NCBI GenBank assembly: GCA_963664705.1
Contig: OY761556.1
Location: 160,001-224,000 of the forward strand
DNA from: Acidobacteriota bacterium
Lineage (GTDB): Bacteria; Acidobacteriota; UBA6911
Reading direction: 5' to 3'
DNA: 64,000 nt
Part shown: positions 1 to 64,000 of the stretch, piece by piece
Position numbering within the stretch: position 1 is the first letter of the stretch
Layout of the letters: every line of letters starts with the position of its first letter
Translations under genes and position numbers: made by a program
Notes under the pieces: generated by a model
Seen by the model: the letters and a program-made list of their open reading frames with translations, nothing else
Databases searched by the model: none
Told to the model about the DNA's origin: nothing

Positions 1-1049
1 TTTCGCAAAAGATAGGCAAAGATCGGAGCCCCGATGATTGCGGTCAGAATCCCGATGGGGATTTCGGTTTCCATCGCCGTCCTGGCAATGAGATCGACGC
101 TTACAAGATAAATGGCGCCGATGAGTGCGGACACCGGCAGCAGATACTTGTTGTCCGCGCCGACGAGTATTCGGCCAATATGCGGAATCACCAGTCCCAC
201 CCATCCGATAACCCCGCTGATGCAGACAGCCGCGGCCGAAATCAGCGTCGCGGAAATGATAATGATGCCGCGGATCTGGCCCGTGTTGACGCCAAGAGCG
301 CGCGCATCTTCTTCCCCCATCGTCAGAAGATTGATTCGCCAGCGGATGAGATATAAGGCAACGATACCGGCCACGATTATTGGCCCCACCACTGCGATAT
401 CTCTGTTTGAGGCGTTGTTCAGCGATCCCAATAACCAGAATACGATCGAAGGCATCTGGTTGACCGGGTCCGCGATGTATTTCATCAGGGATGTAGCTGC
501 CGAAAAGAGCGCTCCGATAATGATTCCCGCGAGAACCAGCATCAAAACGGGCGTGCTGCGATAGGTTCGGCTCAACGCATAGGTCAGGAATACGGCAGCC
601 AGTCCAAAGACGAACGAAAGCAATTGGACCATGAAGACGTTGCCGAAGAAAAGGATGCCGATAGCGGCTCCGAATCCGGCCCCGGCCGATACTCCCAGGA
701 TATGAGGAGAAACGAGCGGATTCCGGAACAGCCCTTGAAACGAGGCTCCGGAAATGGAGAGACCTGCGCCAATCAGCAGGCCTGCCAGGAGACGGGGCAA
801 CCGTACATCGATAACCACGGATTCCAATGTCGCCGGCCAGTCAGCCTGCAATGTTGAGATGCGGGAAACCAGGATCTTGAGGATCAGTCCCGGCCGAATG
901 TGCATCTGCCCCGATATCAGGGAAACAATGCAGATGGCGAAAACCGCTGCGACAAGAAATAGCTGCAGTTTTCGCGGCTCGAAGAGATGTTCTCCGCGGG
1001 CTGGATTCACGCCCGCTGGAGTTGCGTGCTGCTGCGACGCCGGGCTCAT
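1..1049 (-). CDS. FecCD/BtuC-family ABC permease (3' end runs off the window)
   Basis: Absent from the ORF track because it has no stop in the window. Manual minus-strand translation from ATG 1049 gives VRLPR, FQGLFRNPLVSP, GWVGLVIPH and EIPIGILTAIIGAP. ATGA overlap with the upstream SBP stop. Confidence 0.93.
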   Translation of the reverse strand, partial: MSPASQQHATPAGVNPARGEHLFEPRKLQLFLVAAVFAICIVSLISGQMHIRPGLILKILVSRISTLQADWPATLESVVIDVRLPRLLAGLLIGAGLSISGASFQGLFRNPLVSPHILGVSAGAGFGAAIGILFFGNVFMVQLLSFVFGLAAVFLTYALSRTYRSTPVLMLVLAGIIIGALFSAATSLMKYIADPVNQMPSIVFWLLGSLNNASNRDIAVVGPIIVAGIVALYLIRWRINLLTMGEEDARALGVNTGQIRGIIIISATLISAAAVCISGVIGWVGLVIPHIGRILVGADNKYLLPVSALIGAIYLVSVDLIARTAMETEIPIGILTAIIGAPIFAYLLR

Positions 1050-2122
1050 TTCTTGGGACCGGGTCCGAAGGCAACGGCGTATCTGGCCGTCAGGATGGAC
1101 TGCGCTTGCTCGTCGTTCAAGTTAAAGGACATGATTTCGCCGTAAAACTTTTTTACCTCCTGAACCATATCGATATCTTTGAAGAGTTCCGGATAGGCGG
1201 TCTTTGCAAGCCACAGAGGATGAAGCACGGCCGATTCCGCAGTCGGCCTGTCCATGATAAACACGCCGACCGGTTGCTTGTATACCGCCCTGTTTCTGAC
1301 CGCATTAATGCTCTTCCATTTTGGATCGTTGTAGATGTCGGCCGGCGATCCGAAATCGATAACCAGTATGTCCGGATTCCAGCCCAGAACCTTTTCCATC
1401 GAGACTTCGGCCAGGCCTATATGCAGCCCTTCTTTCATGCCGCTCGATCGAATGGATTCCGCCGCATTCCGGCAGCCGGCCAGTTCAAAATGCTGCTGCA
1501 TGAAGGTGTCGCCACCCAGGGTAACGAGGTGATTGGCGCTGTAGCCGTTGAAGACAAGTTTGCGCTGGTTCTTGGCCAGTTTATCCGTGCGTGATTTGAC
1601 GAGATCGATCGTTTTTTGAAGATACGCCACATACTTTTCGGCCCGCGGTTCCTTCTGGAAGATTCGGCCGTAAAAGCGTATTTCCTCTTTTACCGCATCG
1701 AAAGTCTGACTCATCGAGCTTCCGAGGTATGCGACAGGAATGCGCGTCTTTTTTTCCACGATGGATCCATCAAGGTCTCCGGCAATGACAAGTTGGGGAT
1801 CGGTTGAAATAAGCTCTTCCACGTTGACCTGGCCGCTGGTGGTCCGGGGCGTTGCCAGATTCTTCACACTCGGGTCCATCTGGTTGACGAGTTCTGAGGT
1901 GGTCAGCGATTTTGTGACGGCGCACAGCTGTCCGCGCGCGCCCAGGATATAGGCGATCTGACCGGTCGGTCCGCCCAAGAGAGCCACCCTTTTCAAGGGA
2001 TCCGGCACCTGAACCTTCCGTCCCATCATATCGGTAATGGTTCGTGTTTTGTCCGCTCCGAAAGCAGTGATAAGGATGGTGCCGGCAATCGCGATCAGAA
2101 TGATGTTTCGATTGTGTTTCAA
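1046..2122 (-). CDS. FecB/BtuF-like (TroA superfamily) ABC substrate-binding protein
   Basis: Signal peptide, ITDMMGRKV, NVEELISTDPQLV, WNPDIL, AVRNRAVY, LWLAKTAYPELF. TTG start. Confidence 0.9.
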   Translation of the reverse strand: MKHNRNIILIAIAGTILITAFGADKTRTITDMMGRKVQVPDPLKRVALLGGPTGQIAYILGARGQLCAVTKSLTTSELVNQMDPSVKNLATPRTTSGQVNVEELISTDPQLVIAGDLDGSIVEKKTRIPVAYLGSSMSQTFDAVKEEIRFYGRIFQKEPRAEKYVAYLQKTIDLVKSRTDKLAKNQRKLVFNGYSANHLVTLGGDTFMQQHFELAGCRNAAESIRSSGMKEGLHIGLAEVSMEKVLGWNPDILVIDFGSPADIYNDPKWKSINAVRNRAVYKQPVGVFIMDRPTAESAVLHPLWLAKTAYPELFKDIDMVQEVKKFYGEIMSFNLNDEQAQSILTARYAVAFGPGPKK

Positions 2123-2334
2123 GGTTTACGCTCCTGCAGATTTCTTTCCGAAAACCGTACCTGATACCGGCGCGGATTTTGCTCGTCGCTCCCCGTTCCT
2201 TCGAAGGAAGTCACTGTAGCATGTTATTTTTCGTGCCTGAAAGAAATACTTTGTCTGATAATGTTCGTATTTTCAGCGCAAGGCGCAGATTGAATCATAA
2301 ATAGCATCAGGCCGGAAACGGCTGGGAGACAAGG

Positions 2335-3534
2335 ATGAAGAAAGGCAATGTTACGATAGCTTTGCTAAGCCTGATGTTGGCTGCGGGCTTGATAATTCTG
2401 ACAGGTTCTGCCCAGGAAAAGATTAAATCCAGGGCATATGTGGGCCATGAAAACGATCGGGATGTTCAGAACTTCGTGCAGCAATATCCGAAGACTGTGG
2501 GGACAAGACTGGATGACTGTCAGACCTGTCATCGCAGCGGCGCATCAGGCACGGATACGGAGCGGGAGTATAGCCCGTGCGGATACTGTCATTTACTTCA
2601 ATATCCAAACTCGAAATACAAAACCGGCGTACCGAAGAGTTTTGAGGATACCCTCAATGCCTTTGGCCTGGCCTATAAGAAGGAAGGCCGGACTGCCAAG
2701 GCTCTCGCCAACCTGGGTAATGCCGATTCTGATGGTGACGGCTTTGCCAACGCGAAGGAAATTGCGGAACTCCGGTATCCCGGCGATGCGGGTAGCCGCC
2801 CGGGCCAGCCGATCGCGCCCATCAAAACTCTGAATTGGGGCGATATTTCAAAGCTTCCTCGCCAAAGTCAATTCATGCTGATGAATACAACTTCCGAGCC
2901 ATTTGACGATTATGCAAGCTATGGTGGTGTTCGAGTCAAGGACCTGCTGGAAGCGGCGCATATCGATTTGAAGGGATCGACGGGCATCACGGTTTTCGCC
3001 CCGGATGGATACAGCGTCGACTACTCGCTGGATGATGTGATGGGGCCTTTCCCAAAGCCATATTTTTATGCGGCACCCGGAAGCATTCAGGATAAGGAAA
3101 AGGCATTTGTCAAATACCCGGAATCGCTGCCCTCAGGGGTACAGGACGGGAAAGAGATTCCTGCGGTGCCATGGCTTCTGATCGCGTTTGAGAGGGACGG
3201 GAAGCCGCTGGACAGTGCGCAGTATGAAAAAGGGACCGGGCGGCTTGCCGGTGAAGGGCCCTATCGCCTGATCAAGCCACAAAGAGATTTGACTGCGGGC
3301 GACCCGTCCAAACCGGGACGTCCGGATCGATCTGTAAAGTCCAAGGTCTTCGGAGATGGGTGGGATTTTTCGAAGGCGATTGATCACAATGCCGGGTCGT
3401 GCATTCGCGGGGCAACGGCGATTCGCATTAATCCCATGCCTTCCGGCTTTGAGGAATATGACTGGAAAAATGGGTGGCCCCTGGTCGCCGGGCGACAGAT
3501 CGTCATTTTTGGCAAGGGCGTTCCCAGGAAGTAA
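2335..3534 (+). CDS. Exported diheme c-type cytochrome with a C-terminal sulfite-oxidase Moco-domain-like region (GEGP-motif diheme protein)
   Basis: Signal peptide; CQTCH and CGYCH heme motifs; DSDGDG Ca-type loop; YGGVRVKDLL, APDGYS, AFERDGKPL, GEGPYRL. Confidence 0.8.
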   Translation: MKKGNVTIALLSLMLAAGLIILTGSAQEKIKSRAYVGHENDRDVQNFVQQYPKTVGTRLDDCQTCHRSGASGTDTEREYSPCGYCHLLQYPNSKYKTGVPKSFEDTLNAFGLAYKKEGRTAKALANLGNADSDGDGFANAKEIAELRYPGDAGSRPGQPIAPIKTLNWGDISKLPRQSQFMLMNTTSEPFDDYASYGGVRVKDLLEAAHIDLKGSTGITVFAPDGYSVDYSLDDVMGPFPKPYFYAAPGSIQDKEKAFVKYPESLPSGVQDGKEIPAVPWLLIAFERDGKPLDSAQYEKGTGRLAGEGPYRLIKPQRDLTAGDPSKPGRPDRSVKSKVFGDGWDFSKAIDHNAGSCIRGATAIRINPMPSGFEEYDWKNGWPLVAGRQIVIFGKGVPRK

Positions 3535-3544
3535 CAAACTGGGA

Positions 3545-3705
3545 GCGGTGGCAAAAAGGCGTGCCCGAGTGAGAACCTTGAGGCGCGTCAGTTTGCCACC
3601 GCCCTCCGATGAGCTTCGCCCTCGACCAATCGTATGCAGCATTGGCCGTCCCGGTGGCACCAATGTCGTGGAGGCGGCCACGCTCTTTCCGGCGAGACGA
3701 TGGCG
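3545..3705. repeat. Intergenic palindromic/REP-like segment
   Basis: GCGGTGGCAAA...TTTGCCACCGC inverted arms (3545-3602). 3652-3681 matches the reverse complement of 59602-59631 at 24/30 nt. Confidence 0.45.
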
Positions 3706-3730
3706 CTCGCGGCATTTCTCCGGAGGGAAA

Positions 3731-4810
3731 ATGCGCTTTTTCAAAGTAGCGGTAATTTTTTCCGTCGTGGTTTGTTGTGCTTTGAACGCTCTTGCCGAAA
3801 ACAAACCACTTGCGATTCGCGATGCCGCCGGACGTGTGGTTAAGCTCTCGCGGTTGCCCCAAAGGATTGTTGTCATTGGGCGCATCCCGTTTATGACGCT
3901 GCATCTGTTGTACGCGTTTCCGGAGGGGCGCCAGCGTTTTGTGGCCAGCGAAAGAAAGGGCTCCAGTACTCCCAGTGACTTCCTGCCTCTGGTGGATCCG
4001 GCATTTGCCCGCAAACCTGTACTGGCTCCGGGCCCCAACGTCGAGGAAATTGCCAGCCTCAATCCTGACATTGTCCTGCTGAAAGGTACTTCGGTCGACA
4101 AAGCCAGCGAGTCTTTGGAAAAGATCGGGATCCCAACCTTTTACCTTGCGTTGGAGACTCCGGATCAATTCCTTCAGGATGTGACAAATCTCGGGCTCAT
4201 TCTCGGGAACACTAAAAGAGCCGAGGAGATCCGGGGCTTTTACCAGGTACGCATGGAGCGGATGCAAAAAAGACTGGCCGGCGTTTCAGATCAGAAAAAG
4301 CCGCGCGTGCTCCTTGTGGAGTATAGCAATCGGGGGAACAAAGTTGCCGTTCAGGTTCCTTCGAGAACATGGATGCAAACTCAGCAGGTTCAAATGGCGG
4401 GCGGGTATCCTGTCTGGCTTGAGGCGGTTCAAGGGACAGAAGGCTATTCCATTGTCAATATTGAACAGATTGCACGATGGAACCCGGAACAGATCTTTGT
4501 TGTCGTCTGGTACCTGTTGGATCCGGCCCAGATTATTCGCGGGATGAAAACCGACCCGCAATGGTCAGCGCTCAAGGCGGTTGCGAATGCCCAAGTCTAT
4601 GGGTTCCCGACCGATATTGTTGGCTGGGATACAGCCGATGTGCGCTGGATTTTGGGCGCGGAGTGGCTTGCCACCCGTGTTCACCCCACGCGCTTCAAGG
4701 ATATCGACATGAAGGCGGAGATTATGGCGCTCTTCGGCCAGTTATTTGGAATGAGCCGTGCAGCCATCGAGTCCGGCATACTTCCCCAGGTAAAGATGGA
4801 TGTCCACTAA
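3731..4810 (+). CDS. FecB/BtuF-like ABC substrate-binding protein
   Basis: True start MRFFKVAV after GGAGGG RBS; signal peptide; RDAAGRVV, NVEEIASLNPD, EQIARWNPE. Confidence 0.9.
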   Translation: MRFFKVAVIFSVVVCCALNALAENKPLAIRDAAGRVVKLSRLPQRIVVIGRIPFMTLHLLYAFPEGRQRFVASERKGSSTPSDFLPLVDPAFARKPVLAPGPNVEEIASLNPDIVLLKGTSVDKASESLEKIGIPTFYLALETPDQFLQDVTNLGLILGNTKRAEEIRGFYQVRMERMQKRLAGVSDQKKPRVLLVEYSNRGNKVAVQVPSRTWMQTQQVQMAGGYPVWLEAVQGTEGYSIVNIEQIARWNPEQIFVVVWYLLDPAQIIRGMKTDPQWSALKAVANAQVYGFPTDIVGWDTADVRWILGAEWLATRVHPTRFKDIDMKAEIMALFGQLFGMSRAAIESGILPQVKMDVH

Positions 4811-5816
4811 AGACATGCCCGGTTCAGGAGAACGCGAAGCCCTGGCAAGAGTCTCCTGCATTGCATGCCTGCTCCTGGCCATATTTATTCTTTCGGTTTT
4901 CATCGGACGCTATCCCGGACCTTACTTCACAAATCCGGCAGTATTGGGCGAAGATTCGCTTGCCAGGCGACTTCTGCTCAATTTGAGGTTGCCGCGCGTG
5001 ATCATGGCAATGCTGGTCGGCATGGTTCTCTCCGCATCCGGCACAGTTTTCCAGATGGTATTTCGAAACCCGCTTGTTGATTCAGGGTTTCTTGGCGTCT
5101 CCGCGGGAGCATCCTTTGGCGCTTCCCTGGCGATTGTACTGCTGGGAGGCACGACGTGGACTGTGCAGAGTTGTGCCGCGCTGTTCGGCTTGATGGGATT
5201 GGCTTGTTCTTACTTCCTGGGTACAAAGATCCGCTTTGGCGACTGGGTGTTACGCCTGCTTTTATCGGGGATCGCGGTTTCAGCAGTCTATACGTCGGGA
5301 ACCGGGCTGCTCAAATACCTGGCTGATCCGCTGAAAGAGCTTCCGGATGTTACCTTCTGGCTGCTGGGCGGAATTTGGGGGATTACCTGGAAGGATCTGT
5401 TTCAAGTTCTACCCGTGGCCATTCCCTGCCTGGTTGTTCTCTATCTGTTGCGCTGGCGGTTGAATCTGCTGTCGATGCGGGATGAGACGGCATTTTCCTT
5501 GGGCGTGGCGGCTGGACGCGAAAGGATGATTCTGCTGCTCGCGGCAGTGATCTCCACCACCGCCATGGTTTCAAAGGCCGGGCTGATAGCATGGGTAGGC
5601 TTGATCGTTCCGCACCTTGCACGGCGCTGGCTCGGCTCGGATGCCCAGCGCTCTCTCCCTGGTTCAATGGCCATGGGCGGCTTGTTTGTATTGCTTTGCG
5701 ATGATGTTGCCCGCACTCTTTTGCCGGGCGAAATACCCCTCGGCATTTTGTCATCGGCCGTTGGCGCGGCCGTCTTTGTCGCCCTCATGCTCAGACGGGA
5801 CTGGAGGGCACGTTGA
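4800..5816 (+). CDS. FecCD-family ABC permease
   Basis: LRLPR, FRNPLV, WVGLIVPH, GEIPLGI; multiple TM segments. Confidence 0.93.
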   Translation: MSTKDMPGSGEREALARVSCIACLLLAIFILSVFIGRYPGPYFTNPAVLGEDSLARRLLLNLRLPRVIMAMLVGMVLSASGTVFQMVFRNPLVDSGFLGVSAGASFGASLAIVLLGGTTWTVQSCAALFGLMGLACSYFLGTKIRFGDWVLRLLLSGIAVSAVYTSGTGLLKYLADPLKELPDVTFWLLGGIWGITWKDLFQVLPVAIPCLVVLYLLRWRLNLLSMRDETAFSLGVAAGRERMILLLAAVISTTAMVSKAGLIAWVGLIVPHLARRWLGSDAQRSLPGSMAMGGLFVLLCDDVARTLLPGEIPLGILSSAVGAAVFVALMLRRDWRAR

Positions 5817-6649
5817 TGAACCGAGAATGCCCGGTTGTCAGTCTGGAAAGAGTTTCTTTCCGATATGCTCCTTCCGATCCGCTTGTCCTGGCAGATGTCC
5901 ATGTTGCGTTGCTCAAGCGCTCGATCACGGCGCTGCTCGGACCCAATGGTTCAGGGAAGAGTACGCTGCTGCATCTGATATTAGGTTTGCTGACTCCTGT
6001 CCAGGGCCAAATATGTCTTATGGGGCGTCCTCTTCAGAAATACAGCCGGAGAGAGTGCAGCAAGATTCTCGGCCTGGTTCCCCAGGACGAACAGGTGGCC
6101 TTCGATCTGAGCGTTCTCGAATATGTATTGCTCGGCAGGGCCCCTTATCTCAATCTGCTGGATAGACCGGGCGGAAAGGATCATCGCATTGCACGCGAGG
6201 CTCTGGCGACCGTCGGTTTAGCGGCGCTGCAGAATCGGCTGGTCCCTTCATTGAGCGGAGGGGAGCGTCAACTGGCGACTGTAGCACGGGCGCTGGCGCA
6301 GGAGACCGAAGTCCTGCTTCTTGACGAGCCCACATCTCATCTGGATCTCGGAAATGCAAGACGCATCCTGGCAGGGCTCCGCGCGCTGAAGGCTTCCGGT
6401 AAAACAATTGTCCTGACAACCCACGATCCCAATGCCGCAGCGGCGATAGCGGATCACGTTATTTTGCTTCGCGGTGGGCAGGTGCTGTCTTCAGGAACCA
6501 CCGAAGAGGTTATGACATCGGAGCAGCTCAGCGCTGCCTATGGAGTCAATGTTGAGGTGATGCAGGTGCACGACAGAAGGTGGGTTTTGACCCACGCCTC
6601 GCCCAATGACCTGCGGTCCGACTTTGAATGTATTCAGGAGACGAACTAA
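5813..6649 (+). CDS. FecE-like ABC ATPase
   Basis: GPNGSGKST, LSGGERQ, LLLDEPTSHLD, H-loop TTHD. Confidence 0.95.
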   Translation: MMNRECPVVSLERVSFRYAPSDPLVLADVHVALLKRSITALLGPNGSGKSTLLHLILGLLTPVQGQICLMGRPLQKYSRRECSKILGLVPQDEQVAFDLSVLEYVLLGRAPYLNLLDRPGGKDHRIAREALATVGLAALQNRLVPSLSGGERQLATVARALAQETEVLLLDEPTSHLDLGNARRILAGLRALKASGKTIVLTTHDPNAAAAIADHVILLRGGQVLSSGTTEEVMTSEQLSAAYGVNVEVMQVHDRRWVLTHASPNDLRSDFECIQETN

Positions 6650-7491
6650 TGCAAAAGGCACTGGATTACCTTGAACTCTGGCGCGAATTGTCAACGCGGC
6701 AGGAATCGGCGTGGCTTTCCAAAGGATCGAAGGGTTCCGAAGACATGTGGCGGAATAGAGCAGAGTTTTTTAACACGGAAGTCAAGAGACGGTGGGCTAC
6801 CCCGGATTCCAGTCGCGATTTTGTCACTGCCCAATTGCGTGCCAACCCGGAGTGGACAGCCCTGGATATTGGGGGAGGTACGGGTGCATGGGCCGTCCTG
6901 ATGGCGCAGTGCGCACGACGCGTCACCGTGGTTGAACCCTCGCCGGCGATGCTGGATGTTCTGCGCAGAAATGTATCGGAGGCAAATGTCTCCAATATCG
7001 ATGTTCTGGAAAGCAAGTGGCCGGATGCTCAGGTTAAGAAACACGATCTGGTTTTGTGTTCGCAGGCAATGTTCGGGTTCGCAGATTTTGCCGGATTCAT
7101 CCACAGCGTTGAATCGGTAACGCGCAAACTGTGTGTTTTGATCATGCGTTCTCCAAGTCCGACGGACCTCCTTTGTGCGGCCACAGGGCATATCTATGGA
7201 CAGCCCTACGATAGTCCCAATTTTCAGGTTGGCTACAACGCCCTGCTGCAGATGGATATCTTTCCAAACGTGCAGATGGAAAACACCGGCCTATGGGATC
7301 CATGGATCAGTCAGAACCTGGATGAAGCCTTTGGCGAGGCGAAGAGTAGATTGGGCCTCCAGGGAGAGACTCGGTACGATGACTATTTACAGGATCTGCT
7401 GAGGCAAAATCTCAAAGAACGGGATGGCCGGCTGGAGTGGCCTCGCAGCACCCGCTCCGCCCTCCTTTATTGGACCCCCTCCAAGTCATGA
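6649..7491 (+). CDS. Class I SAM-dependent methyltransferase
   Basis: ALDIGGGTG, VEPSPAM, DLVLCS. ATG overlaps the ATPase stop (TAATG). Confidence 0.88.
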   Translation: MQKALDYLELWRELSTRQESAWLSKGSKGSEDMWRNRAEFFNTEVKRRWATPDSSRDFVTAQLRANPEWTALDIGGGTGAWAVLMAQCARRVTVVEPSPAMLDVLRRNVSEANVSNIDVLESKWPDAQVKKHDLVLCSQAMFGFADFAGFIHSVESVTRKLCVLIMRSPSPTDLLCAATGHIYGQPYDSPNFQVGYNALLQMDIFPNVQMENTGLWDPWISQNLDEAFGEAKSRLGLQGETRYDDYLQDLLRQNLKERDGRLEWPRSTRSALLYWTPSKS

Positions 7492-7555
7492 GTGCGAATT
7501 GCTGACGTTTAGGTTAGGACCCAGGCCTATCCCTGTCCGTAATCCCCGTATTTTA

Positions 7556-7590
7556 TTGACAAATAGTAATGTTTTGTCATTATTTGTAAT
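7556..7590 (+). promoter_or_regulatory. Putative promoter of the TonB receptor gene with 10-bp-phased operator repeats
   Basis: TTGACA 7556-7561; TAGTAAT, TTGTCAT, TTGTAAT at 7564, 7574, 7584. Confidence 0.6.
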
Positions 7591-7609
7591 TCTTTTGTGG
7601 AGAGGAGCT

Positions 7610-10033
7610 ATGCAAGCGAATAGAGTGAAAGTATACGTGTGTGTTCTGATGCTCTCCCTGCTGGTCCTTGGGACCTCGGCATTGCAGGCGCAGACGAAGC
7701 AGTTGCTTCAATGGTCGAGTGACCTGGCGTACCTGAAGGGTGCTTCCAGTGATGCGCTGAAAGACAGCAGCGCGGCCATCGTACAAATCCGAACCGGAGT
7801 TGATCTCTGGTTGAAGATGCATCCCAATGCAAAAATTGCATTAAAAGCTGCACCTGCAGAGCCCTGGAGTGCTGATGAATTGAAAAACCAGGTAAACCTG
7901 CTGTCGGAGGCGATTGAATCCATTCTGAAAGAGGATCCCAGTCGTCCTTTTGAAATGGGCGTGACGATGGTAGCGGTTACTGCCGAGGCCTCGCCATTGT
8001 CTCCGATTGCGGACAGCTTTGATCGCGGTGAAATCGTCAACCGGCAGGCGCTTACGGCGGCGGCCGCACTGGATTACCTCCCGGGCGTTGCCATTGATCA
8101 TGCGACTAATGGACGGAACGAATCATCGATTCGGTTGCGCGGATTCACCTCGAAAGGGCAGGTGCCTTTCTACATTGATGGCATTCCCGTCACCATGCCC
8201 TACGATGGGACCATCGATTTCGGCCGATTCCTTTCCAATGATATTGCAGAGATGCAGGTATCCAAGGGCTTTTCCTCTCCGCTGCTTGGCGCCAACGCAC
8301 TGGGTGGTTCCGTAAACCTTGTAACAAGGCAGCCGGAAAAGAAGATCCAGGGCGATGTGGCGATGGGGACCGGATCCGGCAATGCACTGCTTACCTCGGT
8401 CAATCTGGGATCGCGATGGCAGAAGTTCTACCTTCAGGGGACATTTGACTGGCTGCAAAGCGACTTTGTGCCCCTGTCCGGTAATTTCACGCCGAACAAT
8501 TTCCAGGCTACCAACGAGCGCAACAATTCAGATACGCGCGATGCAAAATACAGCGGTCGCTTGGCCTGGACGCCGAAGGGTGAAGACCAGTATGTGTTCA
8601 GCTGGATCAACCAGAAAGGCGAAAAGGGCGTCCCTCTTTACGCCGGACCGAACTCCGCTGCCACATTTAATGCATTTGCCTATCGGCGATGGCCTTATTG
8701 GAACAAGACCGGCTACTACCTGATCACAAATACGGGTTTGGGGGAGTCGAGTTCCATCAAGTTCCGGGCCTATTACGATGAATTCCCGAACGTAATGGAT
8801 TTTTACGACAACGCCACTTTTTCCACGATGGCGAAGACGTCCTCCAACCGCAGTTTTTACAATGATCACAGCGCCGGAGGGTCTGCGGAGTTCACCACGC
8901 GCTCGCTGAAGCGGAATCTCATCAGCGCGTCCTTTGTTCTCAGAGACGATAATCACCGGGAGCGGCTTGAATATCCTGCACTCTCGCCTTTCCCCTTCAT
9001 TTCACCGTCTTTGCTCAATAGATCGCAAACGTACTCGATCGGCTTTCAGGATGTAATTACGCTCACGTCACGACTGCGTGCCACATTCGGCTTCAGTGCA
9101 GATTACCTGAAGGGGATGCAGATCCAGAAACTCAACAGCGCGAATACCGGATTAATCTCGGTCACCTGTCAGGATAGTCCCCAGAATACGTCCTTCACCG
9201 GTTGCACGGCGCGCATATGGAATCACAACCCGCAGGCTTCTCTTTCTTACACGATTAGTTCCCGCGATACGGTGTTCTTTACCGTTTCCGATCGAGGTCG
9301 CTTCCCATTGCTGAAAGAAAGCTATTCCTATAGCTTGGGAAAGGGGATTCCGAATCCCGATTTGAAGCCGGAGCACAATACGAGTCTGAATTTTGGTTAT
9401 TCCCATGCATTCCCTGGGAAGACCGTGATGCAGGTTGAGTACTTCTACAATCGCCTGCGTAATGCAATTCAATCCGTATACATAAAGGATCCCGGTGGTA
9501 CCACGGCGCCGCTTTGTTCCAATACCGGGACGCAGGCCGGGTATTGCAGTCAGAACGTAAACGTTGCGAAGGAAACGCATCAGGGATATGAGGTCAGCCT
9601 GCGCAGCGCTCCTTTGCCGAGGCTGACATTCGATGTGAACTACAGCTACCTGAATCGTACGCTGCTTTATGATTTCGGCAGCCATGTCGACATAAACCAG
9701 GTGCTGACGTCGGTGCAAATCCTGCCGACTTATCCCAAAAACAAGGTGATCTTCAACGCCACGCTGCGGTTGCCCCACGACATCCTGGCCGTTGGAGCGT
9801 ATCGGTATGAAGGCGGCATCATCCTTCAGGATACGACTTACAAAACTTCACCTCAAAATCTGCCTTTTGCTACTTCCTATGGCACGGTGGATATTGGAGG
9901 CGTGATTCCGGTTCATGCCGGTTTCACCGCCCAGGTTGGGTTGAAGAATCTGTTTGATCGCAACTTTTACTATACAGCCGGCTTCCCCGAAGCAGGCCGT
10001 ACCTGGTATCTCAACGGGCGCTTCAAGTTTTAG
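7610..10033 (+). CDS. TonB-dependent outer-membrane receptor
   Basis: AGAGGAG RBS, signal peptide, plug motifs (LPGV, IRLRG, YIDGIP, GANALGGSVNLVT), NPDLKPE, KNLFDRNF, C-terminal F. Confidence 0.95.
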   Translation: MQANRVKVYVCVLMLSLLVLGTSALQAQTKQLLQWSSDLAYLKGASSDALKDSSAAIVQIRTGVDLWLKMHPNAKIALKAAPAEPWSADELKNQVNLLSEAIESILKEDPSRPFEMGVTMVAVTAEASPLSPIADSFDRGEIVNRQALTAAAALDYLPGVAIDHATNGRNESSIRLRGFTSKGQVPFYIDGIPVTMPYDGTIDFGRFLSNDIAEMQVSKGFSSPLLGANALGGSVNLVTRQPEKKIQGDVAMGTGSGNALLTSVNLGSRWQKFYLQGTFDWLQSDFVPLSGNFTPNNFQATNERNNSDTRDAKYSGRLAWTPKGEDQYVFSWINQKGEKGVPLYAGPNSAATFNAFAYRRWPYWNKTGYYLITNTGLGESSSIKFRAYYDEFPNVMDFYDNATFSTMAKTSSNRSFYNDHSAGGSAEFTTRSLKRNLISASFVLRDDNHRERLEYPALSPFPFISPSLLNRSQTYSIGFQDVITLTSRLRATFGFSADYLKGMQIQKLNSANTGLISVTCQDSPQNTSFTGCTARIWNHNPQASLSYTISSRDTVFFTVSDRGRFPLLKESYSYSLGKGIPNPDLKPEHNTSLNFGYSHAFPGKTVMQVEYFYNRLRNAIQSVYIKDPGGTTAPLCSNTGTQAGYCSQNVNVAKETHQGYEVSLRSAPLPRLTFDVNYSYLNRTLLYDFGSHVDINQVLTSVQILPTYPKNKVIFNATLRLPHDILAVGAYRYEGGIILQDTTYKTSPQNLPFATSYGTVDIGGVIPVHAGFTAQVGLKNLFDRNFYYTAGFPEAGRTWYLNGRFKF

Positions 10034-10054
10034 CCAGCGCTTCAGGTAATCCAG

Positions 10055-10101
10055 ACAGCCACGAATCACATGAAAGACATGTTGATTCGTGGCTGTTTTT
10101 T
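10055..10101 (+). terminator. Intrinsic terminator between the TonB receptor and the next SBP
   Basis: ACAGCCACGAATCA / TGATTCGTGGCTGT stem followed by a T run. Confidence 0.7.
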
Positions 10102-10113
10102 CATGAGGCTTTT

Positions 10114-11130
10114 GTGAAACGAATCGCTCTGATTGCATGGGCTGCCTTTATGGCAGTGATCGGCGGATGCAACTACCGTACCGTGCAGCATGATGAGACC
10201 ATCACGGTTACCGATCAATTGGGGCGAACAGTTGCGGTTCCCCGGCACATGACGCGTGTTGCGGCGCTTTACCATTTTTCCGGAAGGATTGCTTTTGCAC
10301 TGGGGCAGCGGGACCGGTTGGTTGAACAGAGCCTAAGCGGAAAAGAAGCAAAAGCCATGGCATCGATTGATGCAAAATTCGCGGCGATGCCGCGCATTGC
10401 GGATGGACATGGAATCAACTTTGAAAGCCTGCTGGCGCTCAAGCCGCAATGCGCCATCGTATATGCTTCCTTTAGCCGATCGCAGATGGCTCAGCTAGAA
10501 AATGCGGGTATCAAAGTCATCGCGGTCAAAGGGGAAACTTTTGAAGAGAGCCTCGTGGCTGTCCGGCTGATTGCCAGAGTGCTTGATTGTGAGGAAAAGG
10601 GGGAGGAATACATCAGGTCCTGCGAAAGCCTGATGAGTCTCGTGGCTGATCGCATCCGAAATATTCCCCTGCATCAGCGGCTTCGTGTGGTCTTTACCGG
10701 CCCCAAGAGTCTGTACACGGTAGCCACTGGAGAAATGCTTCAGAACCAGGTCCTGGAGACGGCAGGTGCAATCAATGTTGCTTCTTCTCTGAAAGGTTTC
10801 TGGAATGATGTTTCTCCCGAGCAGATTGCGGCATGGAACCCCGATGTCATCCTGCTTGGGTCATCGCTGGATACATATGCGGCGGATGAGGTGCTTCGAA
10901 GTTCGCAATTCCAGTCCATCAAGGCGGTCCGGAATAAGCGCGTGTATGTTTTTCCCTCCAATGTCGGCTGGTGGGATTATCCCGCCCCTCATTGCGCGCT
11001 CGGCGCGCTTTGGACTGCCAGGATTCTATATCCTGATCACTTCAAAGATGTGGACATGCTTCAGGTTGCCGATAACTTTTATCTCAAATATCTGGGCCAC
11101 TCATTCACATCTATGGGCGGAAAGCTTTGA
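10114..11130 (+). CDS. FecB/BtuF-like ABC substrate-binding lipoprotein
   Basis: Lipobox-like IGGC, VTDQLGRTV, EQIAAWNPD, AVRNKRVY, WWDYP. Confidence 0.9.
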   Translation: MKRIALIAWAAFMAVIGGCNYRTVQHDETITVTDQLGRTVAVPRHMTRVAALYHFSGRIAFALGQRDRLVEQSLSGKEAKAMASIDAKFAAMPRIADGHGINFESLLALKPQCAIVYASFSRSQMAQLENAGIKVIAVKGETFEESLVAVRLIARVLDCEEKGEEYIRSCESLMSLVADRIRNIPLHQRLRVVFTGPKSLYTVATGEMLQNQVLETAGAINVASSLKGFWNDVSPEQIAAWNPDVILLGSSLDTYAADEVLRSSQFQSIKAVRNKRVYVFPSNVGWWDYPAPHCALGALWTARILYPDHFKDVDMLQVADNFYLKYLGHSFTSMGGKL

Positions 11131-11181
11131 TCTGACGTCGAACCGGATGATTCCCAACCCGATCCTGCCGGGGTTGTTTGT

Positions 11182-12207
11182 ATGAAAACGCATCACAGGT
11201 TTTTTCTTTTCCTGTTTTTCCTTCTGAGTTTCCTGGTTGCGCTTTCTGTCGGGCGCTATCCCATCGGCCTGACTGGTATCGCTCGCATTCTACTTTCCAA
11301 TCTTGGGATCTGGGGCATTGCTGCACCTGATGCGGATACGCTCATGATTTTCTGGAATGTGCGGCTGCCAAGAATAATTCTGAGTCTGACGATCGGGAGC
11401 GGCATATCTATTGCCGGGGTCGTTTTTCAGGCTTTATTCCGGAATCCCCTTGCTGCGCCTGAAATCCTGGGAGTGACGGCCGGATCCTGTTTCGGCGCGG
11501 CAATGGCTATCATGTTTCTTTCGGGACTGGCCTGGGTGATCCAAAGCAGCGCTTTTGTCTTCGGGATTATTGCGGTTTCTCTTGCCTACCTGCTGTCTTC
11601 ACGCAGTTGGGACCGGAGCGCCTCGGTTCTTGTAATATCAGGAATTGTTGTTTCCGCTTTTTTCCAGGCCGGCCTGTCGTTTCTGATGTATATCGCCAAT
11701 CCATACGATCAGTTGGCGCAAATCATATTCTGGATAATGGGTAGTCTGAATACCGCGTCATGGGCAAAAGTAGAGACCACGTTGCCAGTCGTTTTGATCG
11801 GTTCGGTTTTGGTTGTGGTATTCAGTTGGCGGCTCAATATCATGACCCAGGATGAAGAGCATGCACTGTCGCTTGGAGTCGATGTTGTCCGCTGGCGGCT
11901 GTTTTATGTGGTTGTATGCACATTGATAGTTGGCGCATCGGTAGCCGCGGTTGGGACCATTGCTTGGGTGGGGCTTATCGTTCCTCATATCGGGCGCTAC
12001 CTGTCCGGCATGGATCACCGGAGACTGATTCCCACTGCCGCATTTCTTGGCGGAGCATTTCTTCTGTTAATGGATACGCTTGCCAGGACTATCCTGCCCT
12101 CGGAGGTCCCCATCAGCATTCTGACATCGGTCATCGGCGCGCCATTTCTGGGATATCTTGTTTTGAGCCGGAGAAGCATGGGAGTCTCCAGTGAGCCTGG
12201 CAATTGA
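11182..12207 (+). CDS. FecCD-family ABC permease
   Basis: VRLPR, FRNPLA, WVGLIVPH, EVPISILT. Confidence 0.93.
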   Translation: MKTHHRFFLFLFFLLSFLVALSVGRYPIGLTGIARILLSNLGIWGIAAPDADTLMIFWNVRLPRIILSLTIGSGISIAGVVFQALFRNPLAAPEILGVTAGSCFGAAMAIMFLSGLAWVIQSSAFVFGIIAVSLAYLLSSRSWDRSASVLVISGIVVSAFFQAGLSFLMYIANPYDQLAQIIFWIMGSLNTASWAKVETTLPVVLIGSVLVVVFSWRLNIMTQDEEHALSLGVDVVRWRLFYVVVCTLIVGASVAAVGTIAWVGLIVPHIGRYLSGMDHRRLIPTAAFLGGAFLLLMDTLARTILPSEVPISILTSVIGAPFLGYLVLSRRSMGVSSEPGN

Positions 12208-12970
12208 GAATCTGAGTGCGGGATATAGCGGAATCGAAGTTCTGAAAGGTATCAGCCTGAGTGTCGGGCAGGGAAGTATCTGTGCGCTGATGGGGCGCAA
12301 CGGAAGCGGCAAGACAACCCTGCTGCGGTGCATCAATGCGGTTTTGAAGCCGATGCAGGGCCGGGTTGTGGTCAATGGCATGGATGTTCGTGAGATGTCT
12401 CGAATGGAAGTCGCCCGGTCCATCAGCCTGGTTCCCCAGGGCATCTACAGTGCTTTTTCATTTTCCTGCCTGGAAATGATTTTGATGGGTTCTGCCTCCC
12501 GCCTGAAAGCATGGTCTGCCCCGGGAAAACTCGAGAAGGAAAAGGCCAGGGAGGTGTTGAATGAGGTTGGGATCGATGCGCTGGCGCATCGATCGTTCAA
12601 TCATCTCTCAGGGGGAGAGCGTCAAATGGTGATGCTGGCAAGAGCCTTGTTTCAGGATGCGCCCGTTATGCTTCTCGACGAGCCGAATTCCCACCTCGAT
12701 TTCTCTAATCAGCACAGGGTCATGCAGCTTACGCGGGAACTTGTGAAGAAGCGTGGTGTCACAGCGCTCCTCTCACTCCATGACCCCAATTTGACTCTCT
12801 ATTATTGCGATGAAGTCGCCATGCTGAGGGAAGGCAAGATTACCGCCAGCGGATCTGCCGGTGAAGTAATGAAAGATTCTATTTTGCAGCAAACTCTGGG
12901 CGAAAATATCCAGACTGATGTTACGATAAGCGGCCTGCCGGTTGTGACACCCAGGCTTTCTATAAAGTAA
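12191..12970 (+). CDS. FecE-like ABC ATPase
   Basis: GRNGSGKTT, LSGGERQ, LLDEPNSHLD. Confidence 0.95.
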   Translation: MSLAIENLSAGYSGIEVLKGISLSVGQGSICALMGRNGSGKTTLLRCINAVLKPMQGRVVVNGMDVREMSRMEVARSISLVPQGIYSAFSFSCLEMILMGSASRLKAWSAPGKLEKEKAREVLNEVGIDALAHRSFNHLSGGERQMVMLARALFQDAPVMLLDEPNSHLDFSNQHRVMQLTRELVKKRGVTALLSLHDPNLTLYYCDEVAMLREGKITASGSAGEVMKDSILQQTLGENIQTDVTISGLPVVTPRLSIK

Positions 12971-12978
12971 GGCTCATT

Positions 12979-13986
12979 ATGAAATGCAATTATTGCGAGT
13001 GGGGTTGTGAGCTAAGCGCGCAGTCTTTTGGCGTTTGCCAAATGTATTGTGAGGACCATGGAGTAATCACGGGGCGCTTCCCGAATCGATGGTCCTATTC
13101 TGTTTCGCGTGTCGAAGCGCTCCCTTTTTATCATGCTTATCCAGGAAGCCGTTCTCTGACTATCGGGACAAGCGGCTGCAATTTTAGCTGCCGATATTGT
13201 TCGAACGCCTATATCGCCCGGCGCGATCCTGCCACGGTTGAGGAAAACACCTACTCCATGACGCCGGAAGATCTTGTGCGCATGGCGCAAAAGCTCAATT
13301 GCCATAACATCGTATTCAATGTCAATGAGCCTACCGTTTCTCTGCCCGAGTTGATCGAGCTGAGAAAGCATGCCCAGAAGGCAGGCCTTCCCCTGGGATG
13401 TCTGACTAATGCTTACGGTACTGAGGAGTCGACAGAGATTCTCGCGTCGGTCTTTGATTTTCTGAACATCGGCCTGAAGGGATTTACCTCCGCATTTCAT
13501 CGAGAGTTTATCGGGATCAGGAACATCGAGCCGGTTTTGCGCAACATCCGAAGGCTGGCCGGACTTCGGCATGTCGAGGTGACGACTCCGGTCATCCAGG
13601 GAGTCAACGATGGGGACCTTGATGGGATTGCCGATTTCTTGTCAGGAATCGATGGGGAAATACCCTGGCATGTCTTCCGACTCCTCCCGGAGCATGAAAT
13701 GAAGGATGCCGACTATCCCAGCATTGAGGCAATAAGCCGGGCTCTTCAGGCTTGTCGGGAAAAACTCGTCTATATCTACTTTCACAATTTTGTGGGATCC
13801 GATTGGGTGAATACCGGCTGCCCGCGGTGCCACAAGGAGGTGATTGAACGTTTCAGCCTGGGATGCGGCGGCGACAAGCTCGATTCGTTTAATTGCTCTG
13901 GCAGCGCGTGTCCCGGTTGTGGATACGAAATCAGAATATTAGGCGGGTATGTTCCTCCCCTCGGTGAAAGGAAAGCTGTTTTATGA
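12979..13986 (+). CDS. Radical SAM protein (PflA/AmmeMemoRadiSam-like architecture)
   Basis: CNFSCRYC radical SAM motif; N-terminal CxxCxxxC..GxC; C-terminal CPRC/CPGC. Confidence 0.9.
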   Translation: MKCNYCEWGCELSAQSFGVCQMYCEDHGVITGRFPNRWSYSVSRVEALPFYHAYPGSRSLTIGTSGCNFSCRYCSNAYIARRDPATVEENTYSMTPEDLVRMAQKLNCHNIVFNVNEPTVSLPELIELRKHAQKAGLPLGCLTNAYGTEESTEILASVFDFLNIGLKGFTSAFHREFIGIRNIEPVLRNIRRLAGLRHVEVTTPVIQGVNDGDLDGIADFLSGIDGEIPWHVFRLLPEHEMKDADYPSIEAISRALQACREKLVYIYFHNFVGSDWVNTGCPRCHKEVIERFSLGCGGDKLDSFNCSGSACPGCGYEIRILGGYVPPLGERKAVL

Positions 13987-15116
13987 GCCTGGCGATAGTG
14001 GATGCAAGGGAATGGCAAAACCTGCTCGACCTCAGAACCGGGAAGAAGGTTCAGGATGATCATCCTCAGACTCGGATGGTTCGTGATCTGCTGGCACGGC
14101 ACGCTTATCCGGGCGATGTCAATGTGGAGAGCAATCGATGGGTAACCGATGTTGCGCTGGATCTGATTCGTGAGTATTGCCCGGATCTTGCGTTTCTCTT
14201 CTACTCACACCAGTTTTTTGCGGGACGATACACGCCGATGAATGAGGAGCAGCGGCGTGCGATGATCGAAAGTGTCTTTGGCGAAGTGAGCCGGTTTGTT
14301 CGTGAGTCGGGTTATACCCCGGTCATCGTGGGTTCTGGCGACATGGTGGAGGTTGCCGGCGAGATCGACCTGAGCAAAGCGGATGGCACCGCCATCTCCA
14401 GTCACTGGTCCGCGCGGTATGCCGGGTTGCACCATGCCAGTGCGCGAGATCTTGATCATGTCGCCTCTCTTCCTCAGATTGAGAAAATTGTGCGACGGGA
14501 GGAATGGATTGATCTGATGGGGAATGCCGGGCACCGCGTGGATCGCATTCCGGAGTATCTGCTGGTTGCCCGGGAAGGTTGGACCTTCGCTACCACCGGC
14601 GTTCCTCTTCGCAAAGCCCTGAGGGTTCCTGGTGCCGCATACTCAATTCCAGTAGCCACCTCCCTGGGCGAACCGGCCACAATCCTGGATATTCGAAGAT
14701 TGATTGAACTCAACCTTAAGACGCACAAGATTGCACTCATTATTCTGGAAGGGTTGGGTGTGAGGGATTTTGTGCTCCCGCATGCAGCCTGCACAAACAG
14801 CGTTGATTGGTTCTATTACGAACCAGGAGACGGTCAGTATCTGAGCATGATGACAGGCGAACACCAGGTCTTTGCCTATCCGACTGGATATCAATATCAC
14901 GACGAAAACGATGCGAAACGGGATTTTCCGTTTTCGGGATATTTTCTTGATATTCCTGAGCACACGCTCGGCAGTGACTTTTCCGGAAAGAGTGTTGCCG
15001 TGGGAAACCACAGCATGTTTGTCCATATGGTGTTTGGGGCGGATATCTGTATCGAGTGCTTTGCCCGGAATCTATATAATCAGGGCTGTCTTGGGGTTAT
15101 CCACAGTTTCAAATGA
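13983..15116 (+). CDS. Hypothetical protein with weak alkaline-phosphatase/phosphodiesterase-superfamily resemblance
   Basis: 377-aa ORF coupled by ATGA overlaps at both ends; PDLAFLFY, VIVGSGDM and IALIILEGLG segments. Confidence 0.6.
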   Translation: MSLAIVDAREWQNLLDLRTGKKVQDDHPQTRMVRDLLARHAYPGDVNVESNRWVTDVALDLIREYCPDLAFLFYSHQFFAGRYTPMNEEQRRAMIESVFGEVSRFVRESGYTPVIVGSGDMVEVAGEIDLSKADGTAISSHWSARYAGLHHASARDLDHVASLPQIEKIVRREEWIDLMGNAGHRVDRIPEYLLVAREGWTFATTGVPLRKALRVPGAAYSIPVATSLGEPATILDIRRLIELNLKTHKIALIILEGLGVRDFVLPHAACTNSVDWFYYEPGDGQYLSMMTGEHQVFAYPTGYQYHDENDAKRDFPFSGYFLDIPEHTLGSDFSGKSVAVGNHSMFVHMVFGADICIECFARNLYNQGCLGVIHSFK

Positions 15117-15997
15117 GGAGAGACGTGGCGAATCGAAGTCGGATTTTGGATAAAACGCTGCAGGAACTGCGAGTTCTTTACAAAATGTACCCGCTGGAGC
15201 CCGGAATTTTCGTGAAAGCCGGTCTCAAGCAGGGCTGGAATGTTGTGATTGGAACCCAGGGGCAGTGCGGCATGGCCATGAGTTTTGCCGGCCGCGATGA
15301 TGTTTTCGGAAAGCAGCAGATCGATTGCGATCGGCTCAGGGCATTCATTGGACAAGACCTCTTCCTGCTGGCCGAAACCTACCTTCAGTCGCAGAGCTGG
15401 CATGAGCGCTCCGTTGGCGTGGCCGCGCTTGTGGCACTTTCTCAACCGCTGATCACGCCGGATGCCCTGAGAGCCAGAGGATTTGATGTTCCTTCGGGAG
15501 ACACCGATTTTGCGAGTTGCATACAACCCGATGACATTGTCGCGGTCGTTGGCTATGGCGGAGGCATCAAACGACTGCTTGGGAAGTCCAGAGAGCTTCA
15601 TGTTACAGACCTGCGCCCGCGGCAGGAATTCCAGGCCACACTTGTCAGTGACAAAGGGGTTGGCTTTACGCCTGAGGAGGTTTTTATTCACCCGGAATCG
15701 GATAATGAACCGGTTTTACGCAAGGCAACGGCTGTTGCCATTACCGGATCCTCGCTGGTGAATGGAACTTTTGATGAGCTGCTGGTTTATGCCCGGCGCG
15801 CCCGCCTGATTACGGTCTATGGAGCAAGCGCGGGCTTGATACCGGATGTGCTTCTTGCGGAGGGAGTGCATATGGTGCATTCATCGCGTATTTCCGATCC
15901 TGCGGCTTTCGAGCGGGGCATGATGCAGGACATGAATATGGAAGCCGTCATGCAGGGGACGCAAAAACAGCAGACGATTCGGCGAGACGCACATTGA
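15113..15997 (+). CDS. DUF364-like Rossmann-fold protein
   Basis: ERSVGVAAL..ALSQ, VAVVGY, ITGSSLVNGTFDELL, YGAS. Confidence 0.8.
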   Translation: MRRDVANRSRILDKTLQELRVLYKMYPLEPGIFVKAGLKQGWNVVIGTQGQCGMAMSFAGRDDVFGKQQIDCDRLRAFIGQDLFLLAETYLQSQSWHERSVGVAALVALSQPLITPDALRARGFDVPSGDTDFASCIQPDDIVAVVGYGGGIKRLLGKSRELHVTDLRPRQEFQATLVSDKGVGFTPEEVFIHPESDNEPVLRKATAVAITGSSLVNGTFDELLVYARRARLITVYGASAGLIPDVLLAEGVHMVHSSRISDPAAFERGMMQDMNMEAVMQGTQKQQTIRRDAH

Positions 15998-16031
15998 AAT
16001 AAGGGTTTGCATTTACTGGAAGGAGTGAAAA

Positions 16032-16700
16032 ATGAAACGCTCATTTGTTTTGCTTTGGTTTTTAGTTCCTTCATTGCTGGTGGCGCAGGATCATCCTGGC
16101 GCGAAGTCGAAGGCGGAAATCGAAAAGATGCATCAGGACCCGAAGGCATATATTGCCATGCTGGAAAATCCGCAACGTGATGCCGAACAAAAGCCGGAAG
16201 AGGTTCTCAAAGCCCTCGCAATCAAGCCGGGAGAGGCCATTGCCGATATCGGAGCAGGCTCGGGATACTTTGCCTTCAAGTTTGCCAGGCCCGTCGGAGA
16301 TGGCGGACATGTCTATGCTGTGGACATCAATAGTGACATGATTCTTTTTATGAACCGCAAGATCAGGGACATGAAGCTGAAGAACGTATCGACCATTCTC
16401 TCAGCGCCCGATGATCCATTGATTATCGACGGTTCCGTGAATCGCTTCTTTGTCTGCAATACATGGCACCATGTGCAAAACCGCATAGGCTACCTCGGCC
16501 TTATCAAAAAAGCTCTCAAGCCTGGCGGGCAGATTATCGTGATGGATTACAAGAAAGAACAATTGCCCGTGGGCCCGCCGCCTGAGATGAAGATGGCGCG
16601 TGAAGAAGTGCTGAAGGAAATGGAAGCGGGCGGATTCAAGCTGGAGAAGGAATATACATTTCTGCCCTATCAGTACTTTCTTATTTTTGCGGCAAAATAG
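16032..16700 (+). CDS. Class I SAM methyltransferase-fold protein with signal peptide
   Basis: IADIGAGSGYF, VYAVDI, LKPGG; hydrophobic N-terminus; AAGGAG RBS. Confidence 0.88.
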   Translation: MKRSFVLLWFLVPSLLVAQDHPGAKSKAEIEKMHQDPKAYIAMLENPQRDAEQKPEEVLKALAIKPGEAIADIGAGSGYFAFKFARPVGDGGHVYAVDINSDMILFMNRKIRDMKLKNVSTILSAPDDPLIIDGSVNRFFVCNTWHHVQNRIGYLGLIKKALKPGGQIIVMDYKKEQLPVGPPPEMKMAREEVLKEMEAGGFKLEKEYTFLPYQYFLIFAAK

Positions 16701-16731
16701 CGGCAATGGATAAGCGCCGCAGGTTGGGTTT

Positions 16732-17370
16732 ATGAAGATACGATATTGCATTGGCTTGTTTTTATTGCTGTTGCTGGTTCACTTGTGCTTTGCCGCCTAC
16801 GACGGGCCTCCCGATCTGGATAGGATCGAGAAGCGGATCAATGCTTATGTTCCGGACCGGCAATACCCGGATGACCCGTTTGTCCTCATCTGTGTCCGCG
16901 AGGCGCTTGCCGGAGGGCGGGAGAAGAATGGCGGGATCGGTGCCTGCCTGGTCGAGGAGGCAACGGGAAAAATAGTGGAGGTGGGACATAATCGCCAGTA
17001 TGAGCCCTACTTTCGCAGCGACCTTCATGCGGAAATGGACCTTCTGACCCGCTATGAAGAGAAGATCAAGGCGCGAAGAATCATGGATTCCAGCCTGCCC
17101 ACGGAGGTACAGCGAAAAATAGAGGGGATGGTGCTCTATACTTCTGTGGAGCCTTGTCCCATGTGCATGTCCCGTATTATCAATGCACGGCTCAAAAAAG
17201 CGCTTTATGCCGCTCCGGATCCATCGGGCGGAATGGCGCACAAAATTCAGGACCTGCCAACCTTCTGGCGGGAATTGGCTTCAGGGCGTGTGTATGAACC
17301 GGCCCGCTGTTCGCCGGAGCTGGTCGATATTGCAAAATCCCTTTTTCGTCCCATGGTAAAGACAAAATAA
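16732..17370 (+). CDS. Zn-dependent nucleoside/nucleobase deaminase family protein with signal peptide
   Basis: HAE and EPCPMC motifs. Confidence 0.88.
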   Translation: MKIRYCIGLFLLLLLVHLCFAAYDGPPDLDRIEKRINAYVPDRQYPDDPFVLICVREALAGGREKNGGIGACLVEEATGKIVEVGHNRQYEPYFRSDLHAEMDLLTRYEEKIKARRIMDSSLPTEVQRKIEGMVLYTSVEPCPMCMSRIINARLKKALYAAPDPSGGMAHKIQDLPTFWRELASGRVYEPARCSPELVDIAKSLFRPMVKTK

Positions 17371-17374
17371 AAAT

Positions 17375-17447
17375 GGGGACGTTCCTTCGTCCACCTATTG
17401 GCGCAATGTCACTGCGGACAAGGAAGGTGGACAGGCGGGACGTCCCC
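17375..17447. terminator. Palindrome between convergent genes
   Basis: GGGGACGT/ACGTCCCC outer arms and GTCCACCT/AGGTGGAC inner arms. Confidence 0.5.
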
Positions 17448-17452
17448 AGCGT

Positions 17453-17740
17453 TTATCCGCCGGAGGCTGGCGGTATTATCTGGACTTCATCTCCATCTTT
17501 GAGTGGCGTCTTCATCCCCTCGAGGAATTGAATCATCCGGCCATTGACCATGATCCGGACATAAGCCACGACGGCTCCCGTGTCAGGATCAAAGAAATGG
17601 GAAGTAAGTTCTTTTCCCCACCTCTCTTTCAAGTAGGAAATGAAGTTTTCCATGGTTGAGTCCTGAGGGAGTTCGATCTCCGTCAGTCTTTGACCAATGG
17701 CGTTCTTGATGCCCAAGATAGTATGAAGCGTGATCTTCAT
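17453..17740 (-). CDS. moaD: MoaD/ThiS-family sulfur carrier
   Basis: IMVNGR, LKDGDEV, C-terminal PPASGG; directly downstream of aor. Confidence 0.88.
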   Translation of the reverse strand: MKITLHTILGIKNAIGQRLTEIELPQDSTMENFISYLKERWGKELTSHFFDPDTGAVVAYVRIMVNGRMIQFLEGMKTPLKDGDEVQIIPPASGG

Positions 17741-17751
17741 GGAGTTTGAGC

Positions 17752-19623
17752 CTACAGCTTCAATTCGTCAGCAACGTATTCCAATCGCAATTCAACGAGC
17801 TTAGCCCGCGTGGGTATGCCTGTTTTAACATCCCATCCCCGCTCGGCGTAATACTCGTCAAGCATCCTGTCCAGGTCCTCCCGACTGATCAGTTGTCCCT
17901 TGGATGCTCCCGCCTTTAGAGGTTCGGTCATAAGCCGTTCCGGTAAAGTGTCATCGGCGCGCGTAAACCCTTCGCGCAGATTGAAAGCTTTGGCCAGATT
18001 GGTCAGTCTTTCACCGACCTTCATTACCTCTTCAGTTGTAAAGGGCAATCCGGTTATCGCCTCCATGAGATCCGCCGTGTTCTGACAGGCTATGGTTGGA
18101 ACCGCCATATCCAGAAGGAATTTGCACATGGGAGCGCAGTCGCACGTGACCGCCTGGATATCCTGGTTCCACATTGTCAGCTTGCCTTTGCCTTCTATGG
18201 CAAGGCGATCTACCTGATAGGGGAAGGGGACGCCGAAGATCTCCTGGAAGGCGTAGCCTTTGCAGTGATCTGCGCCAGTATAGGCGGTGGCATAGTTCAA
18301 TCCGTGCGCTTTGGCACCACGCACGTCGTAACCGGCAAGTTCAAGTCCTTTGACCTGGATGGCAAACTTCTCAGTCCCCTTACCTATTCTTTTGGACGCG
18401 GCCAGGCTGCCATCCGCGAGCAGATCTCCGATGCCCTCGCGGAAAGCCATTTTGCGCAGAACCGACATCATCGCCTCGTCATTTCCAAAACGAAGATCGA
18501 TGCCATCGGTATCCTTTGTTGTAAGAAATCCTTTCTCAAAGCATTCCATGGCAAAACCAATCGTTACTCCGGCAGAAACGCTATCGAGGCCCAGTTCATC
18601 CGCAAGCCGGTCTGCAGCAATAACGGCATCGATATTGTCGATGCCGTTATTGCTGCCAAAAGAATAGACAGTTTCAAAGTCAGGGCCTTCGGTCAAAGTT
18701 CCGGTGTAAGTTCCGGTCCTCGCTATCTTCATCTGGCTGCAGCCAACGGGGCAGTCATGGCAGTGTTCTTTGCCTATCTTTCGCGATGTTTGCGATTCCA
18801 AGGCAAGTCCCTCGGGAACAAATTCTCCCGTTCCACTCCAGTTCCTTGCCGACATGATTCCCATGGCGCTGGTGACTTCCGCAACCATAGGGGTTCCATG
18901 TACCGCAAATTCGGAATAGAGCACAGGGCTTTCCTTGAAAGCTTTTAGCAAAGCACTGCGGCTCTTGTTGTACTTTTCCTTGGAGGTGATGGAAACGGTT
19001 TGGGTCCCTCGAATGGCGATCGCTTTCAGATTTTTGGATCCCATAACCGCACCGAGGCCTTTTCGCCCTACTGCGCGCCGCTCGTTAATCATGGCCGCAG
19101 TTTTGCACAGACGTTCCCCCGCCGGGCCTATACAGCAGACTCTAACGTTCTGGTCCCGCAACTCATCCTTGATGATTTGCTGACAGTCAAATGTAAGTGT
19201 TCCCCAACTGTGCGAGGCATCGCGAAATCGCACCTTGTTGTCGTTAATTGCAATATAGGTAGGTTTGTCTGCTTTGCCTTCTATGATAATGACATCCCAG
19301 CCGGCATACTTCATTTCCGCTGGAAATTGCCCGCCGGATAGTGCCAGGCCGACTGCGCCAGTGAGCGGCGACTTTGCTGCTACTGACATTCTGCTCGAAC
19401 AGGGGACTCCTGCTCCGGTAAAAGGGCCAACCGCAAAGATGAGCTTATTGTCGGGGCCAAGAGCATCGGTGCCGGCCTTTACCTCGTCGTAGAGATACTT
19501 GATGCCGAAACCAGCGCCGCCTATGAAGTCCCGGGCAATGGCTTCCGGCAAAGATTCTTCCTTTGATGTTTTTTCTGTCAGGTTAATGCGTAAGACCTTT
19601 CCCCCATAGCCACCAGAGTACAT
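17752..19623 (-). CDS. aor: Tungsten-dependent aldehyde:ferredoxin oxidoreductase family enzyme
   Basis: KSPLTG, GRKGLGAVMGSKNLKAI, CHDCPVGC, EGPDFET, DELGLD, YYAERGWD. Confidence 0.95.
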   Translation of the reverse strand: MYSGGYGGKVLRINLTEKTSKEESLPEAIARDFIGGAGFGIKYLYDEVKAGTDALGPDNKLIFAVGPFTGAGVPCSSRMSVAAKSPLTGAVGLALSGGQFPAEMKYAGWDVIIIEGKADKPTYIAINDNKVRFRDASHSWGTLTFDCQQIIKDELRDQNVRVCCIGPAGERLCKTAAMINERRAVGRKGLGAVMGSKNLKAIAIRGTQTVSITSKEKYNKSRSALLKAFKESPVLYSEFAVHGTPMVAEVTSAMGIMSARNWSGTGEFVPEGLALESQTSRKIGKEHCHDCPVGCSQMKIARTGTYTGTLTEGPDFETVYSFGSNNGIDNIDAVIAADRLADELGLDSVSAGVTIGFAMECFEKGFLTTKDTDGIDLRFGNDEAMMSVLRKMAFREGIGDLLADGSLAASKRIGKGTEKFAIQVKGLELAGYDVRGAKAHGLNYATAYTGADHCKGYAFQEIFGVPFPYQVDRLAIEGKGKLTMWNQDIQAVTCDCAPMCKFLLDMAVPTIACQNTADLMEAITGLPFTTEEVMKVGERLTNLAKAFNLREGFTRADDTLPERLMTEPLKAGASKGQLISREDLDRMLDEYYAERGWDVKTGIPTRAKLVELRLEYVADELKL

Positions 19624-19705
19624 ATAAATCCTCCATTGAGTGGGATTCTCTATGAATATGCCTGTCAGTCAAGGAGGAAATCAAACCAGAGGATAGCCGA
19701 AAACG

Positions 19706-19750
19706 AAAAACGCCACGGATTCCCTGATTTGCGAAATCCGTGGCGTTTTT
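19706..19750 (-). terminator. Intrinsic (bidirectional-type) terminator
   Basis: AAAAACGCCACGGATT / AATCCGTGGCGTTTTT. Confidence 0.75.
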
Positions 19751-19771
19751 CTCAGCTTTTACGCGCTTGCT

Positions 19772-21793
19772 TTAGGCGCCGAGGCGATTTTTGCTCGCCA
19801 TGGTATCGGCTACCTTCTTCATCCCAAGACCTTCAAGCGTCTTGCGAGTCGGCCAGCCGGTTTTCTCGTCCCAACCTTCCAGTTTATAGTAGTTGGTCTT
19901 GAAAAATTCTACGCCGTCTCTGTCCAGATAGAGATCGTTCTGATTTTCAAAGCTCCACTTTCCGTCCTGGTATATGGGTTTACCGCCCATGCCCAGATTG
20001 AAGGTAGCGCCCGGCATGAACATGAACGGGGCAAACTTTTCCTTGTCACGGTGTCTTCCCGCCATTACACGGATGGCCCGTTCCATGTTCCAGATCTTTC
20101 TGCCGACCTCGATTGTATCGGCAAAAGATTTCTTGCTGCCGGTGACTGTCTGGAAATAGCGATACTCGATCTCAGGACTGGGGCCGCCAAAGTTGGGCAA
20201 CAACATGTCGCAAATGGACATGGATTCGTTGTAGAACCCGGCGAAGCGCCTTCCCCATGCCAGCATTTTCGCTTTGTGTGCGGAGTAGATGCCGGTCTTC
20301 TTGGCTTCTTCTCCTTTCCAGCAATTGCTGAGCATCAATGGGTCGTCAGAGAACGGAGCCATTTTTGCGGCAATTTTCAGAACCAGTTCTTCGGCCGATG
20401 GCCCGGTTCCTCCTCCGCCAAATCCACCGCCTCCGCCCGAGAGCGCCGTGAAGAAGCCATGCCACATCGGGTCCCCGGACATAAAGATGTAGCTATAAGC
20501 CCAATCCACGCCCGGGAGGGAATGATGCCAGCTTGCTCCGTAAGCGGGGAGTCTCAAGGCGCCGGAGTTCATGTCCTCTTCCAGTCTGCCCCACTTTTTG
20601 GCTGCTTCAAGGATGCCTTCAGCCAGATCGGCGCCAATGCCGATCTTCCTGGCGATGGCATCGCAGAAAGTTTCCCGGAAAGTCAGTTTGTCCCACTGAT
20701 CCATGGGCAGGGGATGAGAGTCAATCTTCTTGCCCGGTCCCAGGACTCCCAGTTCATAGAGGTATTTGATATACCAGCCCATTCCCGGTTCCATGGGAAC
20801 GCTGCCTTTGAACAGCGCCGGCGCGTTGGGCATCTTTGCATTCATCGCGCCGCCGAACTTGGTGCACCAGGTGCAGATTCCCCACTTGATGGCTACGTCG
20901 GCGCCTCCCATTTGGTCACCCATGAACCAATACTGATCGGCGCACATGGATTCGCCGCCATAATAGGAGTTTCTCTTGCGGTCGGGATTGACGCAGGGCA
21001 TACAGCAGGATGCCCCCGCGGTCACCATTCCCCTGCCGTACTTCTGCATATGCTCAATCCGCAGATCCACAATCCCCTTGGGATCCGCGACCTGGACGCT
21101 GCCGGTGCCGATGACGCTGATGGCTTTCAGGTTCTTTGATCCGAAGACTCCCCCAAATCCGCCGGTGCGAGCGCTGACGCCGCTGCCGTGAATCAGGGAT
21201 GCCACTTTCGACATCGATTCGCCTACAGGGCCGATACAGACAATCTGAGGCCTTGCCGTTGTGTAAGAGTCTTCAACTTTGTGCCATTCATCGCCGAATC
21301 GCGTCCTGCCCGCGACTGAGGAGAGAATCTGTCCCTGCGTTTCAAATGTGTTCAGACCCCAAAGCTGCTTGGCATCCTCAAAGGTTACCTTGTCGTTGAT
21401 GATATTGATCCAGACCGGTCTTTCCGCTTTGCCCTGAACCGCGATCCCGTCCCAGCCCGCCTGCTTCAGCGTGGTGCCGAACCGGCCGCCAAGACTGGTT
21501 CGATGAAACAGTGGAGTGGGGAAGGGTTCGGGCGCTATGCCGCTGATGCTGGTTCTTCCGGAACCGGGAGCGCCGGTGGCTCCCAACGGTCCGGTCATCA
21601 GGGAAACAACATTCCTTGGATCAAAGGCGTCCTGCAAATCCCAGTCGCCGGGTACAACCGCCAGATCCCAGAAAATGGCAGCACCCATCCCGACGCCGCC
21701 GGCGTACTCCTCATACTTGGCGGTTTCGATGATGCTGGTGGTTTTGGCTGTCAGATTAACCAGCAATATCTTTCCTGCATATCCGTTTGCCAT
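19772..21793 (-). CDS. Divergent AOR-family (YdhV-like) oxidoreductase catalytic subunit
   Basis: GYAGKILLVNL, LKQAGWDGI, CIGPVGE, FGSKNLKAI, YYKLEGWD..TGWPT. Confidence 0.88.
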   Translation of the reverse strand: MANGYAGKILLVNLTAKTTSIIETAKYEEYAGGVGMGAAIFWDLAVVPGDWDLQDAFDPRNVVSLMTGPLGATGAPGSGRTSISGIAPEPFPTPLFHRTSLGGRFGTTLKQAGWDGIAVQGKAERPVWINIINDKVTFEDAKQLWGLNTFETQGQILSSVAGRTRFGDEWHKVEDSYTTARPQIVCIGPVGESMSKVASLIHGSGVSARTGGFGGVFGSKNLKAISVIGTGSVQVADPKGIVDLRIEHMQKYGRGMVTAGASCCMPCVNPDRKRNSYYGGESMCADQYWFMGDQMGGADVAIKWGICTWCTKFGGAMNAKMPNAPALFKGSVPMEPGMGWYIKYLYELGVLGPGKKIDSHPLPMDQWDKLTFRETFCDAIARKIGIGADLAEGILEAAKKWGRLEEDMNSGALRLPAYGASWHHSLPGVDWAYSYIFMSGDPMWHGFFTALSGGGGGFGGGGTGPSAEELVLKIAAKMAPFSDDPLMLSNCWKGEEAKKTGIYSAHKAKMLAWGRRFAGFYNESMSICDMLLPNFGGPSPEIEYRYFQTVTGSKKSFADTIEVGRKIWNMERAIRVMAGRHRDKEKFAPFMFMPGATFNLGMGGKPIYQDGKWSFENQNDLYLDRDGVEFFKTNYYKLEGWDEKTGWPTRKTLEGLGMKKVADTMASKNRLGA

Positions 21794-21795
21794 TT

Positions 21796-22539
21796 CTATG
21801 CTCCTCCTGTCTTCGCTGCCGGTTTTGGAGCTCCGCCGGGAGGTCCAAACTGCTTCGGGGCGGGAGCAAGATTAATGTCGTAGCCGTTGATATCCTGTTG
21901 CGAGGGAGCTTCAGCAACAAGCTTGAGAGCTTTCGCCACGCATGTCTCCACGCAGGCCTGTTTTCCGCCCGGACCGCCTTTCTGACTCCAGAAGGGCGCA
22001 TCGGTGCATAGATCGCATTTGGTCGATTTTCTCTTTGCGGCGTTCCATACAGTGCGGTGCGGCCTCTGCGGACAAGATTGAATACAGCGCTGGCAGCCGA
22101 CGCATTTCGTCTGGTCGATCCTTCTGACATTGCCGTTGGCTGTGTCCACATGACAGGCTCCGGTGGGGCAGTTCTGGACACACAAGGGAGACACGCACTG
22201 GCGGCAGACAGACAGTACAACGTCATAGGGGTACTTCGTAAAGGATGGCGCGTCGCGAATGATCTGAATGCGCGACAAGGTTGGATTGGCTTCTCCTTCA
22301 TGTGTCATGGAGCAGGCGAACATGCAACTCTGGCAGCCAAGGCACAGCCGGCTGTCGTAAACGATATATCCGGTCGAAGCAGGATAGGAAGCCTTGGCCG
22401 TCGCCTGCGTCAGGGCAGCCGCGGATTCCGGGGCGCACACCGCCAAAGCCCCGGCCGCTATGGCAGCTCCGCCGCCGGCCAGAAAATCACGTCGTAGTAC
22501 TTTTTTTTCTTTGCTTTCGGCTTTTTGGGATTCAGCCAT
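21796..22539 (-). CDS. Tat-signal 4Fe-4S dicluster (DmsB/HybA-like) subunit
   Basis: LRRDFL twin-arginine signal; CLGCQSCMFAC, CRQC..CVQNCP, CVGCQRCIQSCP, KCDLC..CVETC. Confidence 0.92.
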   Translation of the reverse strand: MAESQKAESKEKKVLRRDFLAGGGAAIAAGALAVCAPESAAALTQATAKASYPASTGYIVYDSRLCLGCQSCMFACSMTHEGEANPTLSRIQIIRDAPSFTKYPYDVVLSVCRQCVSPLCVQNCPTGACHVDTANGNVRRIDQTKCVGCQRCIQSCPQRPHRTVWNAAKRKSTKCDLCTDAPFWSQKGGPGGKQACVETCVAKALKLVAEAPSQQDINGYDINLAPAPKQFGPPGGAPKPAAKTGGA

Positions 22540-22840
22540 AGAGCAGTCTCCTAACTAATATATGTTATTCGCGAGTTTGGGTGTTTCAGAACCAGTCGCA
22601 GCCTCAAACAGGGGGCCGGTGTATTCGAATTGCCAGACTCTTCTATCAAACCTCTCAACGGAGTTGGTTTATTGTCCCATATTATTACAAAAAGAAGGAA
22701 AAGCGACTAAATACTGATGCCGATCATGCGATTTGGAGTGCGAATACCGGACCGCAACGAGTGTTTTATTGCGGAGGTTGATATATAATTCCGTGCGTTC
22801 CAGAACGATAGGCGGGCCAATTTGCGGGGAATCTCATTAC

Positions 22841-23755
22841 ATGAATAAGGAGATGCTCACAACGGATGATCTAGCGGAATATCTGAGCATTCACAAAAAC
22901 CAGATATATCGCCTGATCAAGGAAAAGCGACTCCCCGCCACGCGGGTAACGGGTAAGTGGCTCTTTCCGAAACGATTGGTCGATGAGTGGGTTATTGCCA
23001 GTGCCAAAGAGAGCGTCCAGGGAGAGCCAAAGAAAGATCCTCCGGAGAACCGGATTGTCATTGCGGGCAGCAATGATATTGCCCTGGAGATGCTGGCCAA
23101 AAAGGTACACGCGCGGTTTCCCCATTTCAATGTTTCGCTTTCCAATGTGGGAAGCCTTGCCGGATTGAATGCGCTGCGACGAGGGACCTGTCATATCGCG
23201 GCCTCTCACCTGCTGGATACAGAGACCGGGGAGTACAACAATTCCCACGTTCGGAAGTACTTCCCCGACCTCAACGTCAGGATCATCAATCTTGCGCACC
23301 GCGAACAGGGACTGCTCATGAAAAAGGGGAACCCGTTGCGCGTTGCCAAACTGGAAGACCTAGCATCTCGGAAGGGCACGTTCATTAATCGGCAGGACGG
23401 ATCTGGAACCAGGGTGCTGCTGGATTTTCTGCTGAAGGAACATCATGTCGATCCGTCGGAAATTCCCGGCTATGACACCGTGGCCTATACGCATCTGGAG
23501 GTGGGGGTAGCGATTCTCCAGGGATCCGCTCAGATCGGAATGGGAATTCGTGCGGTTGCACAGTTGCTTGGCTTAGATTTCATTCCTCTTGCCAACGAGA
23601 GATTCGATCTGATCGTACCAACCCAATGGCACGATGCCGAACCTGTCCGTGCTTTATGCCGGTCCCTTGCACTCGATGATTTCAAAACAACCGTTTCCTG
23701 CATGGGAGGATACGAAACCTACGATACCGGCAGGGTTATGTACGAGAAGGGATGA
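22841..23755 (+). CDS. taoR: Excisionase-type HTH + periplasmic-binding-protein-like molybdate/tungstate regulator (TaoR family)
   Basis: MLTTDDLAEYL..IYRLIKEKRLPATRVTGKWLF; GSND, GSLAGL, REQGL, FINRQDGSGTR, ERFDL. Lies between the aor and tup genes. Confidence 0.85.
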   Translation: MNKEMLTTDDLAEYLSIHKNQIYRLIKEKRLPATRVTGKWLFPKRLVDEWVIASAKESVQGEPKKDPPENRIVIAGSNDIALEMLAKKVHARFPHFNVSLSNVGSLAGLNALRRGTCHIAASHLLDTETGEYNNSHVRKYFPDLNVRIINLAHREQGLLMKKGNPLRVAKLEDLASRKGTFINRQDGSGTRVLLDFLLKEHHVDPSEIPGYDTVAYTHLEVGVAILQGSAQIGMGIRAVAQLLGLDFIPLANERFDLIVPTQWHDAEPVRALCRSLALDDFKTTVSCMGGYETYDTGRVMYEKG

Positions 23756-23810
23756 GTGCCGGAGCTCAAATTATTCAAATTATCGGATCTCAGTCTGACG
23801 AAAGGATTGT

Positions 23811-24353
23811 ATGCGCCTACTACTGAAGAGTGTTGTTTTCTGCGTTGTTGCCTGCACAATTGCCCGGACCGTTCCTGCCCAGGAGCCTGCCGCCGTTTTA
23901 TCCGTTCGCGGAGATCTTCAAAAGCCCGTCCAATGGTCCGCAGATGAATTGAAGTCAAAATTCGCTGCACAGGTTAAGGAAATCAAGTTCATGGGAGGAA
24001 TGGATAAGTCGACCCATGTGGGAACCGGAGTCCCGCTGCTGGCACTAATCCAGGGCGTTGCGCTTAAGACGGATTCGGCCGTTAAACACCACGACTTGAA
24101 ATTCCTGGTTGTCGTCGAAGCTCACGATGGGTATCGCGTGATGTTTTCCCTGGCTGAACTAATGCCCCAAGGCGGCAATGCCGAAGCCTGGCTGCTTTGG
24201 AATGTGGATGGGAAACCGCTTTCGGGAAAAGAATTGCCATTCCGGCTCGTAGTTCCGACGGACAAGGCCGGAGACCGGGCAATTTTCGGCGTTACCCAGA
24301 TTCTATTGGCCGATGGCGTCAAGGTTGCGAATCAACTGAAGGCCGGTCAGTAA
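23811..24353 (+). CDS. Exported sulfite-oxidase Moco-domain-like protein
   Basis: Signal peptide; LSVRG, TGVPL, AHDGYRVMFSLAEL, DGKPL, PFRLVVP. Confidence 0.78.
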   Translation: MRLLLKSVVFCVVACTIARTVPAQEPAAVLSVRGDLQKPVQWSADELKSKFAAQVKEIKFMGGMDKSTHVGTGVPLLALIQGVALKTDSAVKHHDLKFLVVVEAHDGYRVMFSLAELMPQGGNAEAWLLWNVDGKPLSGKELPFRLVVPTDKAGDRAIFGVTQILLADGVKVANQLKAGQ

Positions 24354-24359
24354 TAACGG

Positions 24360-24395
24360 AGAGCAGGGCGGGAACTACCCGCCCTGCTCTTTCTT
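24360..24395 (+). terminator. Intrinsic terminator
   Basis: AGAGCAGGGCGGG / CCCGCCCTGCTCT followed by TTCTT. Confidence 0.75.
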
Positions 24396-24531
24396 CCGGG
24401 CGTCTGCACCCTGTTCCTCAAGCCTCTTTCCCGTTTATTTTAACAGCCAGGTGATTGCGCCTTTTTTGCTCCGTGGGTGACATGCCGCCCCAAGGATGCT
24501 GCGGCGGCATTCTTGGCGTTAATGCCGTAAT

Positions 24532-24581
24532 AATCCAAAAAATAACAAAATATTACTAGAAAGAACAAATTATGCTATAAT
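24532..24581 (+). promoter_or_regulatory. Phased repeat array plus extended -10 promoter
   Basis: AATCCAA, ATAACAA, ATTACTA, AGAACAA at 24532, 24542, 24552, 24562; TGCTATAAT at 24573-24581. Confidence 0.6.
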
Positions 24582-24587
24582 GCAGCT

Positions 24588-24658
24588 ATTCTCTAAGCCA
24601 TGGAGATGGAGAGGGCCGGGATTAAGCTTAGGCTTTATTTCCCGGCCCTCTATTTTTT
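24588..24658 (+). ncRNA. Candidate small RNA (~70 nt)
   Basis: Starts after an extended -10 and ends in an AGAGGGCCGGGA/TCCCGGCCCTCT hairpin with a T run. No RBS-bearing ORF follows. Confidence 0.4.
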
Positions 24659-24751
24659 GGGCTGGGAATCTCCCGCGAGAGCATCATGAAAACGATGTCT
24701 CCATTACAATAAGAGCTTCTTTTAGGCAGGTCTTGGGATAGAGGTGTTTGC

Positions 24752-25015
24752 TTATCCGATGGGCCAGGTGGAAACGAATTCTCCCCCAAGATCCATTTGA
24801 GAAGGATCTACCGTGATATAAGCCCTTGCGGGATCGGTGGGGTGATCATACATCCTTGATTCCAGGCAGCCGCAATGGTGGCGCGCCTCCCTTGTTTGCG
24901 ATGGAGTCAGGGCTATCTGGACGAGGCCGCACTGGATATAGCAGATGTCGTTTTCCGATACGTTCAGTTGTATTTCCGCGGCGGTATGCTCGCAGTGAAT
25001 CTTTACTTTTGCCAA
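24752..25015 (-). CDS. Small Cys/His-rich hypothetical protein (87 aa)
   Basis: GGGAGA RBS before TTG; TGCTATATT upstream; HCEH, CYIQC, HHCGC. Confidence 0.4.
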   Translation of the reverse strand: MAKVKIHCEHTAAEIQLNVSENDICYIQCGLVQIALTPSQTREARHHCGCLESRMYDHPTDPARAYITVDPSQMDLGGEFVSTWPIG

Positions 25016-25233
25016 GCGAATAGTTCTCCCGTAAATCGAGTGCCTCACCGGCCATTAGGCCAGCCTGGCAAAATATAGCACTCATGTTCAAGGATGGAGG
25101 GATGTTTTAGTGTTGCGCCCGCCTTCCGCACCTGGTGCAGAAAATCCGGTAGTTTTCCAAGATCCCTTATCTGATGGCGGCCTTGATCATCATTGCTGCC
25201 AGGTCTGCCGATACTGGTCAATTCCAACCGCGA

Positions 25234-26109
25234 CTAACGGCTATTCATCAGTTTTCTTCCTTCCGGGGAATTGGGGAAGAATAGAGGTTCTCCATATTTG
25301 TCTTTCCCAAAATCACGAATGATGATTTGGGCCGCTTGAGACTGCAGCCAATGGATAAATTCCATGGCCTCCCGATAATGAACCTGCGGAAATTTCCCGG
25401 GATTTACGGGAATAAGTGTGATGAAGTTCAGTAACGCCTCATCTCTTTCGACCAGGATTTGCAGGGTGGTCTTTGACCTCATCGTAACATACGTAGCCCG
25501 ATCCATAATTGTATAGGCCTGATTTGCCTCTGCGTAGGCAAGTGTTGGTGCATTCCCTTTGGCCCCCTGCTCAAAGACCCGATACCATTCGCCCCGCGCT
25601 TCTAAGCCGGCCCTCTGCCAGATCTCCCGCTCCTTTATATGTGTTCCGGATTTGTCTCCGCGTGATACGAACAGGGATCCGGATTCCGCAATTTTGCGCA
25701 GCGCCTGTGCCGCATCCGTCATGGATCGGATTCCTGCCGGATCCTGCGCCGGTCCCAGGATAACGAAGTCGTTATACATCAGGTCGTATCGCCCGGTGCC
25801 AAATCCCTCTGCTATAAATTTGTCCTCCAAAGCTCGCGCATGGACAAGCACCAGATCGTATCGGCCGGTTTCCGCCAGTTTCAGGGCCTCTCCGGTTCCG
25901 GCGCCCTGGTGCTGAACACGGATACCCGTTTGAGCGGAAAAAGACTCTTCCAGCTTTCCGACAATGCCCGCATCGATGGGCCCGATGGTGCTGGCCAGCA
26001 TAAGGGTTGGTTTATCAGAAGGGCCGCGGCTCGGAGTGTCTCCCGATGGATAAAGGCTATTGGTTGCGGATAGCGCTATCATAAGCAGCAAGAAGCCTGG
26101 TGAGAGCAA
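25234..26109 (-). CDS. Second TupA-like oxyanion-binding protein (STIGP variant)
   Basis: GTGEAL, LVHA, MYNDFVILGP, SRGDKSGTH, DRATY, YGEPLF; ASTIGP where TupA has ATTTS. Confidence 0.88.
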   Translation of the reverse strand: MLSPGFLLLMIALSATNSLYPSGDTPSRGPSDKPTLMLASTIGPIDAGIVGKLEESFSAQTGIRVQHQGAGTGEALKLAETGRYDLVLVHARALEDKFIAEGFGTGRYDLMYNDFVILGPAQDPAGIRSMTDAAQALRKIAESGSLFVSRGDKSGTHIKEREIWQRAGLEARGEWYRVFEQGAKGNAPTLAYAEANQAYTIMDRATYVTMRSKTTLQILVERDEALLNFITLIPVNPGKFPQVHYREAMEFIHWLQSQAAQIIIRDFGKDKYGEPLFFPNSPEGRKLMNSR

Positions 26110-26150
26110 ATCGATCTCCGTTTGCTATTGGCTCGCTCGATTCCCGGCGG

Positions 26151-27257
26151 TCAGTGACTGTCAGAGCCAGCCGGAATCAAGTGAACGGAAGCGGGTGGAA
26201 AGAAGGCGCAAATCTCCTGTCCCTCCTCCAGATTCATCTTTGAAAAACTCTCGCGGGTTACGAGAGATACCAGCGGGATGCCGCAATCCAGGCTCAGCCT
26301 GGCAAACGGTCCCATCGAATAAATATGGGTGATCTTTCCTGCAAGGATATTTTGCGAACCCTCCGGGTCATTCATTTCCTGTGTGCCGACGCGGATATTT
26401 TCCGGACGTATGCAGCATAAAACCGCTTCGCCCGGCTGACCATTGCCGTACGCACGGATTTCCTTTCCGGCAACCGAGATTGCCTGCTGCCCTTCAGCGG
26501 AGCGCAAAACGGTTCCACTCAAGATGACTTCCATGCCAACAAGCTTTGCGACAAATTCGTTGACCGGATTCTGCATGACATCCGAAGGGCTCCCAAGTTG
26601 CGCGATCCGGCCAAGGTTCATGACGGCAATTCGCCTGGACAGAGTCAATGCCTCAAATTCCACATGGGTCACCATGACGGTGGTTGTTCCGGTTGCCTGA
26701 ACGACTTTGTCGAGATCGTGAATTACGCCGTGACGCGTAGGGGGATCCAGCGCGGAGAAGGGTTCGTCCAGCAAAATGATCTCGGGTTCAATCGCAAAGG
26801 CTCGAGCCAGGCTGGCACGCTGGGATTCTCCCCCTGAAAGCTTGCGTGCGGAGCGCTCGGCCAGGTGCCCGATGCTGAACAGATTCAGATATTTTTCAAC
26901 ACGCTCCCGGATACGATTCTTTGAGAGTCCACGGAATTTCAGCCCCGCGGCCACATTATTGTAGACGGAGGTGTCGAACAGCAGCGGTTCCTGGAAGACC
27001 ATGGCTATTTTTCTGCGAAACCGAAATATCGCCTCATGGGAATCCAGAGGTTTGCCTCGATAGGAGATACTGCCGGAAACAGGCTTCAGAAGACAGGCCA
27101 GCGTCAACAGCAGGGTTGACTTGCCGCTCCCGTTTGGGCCCACAACGGTCAGGACTTCCTTGTCATTGAGGCGCAAAGACGGGATGTCGAGGACAAGAAC
27201 ATTGCCAAGCGCAACCCTGAGATCTTCGGCTGACAGGAGGATGTCTGAAGCGCTCAC
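26151..27257 (-). CDS. tupC: Tungstate ABC ATPase with C-terminal TOBE-like region
   Basis: GPNGSGKST, LSGGESQR, LLDEPFSALD; downstream of tupB. Confidence 0.88.
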   Translation of the reverse strand: MSASDILLSAEDLRVALGNVLVLDIPSLRLNDKEVLTVVGPNGSGKSTLLLTLACLLKPVSGSISYRGKPLDSHEAIFRFRRKIAMVFQEPLLFDTSVYNNVAAGLKFRGLSKNRIRERVEKYLNLFSIGHLAERSARKLSGGESQRASLARAFAIEPEIILLDEPFSALDPPTRHGVIHDLDKVVQATGTTTVMVTHVEFEALTLSRRIAVMNLGRIAQLGSPSDVMQNPVNEFVAKLVGMEVILSGTVLRSAEGQQAISVAGKEIRAYGNGQPGEAVLCCIRPENIRVGTQEMNDPEGSQNILAGKITHIYSMGPFARLSLDCGIPLVSLVTRESFSKMNLEEGQEICAFFPPASVHLIPAGSDSH

Positions 27258-27952
27258 CGGGGCCTCTCGCGCTGCTGTATCAAGGTAAAGAGATAGTTTA
27301 CAAGGAATACCAGGGCCAGCAGGATGATCGAAAGTGCAAAAGCAATATCGAAATTTCCCCTTCCTGTTTCCATCACCGTTGCCGTGGTCAAAACTCTCGA
27401 GTATCCTTTGACGTTCCCACCCACCATGATGGAGGCGCCAATTTCCGAGATCACTCCGCCGAATCCTGCCATGACGGCGGCCATGAATGGTAAACGGGCT
27501 TCTCGGGCAAGCAGCCAGACCATCTGCAGACGCGTTGCCCCCAGAGATAGAATCTGCATTCGAAGCATTGGGGGAAGACTCTGGAGTGCTGCGACGGACA
27601 GGCCCATGACAATAGGCGTGGCAATCACAACCTGAGCCAGAATCATTGCACCTGGTGTGAACAGTAGATTTAGAAAACCGAGCGGGCCATTACGCCACAG
27701 GATTACCGTAACAAAAAGCCCGACCACAACCGGGGGCAGTCCCATTCCCGTATTAATGGCACTGATTACGAGTTTCTTGCCGGGAAACTGTGTCAGTGCA
27801 ATTACCATTCCCAGCGAAATCCCGATGACGACACTGATGAGCGTGGCGGTTCCGGAAACCTTGAGTGACAGCCATGTAATGGCCAGCACCTCGCGATCGA
27901 GCGATGCGATGAGGCGAAAGGCTTTCAAAAGGCCTTCAAGAATCAGATCCAC
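27254..27952 (-). CDS. tupB: Tungstate ABC permease
   Basis: GLPPVVVGL, GPLG, LLFTP, ISEIGASIMVGGNVKG, LTTA. Confidence 0.93.
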   Translation of the reverse strand: MDLILEGLLKAFRLIASLDREVLAITWLSLKVSGTATLISVVIGISLGMVIALTQFPGKKLVISAINTGMGLPPVVVGLFVTVILWRNGPLGFLNLLFTPGAMILAQVVIATPIVMGLSVAALQSLPPMLRMQILSLGATRLQMVWLLAREARLPFMAAVMAGFGGVISEIGASIMVGGNVKGYSRVLTTATVMETGRGNFDIAFALSIILLALVFLVNYLFTLIQQRERPR

Positions 27953-28807
27953 CTAGTAGGTCTCCATGTCTTTTCTTCCGGCATCCGGGAAGAAAAGCGG
28001 CGTGCCATATTTTTCAATGCCAAATGTCCGGATAATCTGCTGCCCCTTGGGCGAAACCAGAAAATCCGAGAATGCCTTGGCTCCACTGGAGTTCACCTTG
28101 GGCCATTTTGCCGCACTCACTTCCATGACGTGATAAACATTTAGCAGTAATGGATCTCCCTCAACCAGGATATTGAGTCCGAGAGTTTTCTTTAGCGATA
28201 GATAGGTTCCTCTGTCGGCGAGGGTATAGCCCCTTTTTTCGGCTGTAACATTCAGTGTCTGCCCCATGCCAAGGCCCGTTTGTTGATACCATGCCTGGCC
28301 GTCCACGGTCAGATCTGCTGCTTTCCAGAGTTTCTTTTCAAGAGCGTGTGTCCCGGAATTGTCGCTGCGCGAGAAGAACTGGGCTTTGCGTTGAGCAACT
28401 TTCAGCAACGCATCCTTTGCCGATTTCATCCCTTTGATTTTTGCGGGATCCGCCGGCGGTCCGACAATAACGAAGTCATTGTGCATGACCAGCCTTCGGT
28501 TGATGCCAAAACCCTGTCCAACCACCTGTTTTTCGGCATCCGGTGAGTGGGCCAGAAGAACATCCGCTTCTCCCTTTTCTCCCATTTTCAGCGCCTGGCC
28601 GGAACCAACGGCAATCGTTTTTACAATGTAGCCGCTTTCCTTCTCGAAAACCGGGATCAGCACGTCGAGCAATCCGGAATCCTGCGTGCTGGTTGTGGTT
28701 GCCAAGATTATGCTTTTGTTCTCCTGGGCGATGCCTGATGGCAAAATGCAAGCAGCAAGCAAGAAGAGCAGCAGAGTTGCTGATGACAGGCGTTTTCCGC
28801 AGGGCAT
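27953..28807 (-). CDS. tupA: Tungstate-binding protein
   Basis: ATTTSTQDSGLL signature, MHNDFVIVGP, SRSDNSGTH, DRGTY. Confidence 0.95.
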   Translation of the reverse strand: MPCGKRLSSATLLLFLLAACILPSGIAQENKSIILATTTSTQDSGLLDVLIPVFEKESGYIVKTIAVGSGQALKMGEKGEADVLLAHSPDAEKQVVGQGFGINRRLVMHNDFVIVGPPADPAKIKGMKSAKDALLKVAQRKAQFFSRSDNSGTHALEKKLWKAADLTVDGQAWYQQTGLGMGQTLNVTAEKRGYTLADRGTYLSLKKTLGLNILVEGDPLLLNVYHVMEVSAAKWPKVNSSGAKAFSDFLVSPKGQQIIRTFGIEKYGTPLFFPDAGRKDMETY

Positions 28808-28962
28808 AGACCCACCTCCCGTTTAAACCAAGATCTTATACGAAATCGGCCGATGCGCAAACCTCGAAGACTCCTGTTTCAGGCGCCAGGAGCATTCGAG
28901 ACGTCTGGGGACTTTGAGATCGAAGTTTGATCAGGATTTTAAATGTCGGAGAATGGTTTGCG

Positions 28963-29208
28963 TCAATGCTTCTGTTGTTGCTCGATGGAATAGAGCGCAA
29001 GCAGGAGATCGATAATATCCTTTACTCGGGAAAGAAGTTCCTCCGATCCGCCGCTTTTTTGTCCCTCTATGTGTGTGCGAACCCAGTATTCGATAATCGG
29101 AACCTCGGTCAGCGCTTTTTCCAGCGTTTTCCTCATGAGGTTGCTGTCTTTTTCGAGTCGCTCGATCCAGCCTAATACTTCACCCGGATCAAAATCAGCC
29201 AGTTCCAT
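28963..29208 (-). CDS. Small helical hypothetical protein (81 aa)
   Basis: ATG preceded by AGGGAT; amphipathic composition; fills the gap between ALDH and tupA. Confidence 0.4.
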   Translation of the reverse strand: MELADFDPGEVLGWIERLEKDSNLMRKTLEKALTEVPIIEYWVRTHIEGQKSGGSEELLSRVKDIIDLLLALYSIEQQQKH

Positions 29209-29464
29209 AGATATCCCTATCCGCGTTCTCGCTACGCCAGTAAATACGCGGGCCGGCAACGCATGTTTCTGGAGAAAGGCTCTAGGGGTTTCCCGATCGT
29301 CTTCCTTCTGGGCTTATCGCAGCAATGGGCAAAATTCTCTGTTGTCTGAAGGAGGAATATAATGGATACCGGTGAGCAATACATCAGGACCAAGGCAAAC
29401 TCATTTCCTTTATGCTCCCGCGAAAACCCAAGCGAGGCGGTTGGATGATGCGGGATGGGAGTTT

Positions 29465-30895
29465 TTATCTTCCGCGCTTCACCAGCTTAATCGTCTGAAG
29501 CGTCGTATACTCCTCGAGCCCGTAGCGGCCGAATTCCACGCCGATTCCGGATTCCTTGACTCCGCCAAAAGGGGCGTTGGGCTGAATGGCCGCGTGATCG
29601 TTAATCCAGGCAGTTCCGCACTCCAGCCGGCCGGCGAGCTCTTTTGCCTTGTTTAAATCACTGGACCAAATGGAGCCGCCTAATCCGTAGCAGCTTCGAT
29701 TGGCTCTTTGAATCGCATCCTCGACATCGGAATATTTGATGATCGGGAGAATAGGGCCAAATTGCTCTTCATCGACAAGCCTTGAGCCGTCTTCAATGTC
29801 TGCAACCAGCGTGATCGGAAAAAAATATCCCGGGCCTTGCATTGGTTCACCGCCACAGAGGAATCGTGCCCCCGCTCTCCTGGAGTCCTCGGCCAGCGCG
29901 CAGACGAAATCCAGTTGATCTTTGTTTTGGAGCGGGCCGAAATCCACATCTTCCAGAAGGCCATTGCCGACCTTCACCGTCCCGGCAATCGATGCCATTT
30001 CCCTGCCTATGGCTTCGTATATGCTTTCATGAACATACAGCCTCTTCAGACAGGCACAGGTTTGCCCGCTGTTGTGAAATCCCACTCTGAAAAGCTCTGG
30101 TGCAACCTCTTTCGGATCCACATCCGGAAGCACAATACCGGCATCGTTTCCTCCCAGTTCCAGCGTGCATCGTTTGAGGCTCGCTGCCCCATTTTTCATG
30201 ATGCTCTTCCCGGTCGGCGTTGATCCCGTGAAGACGATCTTTCTGATCCCGGGATGGCTGGCCATCGCGCTTCCAATGCCGTTTTCGGCGGTCAGGATGT
30301 TCAGCACTCCCGGCGGTAGGATTTCATTGGCAAGTTCCACAAATCGCAGTGTTGCCAATGGAGTGAGGGAGGAAGGTTTGATGATGACTGTGTTGCCGGA
30401 TCGGATCGCCGGCATCATGTGCCAGATCGCGATCATGAGGGGCCAGTTCCATGGAGGAATGGAGCCCACAACGCCAATGGGTTTGCGATAGGCCTCTACG
30501 CGGGCTTCTGCATTGTCTTGAATAAGGTCCACCGGGAGCGCCAATTCGGCCGTTGCCCGGGTCCAGCCGACCGCGCCTCCCAACTCCATGCCGGCTCCGA
30601 TTCCCTGGTACCCTCTCAGCGGCTTTCCACTCTCCCGGGTCAACAATTCCATCAACTCCGCACTGTTTTTTTCGAGAATATCCGCCAAAGCGTTCACTTT
30701 CGCCTTGCGCGTGTTGTCTTCCTCTGACCTCCAGGATGCAAAAGCGTTTTCCGCGGCGTCGACCGCCTGGTCCAGGTGAGTGCTTTCTGCTGCCGGGCAT
30801 TGGGCAAAGACTTCGCCCGTAGCCGGATTGCGCACTCCAAACGTTCTCTGTGTGGATATCTTTTTGCCGTTGATGATCAGTCCGTATGTACTCAT
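29465..30895 (-). CDS. NAD(P)-dependent aldehyde dehydrogenase
   Basis: PWNWP, FTGST, LELGGND, GQTCAC, EEQFGP, PFGGVKESG. Confidence 0.96.
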   Translation of the reverse strand: MSTYGLIINGKKISTQRTFGVRNPATGEVFAQCPAAESTHLDQAVDAAENAFASWRSEEDNTRKAKVNALADILEKNSAELMELLTRESGKPLRGYQGIGAGMELGGAVGWTRATAELALPVDLIQDNAEARVEAYRKPIGVVGSIPPWNWPLMIAIWHMMPAIRSGNTVIIKPSSLTPLATLRFVELANEILPPGVLNILTAENGIGSAMASHPGIRKIVFTGSTPTGKSIMKNGAASLKRCTLELGGNDAGIVLPDVDPKEVAPELFRVGFHNSGQTCACLKRLYVHESIYEAIGREMASIAGTVKVGNGLLEDVDFGPLQNKDQLDFVCALAEDSRRAGARFLCGGEPMQGPGYFFPITLVADIEDGSRLVDEEQFGPILPIIKYSDVEDAIQRANRSCYGLGGSIWSSDLNKAKELAGRLECGTAWINDHAAIQPNAPFGGVKESGIGVEFGRYGLEEYTTLQTIKLVKRGR

Positions 30896-31020
30896 AACCG
30901 GTTTCTCCGCATTTCAGGATAGGGGCTTTGTCTTGGCGCCGAATGGCCAGACAGTCGTGATTGCAAGCTGAAGACGAAAGCGCATTTGCGATACCGCCTC
31001 ACCAGGGAACTTCTGTAAAA

Positions 31021-31067
31021 TGGACAAAATATAATAAAAAATAACAAAAGCAATTAAAATATAACAA
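31021..31067. promoter_or_regulatory. 10-bp-phased repeat array between ALDH and the AEC transporter
   Basis: TGGACAA, ATAATAA, ATAACAA, CAATTAA, ATAACAA at 31021, 31031, 31041, 31051, 31061. Confidence 0.55.
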
Positions 31068-31226
31068 TAGAGCTGGCGAATTGGGTTGTGGGAAAAGAGA
31101 ACGGATATAGAGTTTGAACCGGAAACTGTCTTGGATTGCGCAATATTGATTCCCTGCGGCCGGATACCCATTACAATAGGTATTCGAGCTCGCTAAAAAT
31201 CGGAGCAGAAAGCGGGAAATGGGGGA

Positions 31227-32147
31227 ATGAGCCTAGCCTTTATCTGGAGTATTTTTGTCAGCAATCTGCTGCCCATTCTTCTGTGTGCCGGGACAGGCTT
31301 TGTATTGGGTCGAACGATCCGACCGGATATCAAAACCGCGTCGCATCTGGCCTTTTTTATATTCAGTCCCTGCCTTGTTTTTGTTTCTTTGACGCACGTG
31401 GCCATTCCGGCTGCGGAATTTTCCAGGCTGGCGCTGTTCACGGTTGCAGTGACTCTTGTGATAGGGGCCTGTGCATTCCTGACTGGGAAAGTTTTGCGGG
31501 TTGAAAGGCATTTGCTGGTGAGCCTGATGGTTTCGTCCATGTTCGTGAATGGAGGGAACTATGGTCTTGCCGCAACAAAGTTTGCTTTTGGTGAACAGGC
31601 CCTGGCGCGGGCAATGGTGTGTTTCGTATCCGGGACTGTCGCTATTTACACTCTGGGTGTGTTGCTTTCGTCTATGGGAAAGCTGCCGGTATGGGATGCT
31701 TTTCGCCAGCTGTTGAAGGTCCCGGCTGTCTACAGTATTCTTGCGGCGCTCCTGGTCCTTCGGACAAATATCCGGGTGCCGCTGTTTGTCGATCGCTCGG
31801 TGACTCTTCTGGGGGATGCATCCATTCCTTTGATGCTGGTGATATTGGGGCTGCAAATTGCCCAGGCGCGCATCTGGCCGCGCGGACGGCTCCGGCTGAT
31901 CTCAAGCGCGGCATTTCTGCAACTCGTAATGACTCCACTGGTCTCGCTTCTCGTTGCGCATTTTATGGGGATGACCGGTGTATCCCGCCAGGCTGCAGTT
32001 TTGATCTCCTCAATGCCTGCGGCAGTCGTAACCACTGTTCTGGCTGTTCAGTATGATTTGGATGGCGCGCTGGTGAGCGGGACCGTTGTCATAACCACTC
32101 TTTTGAGCCCGATCACTTTAGCGCCCCTTATCGCCTATTTGACCTGA
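31227..32147 (+). CDS. AEC-family transporter
   Basis: FSPCLVF, NGGNYGL, PLMLVILG, MPAAV, TTLLSPITL. Confidence 0.9.
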   Translation: MSLAFIWSIFVSNLLPILLCAGTGFVLGRTIRPDIKTASHLAFFIFSPCLVFVSLTHVAIPAAEFSRLALFTVAVTLVIGACAFLTGKVLRVERHLLVSLMVSSMFVNGGNYGLAATKFAFGEQALARAMVCFVSGTVAIYTLGVLLSSMGKLPVWDAFRQLLKVPAVYSILAALLVLRTNIRVPLFVDRSVTLLGDASIPLMLVILGLQIAQARIWPRGRLRLISSAAFLQLVMTPLVSLLVAHFMGMTGVSRQAAVLISSMPAAVVTTVLAVQYDLDGALVSGTVVITTLLSPITLAPLIAYLT

Positions 32148-32158
32148 TTCTGATTCCA

Positions 32159-32791
32159 GTGCCGGGAGCCTATGCCTTGAATGCCGGTTGCATCGTAATC
32201 GCTGGTGGCAAAAGCAGTCGCCTGGGGCGCAATAAGCTTGCCGAGAGTGTCGGCGGTGCCACGCTGTTGCAGCGCGTTGTGGATACGATGTCTTTGTTTG
32301 GCCATGAGGTCATTATTGTGGCCTCGCATGCATCCTTGCTTCCTGAGATTGTTTCGTCGGCCGAGGTTAGAATTGTTCGGGATGTATATCCGGATAAAGG
32401 CACGCTGGGCGGAATTTATACAGGCTTAATGGCTTCTTCCTCATTGCGCAATCTTGTTGTTGCCGCAGATATGCCCTTTTTGTGCGTCGACCTTTTGAGA
32501 TACATGCTGGACATTGCTGCGGGCGTGGACCTGGTGGCCTATCGGGAAGGGGAACAATTTGAACCTCTTCATGCCGTGTATTCGAAGGATTGCCTGGCCG
32601 GCCTCGAGGAAATGCTGAAGCTTCAGAGCGTTCGTCTGATTGAGATCCTGCGCTTCGCAAAGACGCGCTATCTAAGTCTCGATGAAATTGATCGATACGA
32701 CCCTCAACACCTCAGCTTTTTTAACGTTAATGTTGAGGAGGATCTGCAGCGTGCACGGGATATTGCGGTGCGAGGCGCCAGGAACGATTAG
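32159..32791 (+). CDS. mobA: Molybdenum cofactor guanylyltransferase
   Basis: IAGGKSSRLGRNK, GTLGGIYTGL, ADMPF, EPLHAVY, FFNVN. Confidence 0.9.
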   Translation: MPGAYALNAGCIVIAGGKSSRLGRNKLAESVGGATLLQRVVDTMSLFGHEVIIVASHASLLPEIVSSAEVRIVRDVYPDKGTLGGIYTGLMASSSLRNLVVAADMPFLCVDLLRYMLDIAAGVDLVAYREGEQFEPLHAVYSKDCLAGLEEMLKLQSVRLIEILRFAKTRYLSLDEIDRYDPQHLSFFNVNVEEDLQRARDIAVRGARND

Positions 32792-33201
32792 CGCGACGGG
32801 ATGGTTTGCCTGCCGGCCCTATAGTTGTCGATGCCCTCATTTAACAGTTCTATCAGTCCTTTCACTTTGATCTGCAATTCCTCTCCATTGCATCCCAGCA
32901 AATCATAGAACGCCTGTTCAGGCGTGGCTCCCGCTTCCTCCAGCGTCTTTCCCTTCACCAGAGTGCACAATACTTCCACCGCCACATTGGCAGTCGGTTC
33001 GCAGGAGCACTGGTACCGGATGTCGTCGATTCTGTTCTCTTTTACCATCATGAAGAGGTGGATATAGTTGCCGGTGTTGCCGCAGTGAACCATCCGTTCA
33101 CCCACGGTTTCAGCAAAGATCGAGGGATTCTCAAAAGAACCGAAATTTTCGAAATCCGCCTTGATCAGACGGCGGTAATACCTGACGACTGCTTCCTCCA
33201 T
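32788..33201 (-). CDS. IscU/SufU-like scaffold or sulfur-acceptor protein (atypical)
   Basis: NFGSFENP, HCG, IDDIRYQCSC, VKGKTLEEA; follows a SufS-like gene. Confidence 0.78.
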   Translation of the reverse strand: MEEAVVRYYRRLIKADFENFGSFENPSIFAETVGERMVHCGNTGNYIHLFMMVKENRIDDIRYQCSCEPTANVAVEVLCTLVKGKTLEEAGATPEQAFYDLLGCNGEELQIKVKGLIELLNEGIDNYRAGRQTIPSR

Positions 33202-33234
33202 GCAAACCTTTCACTCCCCGGCTAGCCGCGGGTT

Positions 33235-34683
33235 CTAGATGTAACAGCGTTCCTGAAAGATTTCGTCCAGCGATTCCAGAAATACGCTGCACTCCTCAAT
33301 TGTATTATAGAGATAAAAGGAAACCCGGTAGATCATCCGATGATCCCTGAAAGACTTCGGTCGCAGCCATCCCTGGCCATAGCGACGATTGAAATAGGAA
33401 TGGACGCAAAAAACGCCGTCCCGGATCATGATGTTGCTTTTTCGGCTCAACTCATCGGCAATCCCGACCGCATTGGGCCGCTTGACCTCAAAAGTCAGGA
33501 TGCCCGCCCGTTGTGACGCGTCTTGAGGTCCCAGTATTTTCAGCCAGCCTTCCTCTCCATACCGGTTCAGCAATCCGTCGGTCAGGAATTGGTTTAGTTT
33601 TGTTTCGTGGGCGCCGATCCGTTCCATCCCCAGTTGCTGAAGGTATTCCACCGCAGTCCCTGCGCCAATCTGTCCTGAATAGTTCTGTATCCCGGCTTCA
33701 AAACGTTCAGGCGCCGTCAGGAGATTATAGGTGCCGTAGCTTGTATCGCTGACAGTGCCTCCGCCAAGAATTGCGGGTTCGAGAATATCTCCGATAGTTG
33801 GGCTCTCCTCCTGCGGTCCCTGGCCGAGCAGATCCGCCTTGGCATAGAGGATTCCGACTCCCCTTGGTCCACACATTTTGTGTAGAGAGAAGGCCAAAAA
33901 ATCGACGTCCAAAGCCTGGACGTCCACAGACTGATGCGGCACTCTCTGGGCTCCATCCAGCAGGACGCGCGCTCCGTATTGATGGGCGAGTCTAATGACG
34001 GCGTCGGCAGGAATTGAATATCCGGTCATATTGGAGGTATAGGCCATGCTCACCAGCCGAATCCTGTTTTCCTTCAGCTTCTGCTCGTATGCGGCCAGGT
34101 CAAAGCATTCATCCAGTGTGGAATCCATGGATAAGACGCTGATTAATCCCGATTTCTGCAGGCGAAGCCAGGGAAGGAGATTGGAGTTGTGTTCCTTGTC
34201 GCCCAGAAGCACAACATCGCCCGGGCGAAAATTGAAGCCAAGCGCGACAAGGTTGATGGCCTGGGTCGTGTTCGAGGTAAAGATGATCTCTTTATCGGAG
34301 GCCGCATGAATGAAATCGGCGACACGCCGTCGAGAGCCCGCGATGCCCGCGCCCGCATCGCCTTCGATGCGGCTCGTAACCTCGTCCGCAAACCAGTGGT
34401 GGCTCCTTCTGCCACCGCAGGCGGGGTAGCTGGAATAATACTCTGTTATCGAATCGATCACCGGTTGCGGTGTTAGAGTTGTACAGGCGTTATCCAGGTA
34501 TACCGGCGGTTTCCCGTTGCGGCTTTGCGACAGGGCAGGGAAGTCAGTCCTGTGTTCTTCGAGAGTAGCGTAGATTTTTAGAGGTTTCATGGCCTGCGGT
34601 TTTTGCCGAAGCCGTTCAAGCTCCGGCGGTAAAGGAAAGCCCTCCGAATACTGCGGGAGGGCTCTCCGTTTTTCAGGCAACAA
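33235..34683 (-). CDS. Class V aminotransferase, SufS-type cysteine desulfurase (start uncertain; alternative ATG at 34590)
   Basis: YLDNA, EHNSNLLPW, DGAQ, SLHKMCGP, RFEAG, RDGVFCVH. Confidence 0.9.
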   Translation of the reverse strand: MLPEKRRALPQYSEGFPLPPELERLRQKPQAMKPLKIYATLEEHRTDFPALSQSRNGKPPVYLDNACTTLTPQPVIDSITEYYSSYPACGGRRSHHWFADEVTSRIEGDAGAGIAGSRRRVADFIHAASDKEIIFTSNTTQAINLVALGFNFRPGDVVLLGDKEHNSNLLPWLRLQKSGLISVLSMDSTLDECFDLAAYEQKLKENRIRLVSMAYTSNMTGYSIPADAVIRLAHQYGARVLLDGAQRVPHQSVDVQALDVDFLAFSLHKMCGPRGVGILYAKADLLGQGPQEESPTIGDILEPAILGGGTVSDTSYGTYNLLTAPERFEAGIQNYSGQIGAGTAVEYLQQLGMERIGAHETKLNQFLTDGLLNRYGEEGWLKILGPQDASQRAGILTFEVKRPNAVGIADELSRKSNIMIRDGVFCVHSYFNRRYGQGWLRPKSFRDHRMIYRVSFYLYNTIEECSVFLESLDEIFQERCYI

Positions 34684-34706
34684 ATGATCACTGTCGATGC
34701 TTCGCG

Positions 34707-37379
34707 CTATTTCCTGGCTGCAAGCGCCTCTTTGATTCTCTTGGGCGTTGCCGGCAAGTCAAACACTCTTGCACCGCATGCATTGTAGATTGCATTGATG
34801 ACTGCGGGCGCGGTGGAAACCATTGTCATCTCGCCCACTCCCGTGGCTCCCAGAGGACCGTTATAGCGCGGAGTCTGAAGGGTGATCATTTCCACTTCAA
34901 ACATGTCGCGAATAGTCGGGAATTTGAACTGGACGTAGTCTTTTTCTTTGCCCAGCGTGTATTCTTCCCTGAGAGCATAGCCGACTCCCTGGTCCATTCC
35001 GCCTTCCAGCTGTCCCTCGAAAGCATGTGGATTGATCACCGTGCCGCCATCGACGCAGACCGTCATTCTCAGAACTTTGGCTGCGCCGGTTTCGGTATTC
35101 ACTTCAATCTCGGCCATCTGAATATTGTGGCATTCGGATACCTGGGCGTTCCCCTGTCCGGTTTTCGGATCGAGACCGGCCGGGCCCGGGTTTTTCTGAA
35201 TACCGTCGTAGCGGAATGGTTTGCCCGCCTTCTTCAAAGCTTCATAGGTTCTCGCCCCGGCTTCTTTTGCCGCGCCTTCCAACGCTGCAATCGCGGCCAG
35301 GAGTGAGTGCCCCGCCATGAACGTCATACGGCTGCCGGCTGCGGGCCCCATTAACACGGTTTTTTTCGTGTCGCGGATGTTCAGCCGCACCCTGTTTAGT
35401 GGGAGTTTGAGTTGATGGGCGGCTATCTGTGCCAGCATGGCGTCATTGCCTTCGCCTGGGTCGGCAACCGCAGCCCAAATCGTGACTCCATCATCCGGAT
35501 CAATCTCAATGGACATCTGGGCGGAATCACCCGCGCCACCAACTCCGAATGAATGAGCTGCAATGCCTACGCCGCGTTTAAGCGGGCCCGTATTCTTGGC
35601 ATTGAATTCCTTCGCCGCCTTGTGGGCTCTGTCATAGGCAGGTTTGATTGCATCGCAAACCTCAACGAAGGTCCACTCCTTGGCCACCATTCCCGTAGAT
35701 TTGGTTCCGCCCGGTTTGAGCGAATTCATGCGGCGGAATTCCAATGAGTCAATTCCGAGCTTTTCAGCCAACATATCCACTGCAACTTCCGTGGCGAACG
35801 TTGTCTGCGGTGGCCCGGCGCCCCGCGCCGAACCGGTGTAGGCATTATTGGTATAGACCGATTTGCCCATCACTTCCAGATTCGGAATGTCATAGGATCC
35901 CGACAGCATCATGATAGAGCGTCCAAGCAGAACCGGACCATTGAGCGTATAGGCGCCTTTGTTCATTAACCAATCGCAGAACAGAGCGGATATATGGTTG
36001 TTCGCATCCGCAGTGAGCTTCGTTTTGACGTGATAGGAATGCCGCTTGTTGCAAATCAGAATCGATTCTTCAAGGCTCGGGATATACCGGATCGGGCGGT
36101 GGAAATGAATCGCCGCCGCCGCCGCGACTGCTTCTGACGTAATCCAGGTCTTGATGCCGAACTGACCGCCGGAGAAGGGTTCAACATACCGCATCTTGGG
36201 GTAACCCAAAGCTTCCTTCAGCTGATTCAAATGGAAGTGAATGTTGATGCTTCGCCCGGCAACAACCAGTTCCTCGGCCTCCCCTTCGCCTTCAAAATAG
36301 CAAACACAGGTTTCCGGTTCCAATGGCGCCTGGTGATTGGTCTGGGTTGTGAAATATGCTTCGACCATGGCCTTGGATTCTGCCAAGGCCTTCTGGGCAT
36401 CACCCTTCAGAATGGGCTGCTTTGCGCAGATGTTGTCCGGCGCATGCTGGTGAAGAATGGGAGCCCCCGGAGCCAGTGCCTCTTCCGGTTCGAAAATGGC
36501 CGGCAGCGTTTCATAGACTACCTGCACCTTTGCCATTGCGGCATCGGCGCGGGCTTTGGTATCCGCAGCCACGATTACAATCGGATCTCCGAGGATTTTA
36601 ACTCTCTCATCGCAAAGGACGGGTTGATCCGGATGGACTTGGCGGAGACGATTGGTTCCTTTGATGTCCGCGGCACGGACGATGCCCGCTACGCCCGGCA
36701 TCTTTTCCGCCTCGGAGGTGTCGATGGATTTGATCAGAGCGTGAAATTCGGTGCTGCGGACAACCGAGATTTCCAGCTTGTTGGCCGGAAGCTGAATGTC
36801 AGCACCGAAATTGGCAGTTCCACAGGCTTTCGCCATGGATGTCGGCCGTTCGTGGGACACGCCCAGCATCGCGGTTCCGAGATTTTTGCGAATCTCCGCG
36901 GGCGATGTTTCCTTGCGAATAAAGCGGCCCGACAATTGGACTGCTTCTACAATTTTCTTGTACCCCGTGCAACGACATAGGTTCCGGGAAAGAGCCTTTT
37001 TGATATCTTCGACGCTGGGATTCGAATTCTTATCCAGTAGTGCCTTTGCCGCCATGATCATTCCCGGCGTACAGAATCCGCACTGAATAGCTCCCGACAG
37101 TACAAAAGCTTCCTGAATCAGGTGAGGATTTGCCGGTGTTCCAACTCCCTCAATACTGATGATGTCGGCGCCTTCCAGGCCAGTCACCTTGGTGATGCAG
37201 GACCGAACCGCCTTCCCATTGACGATTACGGTGCAGGCTCCGCATTGTCCCTTTCGATCGCATGACTGCTTGGTCCCTGTCAAGTGCAGGTCCTCGCGCA
37301 GCAGATCAATCAGGACCATGTCCGGGTTAGCCTGGACTTCCTGTCGAACGCCATTAATTGTAAGCGTTACCTTTTGCAT
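34707..37379 (-). CDS. Xanthine-oxidase-family (MOP-like) aldehyde oxidoreductase, 2x[2Fe-2S] + Moco
   Basis: CGAC, QCGFCTPG, CRCTGY, GGQFG, RGAG, AGSR, GVGE. Confidence 0.94.
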   Translation of the reverse strand: MQKVTLTINGVRQEVQANPDMVLIDLLREDLHLTGTKQSCDRKGQCGACTVIVNGKAVRSCITKVTGLEGADIISIEGVGTPANPHLIQEAFVLSGAIQCGFCTPGMIMAAKALLDKNSNPSVEDIKKALSRNLCRCTGYKKIVEAVQLSGRFIRKETSPAEIRKNLGTAMLGVSHERPTSMAKACGTANFGADIQLPANKLEISVVRSTEFHALIKSIDTSEAEKMPGVAGIVRAADIKGTNRLRQVHPDQPVLCDERVKILGDPIVIVAADTKARADAAMAKVQVVYETLPAIFEPEEALAPGAPILHQHAPDNICAKQPILKGDAQKALAESKAMVEAYFTTQTNHQAPLEPETCVCYFEGEGEAEELVVAGRSINIHFHLNQLKEALGYPKMRYVEPFSGGQFGIKTWITSEAVAAAAAIHFHRPIRYIPSLEESILICNKRHSYHVKTKLTADANNHISALFCDWLMNKGAYTLNGPVLLGRSIMMLSGSYDIPNLEVMGKSVYTNNAYTGSARGAGPPQTTFATEVAVDMLAEKLGIDSLEFRRMNSLKPGGTKSTGMVAKEWTFVEVCDAIKPAYDRAHKAAKEFNAKNTGPLKRGVGIAAHSFGVGGAGDSAQMSIEIDPDDGVTIWAAVADPGEGNDAMLAQIAAHQLKLPLNRVRLNIRDTKKTVLMGPAAGSRMTFMAGHSLLAAIAALEGAAKEAGARTYEALKKAGKPFRYDGIQKNPGPAGLDPKTGQGNAQVSECHNIQMAEIEVNTETGAAKVLRMTVCVDGGTVINPHAFEGQLEGGMDQGVGYALREEYTLGKEKDYVQFKFPTIRDMFEVEMITLQTPRYNGPLGATGVGEMTMVSTAPAVINAIYNACGARVFDLPATPKRIKEALAARK

Positions 37380-37593
37380 TTTTTCCCCTTGTTCGTATGT
37401 TCACCATCGTGATCTACAACGACTGCCAATCTCCGATGTCAACCAGAAGCATCCCCAGGATTTCGTAACTCGTTTGATCTATAAATCATTGTTGATGCTG
37501 ATCTTTCGTCGATTGCGTTCGCAGCCGGCTGTTCGTCTAACCTCAGCTTTCGCAGGTTGACTGGCAAATATTATAGACACCTATGGAAAAATA

Positions 37594-37610
37594 ATAACAA
37601 AAAATAACAA
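37594..37610. promoter_or_regulatory. ATAACAA direct repeat at 10-bp spacing
   Basis: ATAACAA at 37594 and 37604, upstream of the minus-strand MOP gene. Confidence 0.55.
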
Positions 37611-37681
37611 AAAAAGTGTAATAGTCCAAAATATGGGTATATTCATTGTAATGGTCACGTTCATGATAATCAGTCTTCCTG

Positions 37682-37876
37682 ATCTCCCTAATGACCGGAC
37701 CGCTGGCGGCCATAGGAGTGCCGGGTGCCGCCGGACCAGCCTGACCGGGTTATGTCCGGATTGGCGCCCTGATTCACGGCAGCGGTGTCAGCGCCCGCAC
37801 CGGAGGATTCGGTGGAGTGCAAGGAATCCGGCGTGTTGCGGATACCAGGGCCGGCAAGAGCCGCCTGGGTGCATAA
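37682..37876 (+). pseudogene. Internally deleted remnant of an AOR-like gene paralogous to 19772..21793
   Basis: Reads ISLMTGPLAAIGVPGA/RTSLTGLCPD, RIGALIHGSGVSARTGGFGGV and GIRRVADTRAGKSRLGA*, matching the N-terminal, middle and C-terminal segments of that protein. Confidence 0.85.
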
Positions 37877-37993
37877 GCCGGCATCGTCCTGATCAGGTGA
37901 TGGTCAAAAGGCGGGAGAATGGAATGTAATCCACTTCCGCCTTTCCCCCTGGAAGAACTCCTACGGCTTTGTTCACTGTTCGTTTGAAAAATC

Positions 37994-38031
37994 CACACAA
38001 AAACGAACAAAATACGGATAAAAAATTACTA
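37994..38031. promoter_or_regulatory. Degenerate phased repeats upstream of the plus-strand MOP gene
   Basis: CACACAA 37994, CGAACAA 38004, ATTACTA 38025. Confidence 0.4.
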
Positions 38032-38165
38032 TTTAAAACCCAAACCGCTGTTGGCTCTGACCGGCCCGAATGGGGTACAATAGGCGGGCTTTTGCCTGGA
38101 CCGGACTGGGAGATTGCACAGCGTATCCGGCCGCGGAAGCCCATATACGAGACGAGGATGAACAC

Positions 38166-41024
38166 ATGAAGAAACTTACTAGAATGACCCTGATCATCAA
38201 TGGCGTCGAGAGAGCTGTCGTTTGTGACCCCGAGGCAGACTCCTTGACGACAGTTATTCGTCGCTTAGGCCTTACCGGTACGAAATTGGGATGCGGCACC
38301 GGTGTTTGCGGTTCCTGTTCCGTGATCCTGAACGGGAAAGTAATCCGGTCCTGTTCCAAGAAGATGAAAACCGTTGCTGAATTCAGCGAAATTATTACGA
38401 TTGAAGGCATTGGTACTCCACAGCACCTGCACCCATTGCAGCAGGCATGGATCACTTACGGTGGCGTGCAATGCGGTTTCTGCTCTCCCGGATTTATTGT
38501 TTCCGCATACGGATTGTTACAGGAAAATCTGAATCCAACCCGCGAACAGGTTCGCGACTGGTTCAAGAAGCATCAGAATATTTGCCGTTGCACAGGCTAT
38601 AAACCGCTGGTGGATGCGGTCATGGCGGCGGCAAAGGTCATGCGTGGCGAAGCCACCATGAAGGACATCACGTATGATTCCGAGGGAGAGAAGGACATTT
38701 ACGGATCCCGCCGGCCGAGGCCCGCGGCACTTGTAAAAGTGACCGGCCTTGCGGACTACGGCGATGATGTAAAGCTGAAGATGCCCGAAGGAACAGCCTT
38801 CCTGGCAGTTGTCATCTCTGAGGTGCCTCATGCCAAGATTATCAGCATTGACACCAAAGAAGCCGAGGCAATGCCCGGCGTCTATAAGGTCATGACGGCA
38901 AAGGATGTCAAAGGCTCCAATAACATGGCATCGCCCGCAGTCATTCCTCGGCAGAAGGGGAAGGGCATTACCGAGTTCCCGGTTATCGCAGGCAAGAAGA
39001 TCTGCCGGCGCGGCGACGTCGTAGCCCTCGTGGCGGCCGATACCGAAGAGCGAGCCCGGGCTGCCGCCAAAATGGTGAAGCAGAATCTGGAAATCCTCCC
39101 CGCGTATATGACGTTCCCTGAAGCCGTAATGCCGAATGCCATTCAGCTTCACGAAAGCCTGCCGAACTTCTATATGGAACAGCCGGTGTTCAAAGGCAGA
39201 GATACCGTGGAGGTTTTTGAGGAGGCGGATTTCGTTGCTGAAGGAAGCTTCCATTCCCAGCATGAACCTCATCTTCCGATCGAGCCCGATGTTGTTCAGG
39301 GGTATTGGGGAGCGGATGGCATGCTCACGATCCTATGCAAATCGCAATCCATCGATGAATCCAGAGATGCGGTGGCGATGGCGACAGGGGTTCCCAAGGA
39401 AAACCTGCGCATGGTTCTGAATCACGTCGGCGGCTCTTTTGGATACTCCACAAGCTCCAATACCTATGCCCTGGTAGCCACGGCTGTGCAGAATCTTGAC
39501 ATGCCGTGTTCACTGACACTGCGCTACGACGAATTCAATCACATGACCGGCAAACGGTCTGCCACCTTTACAAATGGCAGGATCGCATGCGACAAGGAAG
39601 GCAAAATTACAGCTGCCGAGTATGATATCGCATTGGATCATGGATGCTACGCTGTCGTTGCCGGGCATATCTTCAACAACCTGGTATCCGTTGGATTCCA
39701 CGGCTACAACATTCCGAACTTCAAAGCGCTGGCCCGCGGTGGTTCCTCGAACCACGCATTCAACACCGCCTATCGCGGTTTTGGTTCGCCTCAAATCTAT
39801 ACCGCTACCGAAGCTCTCATCGATATGGTGGCCGAGAAGGTAGGAATGGATCCCTGGGAGTTCCGCTACAAGAATGCGGCAAGACCGGGGGATCTCAGCA
39901 TCAACAGCCGTCCCTATCATGACTACCTCTATCCGGCGCTGCTCGAGAAGATCAAGCCGGTGTATGACCAGTACAAAAAGGAAGCCGAAGCCGCCAAGAA
40001 GGAAGGCAAGCAGGTGGGTGTCGGTTTGAGCATGGGCGGTTTTATTATCACCATCGGTATGTTTGATAAAGCCGAAGTTGCCCTCGAGCTGAATCCGGAT
40101 GGAACCATCACTCACTTCAATACATGGGAAGAGATGGGACAGGGCGGTGATATCGGGACCCTGACACATACGGTGAAAGCGCTCGCTCCTCTTGGCATCA
40201 AAGCCGAGCAGGTGCGACTGGTGATGAATGACAGCAAGGACTGTCCGGATACCGGGCTGGCCGCAGCCAGCCGCTCCCATTACATGGCCGGCAATGCCAC
40301 CATCGATGCCGCAACCAAGCTGATGGATGCCATGCGCAAGAAGGATGGCAGCTTCCGCACATACAAGGAAATGGTTGCAGAGAAAATCGCAACCAAGTAT
40401 GTCGGCCATTATGACCAATTCAACATCGGCCTGCCTCCGGGATTGAACCCGGATACAGGAGAAGGAGAAAAGAATCCGACCTACATGTACGGCGTGAACG
40501 TGGCACAGGTCGAGGTTGACGCGAAGTCCGGCAAAGCCAAAGTCCTCAAGTTTACCTGGGCTGGTGATGTCGGGACGATCGGAAACCAGCTTGCGGTCGA
40601 AGGCCAGGGCTATGGTGGAATTTCCCACTCCATCGGCTTTGCGCTCAGTGAGGATTATGATGCCAAAGATAAACATGGGAATATGATCGGTTGCGGCGTT
40701 CCGCAGATCGATGTGATTCCTGATGAACTGAACCTGATCTTCACCGAGACCAAGCGTCCGGCCGGTCCGCATGGTTCCTGCGGCTGTTCGGAAGTCTTCC
40801 AGAGTTCCAACCATATGGCGGTTATCAATGCCATCAGCGATGCCTGCGGCATCCGCGTCTATTCACTGCCAGCAACTCCGGACAAGGTGAAAGCTGCCTT
40901 GGATGCCAAACAGCGTGGCGAGGAGTTGAAGCCGGAGAAGTACTTCCTGGGTTCCGATTTTGAGGAAGAGCTGGAGTATATCAAGGCAAATCCGATGACC
41001 ACGGGACAACCCGCCGGCCACTAA
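38166..41024 (+). CDS. Xanthine-oxidase-family (MOP-like) aldehyde oxidoreductase
   Basis: Start MKKLT after GAGGA; CGTGVCGSC, QCGFCSPG, CRCTGY, GGSFG, AYRGFG, AASR, GCSE. Confidence 0.94.
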   Translation: MKKLTRMTLIINGVERAVVCDPEADSLTTVIRRLGLTGTKLGCGTGVCGSCSVILNGKVIRSCSKKMKTVAEFSEIITIEGIGTPQHLHPLQQAWITYGGVQCGFCSPGFIVSAYGLLQENLNPTREQVRDWFKKHQNICRCTGYKPLVDAVMAAAKVMRGEATMKDITYDSEGEKDIYGSRRPRPAALVKVTGLADYGDDVKLKMPEGTAFLAVVISEVPHAKIISIDTKEAEAMPGVYKVMTAKDVKGSNNMASPAVIPRQKGKGITEFPVIAGKKICRRGDVVALVAADTEERARAAAKMVKQNLEILPAYMTFPEAVMPNAIQLHESLPNFYMEQPVFKGRDTVEVFEEADFVAEGSFHSQHEPHLPIEPDVVQGYWGADGMLTILCKSQSIDESRDAVAMATGVPKENLRMVLNHVGGSFGYSTSSNTYALVATAVQNLDMPCSLTLRYDEFNHMTGKRSATFTNGRIACDKEGKITAAEYDIALDHGCYAVVAGHIFNNLVSVGFHGYNIPNFKALARGGSSNHAFNTAYRGFGSPQIYTATEALIDMVAEKVGMDPWEFRYKNAARPGDLSINSRPYHDYLYPALLEKIKPVYDQYKKEAEAAKKEGKQVGVGLSMGGFIITIGMFDKAEVALELNPDGTITHFNTWEEMGQGGDIGTLTHTVKALAPLGIKAEQVRLVMNDSKDCPDTGLAAASRSHYMAGNATIDAATKLMDAMRKKDGSFRTYKEMVAEKIATKYVGHYDQFNIGLPPGLNPDTGEGEKNPTYMYGVNVAQVEVDAKSGKAKVLKFTWAGDVGTIGNQLAVEGQGYGGISHSIGFALSEDYDAKDKHGNMIGCGVPQIDVIPDELNLIFTETKRPAGPHGSCGCSEVFQSSNHMAVINAISDACGIRVYSLPATPDKVKAALDAKQRGEELKPEKYFLGSDFEEELEYIKANPMTTGQPAGH

Positions 41025-41057
41025 CGCAATCCCCATAGTGTACACTTACACTAGGAG

Positions 41058-41100
41058 CGCATCCGGGAATCAGAATATAGACTGATTCCCGGATGCGTTT
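41058..41100 (+). terminator. Strong hairpin after the MOP gene
   Basis: CGCATCCGGGAATCAG / CTGATTCCCGGATGCG followed by TTT. Confidence 0.7.
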
Positions 41101-41127
41101 GAATCAACGCATGGGGATGATCTTCGT

Positions 41128-43374
41128 ATGAAGCTTGAGGACGCAACTGCATTTACGTCGCGGTGTTTTCACGGAGAACCTGCATCCTGTTCCTACGCCT
41201 GTCCCTTCCGAATGGATGTCCGTGCCTTCCTGGAAAAGGCTGGTAAAGGGCAATGGGCCGCCGCATACAAAATTCTGCGGAATGCCGTAATGTTTCCGGC
41301 TGTTGTCAGCGCTTTGTGCGAACAGCCTTGCCGGAACCACTGCCAGCGCTCCGTGGTTGGCGATGAGGCGATCGCGGTTCGCGACATAGAAGCCGCCTGC
41401 CTCCGGTTTGCGAAAAACCGCAAACCGCAAGCCTATACCATTCCACCCAAGAACAAACGCATAGCCGTCATCGGGGCGGGACTTGCCGGTCTTGCCTGCG
41501 CTTTGAATCTTGCCCAAAAAAAATTCCCTGTGACGGTGTTTGACCGGGAGCCTGGTTGGGGGGGAGCGCTTCGAACCCATCCGCGTTTTCCGGAGTTCGA
41601 GCAGGATTTCGCGCTGCAGTTTTCCATTGTCAAAACCGAGTTTCAGTATGGACGAGAAATAAAGACCCTGGATGACGTTGCCGAATTCGACGCAGTGTTT
41701 ATCGCGACGGGATCCGGAGGGGATTCATTCGGACTGTTTCAAAGCTGGGAACGCGACCTGCTGACAACAGGTATCTCCAGGGTATTCATGGGCGGAGCGT
41801 TGTGCGGAGCCAATCCCATGGAAAGCATCGTTCACGGCAATGAAGCCTCGATGAATATCGAGGTATTCCTGCAAACCGGCAAAGCCGCACATACCTATGG
41901 ACGATCGAATGCCAATTACTGTGACCGCTATCTGAAACATTCCGGAGCCGTTTCCGTTCCGCGCATAGAGGCGTCAGGATCCGATGGCTACAGTGAAGAA
42001 GAGGCAAAGCAAGAAGCCGGACGATGCCTGCTTTGCGATTGCAACAAGTGCATGATGGCCTGCGAAATGCTCAAGGCCTTTCACAAGGTGCCTCACAAGA
42101 TCGCGGTAGAAGTCTATAACGACATGGGGACCAATCCCCCGTTTTCCGTTCGAACGATAACCAGGGAAGTTTATTCCTGCAATATATGTGGATACTGCAA
42201 GTCCATCTGTCCCGAGAAGGTGGATATCGGCGCATTGCTCCAGTTTTCCCGCGCCGCGCGCTTGAAGGCGGGGGATTATCCTCCCGCTCTGCACGATTTC
42301 TGGATGCGTGAAATGGATTTTGCAACCTCGGCAGGCTCCATCGCCTCCGCGCCCAAAGGTAAAACGACCTGTGAATATGCTTTCTATCCCGGCTGTCAGC
42401 TTGGAGCTTCGAATCCTGATCACGTATTGAAGACTTATGATCTCCTGAGCAGGAATTATGATGCAGGCATTTTCGTCGGCTGTTGCGGAGCTCCCGCCTA
42501 CTGGGCGGGCGAGGAAGAGCGCTTCCAGGCTAATTGTGAAAAGATAAAAAAGGACTGGAAGGATCTTGGCCAGCCAACCATGATCTTTGCCTGCGCAACC
42601 TGTGAGAGTTTATTTCACTCCTTTCTCCCCGAAATCAAGGGAGTCTCTCTTTACCAATTGCTGTCCGAGTCGGATGAGATTTTGCCGGTGCGGGCCTATC
42701 AGGAAGCGGCCGTATTTGATCCCTGTGCGGCCAGGAATGATCAAGGTATGCAGTCCGGCGTCAGGAAGCTGGCGGAGAAGGTGGGGATTGCGCTTGAAGA
42801 ATTGCCCGAATCCAATCGCTGCTGCGGACATGGCGGCCACATCCGAACTGCCAACCCAAGGCTATATGACGAAATCGTCAAAAATCGGAGCGAGGCAAGC
42901 GACAAGCCTTACATCGTCTATTGTGCCAATTGCCGCGAAGTTTTCGCTTCCCGAGACAAGCAGTGTTCCCACATTCTGGACATGGTTCTCGGTATACAAT
43001 CGGAATCCCGTGTGCCGAGCTTGCAGGAGAAGCGGGACAATAGCCTGAAGGTGAAAGGCGTACTGATGAAGAATTTGCAGGATTCTGATTTCAAGCCCGA
43101 ATCCCATGAGTGGGATGATCTGACCCTTGTTATCGGCGATGAATTGCAGAAAAGCCTCGACCGGAAGTTGATATCGGCAGCCGACCTGAAAGAAGCAATC
43201 TGGCATGCTGAAAAATCCAATGAGAAGTTTTATGACGAAAAGGATGGCATGTGCATCTGCAGCATGGTGAAGCCGGTCCTTACCTACTGGGTACAATACA
43301 AGGAAGCCGCTCCCCGGACCTACCGGGTCTTCAGTGCCTATTACCATCGCATGCGCTTCGACAGGGAGGAATAA
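41128..43374 (+). CDS. Pyridine nucleotide-disulfide oxidoreductase / Fe-S dicluster / CCG-domain protein (DVU_1558-like)
   Basis: GltD-like N-terminal Cys cluster, IGAGLAG, CNKCMMAC, CNICGYCKSICP, PGC, CCG twice, CANC. Confidence 0.88.
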   Translation: MKLEDATAFTSRCFHGEPASCSYACPFRMDVRAFLEKAGKGQWAAAYKILRNAVMFPAVVSALCEQPCRNHCQRSVVGDEAIAVRDIEAACLRFAKNRKPQAYTIPPKNKRIAVIGAGLAGLACALNLAQKKFPVTVFDREPGWGGALRTHPRFPEFEQDFALQFSIVKTEFQYGREIKTLDDVAEFDAVFIATGSGGDSFGLFQSWERDLLTTGISRVFMGGALCGANPMESIVHGNEASMNIEVFLQTGKAAHTYGRSNANYCDRYLKHSGAVSVPRIEASGSDGYSEEEAKQEAGRCLLCDCNKCMMACEMLKAFHKVPHKIAVEVYNDMGTNPPFSVRTITREVYSCNICGYCKSICPEKVDIGALLQFSRAARLKAGDYPPALHDFWMREMDFATSAGSIASAPKGKTTCEYAFYPGCQLGASNPDHVLKTYDLLSRNYDAGIFVGCCGAPAYWAGEEERFQANCEKIKKDWKDLGQPTMIFACATCESLFHSFLPEIKGVSLYQLLSESDEILPVRAYQEAAVFDPCAARNDQGMQSGVRKLAEKVGIALEELPESNRCCGHGGHIRTANPRLYDEIVKNRSEASDKPYIVYCANCREVFASRDKQCSHILDMVLGIQSESRVPSLQEKRDNSLKVKGVLMKNLQDSDFKPESHEWDDLTLVIGDELQKSLDRKLISAADLKEAIWHAEKSNEKFYDEKDGMCICSMVKPVLTYWVQYKEAAPRTYRVFSAYYHRMRFDREE

Positions 43375-43379
43375 AAGCG

Positions 43380-43577
43380 GTGAACGCCGAAGAGAGACAC
43401 TGGAAATGCGCGAAGTGCGGGCTGGAACTGGTAATGAAAAAGACGGTGTTTTCCTATCTTGGACAAACCGTTGCTCACGAAGTCCTGGCCTGCCCCCAGT
43501 GCGGGAAAGTGTTTATTGCCGAGGGACTGGCCGAGGGAAAAATGGCTGAGGTTGAGGGTCAGCTGGAAGACAAGTAA
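43380..43577 (+). CDS. Small double-CxxC protein (DVU_1557-like)
   Basis: GTG after GGAGGA; CAKC, FSYLG, CPQCG, EVE..LEDK. Confidence 0.82.
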   Translation: MNAEERHWKCAKCGLELVMKKTVFSYLGQTVAHEVLACPQCGKVFIAEGLAEGKMAEVEGQLEDK

Positions 43578-43664
43578 CACTGGATTCCAGATTTCAATCT
43601 CAGATTATAGATTGCAGACAAATTGGAATCGGCCATTTGCGCAACTAGCGGAGAGATCTTCAGT

Positions 43665-44963
43665 TTGACAGAGTTGATTAGCAAGACATTCAGCCTGTGT
43701 CCGGTTTGCCTCAAGCGGCTTCCTGCGGAAATTGTGAAGCGCGGACAGGAATACTTCCTCGAAAAAGCATGTAAGGTTCATGGCTCTTCTTCCGCGATTA
43801 TCTGGCGTGGCGAGAATCCATCGTTCGAGCGGTGGGGAAATTATGCTCCTTCTGCCGAGCACTCGGGAGTACAGCCGGCCTGTCCTGATCAATGCGGCCT
43901 TTGCCCGGATCACCAGCAAAAGACATGCTGCGCCGTAATTGAAGTAACCAACCGCTGCAATCTATCCTGTCCCTATTGTTTCGCGCAAAGCGGGGCTTCG
44001 CCAGCCGATCCGACGGTTGAGTATCTGGCCCGCTGTTTTGCGGAGCTTGTCGCCAATGGGAATACCTTTGTTCAGTTGTCGGGCGGTGAGCCCACCGTCC
44101 GGGATGATTTGCCCGAAATAGTCGCTGCGGCCAGAACTGCAGGTTGTGAAAACATTCAACTGAACTCAAACGGAATCCGTCTGGGACAGGATAAAGCTTA
44201 TACAAAGGCGCTTGCGGGCGCGGGATTATCTTTTGTCTTCATGCAGTTCGACGGCACCAGCGATTCGATTTACCACAGGATGCGGGGCAGACCATTGCTT
44301 GCGGAGAAGGAAGCTGCAATCGCAGCCTGTTCAGAGGAACTGCTGGGCGTAACGCTGGTCCCTACCCTTGTCCCGGGCGTAAACGACCGGAATATAGGCG
44401 AGATTCTAGATTTCGGATTATCCCGGTCTCCCTCGGTGCGGGGTGTGCACTTTCAGCCGGTCAGCTATTTCGGCCGTTATCCCGAATTACCGCGAGATGA
44501 GGATCGGATCACGCTGCCGGATGTCCTTCGCGAGATAGAAGGACAGACCAAGGGGAAAATCAAAATCACCGATTTTGCGCCCTCCGGCTGCGGCCACCCG
44601 GGTTGTGGCTTCCATGGCGATTTTGTTGTTATGCCCGATTCTCTTGTCCGGCTGACCTGCAGCACGGACGTCCGTTCGTGCTGCGGCAATGACGACACGG
44701 CGCATTTAAGGAATCGAAAATTTGTGGCGCGCCGCTGGAAACGCACTGCCGCGGATTGCTGTGGAGATAAAGATCCGGCCAGCCTCGATGGTTTTCTCAA
44801 TAGAGTCAAGTCGAATGGATTTACAATCACGGCGATGAATTTCCAGGATGCCTATACGCTGGACCTTGAACGCCTCCGTCGATGCAGCGTCCACGTTTAT
44901 GAGAGCGGCAGAACCATTCCATTCTGCGCAAAATATCTGACCGGCTTTCCGACCGAGGGATAA
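43665..44963 (+). CDS. Radical SAM protein, TrsS-like (start approximate)
   Basis: SLCPVC, CGLCPDH, CNLSCPYC, QLSGGEPT, GVHFQPVSYFGR, FQDAY, IPFC. Confidence 0.88.
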   Translation: MTELISKTFSLCPVCLKRLPAEIVKRGQEYFLEKACKVHGSSSAIIWRGENPSFERWGNYAPSAEHSGVQPACPDQCGLCPDHQQKTCCAVIEVTNRCNLSCPYCFAQSGASPADPTVEYLARCFAELVANGNTFVQLSGGEPTVRDDLPEIVAAARTAGCENIQLNSNGIRLGQDKAYTKALAGAGLSFVFMQFDGTSDSIYHRMRGRPLLAEKEAAIAACSEELLGVTLVPTLVPGVNDRNIGEILDFGLSRSPSVRGVHFQPVSYFGRYPELPRDEDRITLPDVLREIEGQTKGKIKITDFAPSGCGHPGCGFHGDFVVMPDSLVRLTCSTDVRSCCGNDDTAHLRNRKFVARRWKRTAADCCGDKDPASLDGFLNRVKSNGFTITAMNFQDAYTLDLERLRRCSVHVYESGRTIPFCAKYLTGFPTEG

Positions 44964-44967
44964 AATC

Positions 44968-45372
44968 ATGGGCGATAGTTCAAAGGATGTCTACAGACTT
45001 GCGATGCAGGGCCTTTGCTGCAGCCAGATCATGGTGAAGGCTGGGCTGGAGGCGAGGGGTGAGGACAATCCCGTTCTCCTGGATGCCATGGCCGGGCTGT
45101 GCGGCGGACTGCATGCCGGCATGTGCTGTGGTGTGCTGACAGGAGCGGCCTGTCTCCTCTCGATGTACGACAAAAAGATCGCCGCGATGAATATGATCCC
45201 CCGGCTGATTGAATGGTTCCAGACAACCTACAGTGAAGAGTATGGCGGCATCAGCTGTGAGGAAATCATCGACAACGATCCGCGCAATAGGAGCGAACGT
45301 TGCCCGAAGATGATGGCGGAAACGCTCGAAAAATGCCGTGAGTTGCTGGCGGAGCATGGCTTTACAATCTGA
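44968..45372 (+). CDS. C-GCAxxG-C-C family protein (DVU_1555-like)
   Basis: CCSQ, GLCGG, CGVLTG, ISCEEI, CP. Confidence 0.85.
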   Translation: MGDSSKDVYRLAMQGLCCSQIMVKAGLEARGEDNPVLLDAMAGLCGGLHAGMCCGVLTGAACLLSMYDKKIAAMNMIPRLIEWFQTTYSEEYGGISCEEIIDNDPRNRSERCPKMMAETLEKCRELLAEHGFTI

Positions 45373-45374
45373 GC

Positions 45375-46709
45375 ATGAAGATAACCCCCCTCGAGCATTG
45401 GGCCTCGCGTAAGCTGGGTATCACGGAGCCTCCGGTCCTGTCTCGTCTTCAGGCCTATCAGCTTGGGAAACTGCGTGACACGCTCAGCCTTGCCATGACA
45501 GGCAGTCTTTTCTATCGGGAGCATCTCAAGGGTATTGATCCCGCCTCCGTACGAACGATGGAAGATATCGGCCGGATCCCATTCACCCGTCCGCAGGATC
45601 TTGTCGACTGTCCCAACGGCTTCATTTGCGTTTCGCCGCAGGACATCAGCCGGATTGTTACCCTTTCAACGTCCGGTACCACCGGCAGGCCGAAGCGAAT
45701 CGCATTTACACCCGAAGATCAGGAACTAACCGTTGATTTCTTTCATCACGGAATGTTGACGCTGGCTCGTCCGGCTGACCGCATCATGATCTTTCTCCCC
45801 GGGCAAACTGAAGGAAGCGTAGGCGATCTTTTAAAAAAGGCTGTTGTCCGGTTCGGTTGTGAAGCGATTATCTTCGGACCGATTGATGACTATGATCGGG
45901 CATTCAGGGCTTTGCTCGATTGCAGACCGGATACTACTGTCGGGATCCCTTCTCAGATGCTCGCGCTCTCTCGATACTGCGGAGCCGATCCGGCTGCCGA
46001 CAGAGTGCAACTCCGAACGCTGCTGCTCAGTACCGATTTCGCTTCGCATGCCGTGGTGAATGCTCTGGAACGGGCATGGGGCTGTGAGGTCTATGACCAT
46101 TACGGGAGCACGGAAATGGGGTTGGGTGGTGCGGTGGAATGCCAGGCTCGGAAGGGCTATCACATGCGAGAGGCTGATCTGCTCTTCGAACTGGTCGATC
46201 CTTCTACGGGGAAACCCGTGGACGCCGGCGAATATGGTGAAGTCGTGTTTTCGACGCTAACCCGCCGCGGCATGCCGCTGATACGGTATAGAACCGGGGA
46301 CCGGTCCCGGATTTTGCCAGAGCCCTGTCCCTGCGGTTCCGTGTTGAGGCGGTTGGAGCGTGTCTCGAGGAGAATTTGCGAAACCATTCAGCTGAAGGAT
46401 GGGACATCCGTATCCATCGGTCAGCTCGACGAGATTCTTTTCTCCGACCCTTCCGTTTCCGCCTATGCGGCGGAAATCTGTCTCAAAGACGGCCACGATT
46501 TTCTTTCTCTGACCGTGCGGTCGACCCTGGCATCGTTTTGTGGTGAAAAGATCCGGGCTGCGTTTGAGCAGGATCCCGCGTTTGGCAATCTCATTAGCCG
46601 GCGATGTCTGGGGCTGGATGTGCAATTGGGGGATGCCGGATTCTTTACGACCGGTACCGCCAAACGCTTTATTGCCGACAGACGGGCTCTGCAGCCGGAA
46701 CTTCTGTGA
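45375..46709 (+). CDS. Phenylacetate-CoA-ligase-like AMP-forming enzyme (DVU_1553-like)
   Basis: TSGTTGRPKR, HYGSTE, GEVVFSTL, PLIRYRTGD, CPCG. Confidence 0.9.
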   Translation: MKITPLEHWASRKLGITEPPVLSRLQAYQLGKLRDTLSLAMTGSLFYREHLKGIDPASVRTMEDIGRIPFTRPQDLVDCPNGFICVSPQDISRIVTLSTSGTTGRPKRIAFTPEDQELTVDFFHHGMLTLARPADRIMIFLPGQTEGSVGDLLKKAVVRFGCEAIIFGPIDDYDRAFRALLDCRPDTTVGIPSQMLALSRYCGADPAADRVQLRTLLLSTDFASHAVVNALERAWGCEVYDHYGSTEMGLGGAVECQARKGYHMREADLLFELVDPSTGKPVDAGEYGEVVFSTLTRRGMPLIRYRTGDRSRILPEPCPCGSVLRRLERVSRRICETIQLKDGTSVSIGQLDEILFSDPSVSAYAAEICLKDGHDFLSLTVRSTLASFCGEKIRAAFEQDPAFGNLISRRCLGLDVQLGDAGFFTTGTAKRFIADRRALQPELL

Positions 46710-46763
46710 GATTTGCCGAATTCGTGGCTGCATTTTCGAAAGGCTGTGATATTTTTCCCGTCG

Positions 46764-47597
46764 ATGGCCAGAGATATATTTGCTGAAATTGTGGATCTTC
46801 GCTCCAGGGGGCTGCGCGCGGCGCTTGCCACTATCATTGCTACCAAAGGAGCCACTCCGCGCAAAGACTCCTCTAAAATGCTCATCTATGAAGACGGTCG
46901 CCGTTCTGGGACAATCGGTGGCGGATTTACCGAGGCAGAGGTTTGCCGCGAAGCCTTGCTTGCGCTCAGAACCGGAAAACCGAAGCTGCTGAGTTTTGAC
47001 CTCACCGGTGTCGATCACGAAGAGAGTGCGCTTGTTTGCGGAGGCTTTATGCAGGTTTATGTGGAGCCGGTCCTTCCCGATCCAACGCTCTTTATTTTTG
47101 GAGCGGGGTTTGTCAGCAAGGCTGTTGCGGAGGTCGCCCGGTTTGCCGGGTTCAGAATAGCCATCGTGGACGATCGGATTGAGAATGCCAATCCTGATAA
47201 TTTCGGCCACGCCGATGATTTCTATGTCGATGCATGGGAAGAAATTTTTAAAAGACTGCCGGTTAATCCATCATCGTTTTTGTTTATCGCTACGCGTGGA
47301 CACCAACTGGATTTGCTTTGCCTGAGATATGCGGTGAAATCGCCAGCCAGGTACATCGGGATCCTGGGTAGTTCAAGGAAAACGCAATCGCTCTTTGACG
47401 TGCTTGAAAAGGAAGGGATCGATCGCTCGGAATTCAAACGGGTCTTTGTCCCGGTGGGGATCGATATCGCGGCAGAAACCGCCGAGGAAATCGCCATAAG
47501 CCTGGTGGCCGAACTCATCGCAATCCGAAAGAACCTCGATATCCAGTCCATACGGGATACGGTGCGTCGTATCCGCAACGCACCTGCTTCAACCTAG
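46764..47597 (+). CDS. xdhC: XdhC/CoxI-family Moco chaperone
   Basis: GATPR, GTIGGG, CGG, FGAG, TRGH, YIGILGS, PVGIDI, EEIAIS. Confidence 0.92.
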   Translation: MARDIFAEIVDLRSRGLRAALATIIATKGATPRKDSSKMLIYEDGRRSGTIGGGFTEAEVCREALLALRTGKPKLLSFDLTGVDHEESALVCGGFMQVYVEPVLPDPTLFIFGAGFVSKAVAEVARFAGFRIAIVDDRIENANPDNFGHADDFYVDAWEEIFKRLPVNPSSFLFIATRGHQLDLLCLRYAVKSPARYIGILGSSRKTQSLFDVLEKEGIDRSEFKRVFVPVGIDIAAETAEEIAISLVAELIAIRKNLDIQSIRDTVRRIRNAPAST

Positions 47598-47685
47598 CAT
47601 CCAATCTTGGATTGTTTATGGCATAAGCATAGCCCTGCCCCCTTTCCATTTGATCCGGATGAGAACCGCGCGCATCTTAGTATTT

Positions 47686-48546
47686 ATGAGAAAAGTGTTT
47701 TTCCATTTGGCCGGCGTGCTCATTCTTCTGCATCAGGTTCCACTTTCCGATGTCCGGGCTCAGCAGCGGCAGTCACGGTCTATTGACGAGGCAGCATACG
47801 GATCAAAGTTCTTCGACCAGTTGCATGCGCTTTTCGGGCGGTTTCAGGATTCGGATCTGCAGCAGGCATTTCGCGATGCCCAGGAAATCCAGTGTTCTGA
47901 GCTTGTGGGCCGCACCGGCCAATGGCGGCCTGTCGCTTTCTTCAACGAAGACCACAGCCTCGGAGCTTGGCATCGCTCCAATATTGGCGAGGTGAAATCT
48001 GACCTGCAGGTATATACCTTTCAGGGAGATTGTGCGGAGAATGGTCGCATGGAGGTGGCATCCGAATTCCCCACGGAATCAAGTTATGAGCAATATAGAA
48101 ACTATAGGATCGACATCGACCAGGTCGACGTAATGGTGAATGATCCCGTCAAGGTCGCAATGAATTCCCAAACGAAGGCGTATACTTTCGAATTGCCCTA
48201 CCTGTTTCTAAAGGCCGATGGTGCGAGAAAAGTATACAGCCTTACCGCGCCGGACAGGAGCACCGCCTATGCGTCGGAAGTCAAGAGCCGTTGGGAATGC
48301 AAGGCGGTTTCGTCGAAAGATCTGACCTATCGTTTCCTGATCTGCAGGGTGAACACCGTTCCCCGGCGTGCTCTCCGTCGAAATGAGACGTGGGAGCCCA
48401 CGTTCGGATCCTCCGCGTTTTTCATCCTATCAGATGGTACAGAAGCCAAAGCCAGCGTGAATATGACCTTTGGAGATGAGCCCAAGGATAAACCGGAAGA
48501 TGTTCCCGCTTCCAAAGCCCCAGAACGTCCACGCCTGAAGCGATGA
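47686..48546 (+). CDS. Exported hypothetical protein
   Basis: Signal-peptide-like N-terminus; only long ORF in the interval. Confidence 0.7.
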   Translation: MRKVFFHLAGVLILLHQVPLSDVRAQQRQSRSIDEAAYGSKFFDQLHALFGRFQDSDLQQAFRDAQEIQCSELVGRTGQWRPVAFFNEDHSLGAWHRSNIGEVKSDLQVYTFQGDCAENGRMEVASEFPTESSYEQYRNYRIDIDQVDVMVNDPVKVAMNSQTKAYTFELPYLFLKADGARKVYSLTAPDRSTAYASEVKSRWECKAVSSKDLTYRFLICRVNTVPRRALRRNETWEPTFGSSAFFILSDGTEAKASVNMTFGDEPKDKPEDVPASKAPERPRLKR

Positions 48547-48624
48547 TAGCTGGATGTGACCTGCGGGCATGCGCGTCAAGTCAAGCCTGCGGAGTTGGAA
48601 CCAGCGAGCCCTAAAAGTCGACTG

Positions 48625-49578
48625 CTAAAAGAACATTCGGATCAACGGAAGACTCGCTCCGATAAGCACCGCGATCCTTCCGACTGCTTTTTGGGGAGGC
48701 TTCAGGGCCAGTAGGCAGGCTGATCCTGTATAGCCGATCAGCAGGATATCCACCCCCGAGAGTGCATCCGGCATCCACGGCGCGATCCCGACGGTGGAGG
48801 CAAAAACGAGGGTCAGTATGTATGAAAAATCCGGGATCCCAACCTTCCGTTCGCAAGCCCGAACAAGCAGCACGCAAAGCGCAAACCAGAGCATCGGTGC
48901 GGCCTGCGAGAGAAGCGGCAATCCGGAATTGGGTATGCTCTTGTGCGTCGGATCATTTGCAATATGCGAAATGAGAGTCCCGGAGGTCAGGAAGTTTACA
49001 ACCAGGATGGCTGCAAAACACAGGAGTGTGGGAGTAAAGAAGAGGAGCGCCGATCCAAGGAACCCACCGAAACTGCGGCGATTGGCTATGAACAGGCCGC
49101 CGCTGATCAGCAGGCACGCGATCGCCAGCGCTGGTTTGGAAACAACTCCCAGGGAAAGAAGCAGTGCAATCGTTGCAATAGCTTGCAGGCCCGCATTCTG
49201 TTCATGCATGGAAGCTACCCACACCAGCGCATAAACAAAAGCCCCGCATCCGAGGGCGGCAAACCAGGTGAAACCGGGAATGTCCAGGTGTCGGAGAATT
49301 GTTGACAGCAATTGGCCGGCAATCAGGAATGAATAGGCTCCGGCCCAGATCCAGCGTAATCCGCCGGAACGCATATGCAGAAGCCAGAGCCCGAGGGCGG
49401 CTGCGATGGAAAGCATTACGGCCGCCACCGCAATCCCGCCGGTTACGTATCTGGTCCCGAAACCGAACAGGGAGGCGCTCAGTAATAGCGCTGACCCCGC
49501 ATACCAACGCCTCAGGGTGTTACTGGATTGGGGCGCTGGCTCGAATGATCTCACTCTGAGTAAACTTGCTGATGCCAT
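48625..49578 (-). CDS. Multi-pass membrane protein
   Basis: About 9-10 hydrophobic segments; overlaps the 3' end of the GT2 gene. Confidence 0.7.
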   Translation of the reverse strand: MASASLLRVRSFEPAPQSSNTLRRWYAGSALLLSASLFGFGTRYVTGGIAVAAVMLSIAAALGLWLLHMRSGGLRWIWAGAYSFLIAGQLLSTILRHLDIPGFTWFAALGCGAFVYALVWVASMHEQNAGLQAIATIALLLSLGVVSKPALAIACLLISGGLFIANRRSFGGFLGSALLFFTPTLLCFAAILVVNFLTSGTLISHIANDPTHKSIPNSGLPLLSQAAPMLWFALCVLLVRACERKVGIPDFSYILTLVFASTVGIAPWMPDALSGVDILLIGYTGSACLLALKPPQKAVGRIAVLIGASLPLIRMFF

Positions 49579-51496
49579 GAACAGTCTTTTCCCAATAGAA
49601 CGGACGCGTAATCAATTGCCAGAGCCCTTTGTATGCCGCAATGGACTGCAGAAGCCAATACCCTGGTATCGTGAGGGCATAGGGCAACAGCGGATAGTTT
49701 TGTCGTTTTGCCACCGCCAGCATCGAAAGATAAATCAGACAACTGTTCCCCACGATGAGGTTCAACATGCTGACAACCAGGACCGGTGCGGGGAAAAATG
49801 GCTGCAGTTGCGATGTGCGCGATATGATCCAGGCCAGAAAGGGTATTACCATAAATGGGTAAGCCAGAGCTGAAACGATCGTCCCTCCGACAAACAGTTG
49901 AAGCGAACAGAATCCTGCAAATCCGACACGCCTGTAGAGTTGGACCGGATGCCTCATGTTAACCAGCCAGGTCTGAATATAGCCCTTGATCCAGCGGGAT
50001 CGCTGGCGGATCCAGTTGCCCAGCCTCGAGTTGGCTTCCTCATAGGTGACAGAATTGATAACTCCTACATGATAGCCAAGTGCAGCGAAACGAAGGCCCA
50101 GATCAGCATCCTCGGTCACATTGAATGGATCCCACGCCCCCACTTCGCGCAGTTTTTCGAGATCAAAGTGATTGGATGTGCCACCCAGTGGGATGGGTAC
50201 TTTCAGCCGATCCAGCGCTGGAAGAAACATGTCGAACCAGAGGCTGTATTCCAGCGTGAACATTCGGGTCAGCCAGTTCTCTTCCGAATTAAAGTAGTTG
50301 AGCCGGGCTTGGATACATCCGGTCTTTGACCCCATCTTCATGAATGCGGCCACGGCCTTTTTCAGCTGATCGGGTTCGGGCTTATCCTCTGCATCATAGA
50401 TCGTTACATACTTGCCGCGGACGAGACTCAGCGCGTAGTTGCATGCCTTCGGTTTCGTTTTCGGCTGGGAAACCGGGACGCGCAGAATTTCGAATGTTGC
50501 TTCCAGTCCCAGATCCTTGGCGGCCTGAATGGTTTCAAGATCATCGTCTTCCAGGACCAGCTTGATATCCAGCTTGGAGCGCGGATAGTCCAGCCGTCGA
50601 AGGGCGGAGGCCAGGATGGGTAGTACCGTCGGCTCCTTGTACATCGGAACAAGGATTGAATAAACCGGGAGGTCGGCATCATGGAGTGCCTCCACTTCCT
50701 CTTTCGTGATTGCCATTCCAACGTGATCGGCGCAGCTCATCCAGCAGAGGATGGTCCGAAACAGAAATGAAACAAGCATCCAGGTGCTTAGAATCGCATT
50801 CAGCCCAATGGCTGAGGCAACCGGCCAACACAACAGCGTGCAGATGGCGACCAGAAGGATGGTCAGAAAGGAGCCTTTTTGTGCCGAGGTCAGAACGGTT
50901 TTTGCCGAATGCTCCGGATCCCGCTCGGAGAGTTGATAAACCGCGCTCTGACTAAAACTGGCACCGGCGATGCGCTGAAGCTCCCAGAGTATGTCGAATT
51001 TAGACGTCATGACGAATCCGATTCCCGGATTATTCCAACGCCGCCTCACCTCGGGAGAGAGGGGATCCGCGGTTGCAATCCACAGCTTGCCTTTTTCATA
51101 TCTCCAGGGCAGGAACAGGTGCTGGGCATAAAGACCATAGTCTTCGCTTTTCAGGAGATAACTGTCGGCGGGTTTTTCAATCAGGTTAACAAAGTCCAGA
51201 TGAAAATGCCGGGCAAGGACATTGTAGAAATCGAGAGGCTTTGCCCATCCCATGGAAAGAACAATATCCCCGAGACGGGATCCCCATTGAGATTGCCTGC
51301 GGAGCGCCTCGGCCAGCTGCGCTTCCGTGATCAGCCCGGCATCAATGAGCAGCTTTCCCAGCATGACGTGAAGCGGTGCATTGCGCTCGCGCTGTTCCAA
51401 CGAATCGTCGGGCACGATGTCTTCGAATAGGATAGACCCATTCCGACGGGTCAATTCAGGGTCAGGCGTTTTCAAGGTGTCGGTTAGAGGGGCCAT
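49520..51496 (-). CDS. GT2 processive glycosyltransferase with N-terminal MshEN (c-di-GMP-binding) domain
   Basis: LGKLLIDAGLITEAQLAEALRRQ..RLGDI; KPKACN, YDAED, TEDADLG, QRSRW; start MAPL at 51496. Confidence 0.92.
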   Translation of the reverse strand: MAPLTDTLKTPDPELTRRNGSILFEDIVPDDSLEQRERNAPLHVMLGKLLIDAGLITEAQLAEALRRQSQWGSRLGDIVLSMGWAKPLDFYNVLARHFHLDFVNLIEKPADSYLLKSEDYGLYAQHLFLPWRYEKGKLWIATADPLSPEVRRRWNNPGIGFVMTSKFDILWELQRIAGASFSQSAVYQLSERDPEHSAKTVLTSAQKGSFLTILLVAICTLLCWPVASAIGLNAILSTWMLVSFLFRTILCWMSCADHVGMAITKEEVEALHDADLPVYSILVPMYKEPTVLPILASALRRLDYPRSKLDIKLVLEDDDLETIQAAKDLGLEATFEILRVPVSQPKTKPKACNYALSLVRGKYVTIYDAEDKPEPDQLKKAVAAFMKMGSKTGCIQARLNYFNSEENWLTRMFTLEYSLWFDMFLPALDRLKVPIPLGGTSNHFDLEKLREVGAWDPFNVTEDADLGLRFAALGYHVGVINSVTYEEANSRLGNWIRQRSRWIKGYIQTWLVNMRHPVQLYRRVGFAGFCSLQLFVGGTIVSALAYPFMVIPFLAWIISRTSQLQPFFPAPVLVVSMLNLIVGNSCLIYLSMLAVAKRQNYPLLPYALTIPGYWLLQSIAAYKGLWQLITRPFYWEKTVHGISKFTQSEIIRASAPIQ

Positions 51497-51501
51497 GATT
51501 T

Positions 51502-52377
51502 TTAGAAGCTTTTCCAGAATGCGAGGATGAAGGTTTGCCCTCCTCCGACATTCCTTCCTTTGAGAACGCCGGTCCATCCTGCCTGAATTCGGGTACGGTG
51601 CGGAGTGGTGAACACCATCGAAATTTGAGCTTTGTGCACATTGTAATCGGATTGCGCATTGGGATTTGTGATCTCGTCCATGGGCGTGCCATTGTGCATG
51701 CTCCACGTATTGAAGATCTGTGCCATGGCCATAACATTTTTGTGGAGATCGATGCCGGCCGTCCAATCGGATCGAATCTGATCCGCCGGTGCGCCAAAAC
51801 GGGACCGGTAGGCTGCCTGAGCGTCCCAGAAGATGTGATGTTTAGCCCATGTGGAGCCATGTCCTACCATCAGCCGGGTTTCAAGATCTTCCTGGTGATT
51901 GCCGGGTGCCGGATTGCGATGTGCAGAATACGCGGGGAACATTACGGTAAACTGACCGGACAGCACCCAGGGTGATTCGGGGGCGTTGAATCGATGCCGG
52001 ACCGCAAATTCGACGTCTCCAAATCCTGAGCTCGATTGACTCCCGTAATTGTTTTGATACCGGAGGAAGGAGGTCTGAGCATTGATGGACAGCGTATTGC
52101 GTTCCGATAGTCCGTATTCAAGATATGGATTCAGGACAATCTGCCGAAACTCTCCGTCATCTCCAAACTTCTGGATTGCGCCGCCTTCATCATAGGCTTT
52201 CGATGTTTGCATGAATGAATAGGTCAGGATGATCTGGCCGTGATGGGAGTCCTGGGGCCAGGCCCCCGCGTATAATCCGGAGGGAAGCAGAAGCCCCGCA
52301 AAATAAAAAAAGGCAATTGACCAGATCCCGCCGGCGCGGTGTTTAAGGCACAATCCTATCCATTTGTCATAGCGCAT
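51502..52377 (-). CDS. Putative outer-membrane beta-barrel protein
   Basis: Signal peptide ending AGAWPQ, YLEYGL, GFGDVE, alternating strand pattern, C-terminal WKSF. Confidence 0.7.
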   Translation of the reverse strand: MRYDKWIGLCLKHRAGGIWSIAFFYFAGLLLPSGLYAGAWPQDSHHGQIILTYSFMQTSKAYDEGGAIQKFGDDGEFRQIVLNPYLEYGLSERNTLSINAQTSFLRYQNNYGSQSSSGFGDVEFAVRHRFNAPESPWVLSGQFTVMFPAYSAHRNPAPGNHQEDLETRLMVGHGSTWAKHHIFWDAQAAYRSRFGAPADQIRSDWTAGIDLHKNVMAMAQIFNTWSMHNGTPMDEITNPNAQSDYNVHKAQISMVFTTPHRTRIQAGWTGVLKGRNVGGGQTFILAFWKSF

Positions 52378-52547
52378 GCCTAGGATATCGGCAGTCCCGG
52401 CTCTAAGTTTAGGACTAAGCCTTTAGTCAACGGCCGTAATGTCAGAGTTGCAGGCACTTGTCGGGGGCTCTCCGCATCCCTGGAGCCTTCGAAGTTATCC
52501 CTTCGTCAGTTCCCCGAAGGCTCCATCGCTCGAAGAGAGCTTTCTGA

Positions 52548-52844
52548 TCAAAGACTTGCCTTCAAAGCGGTTCGATAGCGCTTGAATGCGCTGTGCCCGG
52601 CTTGCGTGAGGCTGCAGACCGTCATTGGAATTTTTCCCCGGTAAGTCTTATCGATTTTTACATATCCGCCTGTTTCCAGTTTGGAAAGGTGGCTTGAGAG
52701 ATTGCCTTTGGTCAAGCCGGTTTCAGTCATGATGTAGAGGAAGTCCGCCTCCTCCACAACTGAAAGCAAGGAGACTATGGCCAGGCGTCCTGGTTCGTGG
52801 ATCAATCGATCAAGATCGGCGAGATTTCGAATACGATCGTTCAC
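52548..52844 (-). CDS. Winged-helix (ArsR/MarR-like, HTH_34-type) regulator
   Basis: IHEPGRLAI, LTKGNLSSHLSKLE..GYV, LTQAG; GTGA overlap with the upstream gene. Confidence 0.9.
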   Translation of the reverse strand: MNDRIRNLADLDRLIHEPGRLAIVSLLSVVEEADFLYIMTETGLTKGNLSSHLSKLETGGYVKIDKTYRGKIPMTVCSLTQAGHSAFKRYRTALKASL

Positions 52845-53446
52845 TCTGCCTCCGGATTCTGCTGTGGTGTATTTCGGACATAGGACCGCATGGTCCACCC
52901 CCCGGCCAAAACCAGGGTAATTCCCAGGAGAAGATAGTAGACAGTCATTCCGGGATTCAGTCCAAGCTTCATTGAATAGACCAGGACGCCCCATCCACTG
53001 GACAGAACCGCATATAGTGTGAATCTTCTCACCTTTTTCAAAATGGAAGCTGCCAGGAGGGCGGCACTGATTGCCAGGCTCGCGATGAGCGGAATCAGGG
53101 ATTTTGAGGTCCGGCTGAAGGCCAGGACGGCAACGGCGGCAATGGCGCATGCGGAAGCGGCAAGCAGCGCGGCTTTCCACGGATACCTGCGCGCCTTCAT
53201 GTAACCGGAACGCGTGTAGACAAGCTTTCTTCGAACATACCGCGTGCCGAAGGTTGAGAGGAACCAGAGAATTCCACAACCGCCAAGCATGAGAGCCAGC
53301 CAATGCCAGGTGACGGTAAACCGGGTGGCCAGCCAGAAGCTGACTGAAAAGAGAATACATGCGAGTCCTAACAAAATTTCCGATGTGCCGTCCAGCAGTT
53401 GGTATTGCTGCGGCGCGTGGGCGAATTGGTCAACCGTGTCGTTCAT
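52841..53446 (-). CDS. Membrane protein
   Basis: About 6 TM segments; RKLVYTRSGY; AAGGA RBS. Confidence 0.8.
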   Translation of the reverse strand: MNDTVDQFAHAPQQYQLLDGTSEILLGLACILFSVSFWLATRFTVTWHWLALMLGGCGILWFLSTFGTRYVRRKLVYTRSGYMKARRYPWKAALLAASACAIAAVAVLAFSRTSKSLIPLIASLAISAALLAASILKKVRRFTLYAVLSSGWGVLVYSMKLGLNPGMTVYYLLLGITLVLAGGWTMRSYVRNTPQQNPEAE

Positions 53447-53461
53447 GGTTTGCGTTCCTTT

Positions 53462-53482
53462 CTGGTTTGTAACGCAAACCAG
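53462..53482. promoter_or_regulatory. Palindromic operator
   Basis: CTGGTTTG-N5-CAAACCAG, just upstream of the 53446 start codon. Confidence 0.65.
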
Positions 53483-53660
53483 TATGCAATTAATTTATCG
53501 GGGTGTCAAGAAAAACAGCAAGCAGGGATTTGGGGGAAGTGTGGTCAATGAGTCCGGAAAGAGGAAAAACACCGCAGCTTGAATCCTGGGCCGAACCTTT
53601 TGGCTGCCGTATGCGTTATTACTACAAGGACAAAAATGCGTCCTGCCGGAGATTGAGAGA

Positions 53661-54242
53661 ATGGAATTGTCCGCACTCCTGGAAAGATGCCGCAGCGGGG
53701 ATGAACTGGCCTGGGAAGCACTCGTGCGCCGGTTCCAGTCGCGCATTTACGGTGTCGCCTATCATTATGTGGGGAGTGCCGAGGACGCTCGCGATATCGC
53801 GCAGGAGGCCTTTATTCGGATTTACCAGAATCTGGCTCTTTGTGCCGAGAGCGAGAGATTTCTGCCCTGGGCTGTCAGGATCGCGAGAAATCTTTGCCTT
53901 GACCATCTTCGTAGAAAAAAGGTGCGTCCTCCGGCTCAGGACCTTCCCGCTGAGGAATTGTCCGGTCTTCATGCTCCCGGTGGTGATCCCGCGCAACTGT
54001 TTGCGGCCGACTCACGAAAGCGATTGGTGCATTGCGCGCTTCAAGGAATGACGGATCTGAATCGGGAGATGATTTTGTTGCGCGATATCCAGGGATTTGC
54101 GCTGGAAGAAATAGCCTCGATGCTCAATGTGCCGCTGGGAACGGTAAAATCACGCTCGAACCGTGCGAGGATTGAACTGGCGCAGAGACTATCTTTACAT
54201 CGCGGTGAATTGTTCGAGGGGCCGCTGGAGGTGGAGTCGTGA
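53661..54242 (+). CDS. ECF sigma factor
   Basis: DARDIAQEAF, WAVRIARNLCLD, EIASMLNVPLGTVKSR. Confidence 0.95.
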   Translation: MELSALLERCRSGDELAWEALVRRFQSRIYGVAYHYVGSAEDARDIAQEAFIRIYQNLALCAESERFLPWAVRIARNLCLDHLRRKKVRPPAQDLPAEELSGLHAPGGDPAQLFAADSRKRLVHCALQGMTDLNREMILLRDIQGFALEEIASMLNVPLGTVKSRSNRARIELAQRLSLHRGELFEGPLEVES

Positions 54243-55066
54243 ACTGCACGCGCTTTGGCGACCTGCTGGCGGATTTTCTGGATCAATCACTGTCTGTTGA
54301 GGACTCCGCGGCCGCCCATGACCACCTGTCGCGGTGCCTGGAATGTCGCACGTTGCTTCAGATCGTCCGAGACGGCGTCAATATTTTACCTATGGAAGAG
54401 CCTGAGCAGTTTAGTGATCTCGTGCTTGCCCGCACGAGTGGTGCCGCATGTCCGCGCGTTGAATCTTGTCTCTGGGATTTCGTGGCGGGGGAACAGGCTT
54501 CGGACGAGATGGATCTGGTGATCATGCACCTGAGGCATTGCCCTGCCTGCAAATCCATGGCCGCGAAAATGGGACTGTTAAGGGAAACCCTGCCTGCGAT
54601 GTCGGATATCGATCCGGGGGAGTCTTTTGCAATTTCGGTGGTCGGGCATATTCGTTCCATGCGCCGCCCCCAGCCTTCCTTCAAAGCGCGCTTCCATGCC
54701 TGGTGGCAGTGTATGGTGCAACGGCCTTTGTTTTCCCTCGAAGTGGCCTACATTGCGACGCTCTTGATGTTTTTCGTCTTCAGCCCGGTGCTGCCTTTTC
54801 GCGAAATGGCGGTTCAGACAATCCCCGCCGTCTGGGCCCATGCGAAGGATCCTGCTTCCAGCCGGCTTCAATCCCTGACGTCCACCCTATCGCTCAGCCA
54901 ATCGGAGTTTACCGGCTCCTGCCGGGATATATGGAAATCAACGGAACAAAGTGTGAATTCCATGTTGAGCCGGAGTATACAAAATGCCCGGGGCTGGCAA
55001 AGGGAAGGAACCACAGATCTGAAGCTGTACTGGCAAAAGCTGAAGCGCTCGATCGAAAAAAAATAG
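54239..55066 (+). CDS. Anti-sigma factor with two zf-HC2 motifs
   Basis: HLSRCLEC and HLRHCPAC, one TM segment, coupled to the sigma gene. Confidence 0.85.
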   Translation: MNCTRFGDLLADFLDQSLSVEDSAAAHDHLSRCLECRTLLQIVRDGVNILPMEEPEQFSDLVLARTSGAACPRVESCLWDFVAGEQASDEMDLVIMHLRHCPACKSMAAKMGLLRETLPAMSDIDPGESFAISVVGHIRSMRRPQPSFKARFHAWWQCMVQRPLFSLEVAYIATLLMFFVFSPVLPFREMAVQTIPAVWAHAKDPASSRLQSLTSTLSLSQSEFTGSCRDIWKSTEQSVNSMLSRSIQNARGWQREGTTDLKLYWQKLKRSIEKK

Positions 55067-55171
55067 CCCGTCTTCTTTCGATGGTAATTTTGCGAAAGCA
55101 ATTATTTATTGAGGGCAGCTCCGAACCTTTTTCGCGTTTCATGCGTTTCACAGGGTAGGAGTGAGGCAACG

Positions 55172-55786
55172 ATGCAAATTGAGACAATGATCGAATCTGG
55201 AGGTCCCATGGAAAGCACAAACGAAATTTCGCCGGAACAATTACGGGTTCCGAAGCAGCCGTTGTATCCGACGATGGGATTACCACAACAGGAATTTTTG
55301 CGGCAGGATCCGCGATATAAATCGCCTGTTCTGGCCTGTATGATGTCTGTCGTTCCCGGCATCGGACAGATCTACGTCGGGTATTACCAGCAGGGTTTTC
55401 TCAATATCACCGTCATTGCCAGCCTGATTACTCTGCTGGCACACGATGGCGTGAGTGATAGCATAAAGCCGTTTCTCGGAATTTTTCTTGCCTTTTACTG
55501 GTTCTTCAATCTGGTAGACGCTTATCGCAAGTCCACATTTTACAACCAGGCGCTGCTGGGGCTCGGAGCCCTTGAATTGCCGGAGGGCGAAAAACTGCCG
55601 GGTTCACACGGCTCACTGGTTGGTGGCGCGGTTCTGGTCATCGTCGGGGCTATTGCCCTGTCCTACACGTTGTTCGATATTCCGATGGAGTGGCTTGGAC
55701 ACTGGTGGCCGCTGGCGCTGATATTGATGGGAGCCTATCTGCTCTTTCAGTCGATTGCGTCGCGGAACAAGACGCCGACTCGCTGA
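55172..55786 (+). CDS. Membrane protein (TM2-like + LiaF/DUF5668-like)
   Basis: PGIGQIYVG, WWPLALILMG. Confidence 0.75.
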   Translation: MQIETMIESGGPMESTNEISPEQLRVPKQPLYPTMGLPQQEFLRQDPRYKSPVLACMMSVVPGIGQIYVGYYQQGFLNITVIASLITLLAHDGVSDSIKPFLGIFLAFYWFFNLVDAYRKSTFYNQALLGLGALELPEGEKLPGSHGSLVGGAVLVIVGAIALSYTLFDIPMEWLGHWWPLALILMGAYLLFQSIASRNKTPTR

Positions 55787-55797
55787 TTCCCACATCC

Positions 55798-55834
55798 AGG
55801 GATTCGAAGTCACGGGCCTGCACTTCGAATCCCT
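55798..55834. terminator. Hairpin after the ECF operon
   Basis: AGGGATTCGAAGT / ACTTCGAATCCCT. Confidence 0.5.
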
Positions 55835-56105
55835 ATTCTCTAGCCCAATTTTCCAAATGGACATTTCCCGGGCAAGGCTTGCTATAATTACTGGAAGCAG
55901 AGATCGTCAGGAGAATCAGGCGGGCAAATCGATGTCCAGACACACCGGCGGATTTAAAAACATCAAGCTTGGAAAGAACGTTCACCGTCAGGTGAAGCGT
56001 CGCGGTGCTCCCTCTCCGCCTTCAGACAAAACCCGCAAGCCAAACGAGCAAATTCGTCCCAAGCATAGATTCTGATTACGCTGTTTCCCGAGGAATTTGT
56101 GATTC

Positions 56106-56555
56106 CTATTTGGCTGGAAGCTTGGAATTATGGTCGGCTACGCATTGCCAGCGACCGTTGATTTTAACCCAGGTGTCCGTCAGCGGATATCTGCCGCTGA
56201 TGTCCCTGCCTTTGTACGTCCCCTTCACAGTGTAAATGCCCCAAAATATGGCAGTGTCCCCGTATGCCTGAACCCTGGGTTTCTGAAAAGAAAGCGATGT
56301 CAACTTCGCTTCTCTGCTCTTGACCATTGCGATCATGGCTGCCTTATCTTTTACGATGCCATCTTCATCCGTTCCCAGGTAGGACTCTCCGAGATTATGT
56401 TCATACCAAGAGGCATCGTATTTTAGTGTAGCTTCATTCCAGGCGTTTTCCAGGGCAATGATCTGTTGAGCGACGCTCTGCCCTTGTCCGGCTTGTCCAA
56501 AGTTTGGGCACGGAACGAGAAGCATCAGAAGAATCGGCAACAGTAATCTCTTCAT
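56106..56555 (-). CDS. Exported NTF2-like (DUF4440-type) protein
   Basis: Signal peptide, YGDTA, TDTWVK..GRWQCV. Confidence 0.85.
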   Translation of the reverse strand: MKRLLLPILLMLLVPCPNFGQAGQGQSVAQQIIALENAWNEATLKYDASWYEHNLGESYLGTDEDGIVKDKAAMIAMVKSREAKLTSLSFQKPRVQAYGDTAIFWGIYTVKGTYKGRDISGRYPLTDTWVKINGRWQCVADHNSKLPAK

Positions 56556-56827
56556 GGTTTCCCCTTCCCGGCAATCAGCAAATCCGCGCGCTTCAATTGC
56601 TTTGCCACTCCAGACATATTCCTATCGCAGATGGAGTTTTGCAGTAAAGCCAATTCGACAAAAATAGTTAAAACCGGGGCATTCGGTCCCGATTTCTGTT
56701 CTCCGCAATAGTCCCGCAGAATAATATTCCTCAAATCGTAGCTTCGCCATGGGCCCAATGATACTATGTCGGAACATGTCCTTTATGGATTGTCTGAGCA
56801 TATCGGATTGGGAGGTTTGATACACGG

Positions 56828-57214
56828 ATGACGATTGCAGAGAAAATCGATGAGGCAGTTTCCGCTCATACTTACTGGTTTATACAACTGCGTGTAGCCA
56901 TCATCGAGGGGAATAGCCAATTCAAGCCTGAGATCGTCAGGACCGATAATAACTGCGATTTCGGCAAGTGGCTTTACGGAGATTTTCCCCGGGAAACGGT
57001 CGGGACTGCATTGTTTGAATCGATTAGAAATCTGCATGCTGAATTTCACGTGGAAGCGGCCCGTATCCTTGAGCTTGCCATTACGGGTAAAAAGGACGAA
57101 GCGCTGGCTTTGCTTGAGAGTGATTCCAAAATCCGAAAGTGTTCCATGGCGCTGATCGGCAAACTGTCCGAACTCAAATTGCAGTTCGTGGCATTGGCCC
57201 CAAAAGAGCTTTAA
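56828..57214 (+). CDS. Stand-alone chemoreceptor zinc-binding (CZB) domain protein
   Basis: AHTYW, CDFGKWLY, HAEFH. Confidence 0.85.
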   Translation: MTIAEKIDEAVSAHTYWFIQLRVAIIEGNSQFKPEIVRTDNNCDFGKWLYGDFPRETVGTALFESIRNLHAEFHVEAARILELAITGKKDEALALLESDSKIRKCSMALIGKLSELKLQFVALAPKEL

Positions 57215-57277
57215 TTCTGCTGCTGATTTCACCGATTCCCTAAGAGTGTTACTGCACAATCCTCTGGAGGCAAGACT

Positions 57278-58123
57278 GTGGATCTGAAAGGAAAGGTTGC
57301 AATCGTAACAGGGGGCGGTACCGGCATAGGTACGGCTATTACACGTCGCTTTATTCATTGCGGGGCGCGGGTATGCATCGCAGGCCGCCGTCAGGAGCTT
57401 CTGGATGCGGTGGCAAGTTCTCTGCCTGCTGAGTCTATTAAGGTCTGTCCCGGGGATGTGTCCGATGAACAGGATGTTGAACGGATCCTGAAGACGGCTC
57501 TTTCCTTTGAAGGCAGCCTTCACGTGCTTGTCAACAATGCCGCGATAGATCAGGATCCTCCCGCAGCGGTTGTGGAAATGGAGGTTGCCAAATGGAGAAG
57601 GATGCTTGAAGTCAATCTTACTGGTCCGTTCCTTATGATGAAGGCCTGTATTCCACACATGATAAAGGCAGGGGGCGGCTCTGTGGTGAACATATCCTCG
57701 CTGGCGGGCTTGCGCTGCATCTCCGAAAATCCGGGTTTCTGCACTACAAAAGGAGGGCTGATCAACCTGACCCAGCAAGCGGCGCTGGATTACGGCCGCT
57801 ACAACGTGCGATGCAATGTCGTATGTCCGGGGGCGACGAAAACCGAAATGTTTACGGAAAACCTGGAGGCATTCGCAACCATGATCGGAACCAATGTGGA
57901 CGATTTCTTCGCCCGCTTCATGAAGGATGTTCCTTTGCCTCGCGTATCACGACCCGAAGAGATGGCCGGAATTTGCGCATTCCTTGCGAGCGATGATTCG
58001 TCATTTCTCACCGGAGCCGCTATCCCCGTCGATGGCGGCGCGGCTATCGTCGACGTGTCGGGAGCGGTGATTGGCGGCATCGTGCGAAGTTTGAAAGAAA
58101 AGACCGGAGGCAGCAATGAATGA
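57278..58123 (+). CDS. SDR-family oxidoreductase
   Basis: TGGGTGIG, NNA, NISS, CPG, VDGG; the catalytic YxxxK reads FCTTK. Confidence 0.92.
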   Translation: MDLKGKVAIVTGGGTGIGTAITRRFIHCGARVCIAGRRQELLDAVASSLPAESIKVCPGDVSDEQDVERILKTALSFEGSLHVLVNNAAIDQDPPAAVVEMEVAKWRRMLEVNLTGPFLMMKACIPHMIKAGGGSVVNISSLAGLRCISENPGFCTTKGGLINLTQQAALDYGRYNVRCNVVCPGATKTEMFTENLEAFATMIGTNVDDFFARFMKDVPLPRVSRPEEMAGICAFLASDDSSFLTGAAIPVDGGAAIVDVSGAVIGGIVRSLKEKTGGSNE

Positions 58124-59564
58124 CATTCCAGGGGGAATAGATCTTGCAGTCGTGGGCTCGGGCGCGTCCGGTCTCGCCGCTGCACTCGAGGCGGCACAGA
58201 GGGGCGCGAAGGTGGCTGTTTTCGAAAAGCAGCCGACTCTCGGGGGAACCTCGAACTTCTTCGAAGGGATGTTTGCGGTTGGAAGCGGCATGCAAAAGGA
58301 GAAATACATCGCCTACTCCAGTGATCAGGCATTCAAGAACTTCATGGAATACAATCACTGGCTTGTAGAGGCGCGTCTGGTGCGTTCCCTGATCAACAGA
58401 TCTGCGGAAACAATCGACTGGCTCAGGAATCTGGGAGTGGAGTTCCTTGAGGTGACCATCAATATGCCCGATGCGCCGCGCACCTATCACGTGGTCAAAG
58501 GCAAAGGTCATGCGGTGGTTCAATCTCTGGTGCTCAAGGCGAAGGAAGCGGGGGTTTCGATCCGATCTGCGGCTCCGGTGAAGCGGATACTGAAGGGAAA
58601 GGACGGGCTGTCGGGCATCGTTGTTGAATTGGATGGAAGAGACACGGAGGTGGCCTGCAAGGCCGTCGTGATTGCAAGTGGCGGCTATGCGAATCATGCG
58701 GAGTGGATCAAGAAATATACAGGCTTCGATCTGGGCCAGACGGTAACGCCCATGGGAAATGTGGGCAAGATGGGCGATGGCATCCGCATGGCCTGGGAGA
58801 TGGGGGCTGCCGCAGAAGGGATGGGAGTTCTTCATATGATTCGGGTGGCGCCGTTCGGGCCGGAATTTCCCTTCATGAATTCCGTGGAAGGAGCCGCCAT
58901 TCAGCCGGTCCTGTGGGTGGATCCCAGAGGCGAGCGGTTCTGCGATGAGGGGATCGCCTATTATGATACTTCCCTGGGAAATGTGAATAGCCGCTACAAA
59001 CAGGGATATACCTTCTGTATCTTTGATGACTCGATCAAAAGGCATTTTGTCGAGAAGGGAGTTTTTCGTGGGATGGGAACCGTTGTGCATCCCGGCAGCC
59101 TGCTGAGCGATTTGGAGGAACAACTGGACCGTTTCCTGGCTCTGAACTCAAAAGAGTTCTTTGGCGCGGATTCCATCGAGGAGCTTGCGCGAAAGATGGA
59201 AGTGGATCCCCGGGTGCTCAAAAGCACCATCGATAGGTACAACACATTTTGTGCCCGCGGATGGGATGCCGAATTTGCGAAGAACCCGGAGTATCTCCTG
59301 CCGCTTCATGGGCCTCGATTCTATGCGGCAAAAGCACGAACCTGTTTTCTGGGGACCATGGGAGGAATCAAAATTAATCACAGGACGGAAGCGGTAGATG
59401 AGTACGGTAATCCGATTGCTGGGCTTTATGCCGCAGGGCTCGATGCGGGCGGACTGCATGCGGAGAGTTACAGTATGCGGGATACTTCCGGCATAGCATC
59501 GGCTTTTGCTGTAATCTCCGGCCGCGTGGCGGGGGAGAATGCGGCAAAATTCCTTGCCTGCTAA
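58116..59564 (+). CDS. FAD-dependent oxidoreductase (flavocytochrome c/fumarate reductase flavoprotein family)
   Basis: VGSGASG, GGTS, ASGGY, GDG, GERF, GTMGG, GLYAAG. Confidence 0.9.
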   Translation: MNDIPGGIDLAVVGSGASGLAAALEAAQRGAKVAVFEKQPTLGGTSNFFEGMFAVGSGMQKEKYIAYSSDQAFKNFMEYNHWLVEARLVRSLINRSAETIDWLRNLGVEFLEVTINMPDAPRTYHVVKGKGHAVVQSLVLKAKEAGVSIRSAAPVKRILKGKDGLSGIVVELDGRDTEVACKAVVIASGGYANHAEWIKKYTGFDLGQTVTPMGNVGKMGDGIRMAWEMGAAAEGMGVLHMIRVAPFGPEFPFMNSVEGAAIQPVLWVDPRGERFCDEGIAYYDTSLGNVNSRYKQGYTFCIFDDSIKRHFVEKGVFRGMGTVVHPGSLLSDLEEQLDRFLALNSKEFFGADSIEELARKMEVDPRVLKSTIDRYNTFCARGWDAEFAKNPEYLLPLHGPRFYAAKARTCFLGTMGGIKINHRTEAVDEYGNPIAGLYAAGLDAGGLHAESYSMRDTSGIASAFAVISGRVAGENAAKFLAC

Positions 59565-60353
59565 ATCAACCGGGAACGCCGGCTTTTCGTCGGCAAGGTC
59601 AGTGGTCGCTTCCACGACGCTGATGCCGCCGTCTCTATTATTTGCCCAGGAAGCTGGAAGCGCATTGCATCTCAGCCCCAGCGGGGCGTTCAGAAAGTAG
59701 CCGGGGGTGAGCGCTTTTTGCGAACCCCCGGATAGCATAAAAGTAGAAGGAGCCCCGGAGGAGGCGAAAGCCCGTTTCTGTCGCCCTGCCAGGGCTCTTT
59801 CCCGCGCATGTCTCTACCGGGGGTTCGCTGTGCTTCACCCCCGGCTACGATCTTTCGGCCCTCCGGGCCTGTTGCTTTACTCGCGTCGCAGGGCCCAAAG
59901 CAAATAGTAAGCAGTATTGGCGAGATGTTGGCTCGACCCGAAATGAAGTCGAGGCTCACCGGGAACGCCGGCTTTTCGTCGACAAGGTCAGTGGTCGCTT
60001 CCACGACGCTGATGCCGCCGTCTCTATTATTTGCCCAGGAAGCTGGAAGCGCGTTGCATCTCAGCCCCAGCGGGGCGTTCAGAAAGTAGCCGGGGGTGAG
60101 CGCTTTTTGCGAACCCCCGGATAGGATTAGTCATGTAACAAGCCCTGACGGGGCGGCAGAATGCTGATCTTTCGCCCCTAGCCGGGGCTCTTTCCCGTGC
60201 ATATCTCTACCGGGGGTTCGCTGTGCTTCACCCCCGGCTACGATCTTTCGGCCCTCCGGGCCCTGGACTTTGGACATTTGCGTATGTTAAGTTGTTATTT
60301 GCTATACATACATACGCAGTTGTGGCATTATCTCTGCAACGGAGGTTAATGCC

Positions 60354-60707
60354 ATGAAGAAACTAGATCCGCTAGAACTACAAGATCCGATCCAACTCGC
60401 TGTGCTTAATGCCTTCGAGGTGGCACTCGATGCCCAGCTACGTGCAATTCGAAAGTTAAAGAATCCCGATTCCGTGAAAGAGCAGCGTACGGCAGGGAGT
60501 ATGTCACAGATCGATATGGTATACGACATACTTCAACGGGCAGGCAAGCCGCTACATATTACGGAAATCCTGGAACGTATTGAGAAGGTCTTTGGTAAAC
60601 AACTGGATAGAGAGTCCGTGGTCTCATCCTTAGTGAAAAAGGTACGTCGCCACGATCGCTTTCTGCGAACGGACAAGAACGTCTTTGCTCTGAAGCAAGG
60701 AGAGTGA
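60354..60707 (+). CDS. IS-borne winged-helix-like protein
   Basis: GGAGG RBS; VYDILQRAGKPLHITEILERI; GTGA overlap with the transposase. Confidence 0.8.
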   Translation: MKKLDPLELQDPIQLAVLNAFEVALDAQLRAIRKLKNPDSVKEQRTAGSMSQIDMVYDILQRAGKPLHITEILERIEKVFGKQLDRESVVSSLVKKVRRHDRFLRTDKNVFALKQGE

Positions 60708-62083
60708 TCATGCTGCTGCCCTTCTACCGTTCCTTGTTGGAGCAGAGTTGGAAGGATGTTTTTAAGCAAGCACGGACACTGAAGCGAGGAATTGACCACG
60801 CTTTGACGTGGCCTTCGGCCTTGGGTCGAAGGACGATCTCGCAGATGATCTGTGTGCAAGGGCGGAATCAGGAAGACTGGAGCGCAGATTACAAGTTTTA
60901 CTCGCGTAGTCATTGGGACGAGCAGGCATTGTTTGACAGGATCTCTGAAGAATATCTGAATCGATATCCGAACAAGCCTGTGGTTCTAGCAGTAGATGAC
61001 ACTCGGATAGTAAAGAGCGGAAAAAAAATCCCAGGGGCCAGCTGGCAAAGAGATCCTTTGTCGCCTCCGTTTCAAGTAAACATGATTTGGGGGCTTCGGT
61101 TTCTGCAAGGATCCTTGCTGTTTCCGCACCATTGCGAGGGTGAATTCTCTGCGCGGGGTTATCCAGTGGCCTTTAGACACGTACCCGTCGTAAAGAAACC
61201 CGGGATCCGTGCCAGTGACCAGCAGCGAGAAGAATACAGGCGATTGAAAAATGCTAATAATCTTTCCACACAATCGTTGGAATGGATTCAAAACTACCGG
61301 AACCAGTTAGACAAGATGAAGGCAACAAATCGCACATTGCGAATCGTCGCAGATGCGAGCTTCTGTAACCGCTGTTTTTATAAAAACCCTCTCGACCGGA
61401 CAGAGTTGCTGACACGATGTCGGAAGGACGCCCGCCTGTGTTTCCCTGCACCCGAGGGCAGTGGCCGGCGATATAGTATCGACATCTTCTCTCCTAAGGA
61501 TGTCCTCGATTCCCAGCGCGCTGTTTTTAAATGGTGCAAAATCTGGATGGGCCAAAGAAGACGCCGTATTCGTTACAAGATAGTGGAAGCCGTTCTTTGG
61601 CGACGTGGGGCAGGCACTCGGCAATTGCGATTAATTGTTATTGCACCCATACCATATAAGCTCTCGCCCAATGCCTCCCGAAATTTTCGTCAGCCAGGTT
61701 ATTTGCTGTCGACCGACACCTACAGCCCCGTCCGAGACTTGATCCAAAGCTACTTTGATCGTTGGCAAATCGAAGTCAATCATAGAGACGAAAAAACTGT
61801 GCTTAGCGTCGGACAGGCTCAGGTCTGGTCGATGTCGTCCGTATCGAAACAGCCGGCCTTGACAGTAGCTTCGTATTCCATGCTTTTGCTGGCAGGGTTG
61901 CATTGTTTCGGGCCCGGTCGCGATTTTTGTCGCATCCCTCTTCCGAAATGGCGATCGAACAGTTCACGCGTTTCTTTGCTCGATTTACTGACCTTGCTAC
62001 GCACAGAAATCATTGAAACGTCTGTCAAGGAGCCCATTTATGCGAAAATGGCCCAAAATCTAACCATTTTCGCTAAAACATGA
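60704..62083 (+). CDS. DDE transposase
   Basis: AVDDT..KSG, VADASF, YFDRWQIEVNHRDEK (Y-2-R-3-E-6-K). Confidence 0.93.
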   Translation: MIMLLPFYRSLLEQSWKDVFKQARTLKRGIDHALTWPSALGRRTISQMICVQGRNQEDWSADYKFYSRSHWDEQALFDRISEEYLNRYPNKPVVLAVDDTRIVKSGKKIPGASWQRDPLSPPFQVNMIWGLRFLQGSLLFPHHCEGEFSARGYPVAFRHVPVVKKPGIRASDQQREEYRRLKNANNLSTQSLEWIQNYRNQLDKMKATNRTLRIVADASFCNRCFYKNPLDRTELLTRCRKDARLCFPAPEGSGRRYSIDIFSPKDVLDSQRAVFKWCKIWMGQRRRRIRYKIVEAVLWRRGAGTRQLRLIVIAPIPYKLSPNASRNFRQPGYLLSTDTYSPVRDLIQSYFDRWQIEVNHRDEKTVLSVGQAQVWSMSSVSKQPALTVASYSMLLLAGLHCFGPGRDFCRIPLPKWRSNSSRVSLLDLLTLLRTEIIETSVKEPIYAKMAQNLTIFAKT

Positions 62084-62565
62084 TTTGTTTTTGTCCAAAG
62101 TCCAGGGCCCTCCGGGCCTGTTGCTTTACTCGCGTCGCAGGGCCCAAAGCAAATAGTAAGCAGCATTGGCGAGATGTTGGCTCGACCCGAAATGAAGTCG
62201 AGGCTCACCGGGAACGCCGGCTTTTCGTCGGCAAGGTCAGTGGTCGCTTCCACGACGCTGATGATGCCGTCTCTATTATTTGCCCCGGAAGCTGGAAGCG
62301 CGTTGCATCTCAGCCCCAGCGGGGCGTTCAGAAAGTAGCCGGGGGTGAGCGCTTTTTGCGAACCCCCGGATAGGATAAAATTAGAAGGAGCCCCGGAGGA
62401 GGCGAAAGACTGTTTCTGTCGCCCTGCCAGGGCTCTTTCCCGCGCATATCTCTACCGGGGGTTCGCTGTGCTTCACCCCCGGCTACGATCTTTCGGCCCT
62501 CCGGGCCTGTTGCTTTACTCGCGTCGCAAGGCCCAAAGCAAATAGTAAGCAGCATAGGTGTCTTG

Positions 62566-64000
62566 CTACCTGCGCAGTTTGTAGTAATACCAGCCGTCTG
62601 TGCCTGCAGCCCCGGTACGGCCACCGGTGATGGAGTTATAACCACCCCAATAAAAGTCATACGGGCTTTGAGTCCTGTGATTGGAAACCTTCAGCGCGTA
62701 TGGATCCGTATCAAGCCTGGCCGCCTCCGCATCGGTCAGCGTTTGGGTGCCAAAGAAGAAATCACTCAGATATTTGCCTTCGACTGCGGCTGGGGCTGCG
62801 CCGTGCGGATCTCCCTTAGATACGTAATTGCCGTTATTGAACTTGACGAAATTGCTGCCATTGGCGCCCAATGCTCTGTAAACGCTCTTTGCGATTTCCA
62901 GGCTCAGGTTGTCTGTCATCGCTCCGTCATTATAGTCGTTGAGGTTTGTATCAATGATGATCGCACGATCAGGTGCGAGAGTAGCTACAAGCAAAGCCTG
63001 GTCGAACGGAAGCCTGCTATAACCGCCATAGCCGTAAGAACCCTCTTCATGCGGATACATGTGACCATAGGGCATGAAGTGGCGGAACAGTTCGGTTTCA
63101 CGAACGCGGTTATGCCGATAGCTGTTGCCGGGTCCTTCCGTGCCATGAGCAATAATGCTTTCTGCGCCGGCGCTATAGAACAGGGTATCGCTGAAATCGT
63201 ACTCCTGCCCCTGGGCGTTATAGCGCCAGTTGGCTGGGCCGGTGGCTCCAGCCCCGCCGCAGACGACCACCTTTACTCGTTCGTCGAACACCCCCGCCAC
63301 AAAGGCATTTTTGCCGCCAATGGAGAAACCCTTCGTAATCGCACGGGCAGGATCGATTTTGGCCGCCAGTTGAGGATTCTGGTTTGCCGCCACCTGCAGT
63401 ATATCCAGATAGACAGAGACGGCCGTGGCGCTTGCGATCAGGATGCTGGAATCCGCGGAAGTGCTGTTGCGAGTATAGGGAAAGATCTTGTAAAACAAAC
63501 CGGTGCGATTAGGATTGCCCCATGCGCCGGCATCGGTGCGAGTATCCCAAGCCCAGTTGGGGAACGCAATACTCGCGATGCCATTGGCTGTCCAGCTCCC
63601 GCCAAAGGAGATGGGGGCTTTTCGGCCTTCAGGAATATTTGACGGTAGCGTCACCGATATCGCCACATCCTGAGCAGTGCCACCCGCAAAATGAATATTT
63701 GTGGGTGAAATGCGTGCGCTGATACTGGGATTGCCGGAGCCATTATAGCTGTTATCTGTGATTGTAATGGTGTAGTCCGCTCCCAGCCTGGGCTTATAGC
63801 CATATTCATAGAACTGGGCCAATTCCAGAATTTCCTGTTTGCGTTCGGCCCACTCCCTCTTGCCGGCGACCATGCCCCGGACTCCCTTTGTCTTGTCGAA
63901 AAACTGCCAGATATTCGGAAGTGTAGGGATGGCAGGCAAGTCATGCGGATCCGGATACCTCGTGTCCGCCCATCTCAATCCTGCAAAGGCCCGGCAGACC
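62566..64000 (-). CDS. CE15 (glucuronoyl esterase)-like alpha/beta hydrolase, 5' end probably outside the window
   Basis: EWAERKQEI..FYEYG, GFSIGGK, AGVFDERV, LPFDQ..LAP; the frame stays open to 64000. Confidence 0.75.
   Translation of the reverse strand, partial: VCRAFAGLRWADTRYPDPHDLPAIPTLPNIWQFFDKTKGVRGMVAGKREWAERKQEILELAQFYEYGYKPRLGADYTITITDNSYNGSGNPSISARISPTNIHFAGGTAQDVAISVTLPSNIPEGRKAPISFGGSWTANGIASIAFPNWAWDTRTDAGAWGNPNRTGLFYKIFPYTRNSTSADSSILIASATAVSVYLDILQVAANQNPQLAAKIDPARAITKGFSIGGKNAFVAGVFDERVKVVVCGGAGATGPANWRYNAQGQEYDFSDTLFYSAGAESIIAHGTEGPGNSYRHNRVRETELFRHFMPYGHMYPHEEGSYGYGGYSRLPFDQALLVATLAPDRAIIIDTNLNDYNDGAMTDNLSLEIAKSVYRALGANGSNFVKFNNGNYVSKGDPHGAAPAAVEGKYLSDFFFGTQTLTDAEAARLDTDPYALKVSNHRTQSPYDFYWGGYNSITGGRTGAAGTDGWYYYKLRR

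Follow-up and report, generated by a model that had tools for sequence, protein, structure and literature searches.

A TonB receptor locus of an Acidobacteriota bacterium with a probable role in molybdenum or tungsten acquisition

Results

Gene content of the locus

The window, a stretch of 64,000 nucleotides from an Acidobacteriota genome, begins with a block of genes that encode a TonB-dependent receptor, three binding proteins of the Peripla_BP_2 type, three FecCD permeases and various helper enzymes. These genes are likely arranged in three transcription units rather than in one. Two ABC ATPases lie inside the window and the third immediately left of it; the locus extends further in this direction and includes a second receptor paralogue (window positions -7654 to -5285; 45% identical). 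A previous, sequence-only reading had listed the binding proteins, permeases, receptor, di-heme protein, radical SAM enzyme, DUF364 protein, methyltransferases and deaminase, and we found every one of these genes.

On the reverse strand, the block starts with the permease perm0 (1..1049), whose open reading frame reaches position -18 and whose cognate ATPase is the one just beyond the window, and with the class III binding protein SBP1 (1046..2122), an operon partner of a DUF364 gene in relatives. On the forward strand, a di-heme protein of the GEGP family (2335..3534) is followed by the class III binding protein SBP3 (3731..4810), the permease perm1 (4800..5816), an ABC ATPase (5813..6649) and the class I SAM methyltransferase MT1 (6628..7491). 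The receptor, a member of the PrrA-like clade with its true start at 7610 (7610..10033, forward), precedes the lipoprotein-type class III binding protein SBP2 (10114..11130), the permease perm2 (11182..12207) and a further ABC ATPase (12191..12970). Then come, on the same strand, a radical SAM enzyme (12979..13986), a 377-residue protein without Pfam match that was absent from the earlier list (13983..15116), a DUF364/DUF4213 protein with a putative role in metal chelation (15113..15997), the methyltransferase MT2 (16032..16700), which comes after GEGP genes in relatives, and a protein of the zinc-dependent nucleobase/nucleoside deaminase family (16732..17370), the latter two with signal-peptide-like N-termini.

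The receptor clade and its gene neighbourhood

The receptor matches the PrrA clade over its full length and as a reciprocal best hit, with the motifs RNE, WP and DxH common to both. The clade members of E. coli and P. aeruginosa find the two receptors of the window region as their best matches (E 3e-67 to 1e-85), the next-best receptors of the genome scoring 1e-11 or worse. The clade spans from Acidobacteriota to these two species and includes members in the culturable non-pathogens Methylorubrum (M. extorquens CM4), Azospirillum and Paracoccus (P. aminovorans), where they come with a ModE-like box. A single-protein scan of genome contigs recovered only two loci. Among the NCBIfam families of siderophore, heme and B12 TonB receptors, the receptor stays under every cut-off (115.8 bits at best, against 316.85), and none of the solved structures is close to it.

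The sequence-only reading had called for a gene-neighbourhood check of a link between receptor homologs and Mo/W genes, and such a link is indeed apparent. Among 62 distinct receptor-clade loci of at least 10 kb, which are mutually related, 35 carry core Mo/W genes, compared to 0 of the 11 other TonB receptors of this genome; 43 qualify once sulfite-oxidase-fold partners count as markers, and 19 have none of the markers. In random windows from this tungsten-rich genome, Mo/W markers occur in 10-15%. In P. aeruginosa, for example, a sulfite-oxidase-fold gene lies next downstream of the receptor, with moaA and narGHJI adjoining. In many relatives, genes for ModA, WtpA, TupA-like or Mop proteins directly adjoin the receptor without FecBCD genes; at many loci, the receptor shares an operon with ModA/WtpA/TupA-like genes or faces Mop genes, and at several it stands alone.

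Promoter motifs and regulators

The receptor promoter carries 10-bp phased repeats (motif A; 7556..7595, forward), which overlap the TTGACA -35 box and cover the spacer between -35 and -10. In a model trained on other genomes only, with training and test loci that overlap in part and are related to each other, this promoter ranks first genome-wide, and ranks 2-5 are taken by promoters of the adjacent aor/taoR/tup island or of Mo/W enzymes; three shuffled genomes yielded no score above 18. Further sites lie on the reverse strand at 24530..24558 (score 23.3), at 31019..31047 upstream of an aldehyde dehydrogenase gene (19.0) and at 37582..37610 between two genes for xanthine-oxidase-like Mo enzymes (21.1). 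The phased repeat that had been described as common to the island promoters is real, above chance and common to the sites at 24558, 31047 and 37610, but it is absent from the aorFeS/taoR spacer and the region upstream of tupA (scores 0.9 and -2.9) and only degenerate in the SBP1/GEGP spacer (2221..2270, forward; 2.3), where it is nevertheless kept in two related loci (L049 and L033).

The genome encodes two copies of regulators with HTH_17 and PBP_like domains, one of which, of the TaoR type (22838..23755, forward), is the likely binder of motif A at the receptor promoter. A repeat related to motif A lies upstream of 17 of 27 taoR genes. A matrix derived from these repeats, which was anchored at a position picked by eye and is not the published TaoR motif, places the receptor promoter within the top 24 positions of the genome, but performs poorly on the remaining motif A sites (50th to 1467th position). 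De novo Gibbs sampling of the taoR upstream regions returned a G+C-rich motif, which we discarded as an artefact of the background model.

Other members of the clade appear to be connected to other regulators. In close relatives with an XRE-PBP regulator, a second, different motif is present in 15 of 15 loci, and ModE-like boxes precede the receptor genes in 9 of 10 distant relatives, matching at 18 of 20 positions in E. coli and at 17 of 20 in P. aeruginosa and Methylorubrum. The receptor clade therefore carries predicted sites of three different Mo/W regulators, namely TaoR, XRE-PBP and ModE. By contrast, we found no Fur-like box in four spacers of the block (9-11 of 18 positions at best, with a deltaproteobacterial consensus that may differ in this phylum), and an Rfam search of window positions 1-40000 revealed neither a Moco/Wco nor a B12 riboswitch. 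Taken together, the gene neighbourhood, the three regulator-linked motifs and the lack of Fur boxes and B12 riboswitches support the earlier proposal that the block is regulated by Mo/W and not by iron. Judging from the position of the site, the block is likely repressed by a W/Mo-sensing TaoR: an operator that overlaps the receptor promoter would shut the receptor off when Mo/W is plentiful, which is the opposite of what the synthesis of Mo/W enzymes would need.

Binding proteins and helper enzymes

SBP2 has its best match among solved structures in MolA (HI1472; E 3e-38), whereas SBP1 and SBP3 are nearer to uncharacterized structures. Of four residues described for the pocket of MolA, however, SBP2 retains just one in a pairwise alignment, with K221 replaced by E, R264 by S and Y114 by F, and only Y301 kept. 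The binding-protein subfamily also holds nickel- and iron-annotated members. Among the fetched loci, there are no orthologues of SBP3 at 45% identity or more and no close orthologues of perm1 or of the block's DUF364 protein. The genome encodes both tupABC and modABC in addition.

The radical SAM enzyme is nearest to the AmmeMemoRadiSam and glycyl-radical activase families, under their cut-offs. Weak structural matches (E 1.4e-3) suggest that the 377-residue protein is related to nucleotide pyrophosphatases/phosphodiesterases (ENPP-like). In other organisms, 7 of 11 scanned homologs of this protein are fused to a radical SAM domain; it is present in 2 of 401 genomes of the phylum, and a plasmid search for it gave no match. 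MT1 is distantly similar to the methyltransferase of an E. coli cluster discussed below (23% identity, E 2e-7), which in turn finds an MT1 paralogue as its best match across this genome. In several relatives, the deaminase gene immediately precedes that of the receptor. We also considered cofactor auxotrophy, which was rejected as moaA scores above the cut-off in four of five genomes and moaC in all five; the block's own genome encodes both, and pterin import is therefore not needed.

Sulfite-oxidase-fold and di-heme proteins

The GEGP protein (442 bits against NF041762; cut-off 300) has a signal peptide, as judged by eye, two CxxCH hemes and, at residues 160-371, the region that had been noted as resembling a Moco domain. 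This resemblance is real, as the region is a sulfite-oxidase-fold domain that superimposes on SorT (Z 12.7, rmsd 2.6, 122 aligned residues) and on the pterin-binding PruR (Z 11.6, rmsd 2.5, 121 aligned residues). The Mo-ligand cysteine of SorA, SorT and MsrP is missing, since only the four heme cysteines are invariant among 69 GEGP sequences. The tyrosine that aligns with the pterin-stacking tyrosine of PruR is retained, and the domain has an invariant arginine within a GPYRL motif. In alignment with PruR (7KOM), it shows Thr or Ser at the Trp position of the Pro-Trp motif and Asp at N102. As c-type cytochromes leave the cytoplasm by Sec, any pterin bound by this protein would be acquired outside the cytoplasm.

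Similar partners recur elsewhere. The island encodes a small exported sulfite-oxidase-fold protein without the cysteine (23811..24353, forward), orthologues of which sit directly 3' of the receptor in relatives. Beside the receptor, some relatives have a di-heme gene of the MbnH family that passes the TIGR04039 cut-off; at five loci (L063, L067, L082, L087 and L100), it is accompanied by a small sulfite-oxidase-fold gene. In two genomes, a GEGP gene adjoins tupABC/moeA without a clade receptor in the 20 kb examined. A diguanylate cyclase partner of the DcpA type was found neither in the block nor among the recurring neighbours examined.

Discussion

Given its neighbourhood of Mo/W genes and the predicted regulator sites, this receptor clade very probably serves the acquisition of Mo/W, and scavenging of these metals is a likelier role than that of iron. 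As to the form in which the metal is taken up, we see about an even chance that it is organically bound, the likeliest candidates being the pterin cofactor, Moco/Wco, and products of its breakdown. This form is favoured by the exported, cysteine-less sulfite-oxidase-fold proteins with their di-heme partners and by the exported deaminase, as well as by the radical SAM/nucleotide-pyrophosphatase-like pair and the loss of the oxyanion contacts of MolA. Against it weigh the genome's own moaA and moaC, the shortness of the PruR site relative to Moco, the missing Pro-Trp motif and the many relatives in which the receptor adjoins free-oxyanion genes. The proposal of a chelate or metal-pterin made in the sequence-only reading is plausible, if unproven, although its premise that TonB and FecCD systems carry chelates or cofactors is incomplete, as MolBC-A is described as a FecCD-type importer of free molybdate and tungstate.

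In such a system, a shortage of metal would cause TaoR to leave the repeat observed between -35 and -10, so that production of the receptor could begin. The receptor would then draw the metal-ligand complex through the outer membrane. The exported, cysteine-less sulfite-oxidase domain might hold the pterin while the two GEGP hemes oxidize the ligand, which would release the oxyanion to the Tup/Mod importers encoded nearby; the exported deaminase might alter the pterin ring. Entry of the intact or partly stripped complex into the cytoplasm would be the task of the class III binding proteins and FecCD permeases. There, the radical SAM enzyme and the nucleotide-pyrophosphatase-like protein, a pair that is fused in other organisms, could act with the methyltransferase and the DUF364 protein to cut or cap the ligand and to receive its metal. 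A more specific version, which we regard as tentative, is dedicated salvage: the clade would import Moco/Wco that other cells release, the di-heme/sulfite-oxidase-fold module would strip or shield it and the radical SAM-pyrophosphatase would recycle it. That the clade was, as part of this reading, wired independently to ModE, TaoR and XRE-PBP regulators is likewise a possibility we put forward with reserve.

As the main alternative, the receptor could be a high-affinity channel for free molybdate or tungstate, or for their thio-forms in sulfidic mud, with MolA-like binding proteins and with enzymes that are merely co-regulated passengers. The loci at which it stands beside ModA, WtpA, TupA-like or Mop genes without FecBCD, or on its own, fit this view, as do the PBP_like sensing domains of the regulators and the match of SBP2 to the binding protein of a free-oxyanion importer. 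However, the altered pocket of SBP2 speaks against a bare ion, the cell is already equipped with tupABC and modABC, and it is not evident what the exported deaminase or the recurrent pairing of di-heme and sulfite-oxidase-fold proteins would do with such an ion, so that we consider this explanation possible, if rather doubtful.

A further possibility is that Mo/W governs the import of iron or another metal, destined for the Fe-S clusters and hemes that Mo/W enzymes contain. There are precedents for this interpretation in the available accounts of the E. coli cluster and of Methanosarcina acetivorans (see below), and the iron- and nickel-annotated members of the binding-protein subfamily are in line with it. 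Yet the block's neighbours are Mo/W handling genes, its spacers contain no Fur-like box within the limits given above, its receptor stays under the cut-offs of the siderophore, heme and B12 families, and the shut-off predicted at plentiful Mo/W would run contrary to the supply of Mo/W enzymes; we deem this improbable. Lastly, the block might take up or sense metal-free pterins in the manner of PruR, its Mo/W regulation reflecting the pterin supply for cofactor synthesis. Pterins have been reported to be excreted and taken up by routes that are not known, and the PruR-like fold with its conserved tyrosine and the exported deaminase would suit such a role. But the Pro-Trp motif and a diguanylate cyclase among the recurring neighbours are both missing and a cell short of metal would gain little from extra pterin, which makes this explanation very improbable.

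Two questions are unanswered in the field, namely the route by which scarce Mo/W passes the outer membrane and the possible sharing of pterin cofactors among bacteria. The clade offers named and testable candidates in the culturable organisms mentioned above. The literature listings and abstracts that we searched contained no characterized TonB receptor for Mo/W or a pterin cofactor, while clusters of this kind may already have been predicted in print to carry a ModE or TaoR site. If the Mo/W reading is true, an island of E. coli that has for long been annotated as an iron-uptake system would be reassigned, and a possible function is indicated for unnamed families such as the GEGP di-heme proteins, DUF364 and the radical SAM/ENPP-like pair.

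Comparison with known systems

The block had been thought to resemble no known system, which is partly right, except that its core of receptor, methyltransferase and FecBCD is of the type of the prrA-modD-yc73-fepC cluster of uropathogenic and O157 E. coli, for which the available account proposes iron uptake. We assigned this cluster to one of our loci (L122) from gene content and size rather than by name. Its receptor belongs to the same clade, and both share the order binding protein, permease, ATPase, methyltransferase and receptor. The block differs in having a predicted TaoR-type site where E. coli has a ModE-like box, and in its two additional ABC sets and the di-heme/sulfite-oxidase-fold, radical SAM, ENPP-like, DUF364 and deaminase genes; a tblastn search of this genome with E. 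coli ModD gave no match at E 1e-3. The available part of Rodionov 2004 does not list TonB receptors in the ModE regulon.

Resemblances to other systems are confined to individual modules. With the type II importer MolBC-A of Haemophilus influenzae (HI1470-1472), the block shares a class III binding protein, a FecCD permease and an ATPase, while SBP2 lacks the residues K221, R264 and Y114 described for MolA. Like the GEGP domain, PruR is an exported sulfite-oxidase fold without the Mo-binding cysteine and with a pterin-stacking tyrosine, and its site has been described as too short for Moco; GEGP differs by the missing Pro-Trp motif, by Asp in place of N102, by the invariant arginine in GPYRL, by its fusion to a di-heme domain and by its link to a receptor instead of a diguanylate cyclase. 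MbnH and MbnP, which have a copper role, are partners of copper TonB receptors and resemble the relatives with an MbnH-family di-heme gene beside the receptor, except that the partner of the di-heme protein is here a sulfite-oxidase-fold protein. The ModE-controlled 'Fe ABC' operons of M. acetivorans (ma1200-1197, ma1234-1224 and ma1204), which the authors assign to iron supply, likewise place Fe-annotated ABC importers and a radical SAM gene under the control of a Mo regulator; they are archaeal, lack an outer-membrane receptor and are likened here by gene annotation. Finally, the TaoR regulon of Desulfovibrio alaskensis, whose regulator is tungstate-dependent in vivo according to the available account, also has a regulator with HTH_17 and PBP_like domains in the vicinity of aor and tup genes, and the regulon proposed here would differ from it in taking in an outer-membrane receptor.

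Gene content and organization

The genome forms a single contig of 6.9 Mb. Searches with Pfam and NCBIfam profiles confirmed every gene that the sequence-only reading had listed for window positions 1..17370, and the block probably comprises three transcription units. One runs leftward (SBP1-permease-ATPase) and extends beyond the window edge, one runs rightward (GEGP-SBP3-permease-ATPase-MT1), and the third has its own promoter and begins with the TonB receptor at 7610 (receptor-SBP2-permease-ATPase-radical SAM-377-aa protein-DUF364-MT2-deaminase). Here, SBP1 to SBP3 are binding proteins, MT1 and MT2 methyltransferases, and GEGP is a di-heme protein (2335..3534, +). The tungsten-enzyme (AOR) family of this genome is unusually large, the two AOR genes of the window having 23 and 21 matches by tblastn; the 23 matches to a single gene point to a demand for molybdenum or tungsten (Mo/W) that is likely high.

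A receptor paralogue, 45% identical, is found 5-8 kb beyond the left edge of the window. It faces genes for a membrane protein and a TiaS-N-like (GIDDTD) protein (G000:C1:152346-156274), an arrangement also seen in relatives, and directly upstream of it, as judged from translations, lie a [FeFe]-hydrogenase cluster, a Rex-like regulator and two-component genes (G000:C1:135268-151768). Elsewhere in relatives, this paralogue follows a TupA-like protein with GGMTMT replacing TTTS. The second TupA-like protein of the window (25234-26109) carries ASTIG where the first has TTTS, and may for this reason bind a different anion. At G000:C1:1139049-1144856, an XRE-PBP regulator is found together with modABC, a cytochrome c7 and a tetrapyrrole-methylase-like protein that is exported; the last two come after the receptor in relatives.

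Genomic context and predicted regulators of the receptor clade

The receptor is present in 25 of 29 genomes of the same genus, as is taoR, and in 8 of 401 genomes of the phylum. A metagenome scan yielded 488 relatives among 549 candidates, of which the best 80 were kept. Of the 124 pooled loci, 99 are distinct, and 62 of these are at least 10 kb long. The expected linkage of the receptor to Mo/W genes was borne out: 35 of these 62 loci carry a core marker (ModA, WtpA, TupA/B, MoeA, PBP_like regulators, AOR, XDH, XdhC, MoaC/D, MobA or Mop), compared to 10-15% of random windows of the same genome, although the loci are interrelated and the comparison is thus no statistical test. The count rises to 43 when sulfite-oxidase-fold partners are included, and 19 loci have neither. 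None of the 11 other receptors of the genome has such a marker within 9 kb. The gene run GEGP-receptor-SBP2-ABC-radical SAM-377-aa protein-GEGP-MT2 recurs at L159 (permease not recovered), L172, L175 and L194, while SBP3 and the permease perm1 have no close orthologue among the fetched loci. Apparent frameshifts in the receptor and ENPP-like genes of two assemblies (L001:9983-12417 and 17621-18821; L194) may be sequencing errors. Facing the receptor at five loci (L044, L050, L076, L079, L091) is a recurring operon that encodes DUF364, FecCD, an ATPase, a binding protein, a TrmO-like, a cysteine-desulfurase-like and a second TrmO-like protein, and an XRE-PBP regulator; this gives a hint that the imported metal species undergoes sulfur chemistry.

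Three types of regulatory motif were found within this clade. Among 69 receptor upstream regions, motif A, the repeat described below, scores above 20 in 14, of which 12 are training sequences, and the fetched DNA around all 14 lacks an XRE-PBP gene. Wherever the locus has an XRE-PBP gene (15 loci), a different motif is present (scores 9-24, with training overlaps). The third type appears among distant relatives in Proteobacteria, which are 26-31% identical over the whole length and, when searched back, match the two window-region receptors best. When the E. coli ModE consensus given in PMC545781 is taken as the reference, 9 of 10 of these loci have an upstream ModE-like box, each at a match level attained by no more than 5 of 200 shuffles, with operon starts chosen by hand after a first box scan. 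The best box, with 18/20 matching positions, is that of E. coli; those of P. aeruginosa and Methylorubrum reach 17/20, six others have 13-14/20, and the exception, Bartonella, has none.

By its content, the E. coli locus (binding protein-permease-ATPase-methyltransferase-modD-receptor) is the prrA-modD-yc73-fepC cluster, which has been proposed to function in iron uptake (PMC12928451, PMC1890555). The 18/20 box immediately 5' of it (L122:3324-3351) suggests a molybdenum locus rather than an iron locus. The P. aeruginosa receptor gene (L123:7795-10426) carries two ModE-like boxes, and the gene after it encodes a small sulfite-oxidase-fold protein, exported and with a Cys in the hairpin region; moaA and narGHJI adjoin. 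The window promoters, scanned at four spacers, have no ModE, Fur or NikR box, and an Rfam search of window 1-40000 found no riboswitch. Given the neighbourhoods, the motifs linked to three regulators and the lack of Fur or NikR boxes and riboswitches, the clade is best understood as serving Mo/W acquisition, a reading that is very probable.

The promoter repeat

The receptor promoter (7556-7595) carries TTGT(C/T/A)AT-like units every 10 bp, spanning the TTGACA box; this overlap with the core promoter suggests repression. A motif A matrix, built from 12 distinct orthologous promoters of other sources only, was used to scan the genome after removal of the -35 box. Six positions score above 18, as against none in three block-shuffled genomes. 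The receptor promoter ranks first (28.1); the next four are window 24558 (23.3), window 37610 (21.1), which lies between two xanthine-oxidase-like genes, C1:2602693 (20.1), which has another gene of this kind, an AOR gene and a GEGP paralogue beside it, and window 31047 (19.0). Below 18, an AOR promoter mixes with unrelated sites. The repeat had been thought common to the promoters of the neighbouring Mo/W island; this holds for 24558, 31047 and 37610, but scores are low at the aorFeS/taoR spacer and upstream of tupA. They are also low at the SBP1/GEGP spacer, which has a conserved degenerate repeat, with clear sites at the GEGP promoters of relatives. No ORF follows the second-best site on its strand; window 24356-24558 (-) holds about 180 hairpin-rich bases ending in a two-way terminator and could encode a regulated small RNA. 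It has no Rfam match, and in relatives the motif alone recurs.

The gene at 22838..23755 (+) has the TaoR architecture described in PMC11980592. In relatives, 17 of 27 taoR genes are preceded by a related phased repeat, and a matrix from taoR upstream regions alone places the receptor promoter among the 24 best positions of the two strands combined, with the remaining motif A sites ranking 50th to 1467th. TaoR is thus the likely regulator of the receptor promoter, as a predicted binder.

Helper proteins

In the predicted GEGP model (pLDDT 86), residues 160-371 adopt a sulfite-oxidase fold that matches SorT, SoxC and PruR (Z 11.6-12.7). The only conserved Cys of GEGP are those of the hemes, and the Arg in its GPYRL motif is invariant; in sulfite-oxidase-fold enzymes, the corresponding Arg contacts the cofactor phosphate. 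The exported, Cys-less PruR proteins hold a pterin between Tyr and Trp, in a pocket reported not to be long enough for Moco (PMC11194511, PMC13259868); GEGP retains the Tyr but lacks the Pro-Trp motif. Five other loci encode the di-heme function apart from the fold, the receptor there being flanked by an MbnH-family di-heme gene and by a small sulfite-oxidase-fold gene. This recurring pair suggests that the job includes oxidation of something bound by the fold. The 377-aa protein (13983..15116, +; model pLDDT 94) weakly resembles ENPP enzymes. Of 11 scanned homologues, picked mainly by length out of 120 matches, 7 are fusions with radical SAM; at L173, the pair is located after modABC instead. 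By eye, the deaminase and MT2 have signal-peptide-like ends.

The imported species

There is about an even chance that the system carries ligand-bound Mo/W. A pterin cofactor would be a tentative choice of ligand: the genome encodes its own cofactor synthesis, many relatives have solely ModA, WtpA, TupA-like or Mop genes next to the receptor, and in two genomes (G207, G167) GEGP adjoins tupABC without a PrrA-clade receptor, all of which count against it. Another chelate is rather doubtful. A metal-free pterin is quite improbable as the substrate.

Free molybdate or tungstate is a possible substrate, if not the favoured one. The sequence-only reading started from the premise that the free oxyanions enter through Tup/Mod/Wtp and that TonB plus FecCD systems carry chelates or cofactors, a premise weakened by MolBC-A, which imports the free oxyanions through a FecCD permease (bioRxiv 10.64898/2026.10.15.759412). 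The best solved match of SBP2 (10114..11130, +) is MolA, but K221, R264 and Y114 of MolA are replaced in SBP2, and only Y301 is retained. Iron import under Mo/W control, the same argument having been made for M. acetivorans (PMC12327845), would be an unlikely analogy for a locus whose promoters show no Fur box. Ligand-bound Mo/W is the reading that we prefer.

Relation to known systems

A literature search at the level of listings and abstracts returned no characterized Mo/W TonB receptor and no bacterial Moco uptake system, nor did a search for such terms in the first half of the review PMC11672702; earlier regulon predictions may exist. Every function that we assign to the block is deduced from its sequence. 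The kinds of components are already known, namely TonB plus FecCD metal uptake, MolABC, TaoR, PruR and the prrA cluster.
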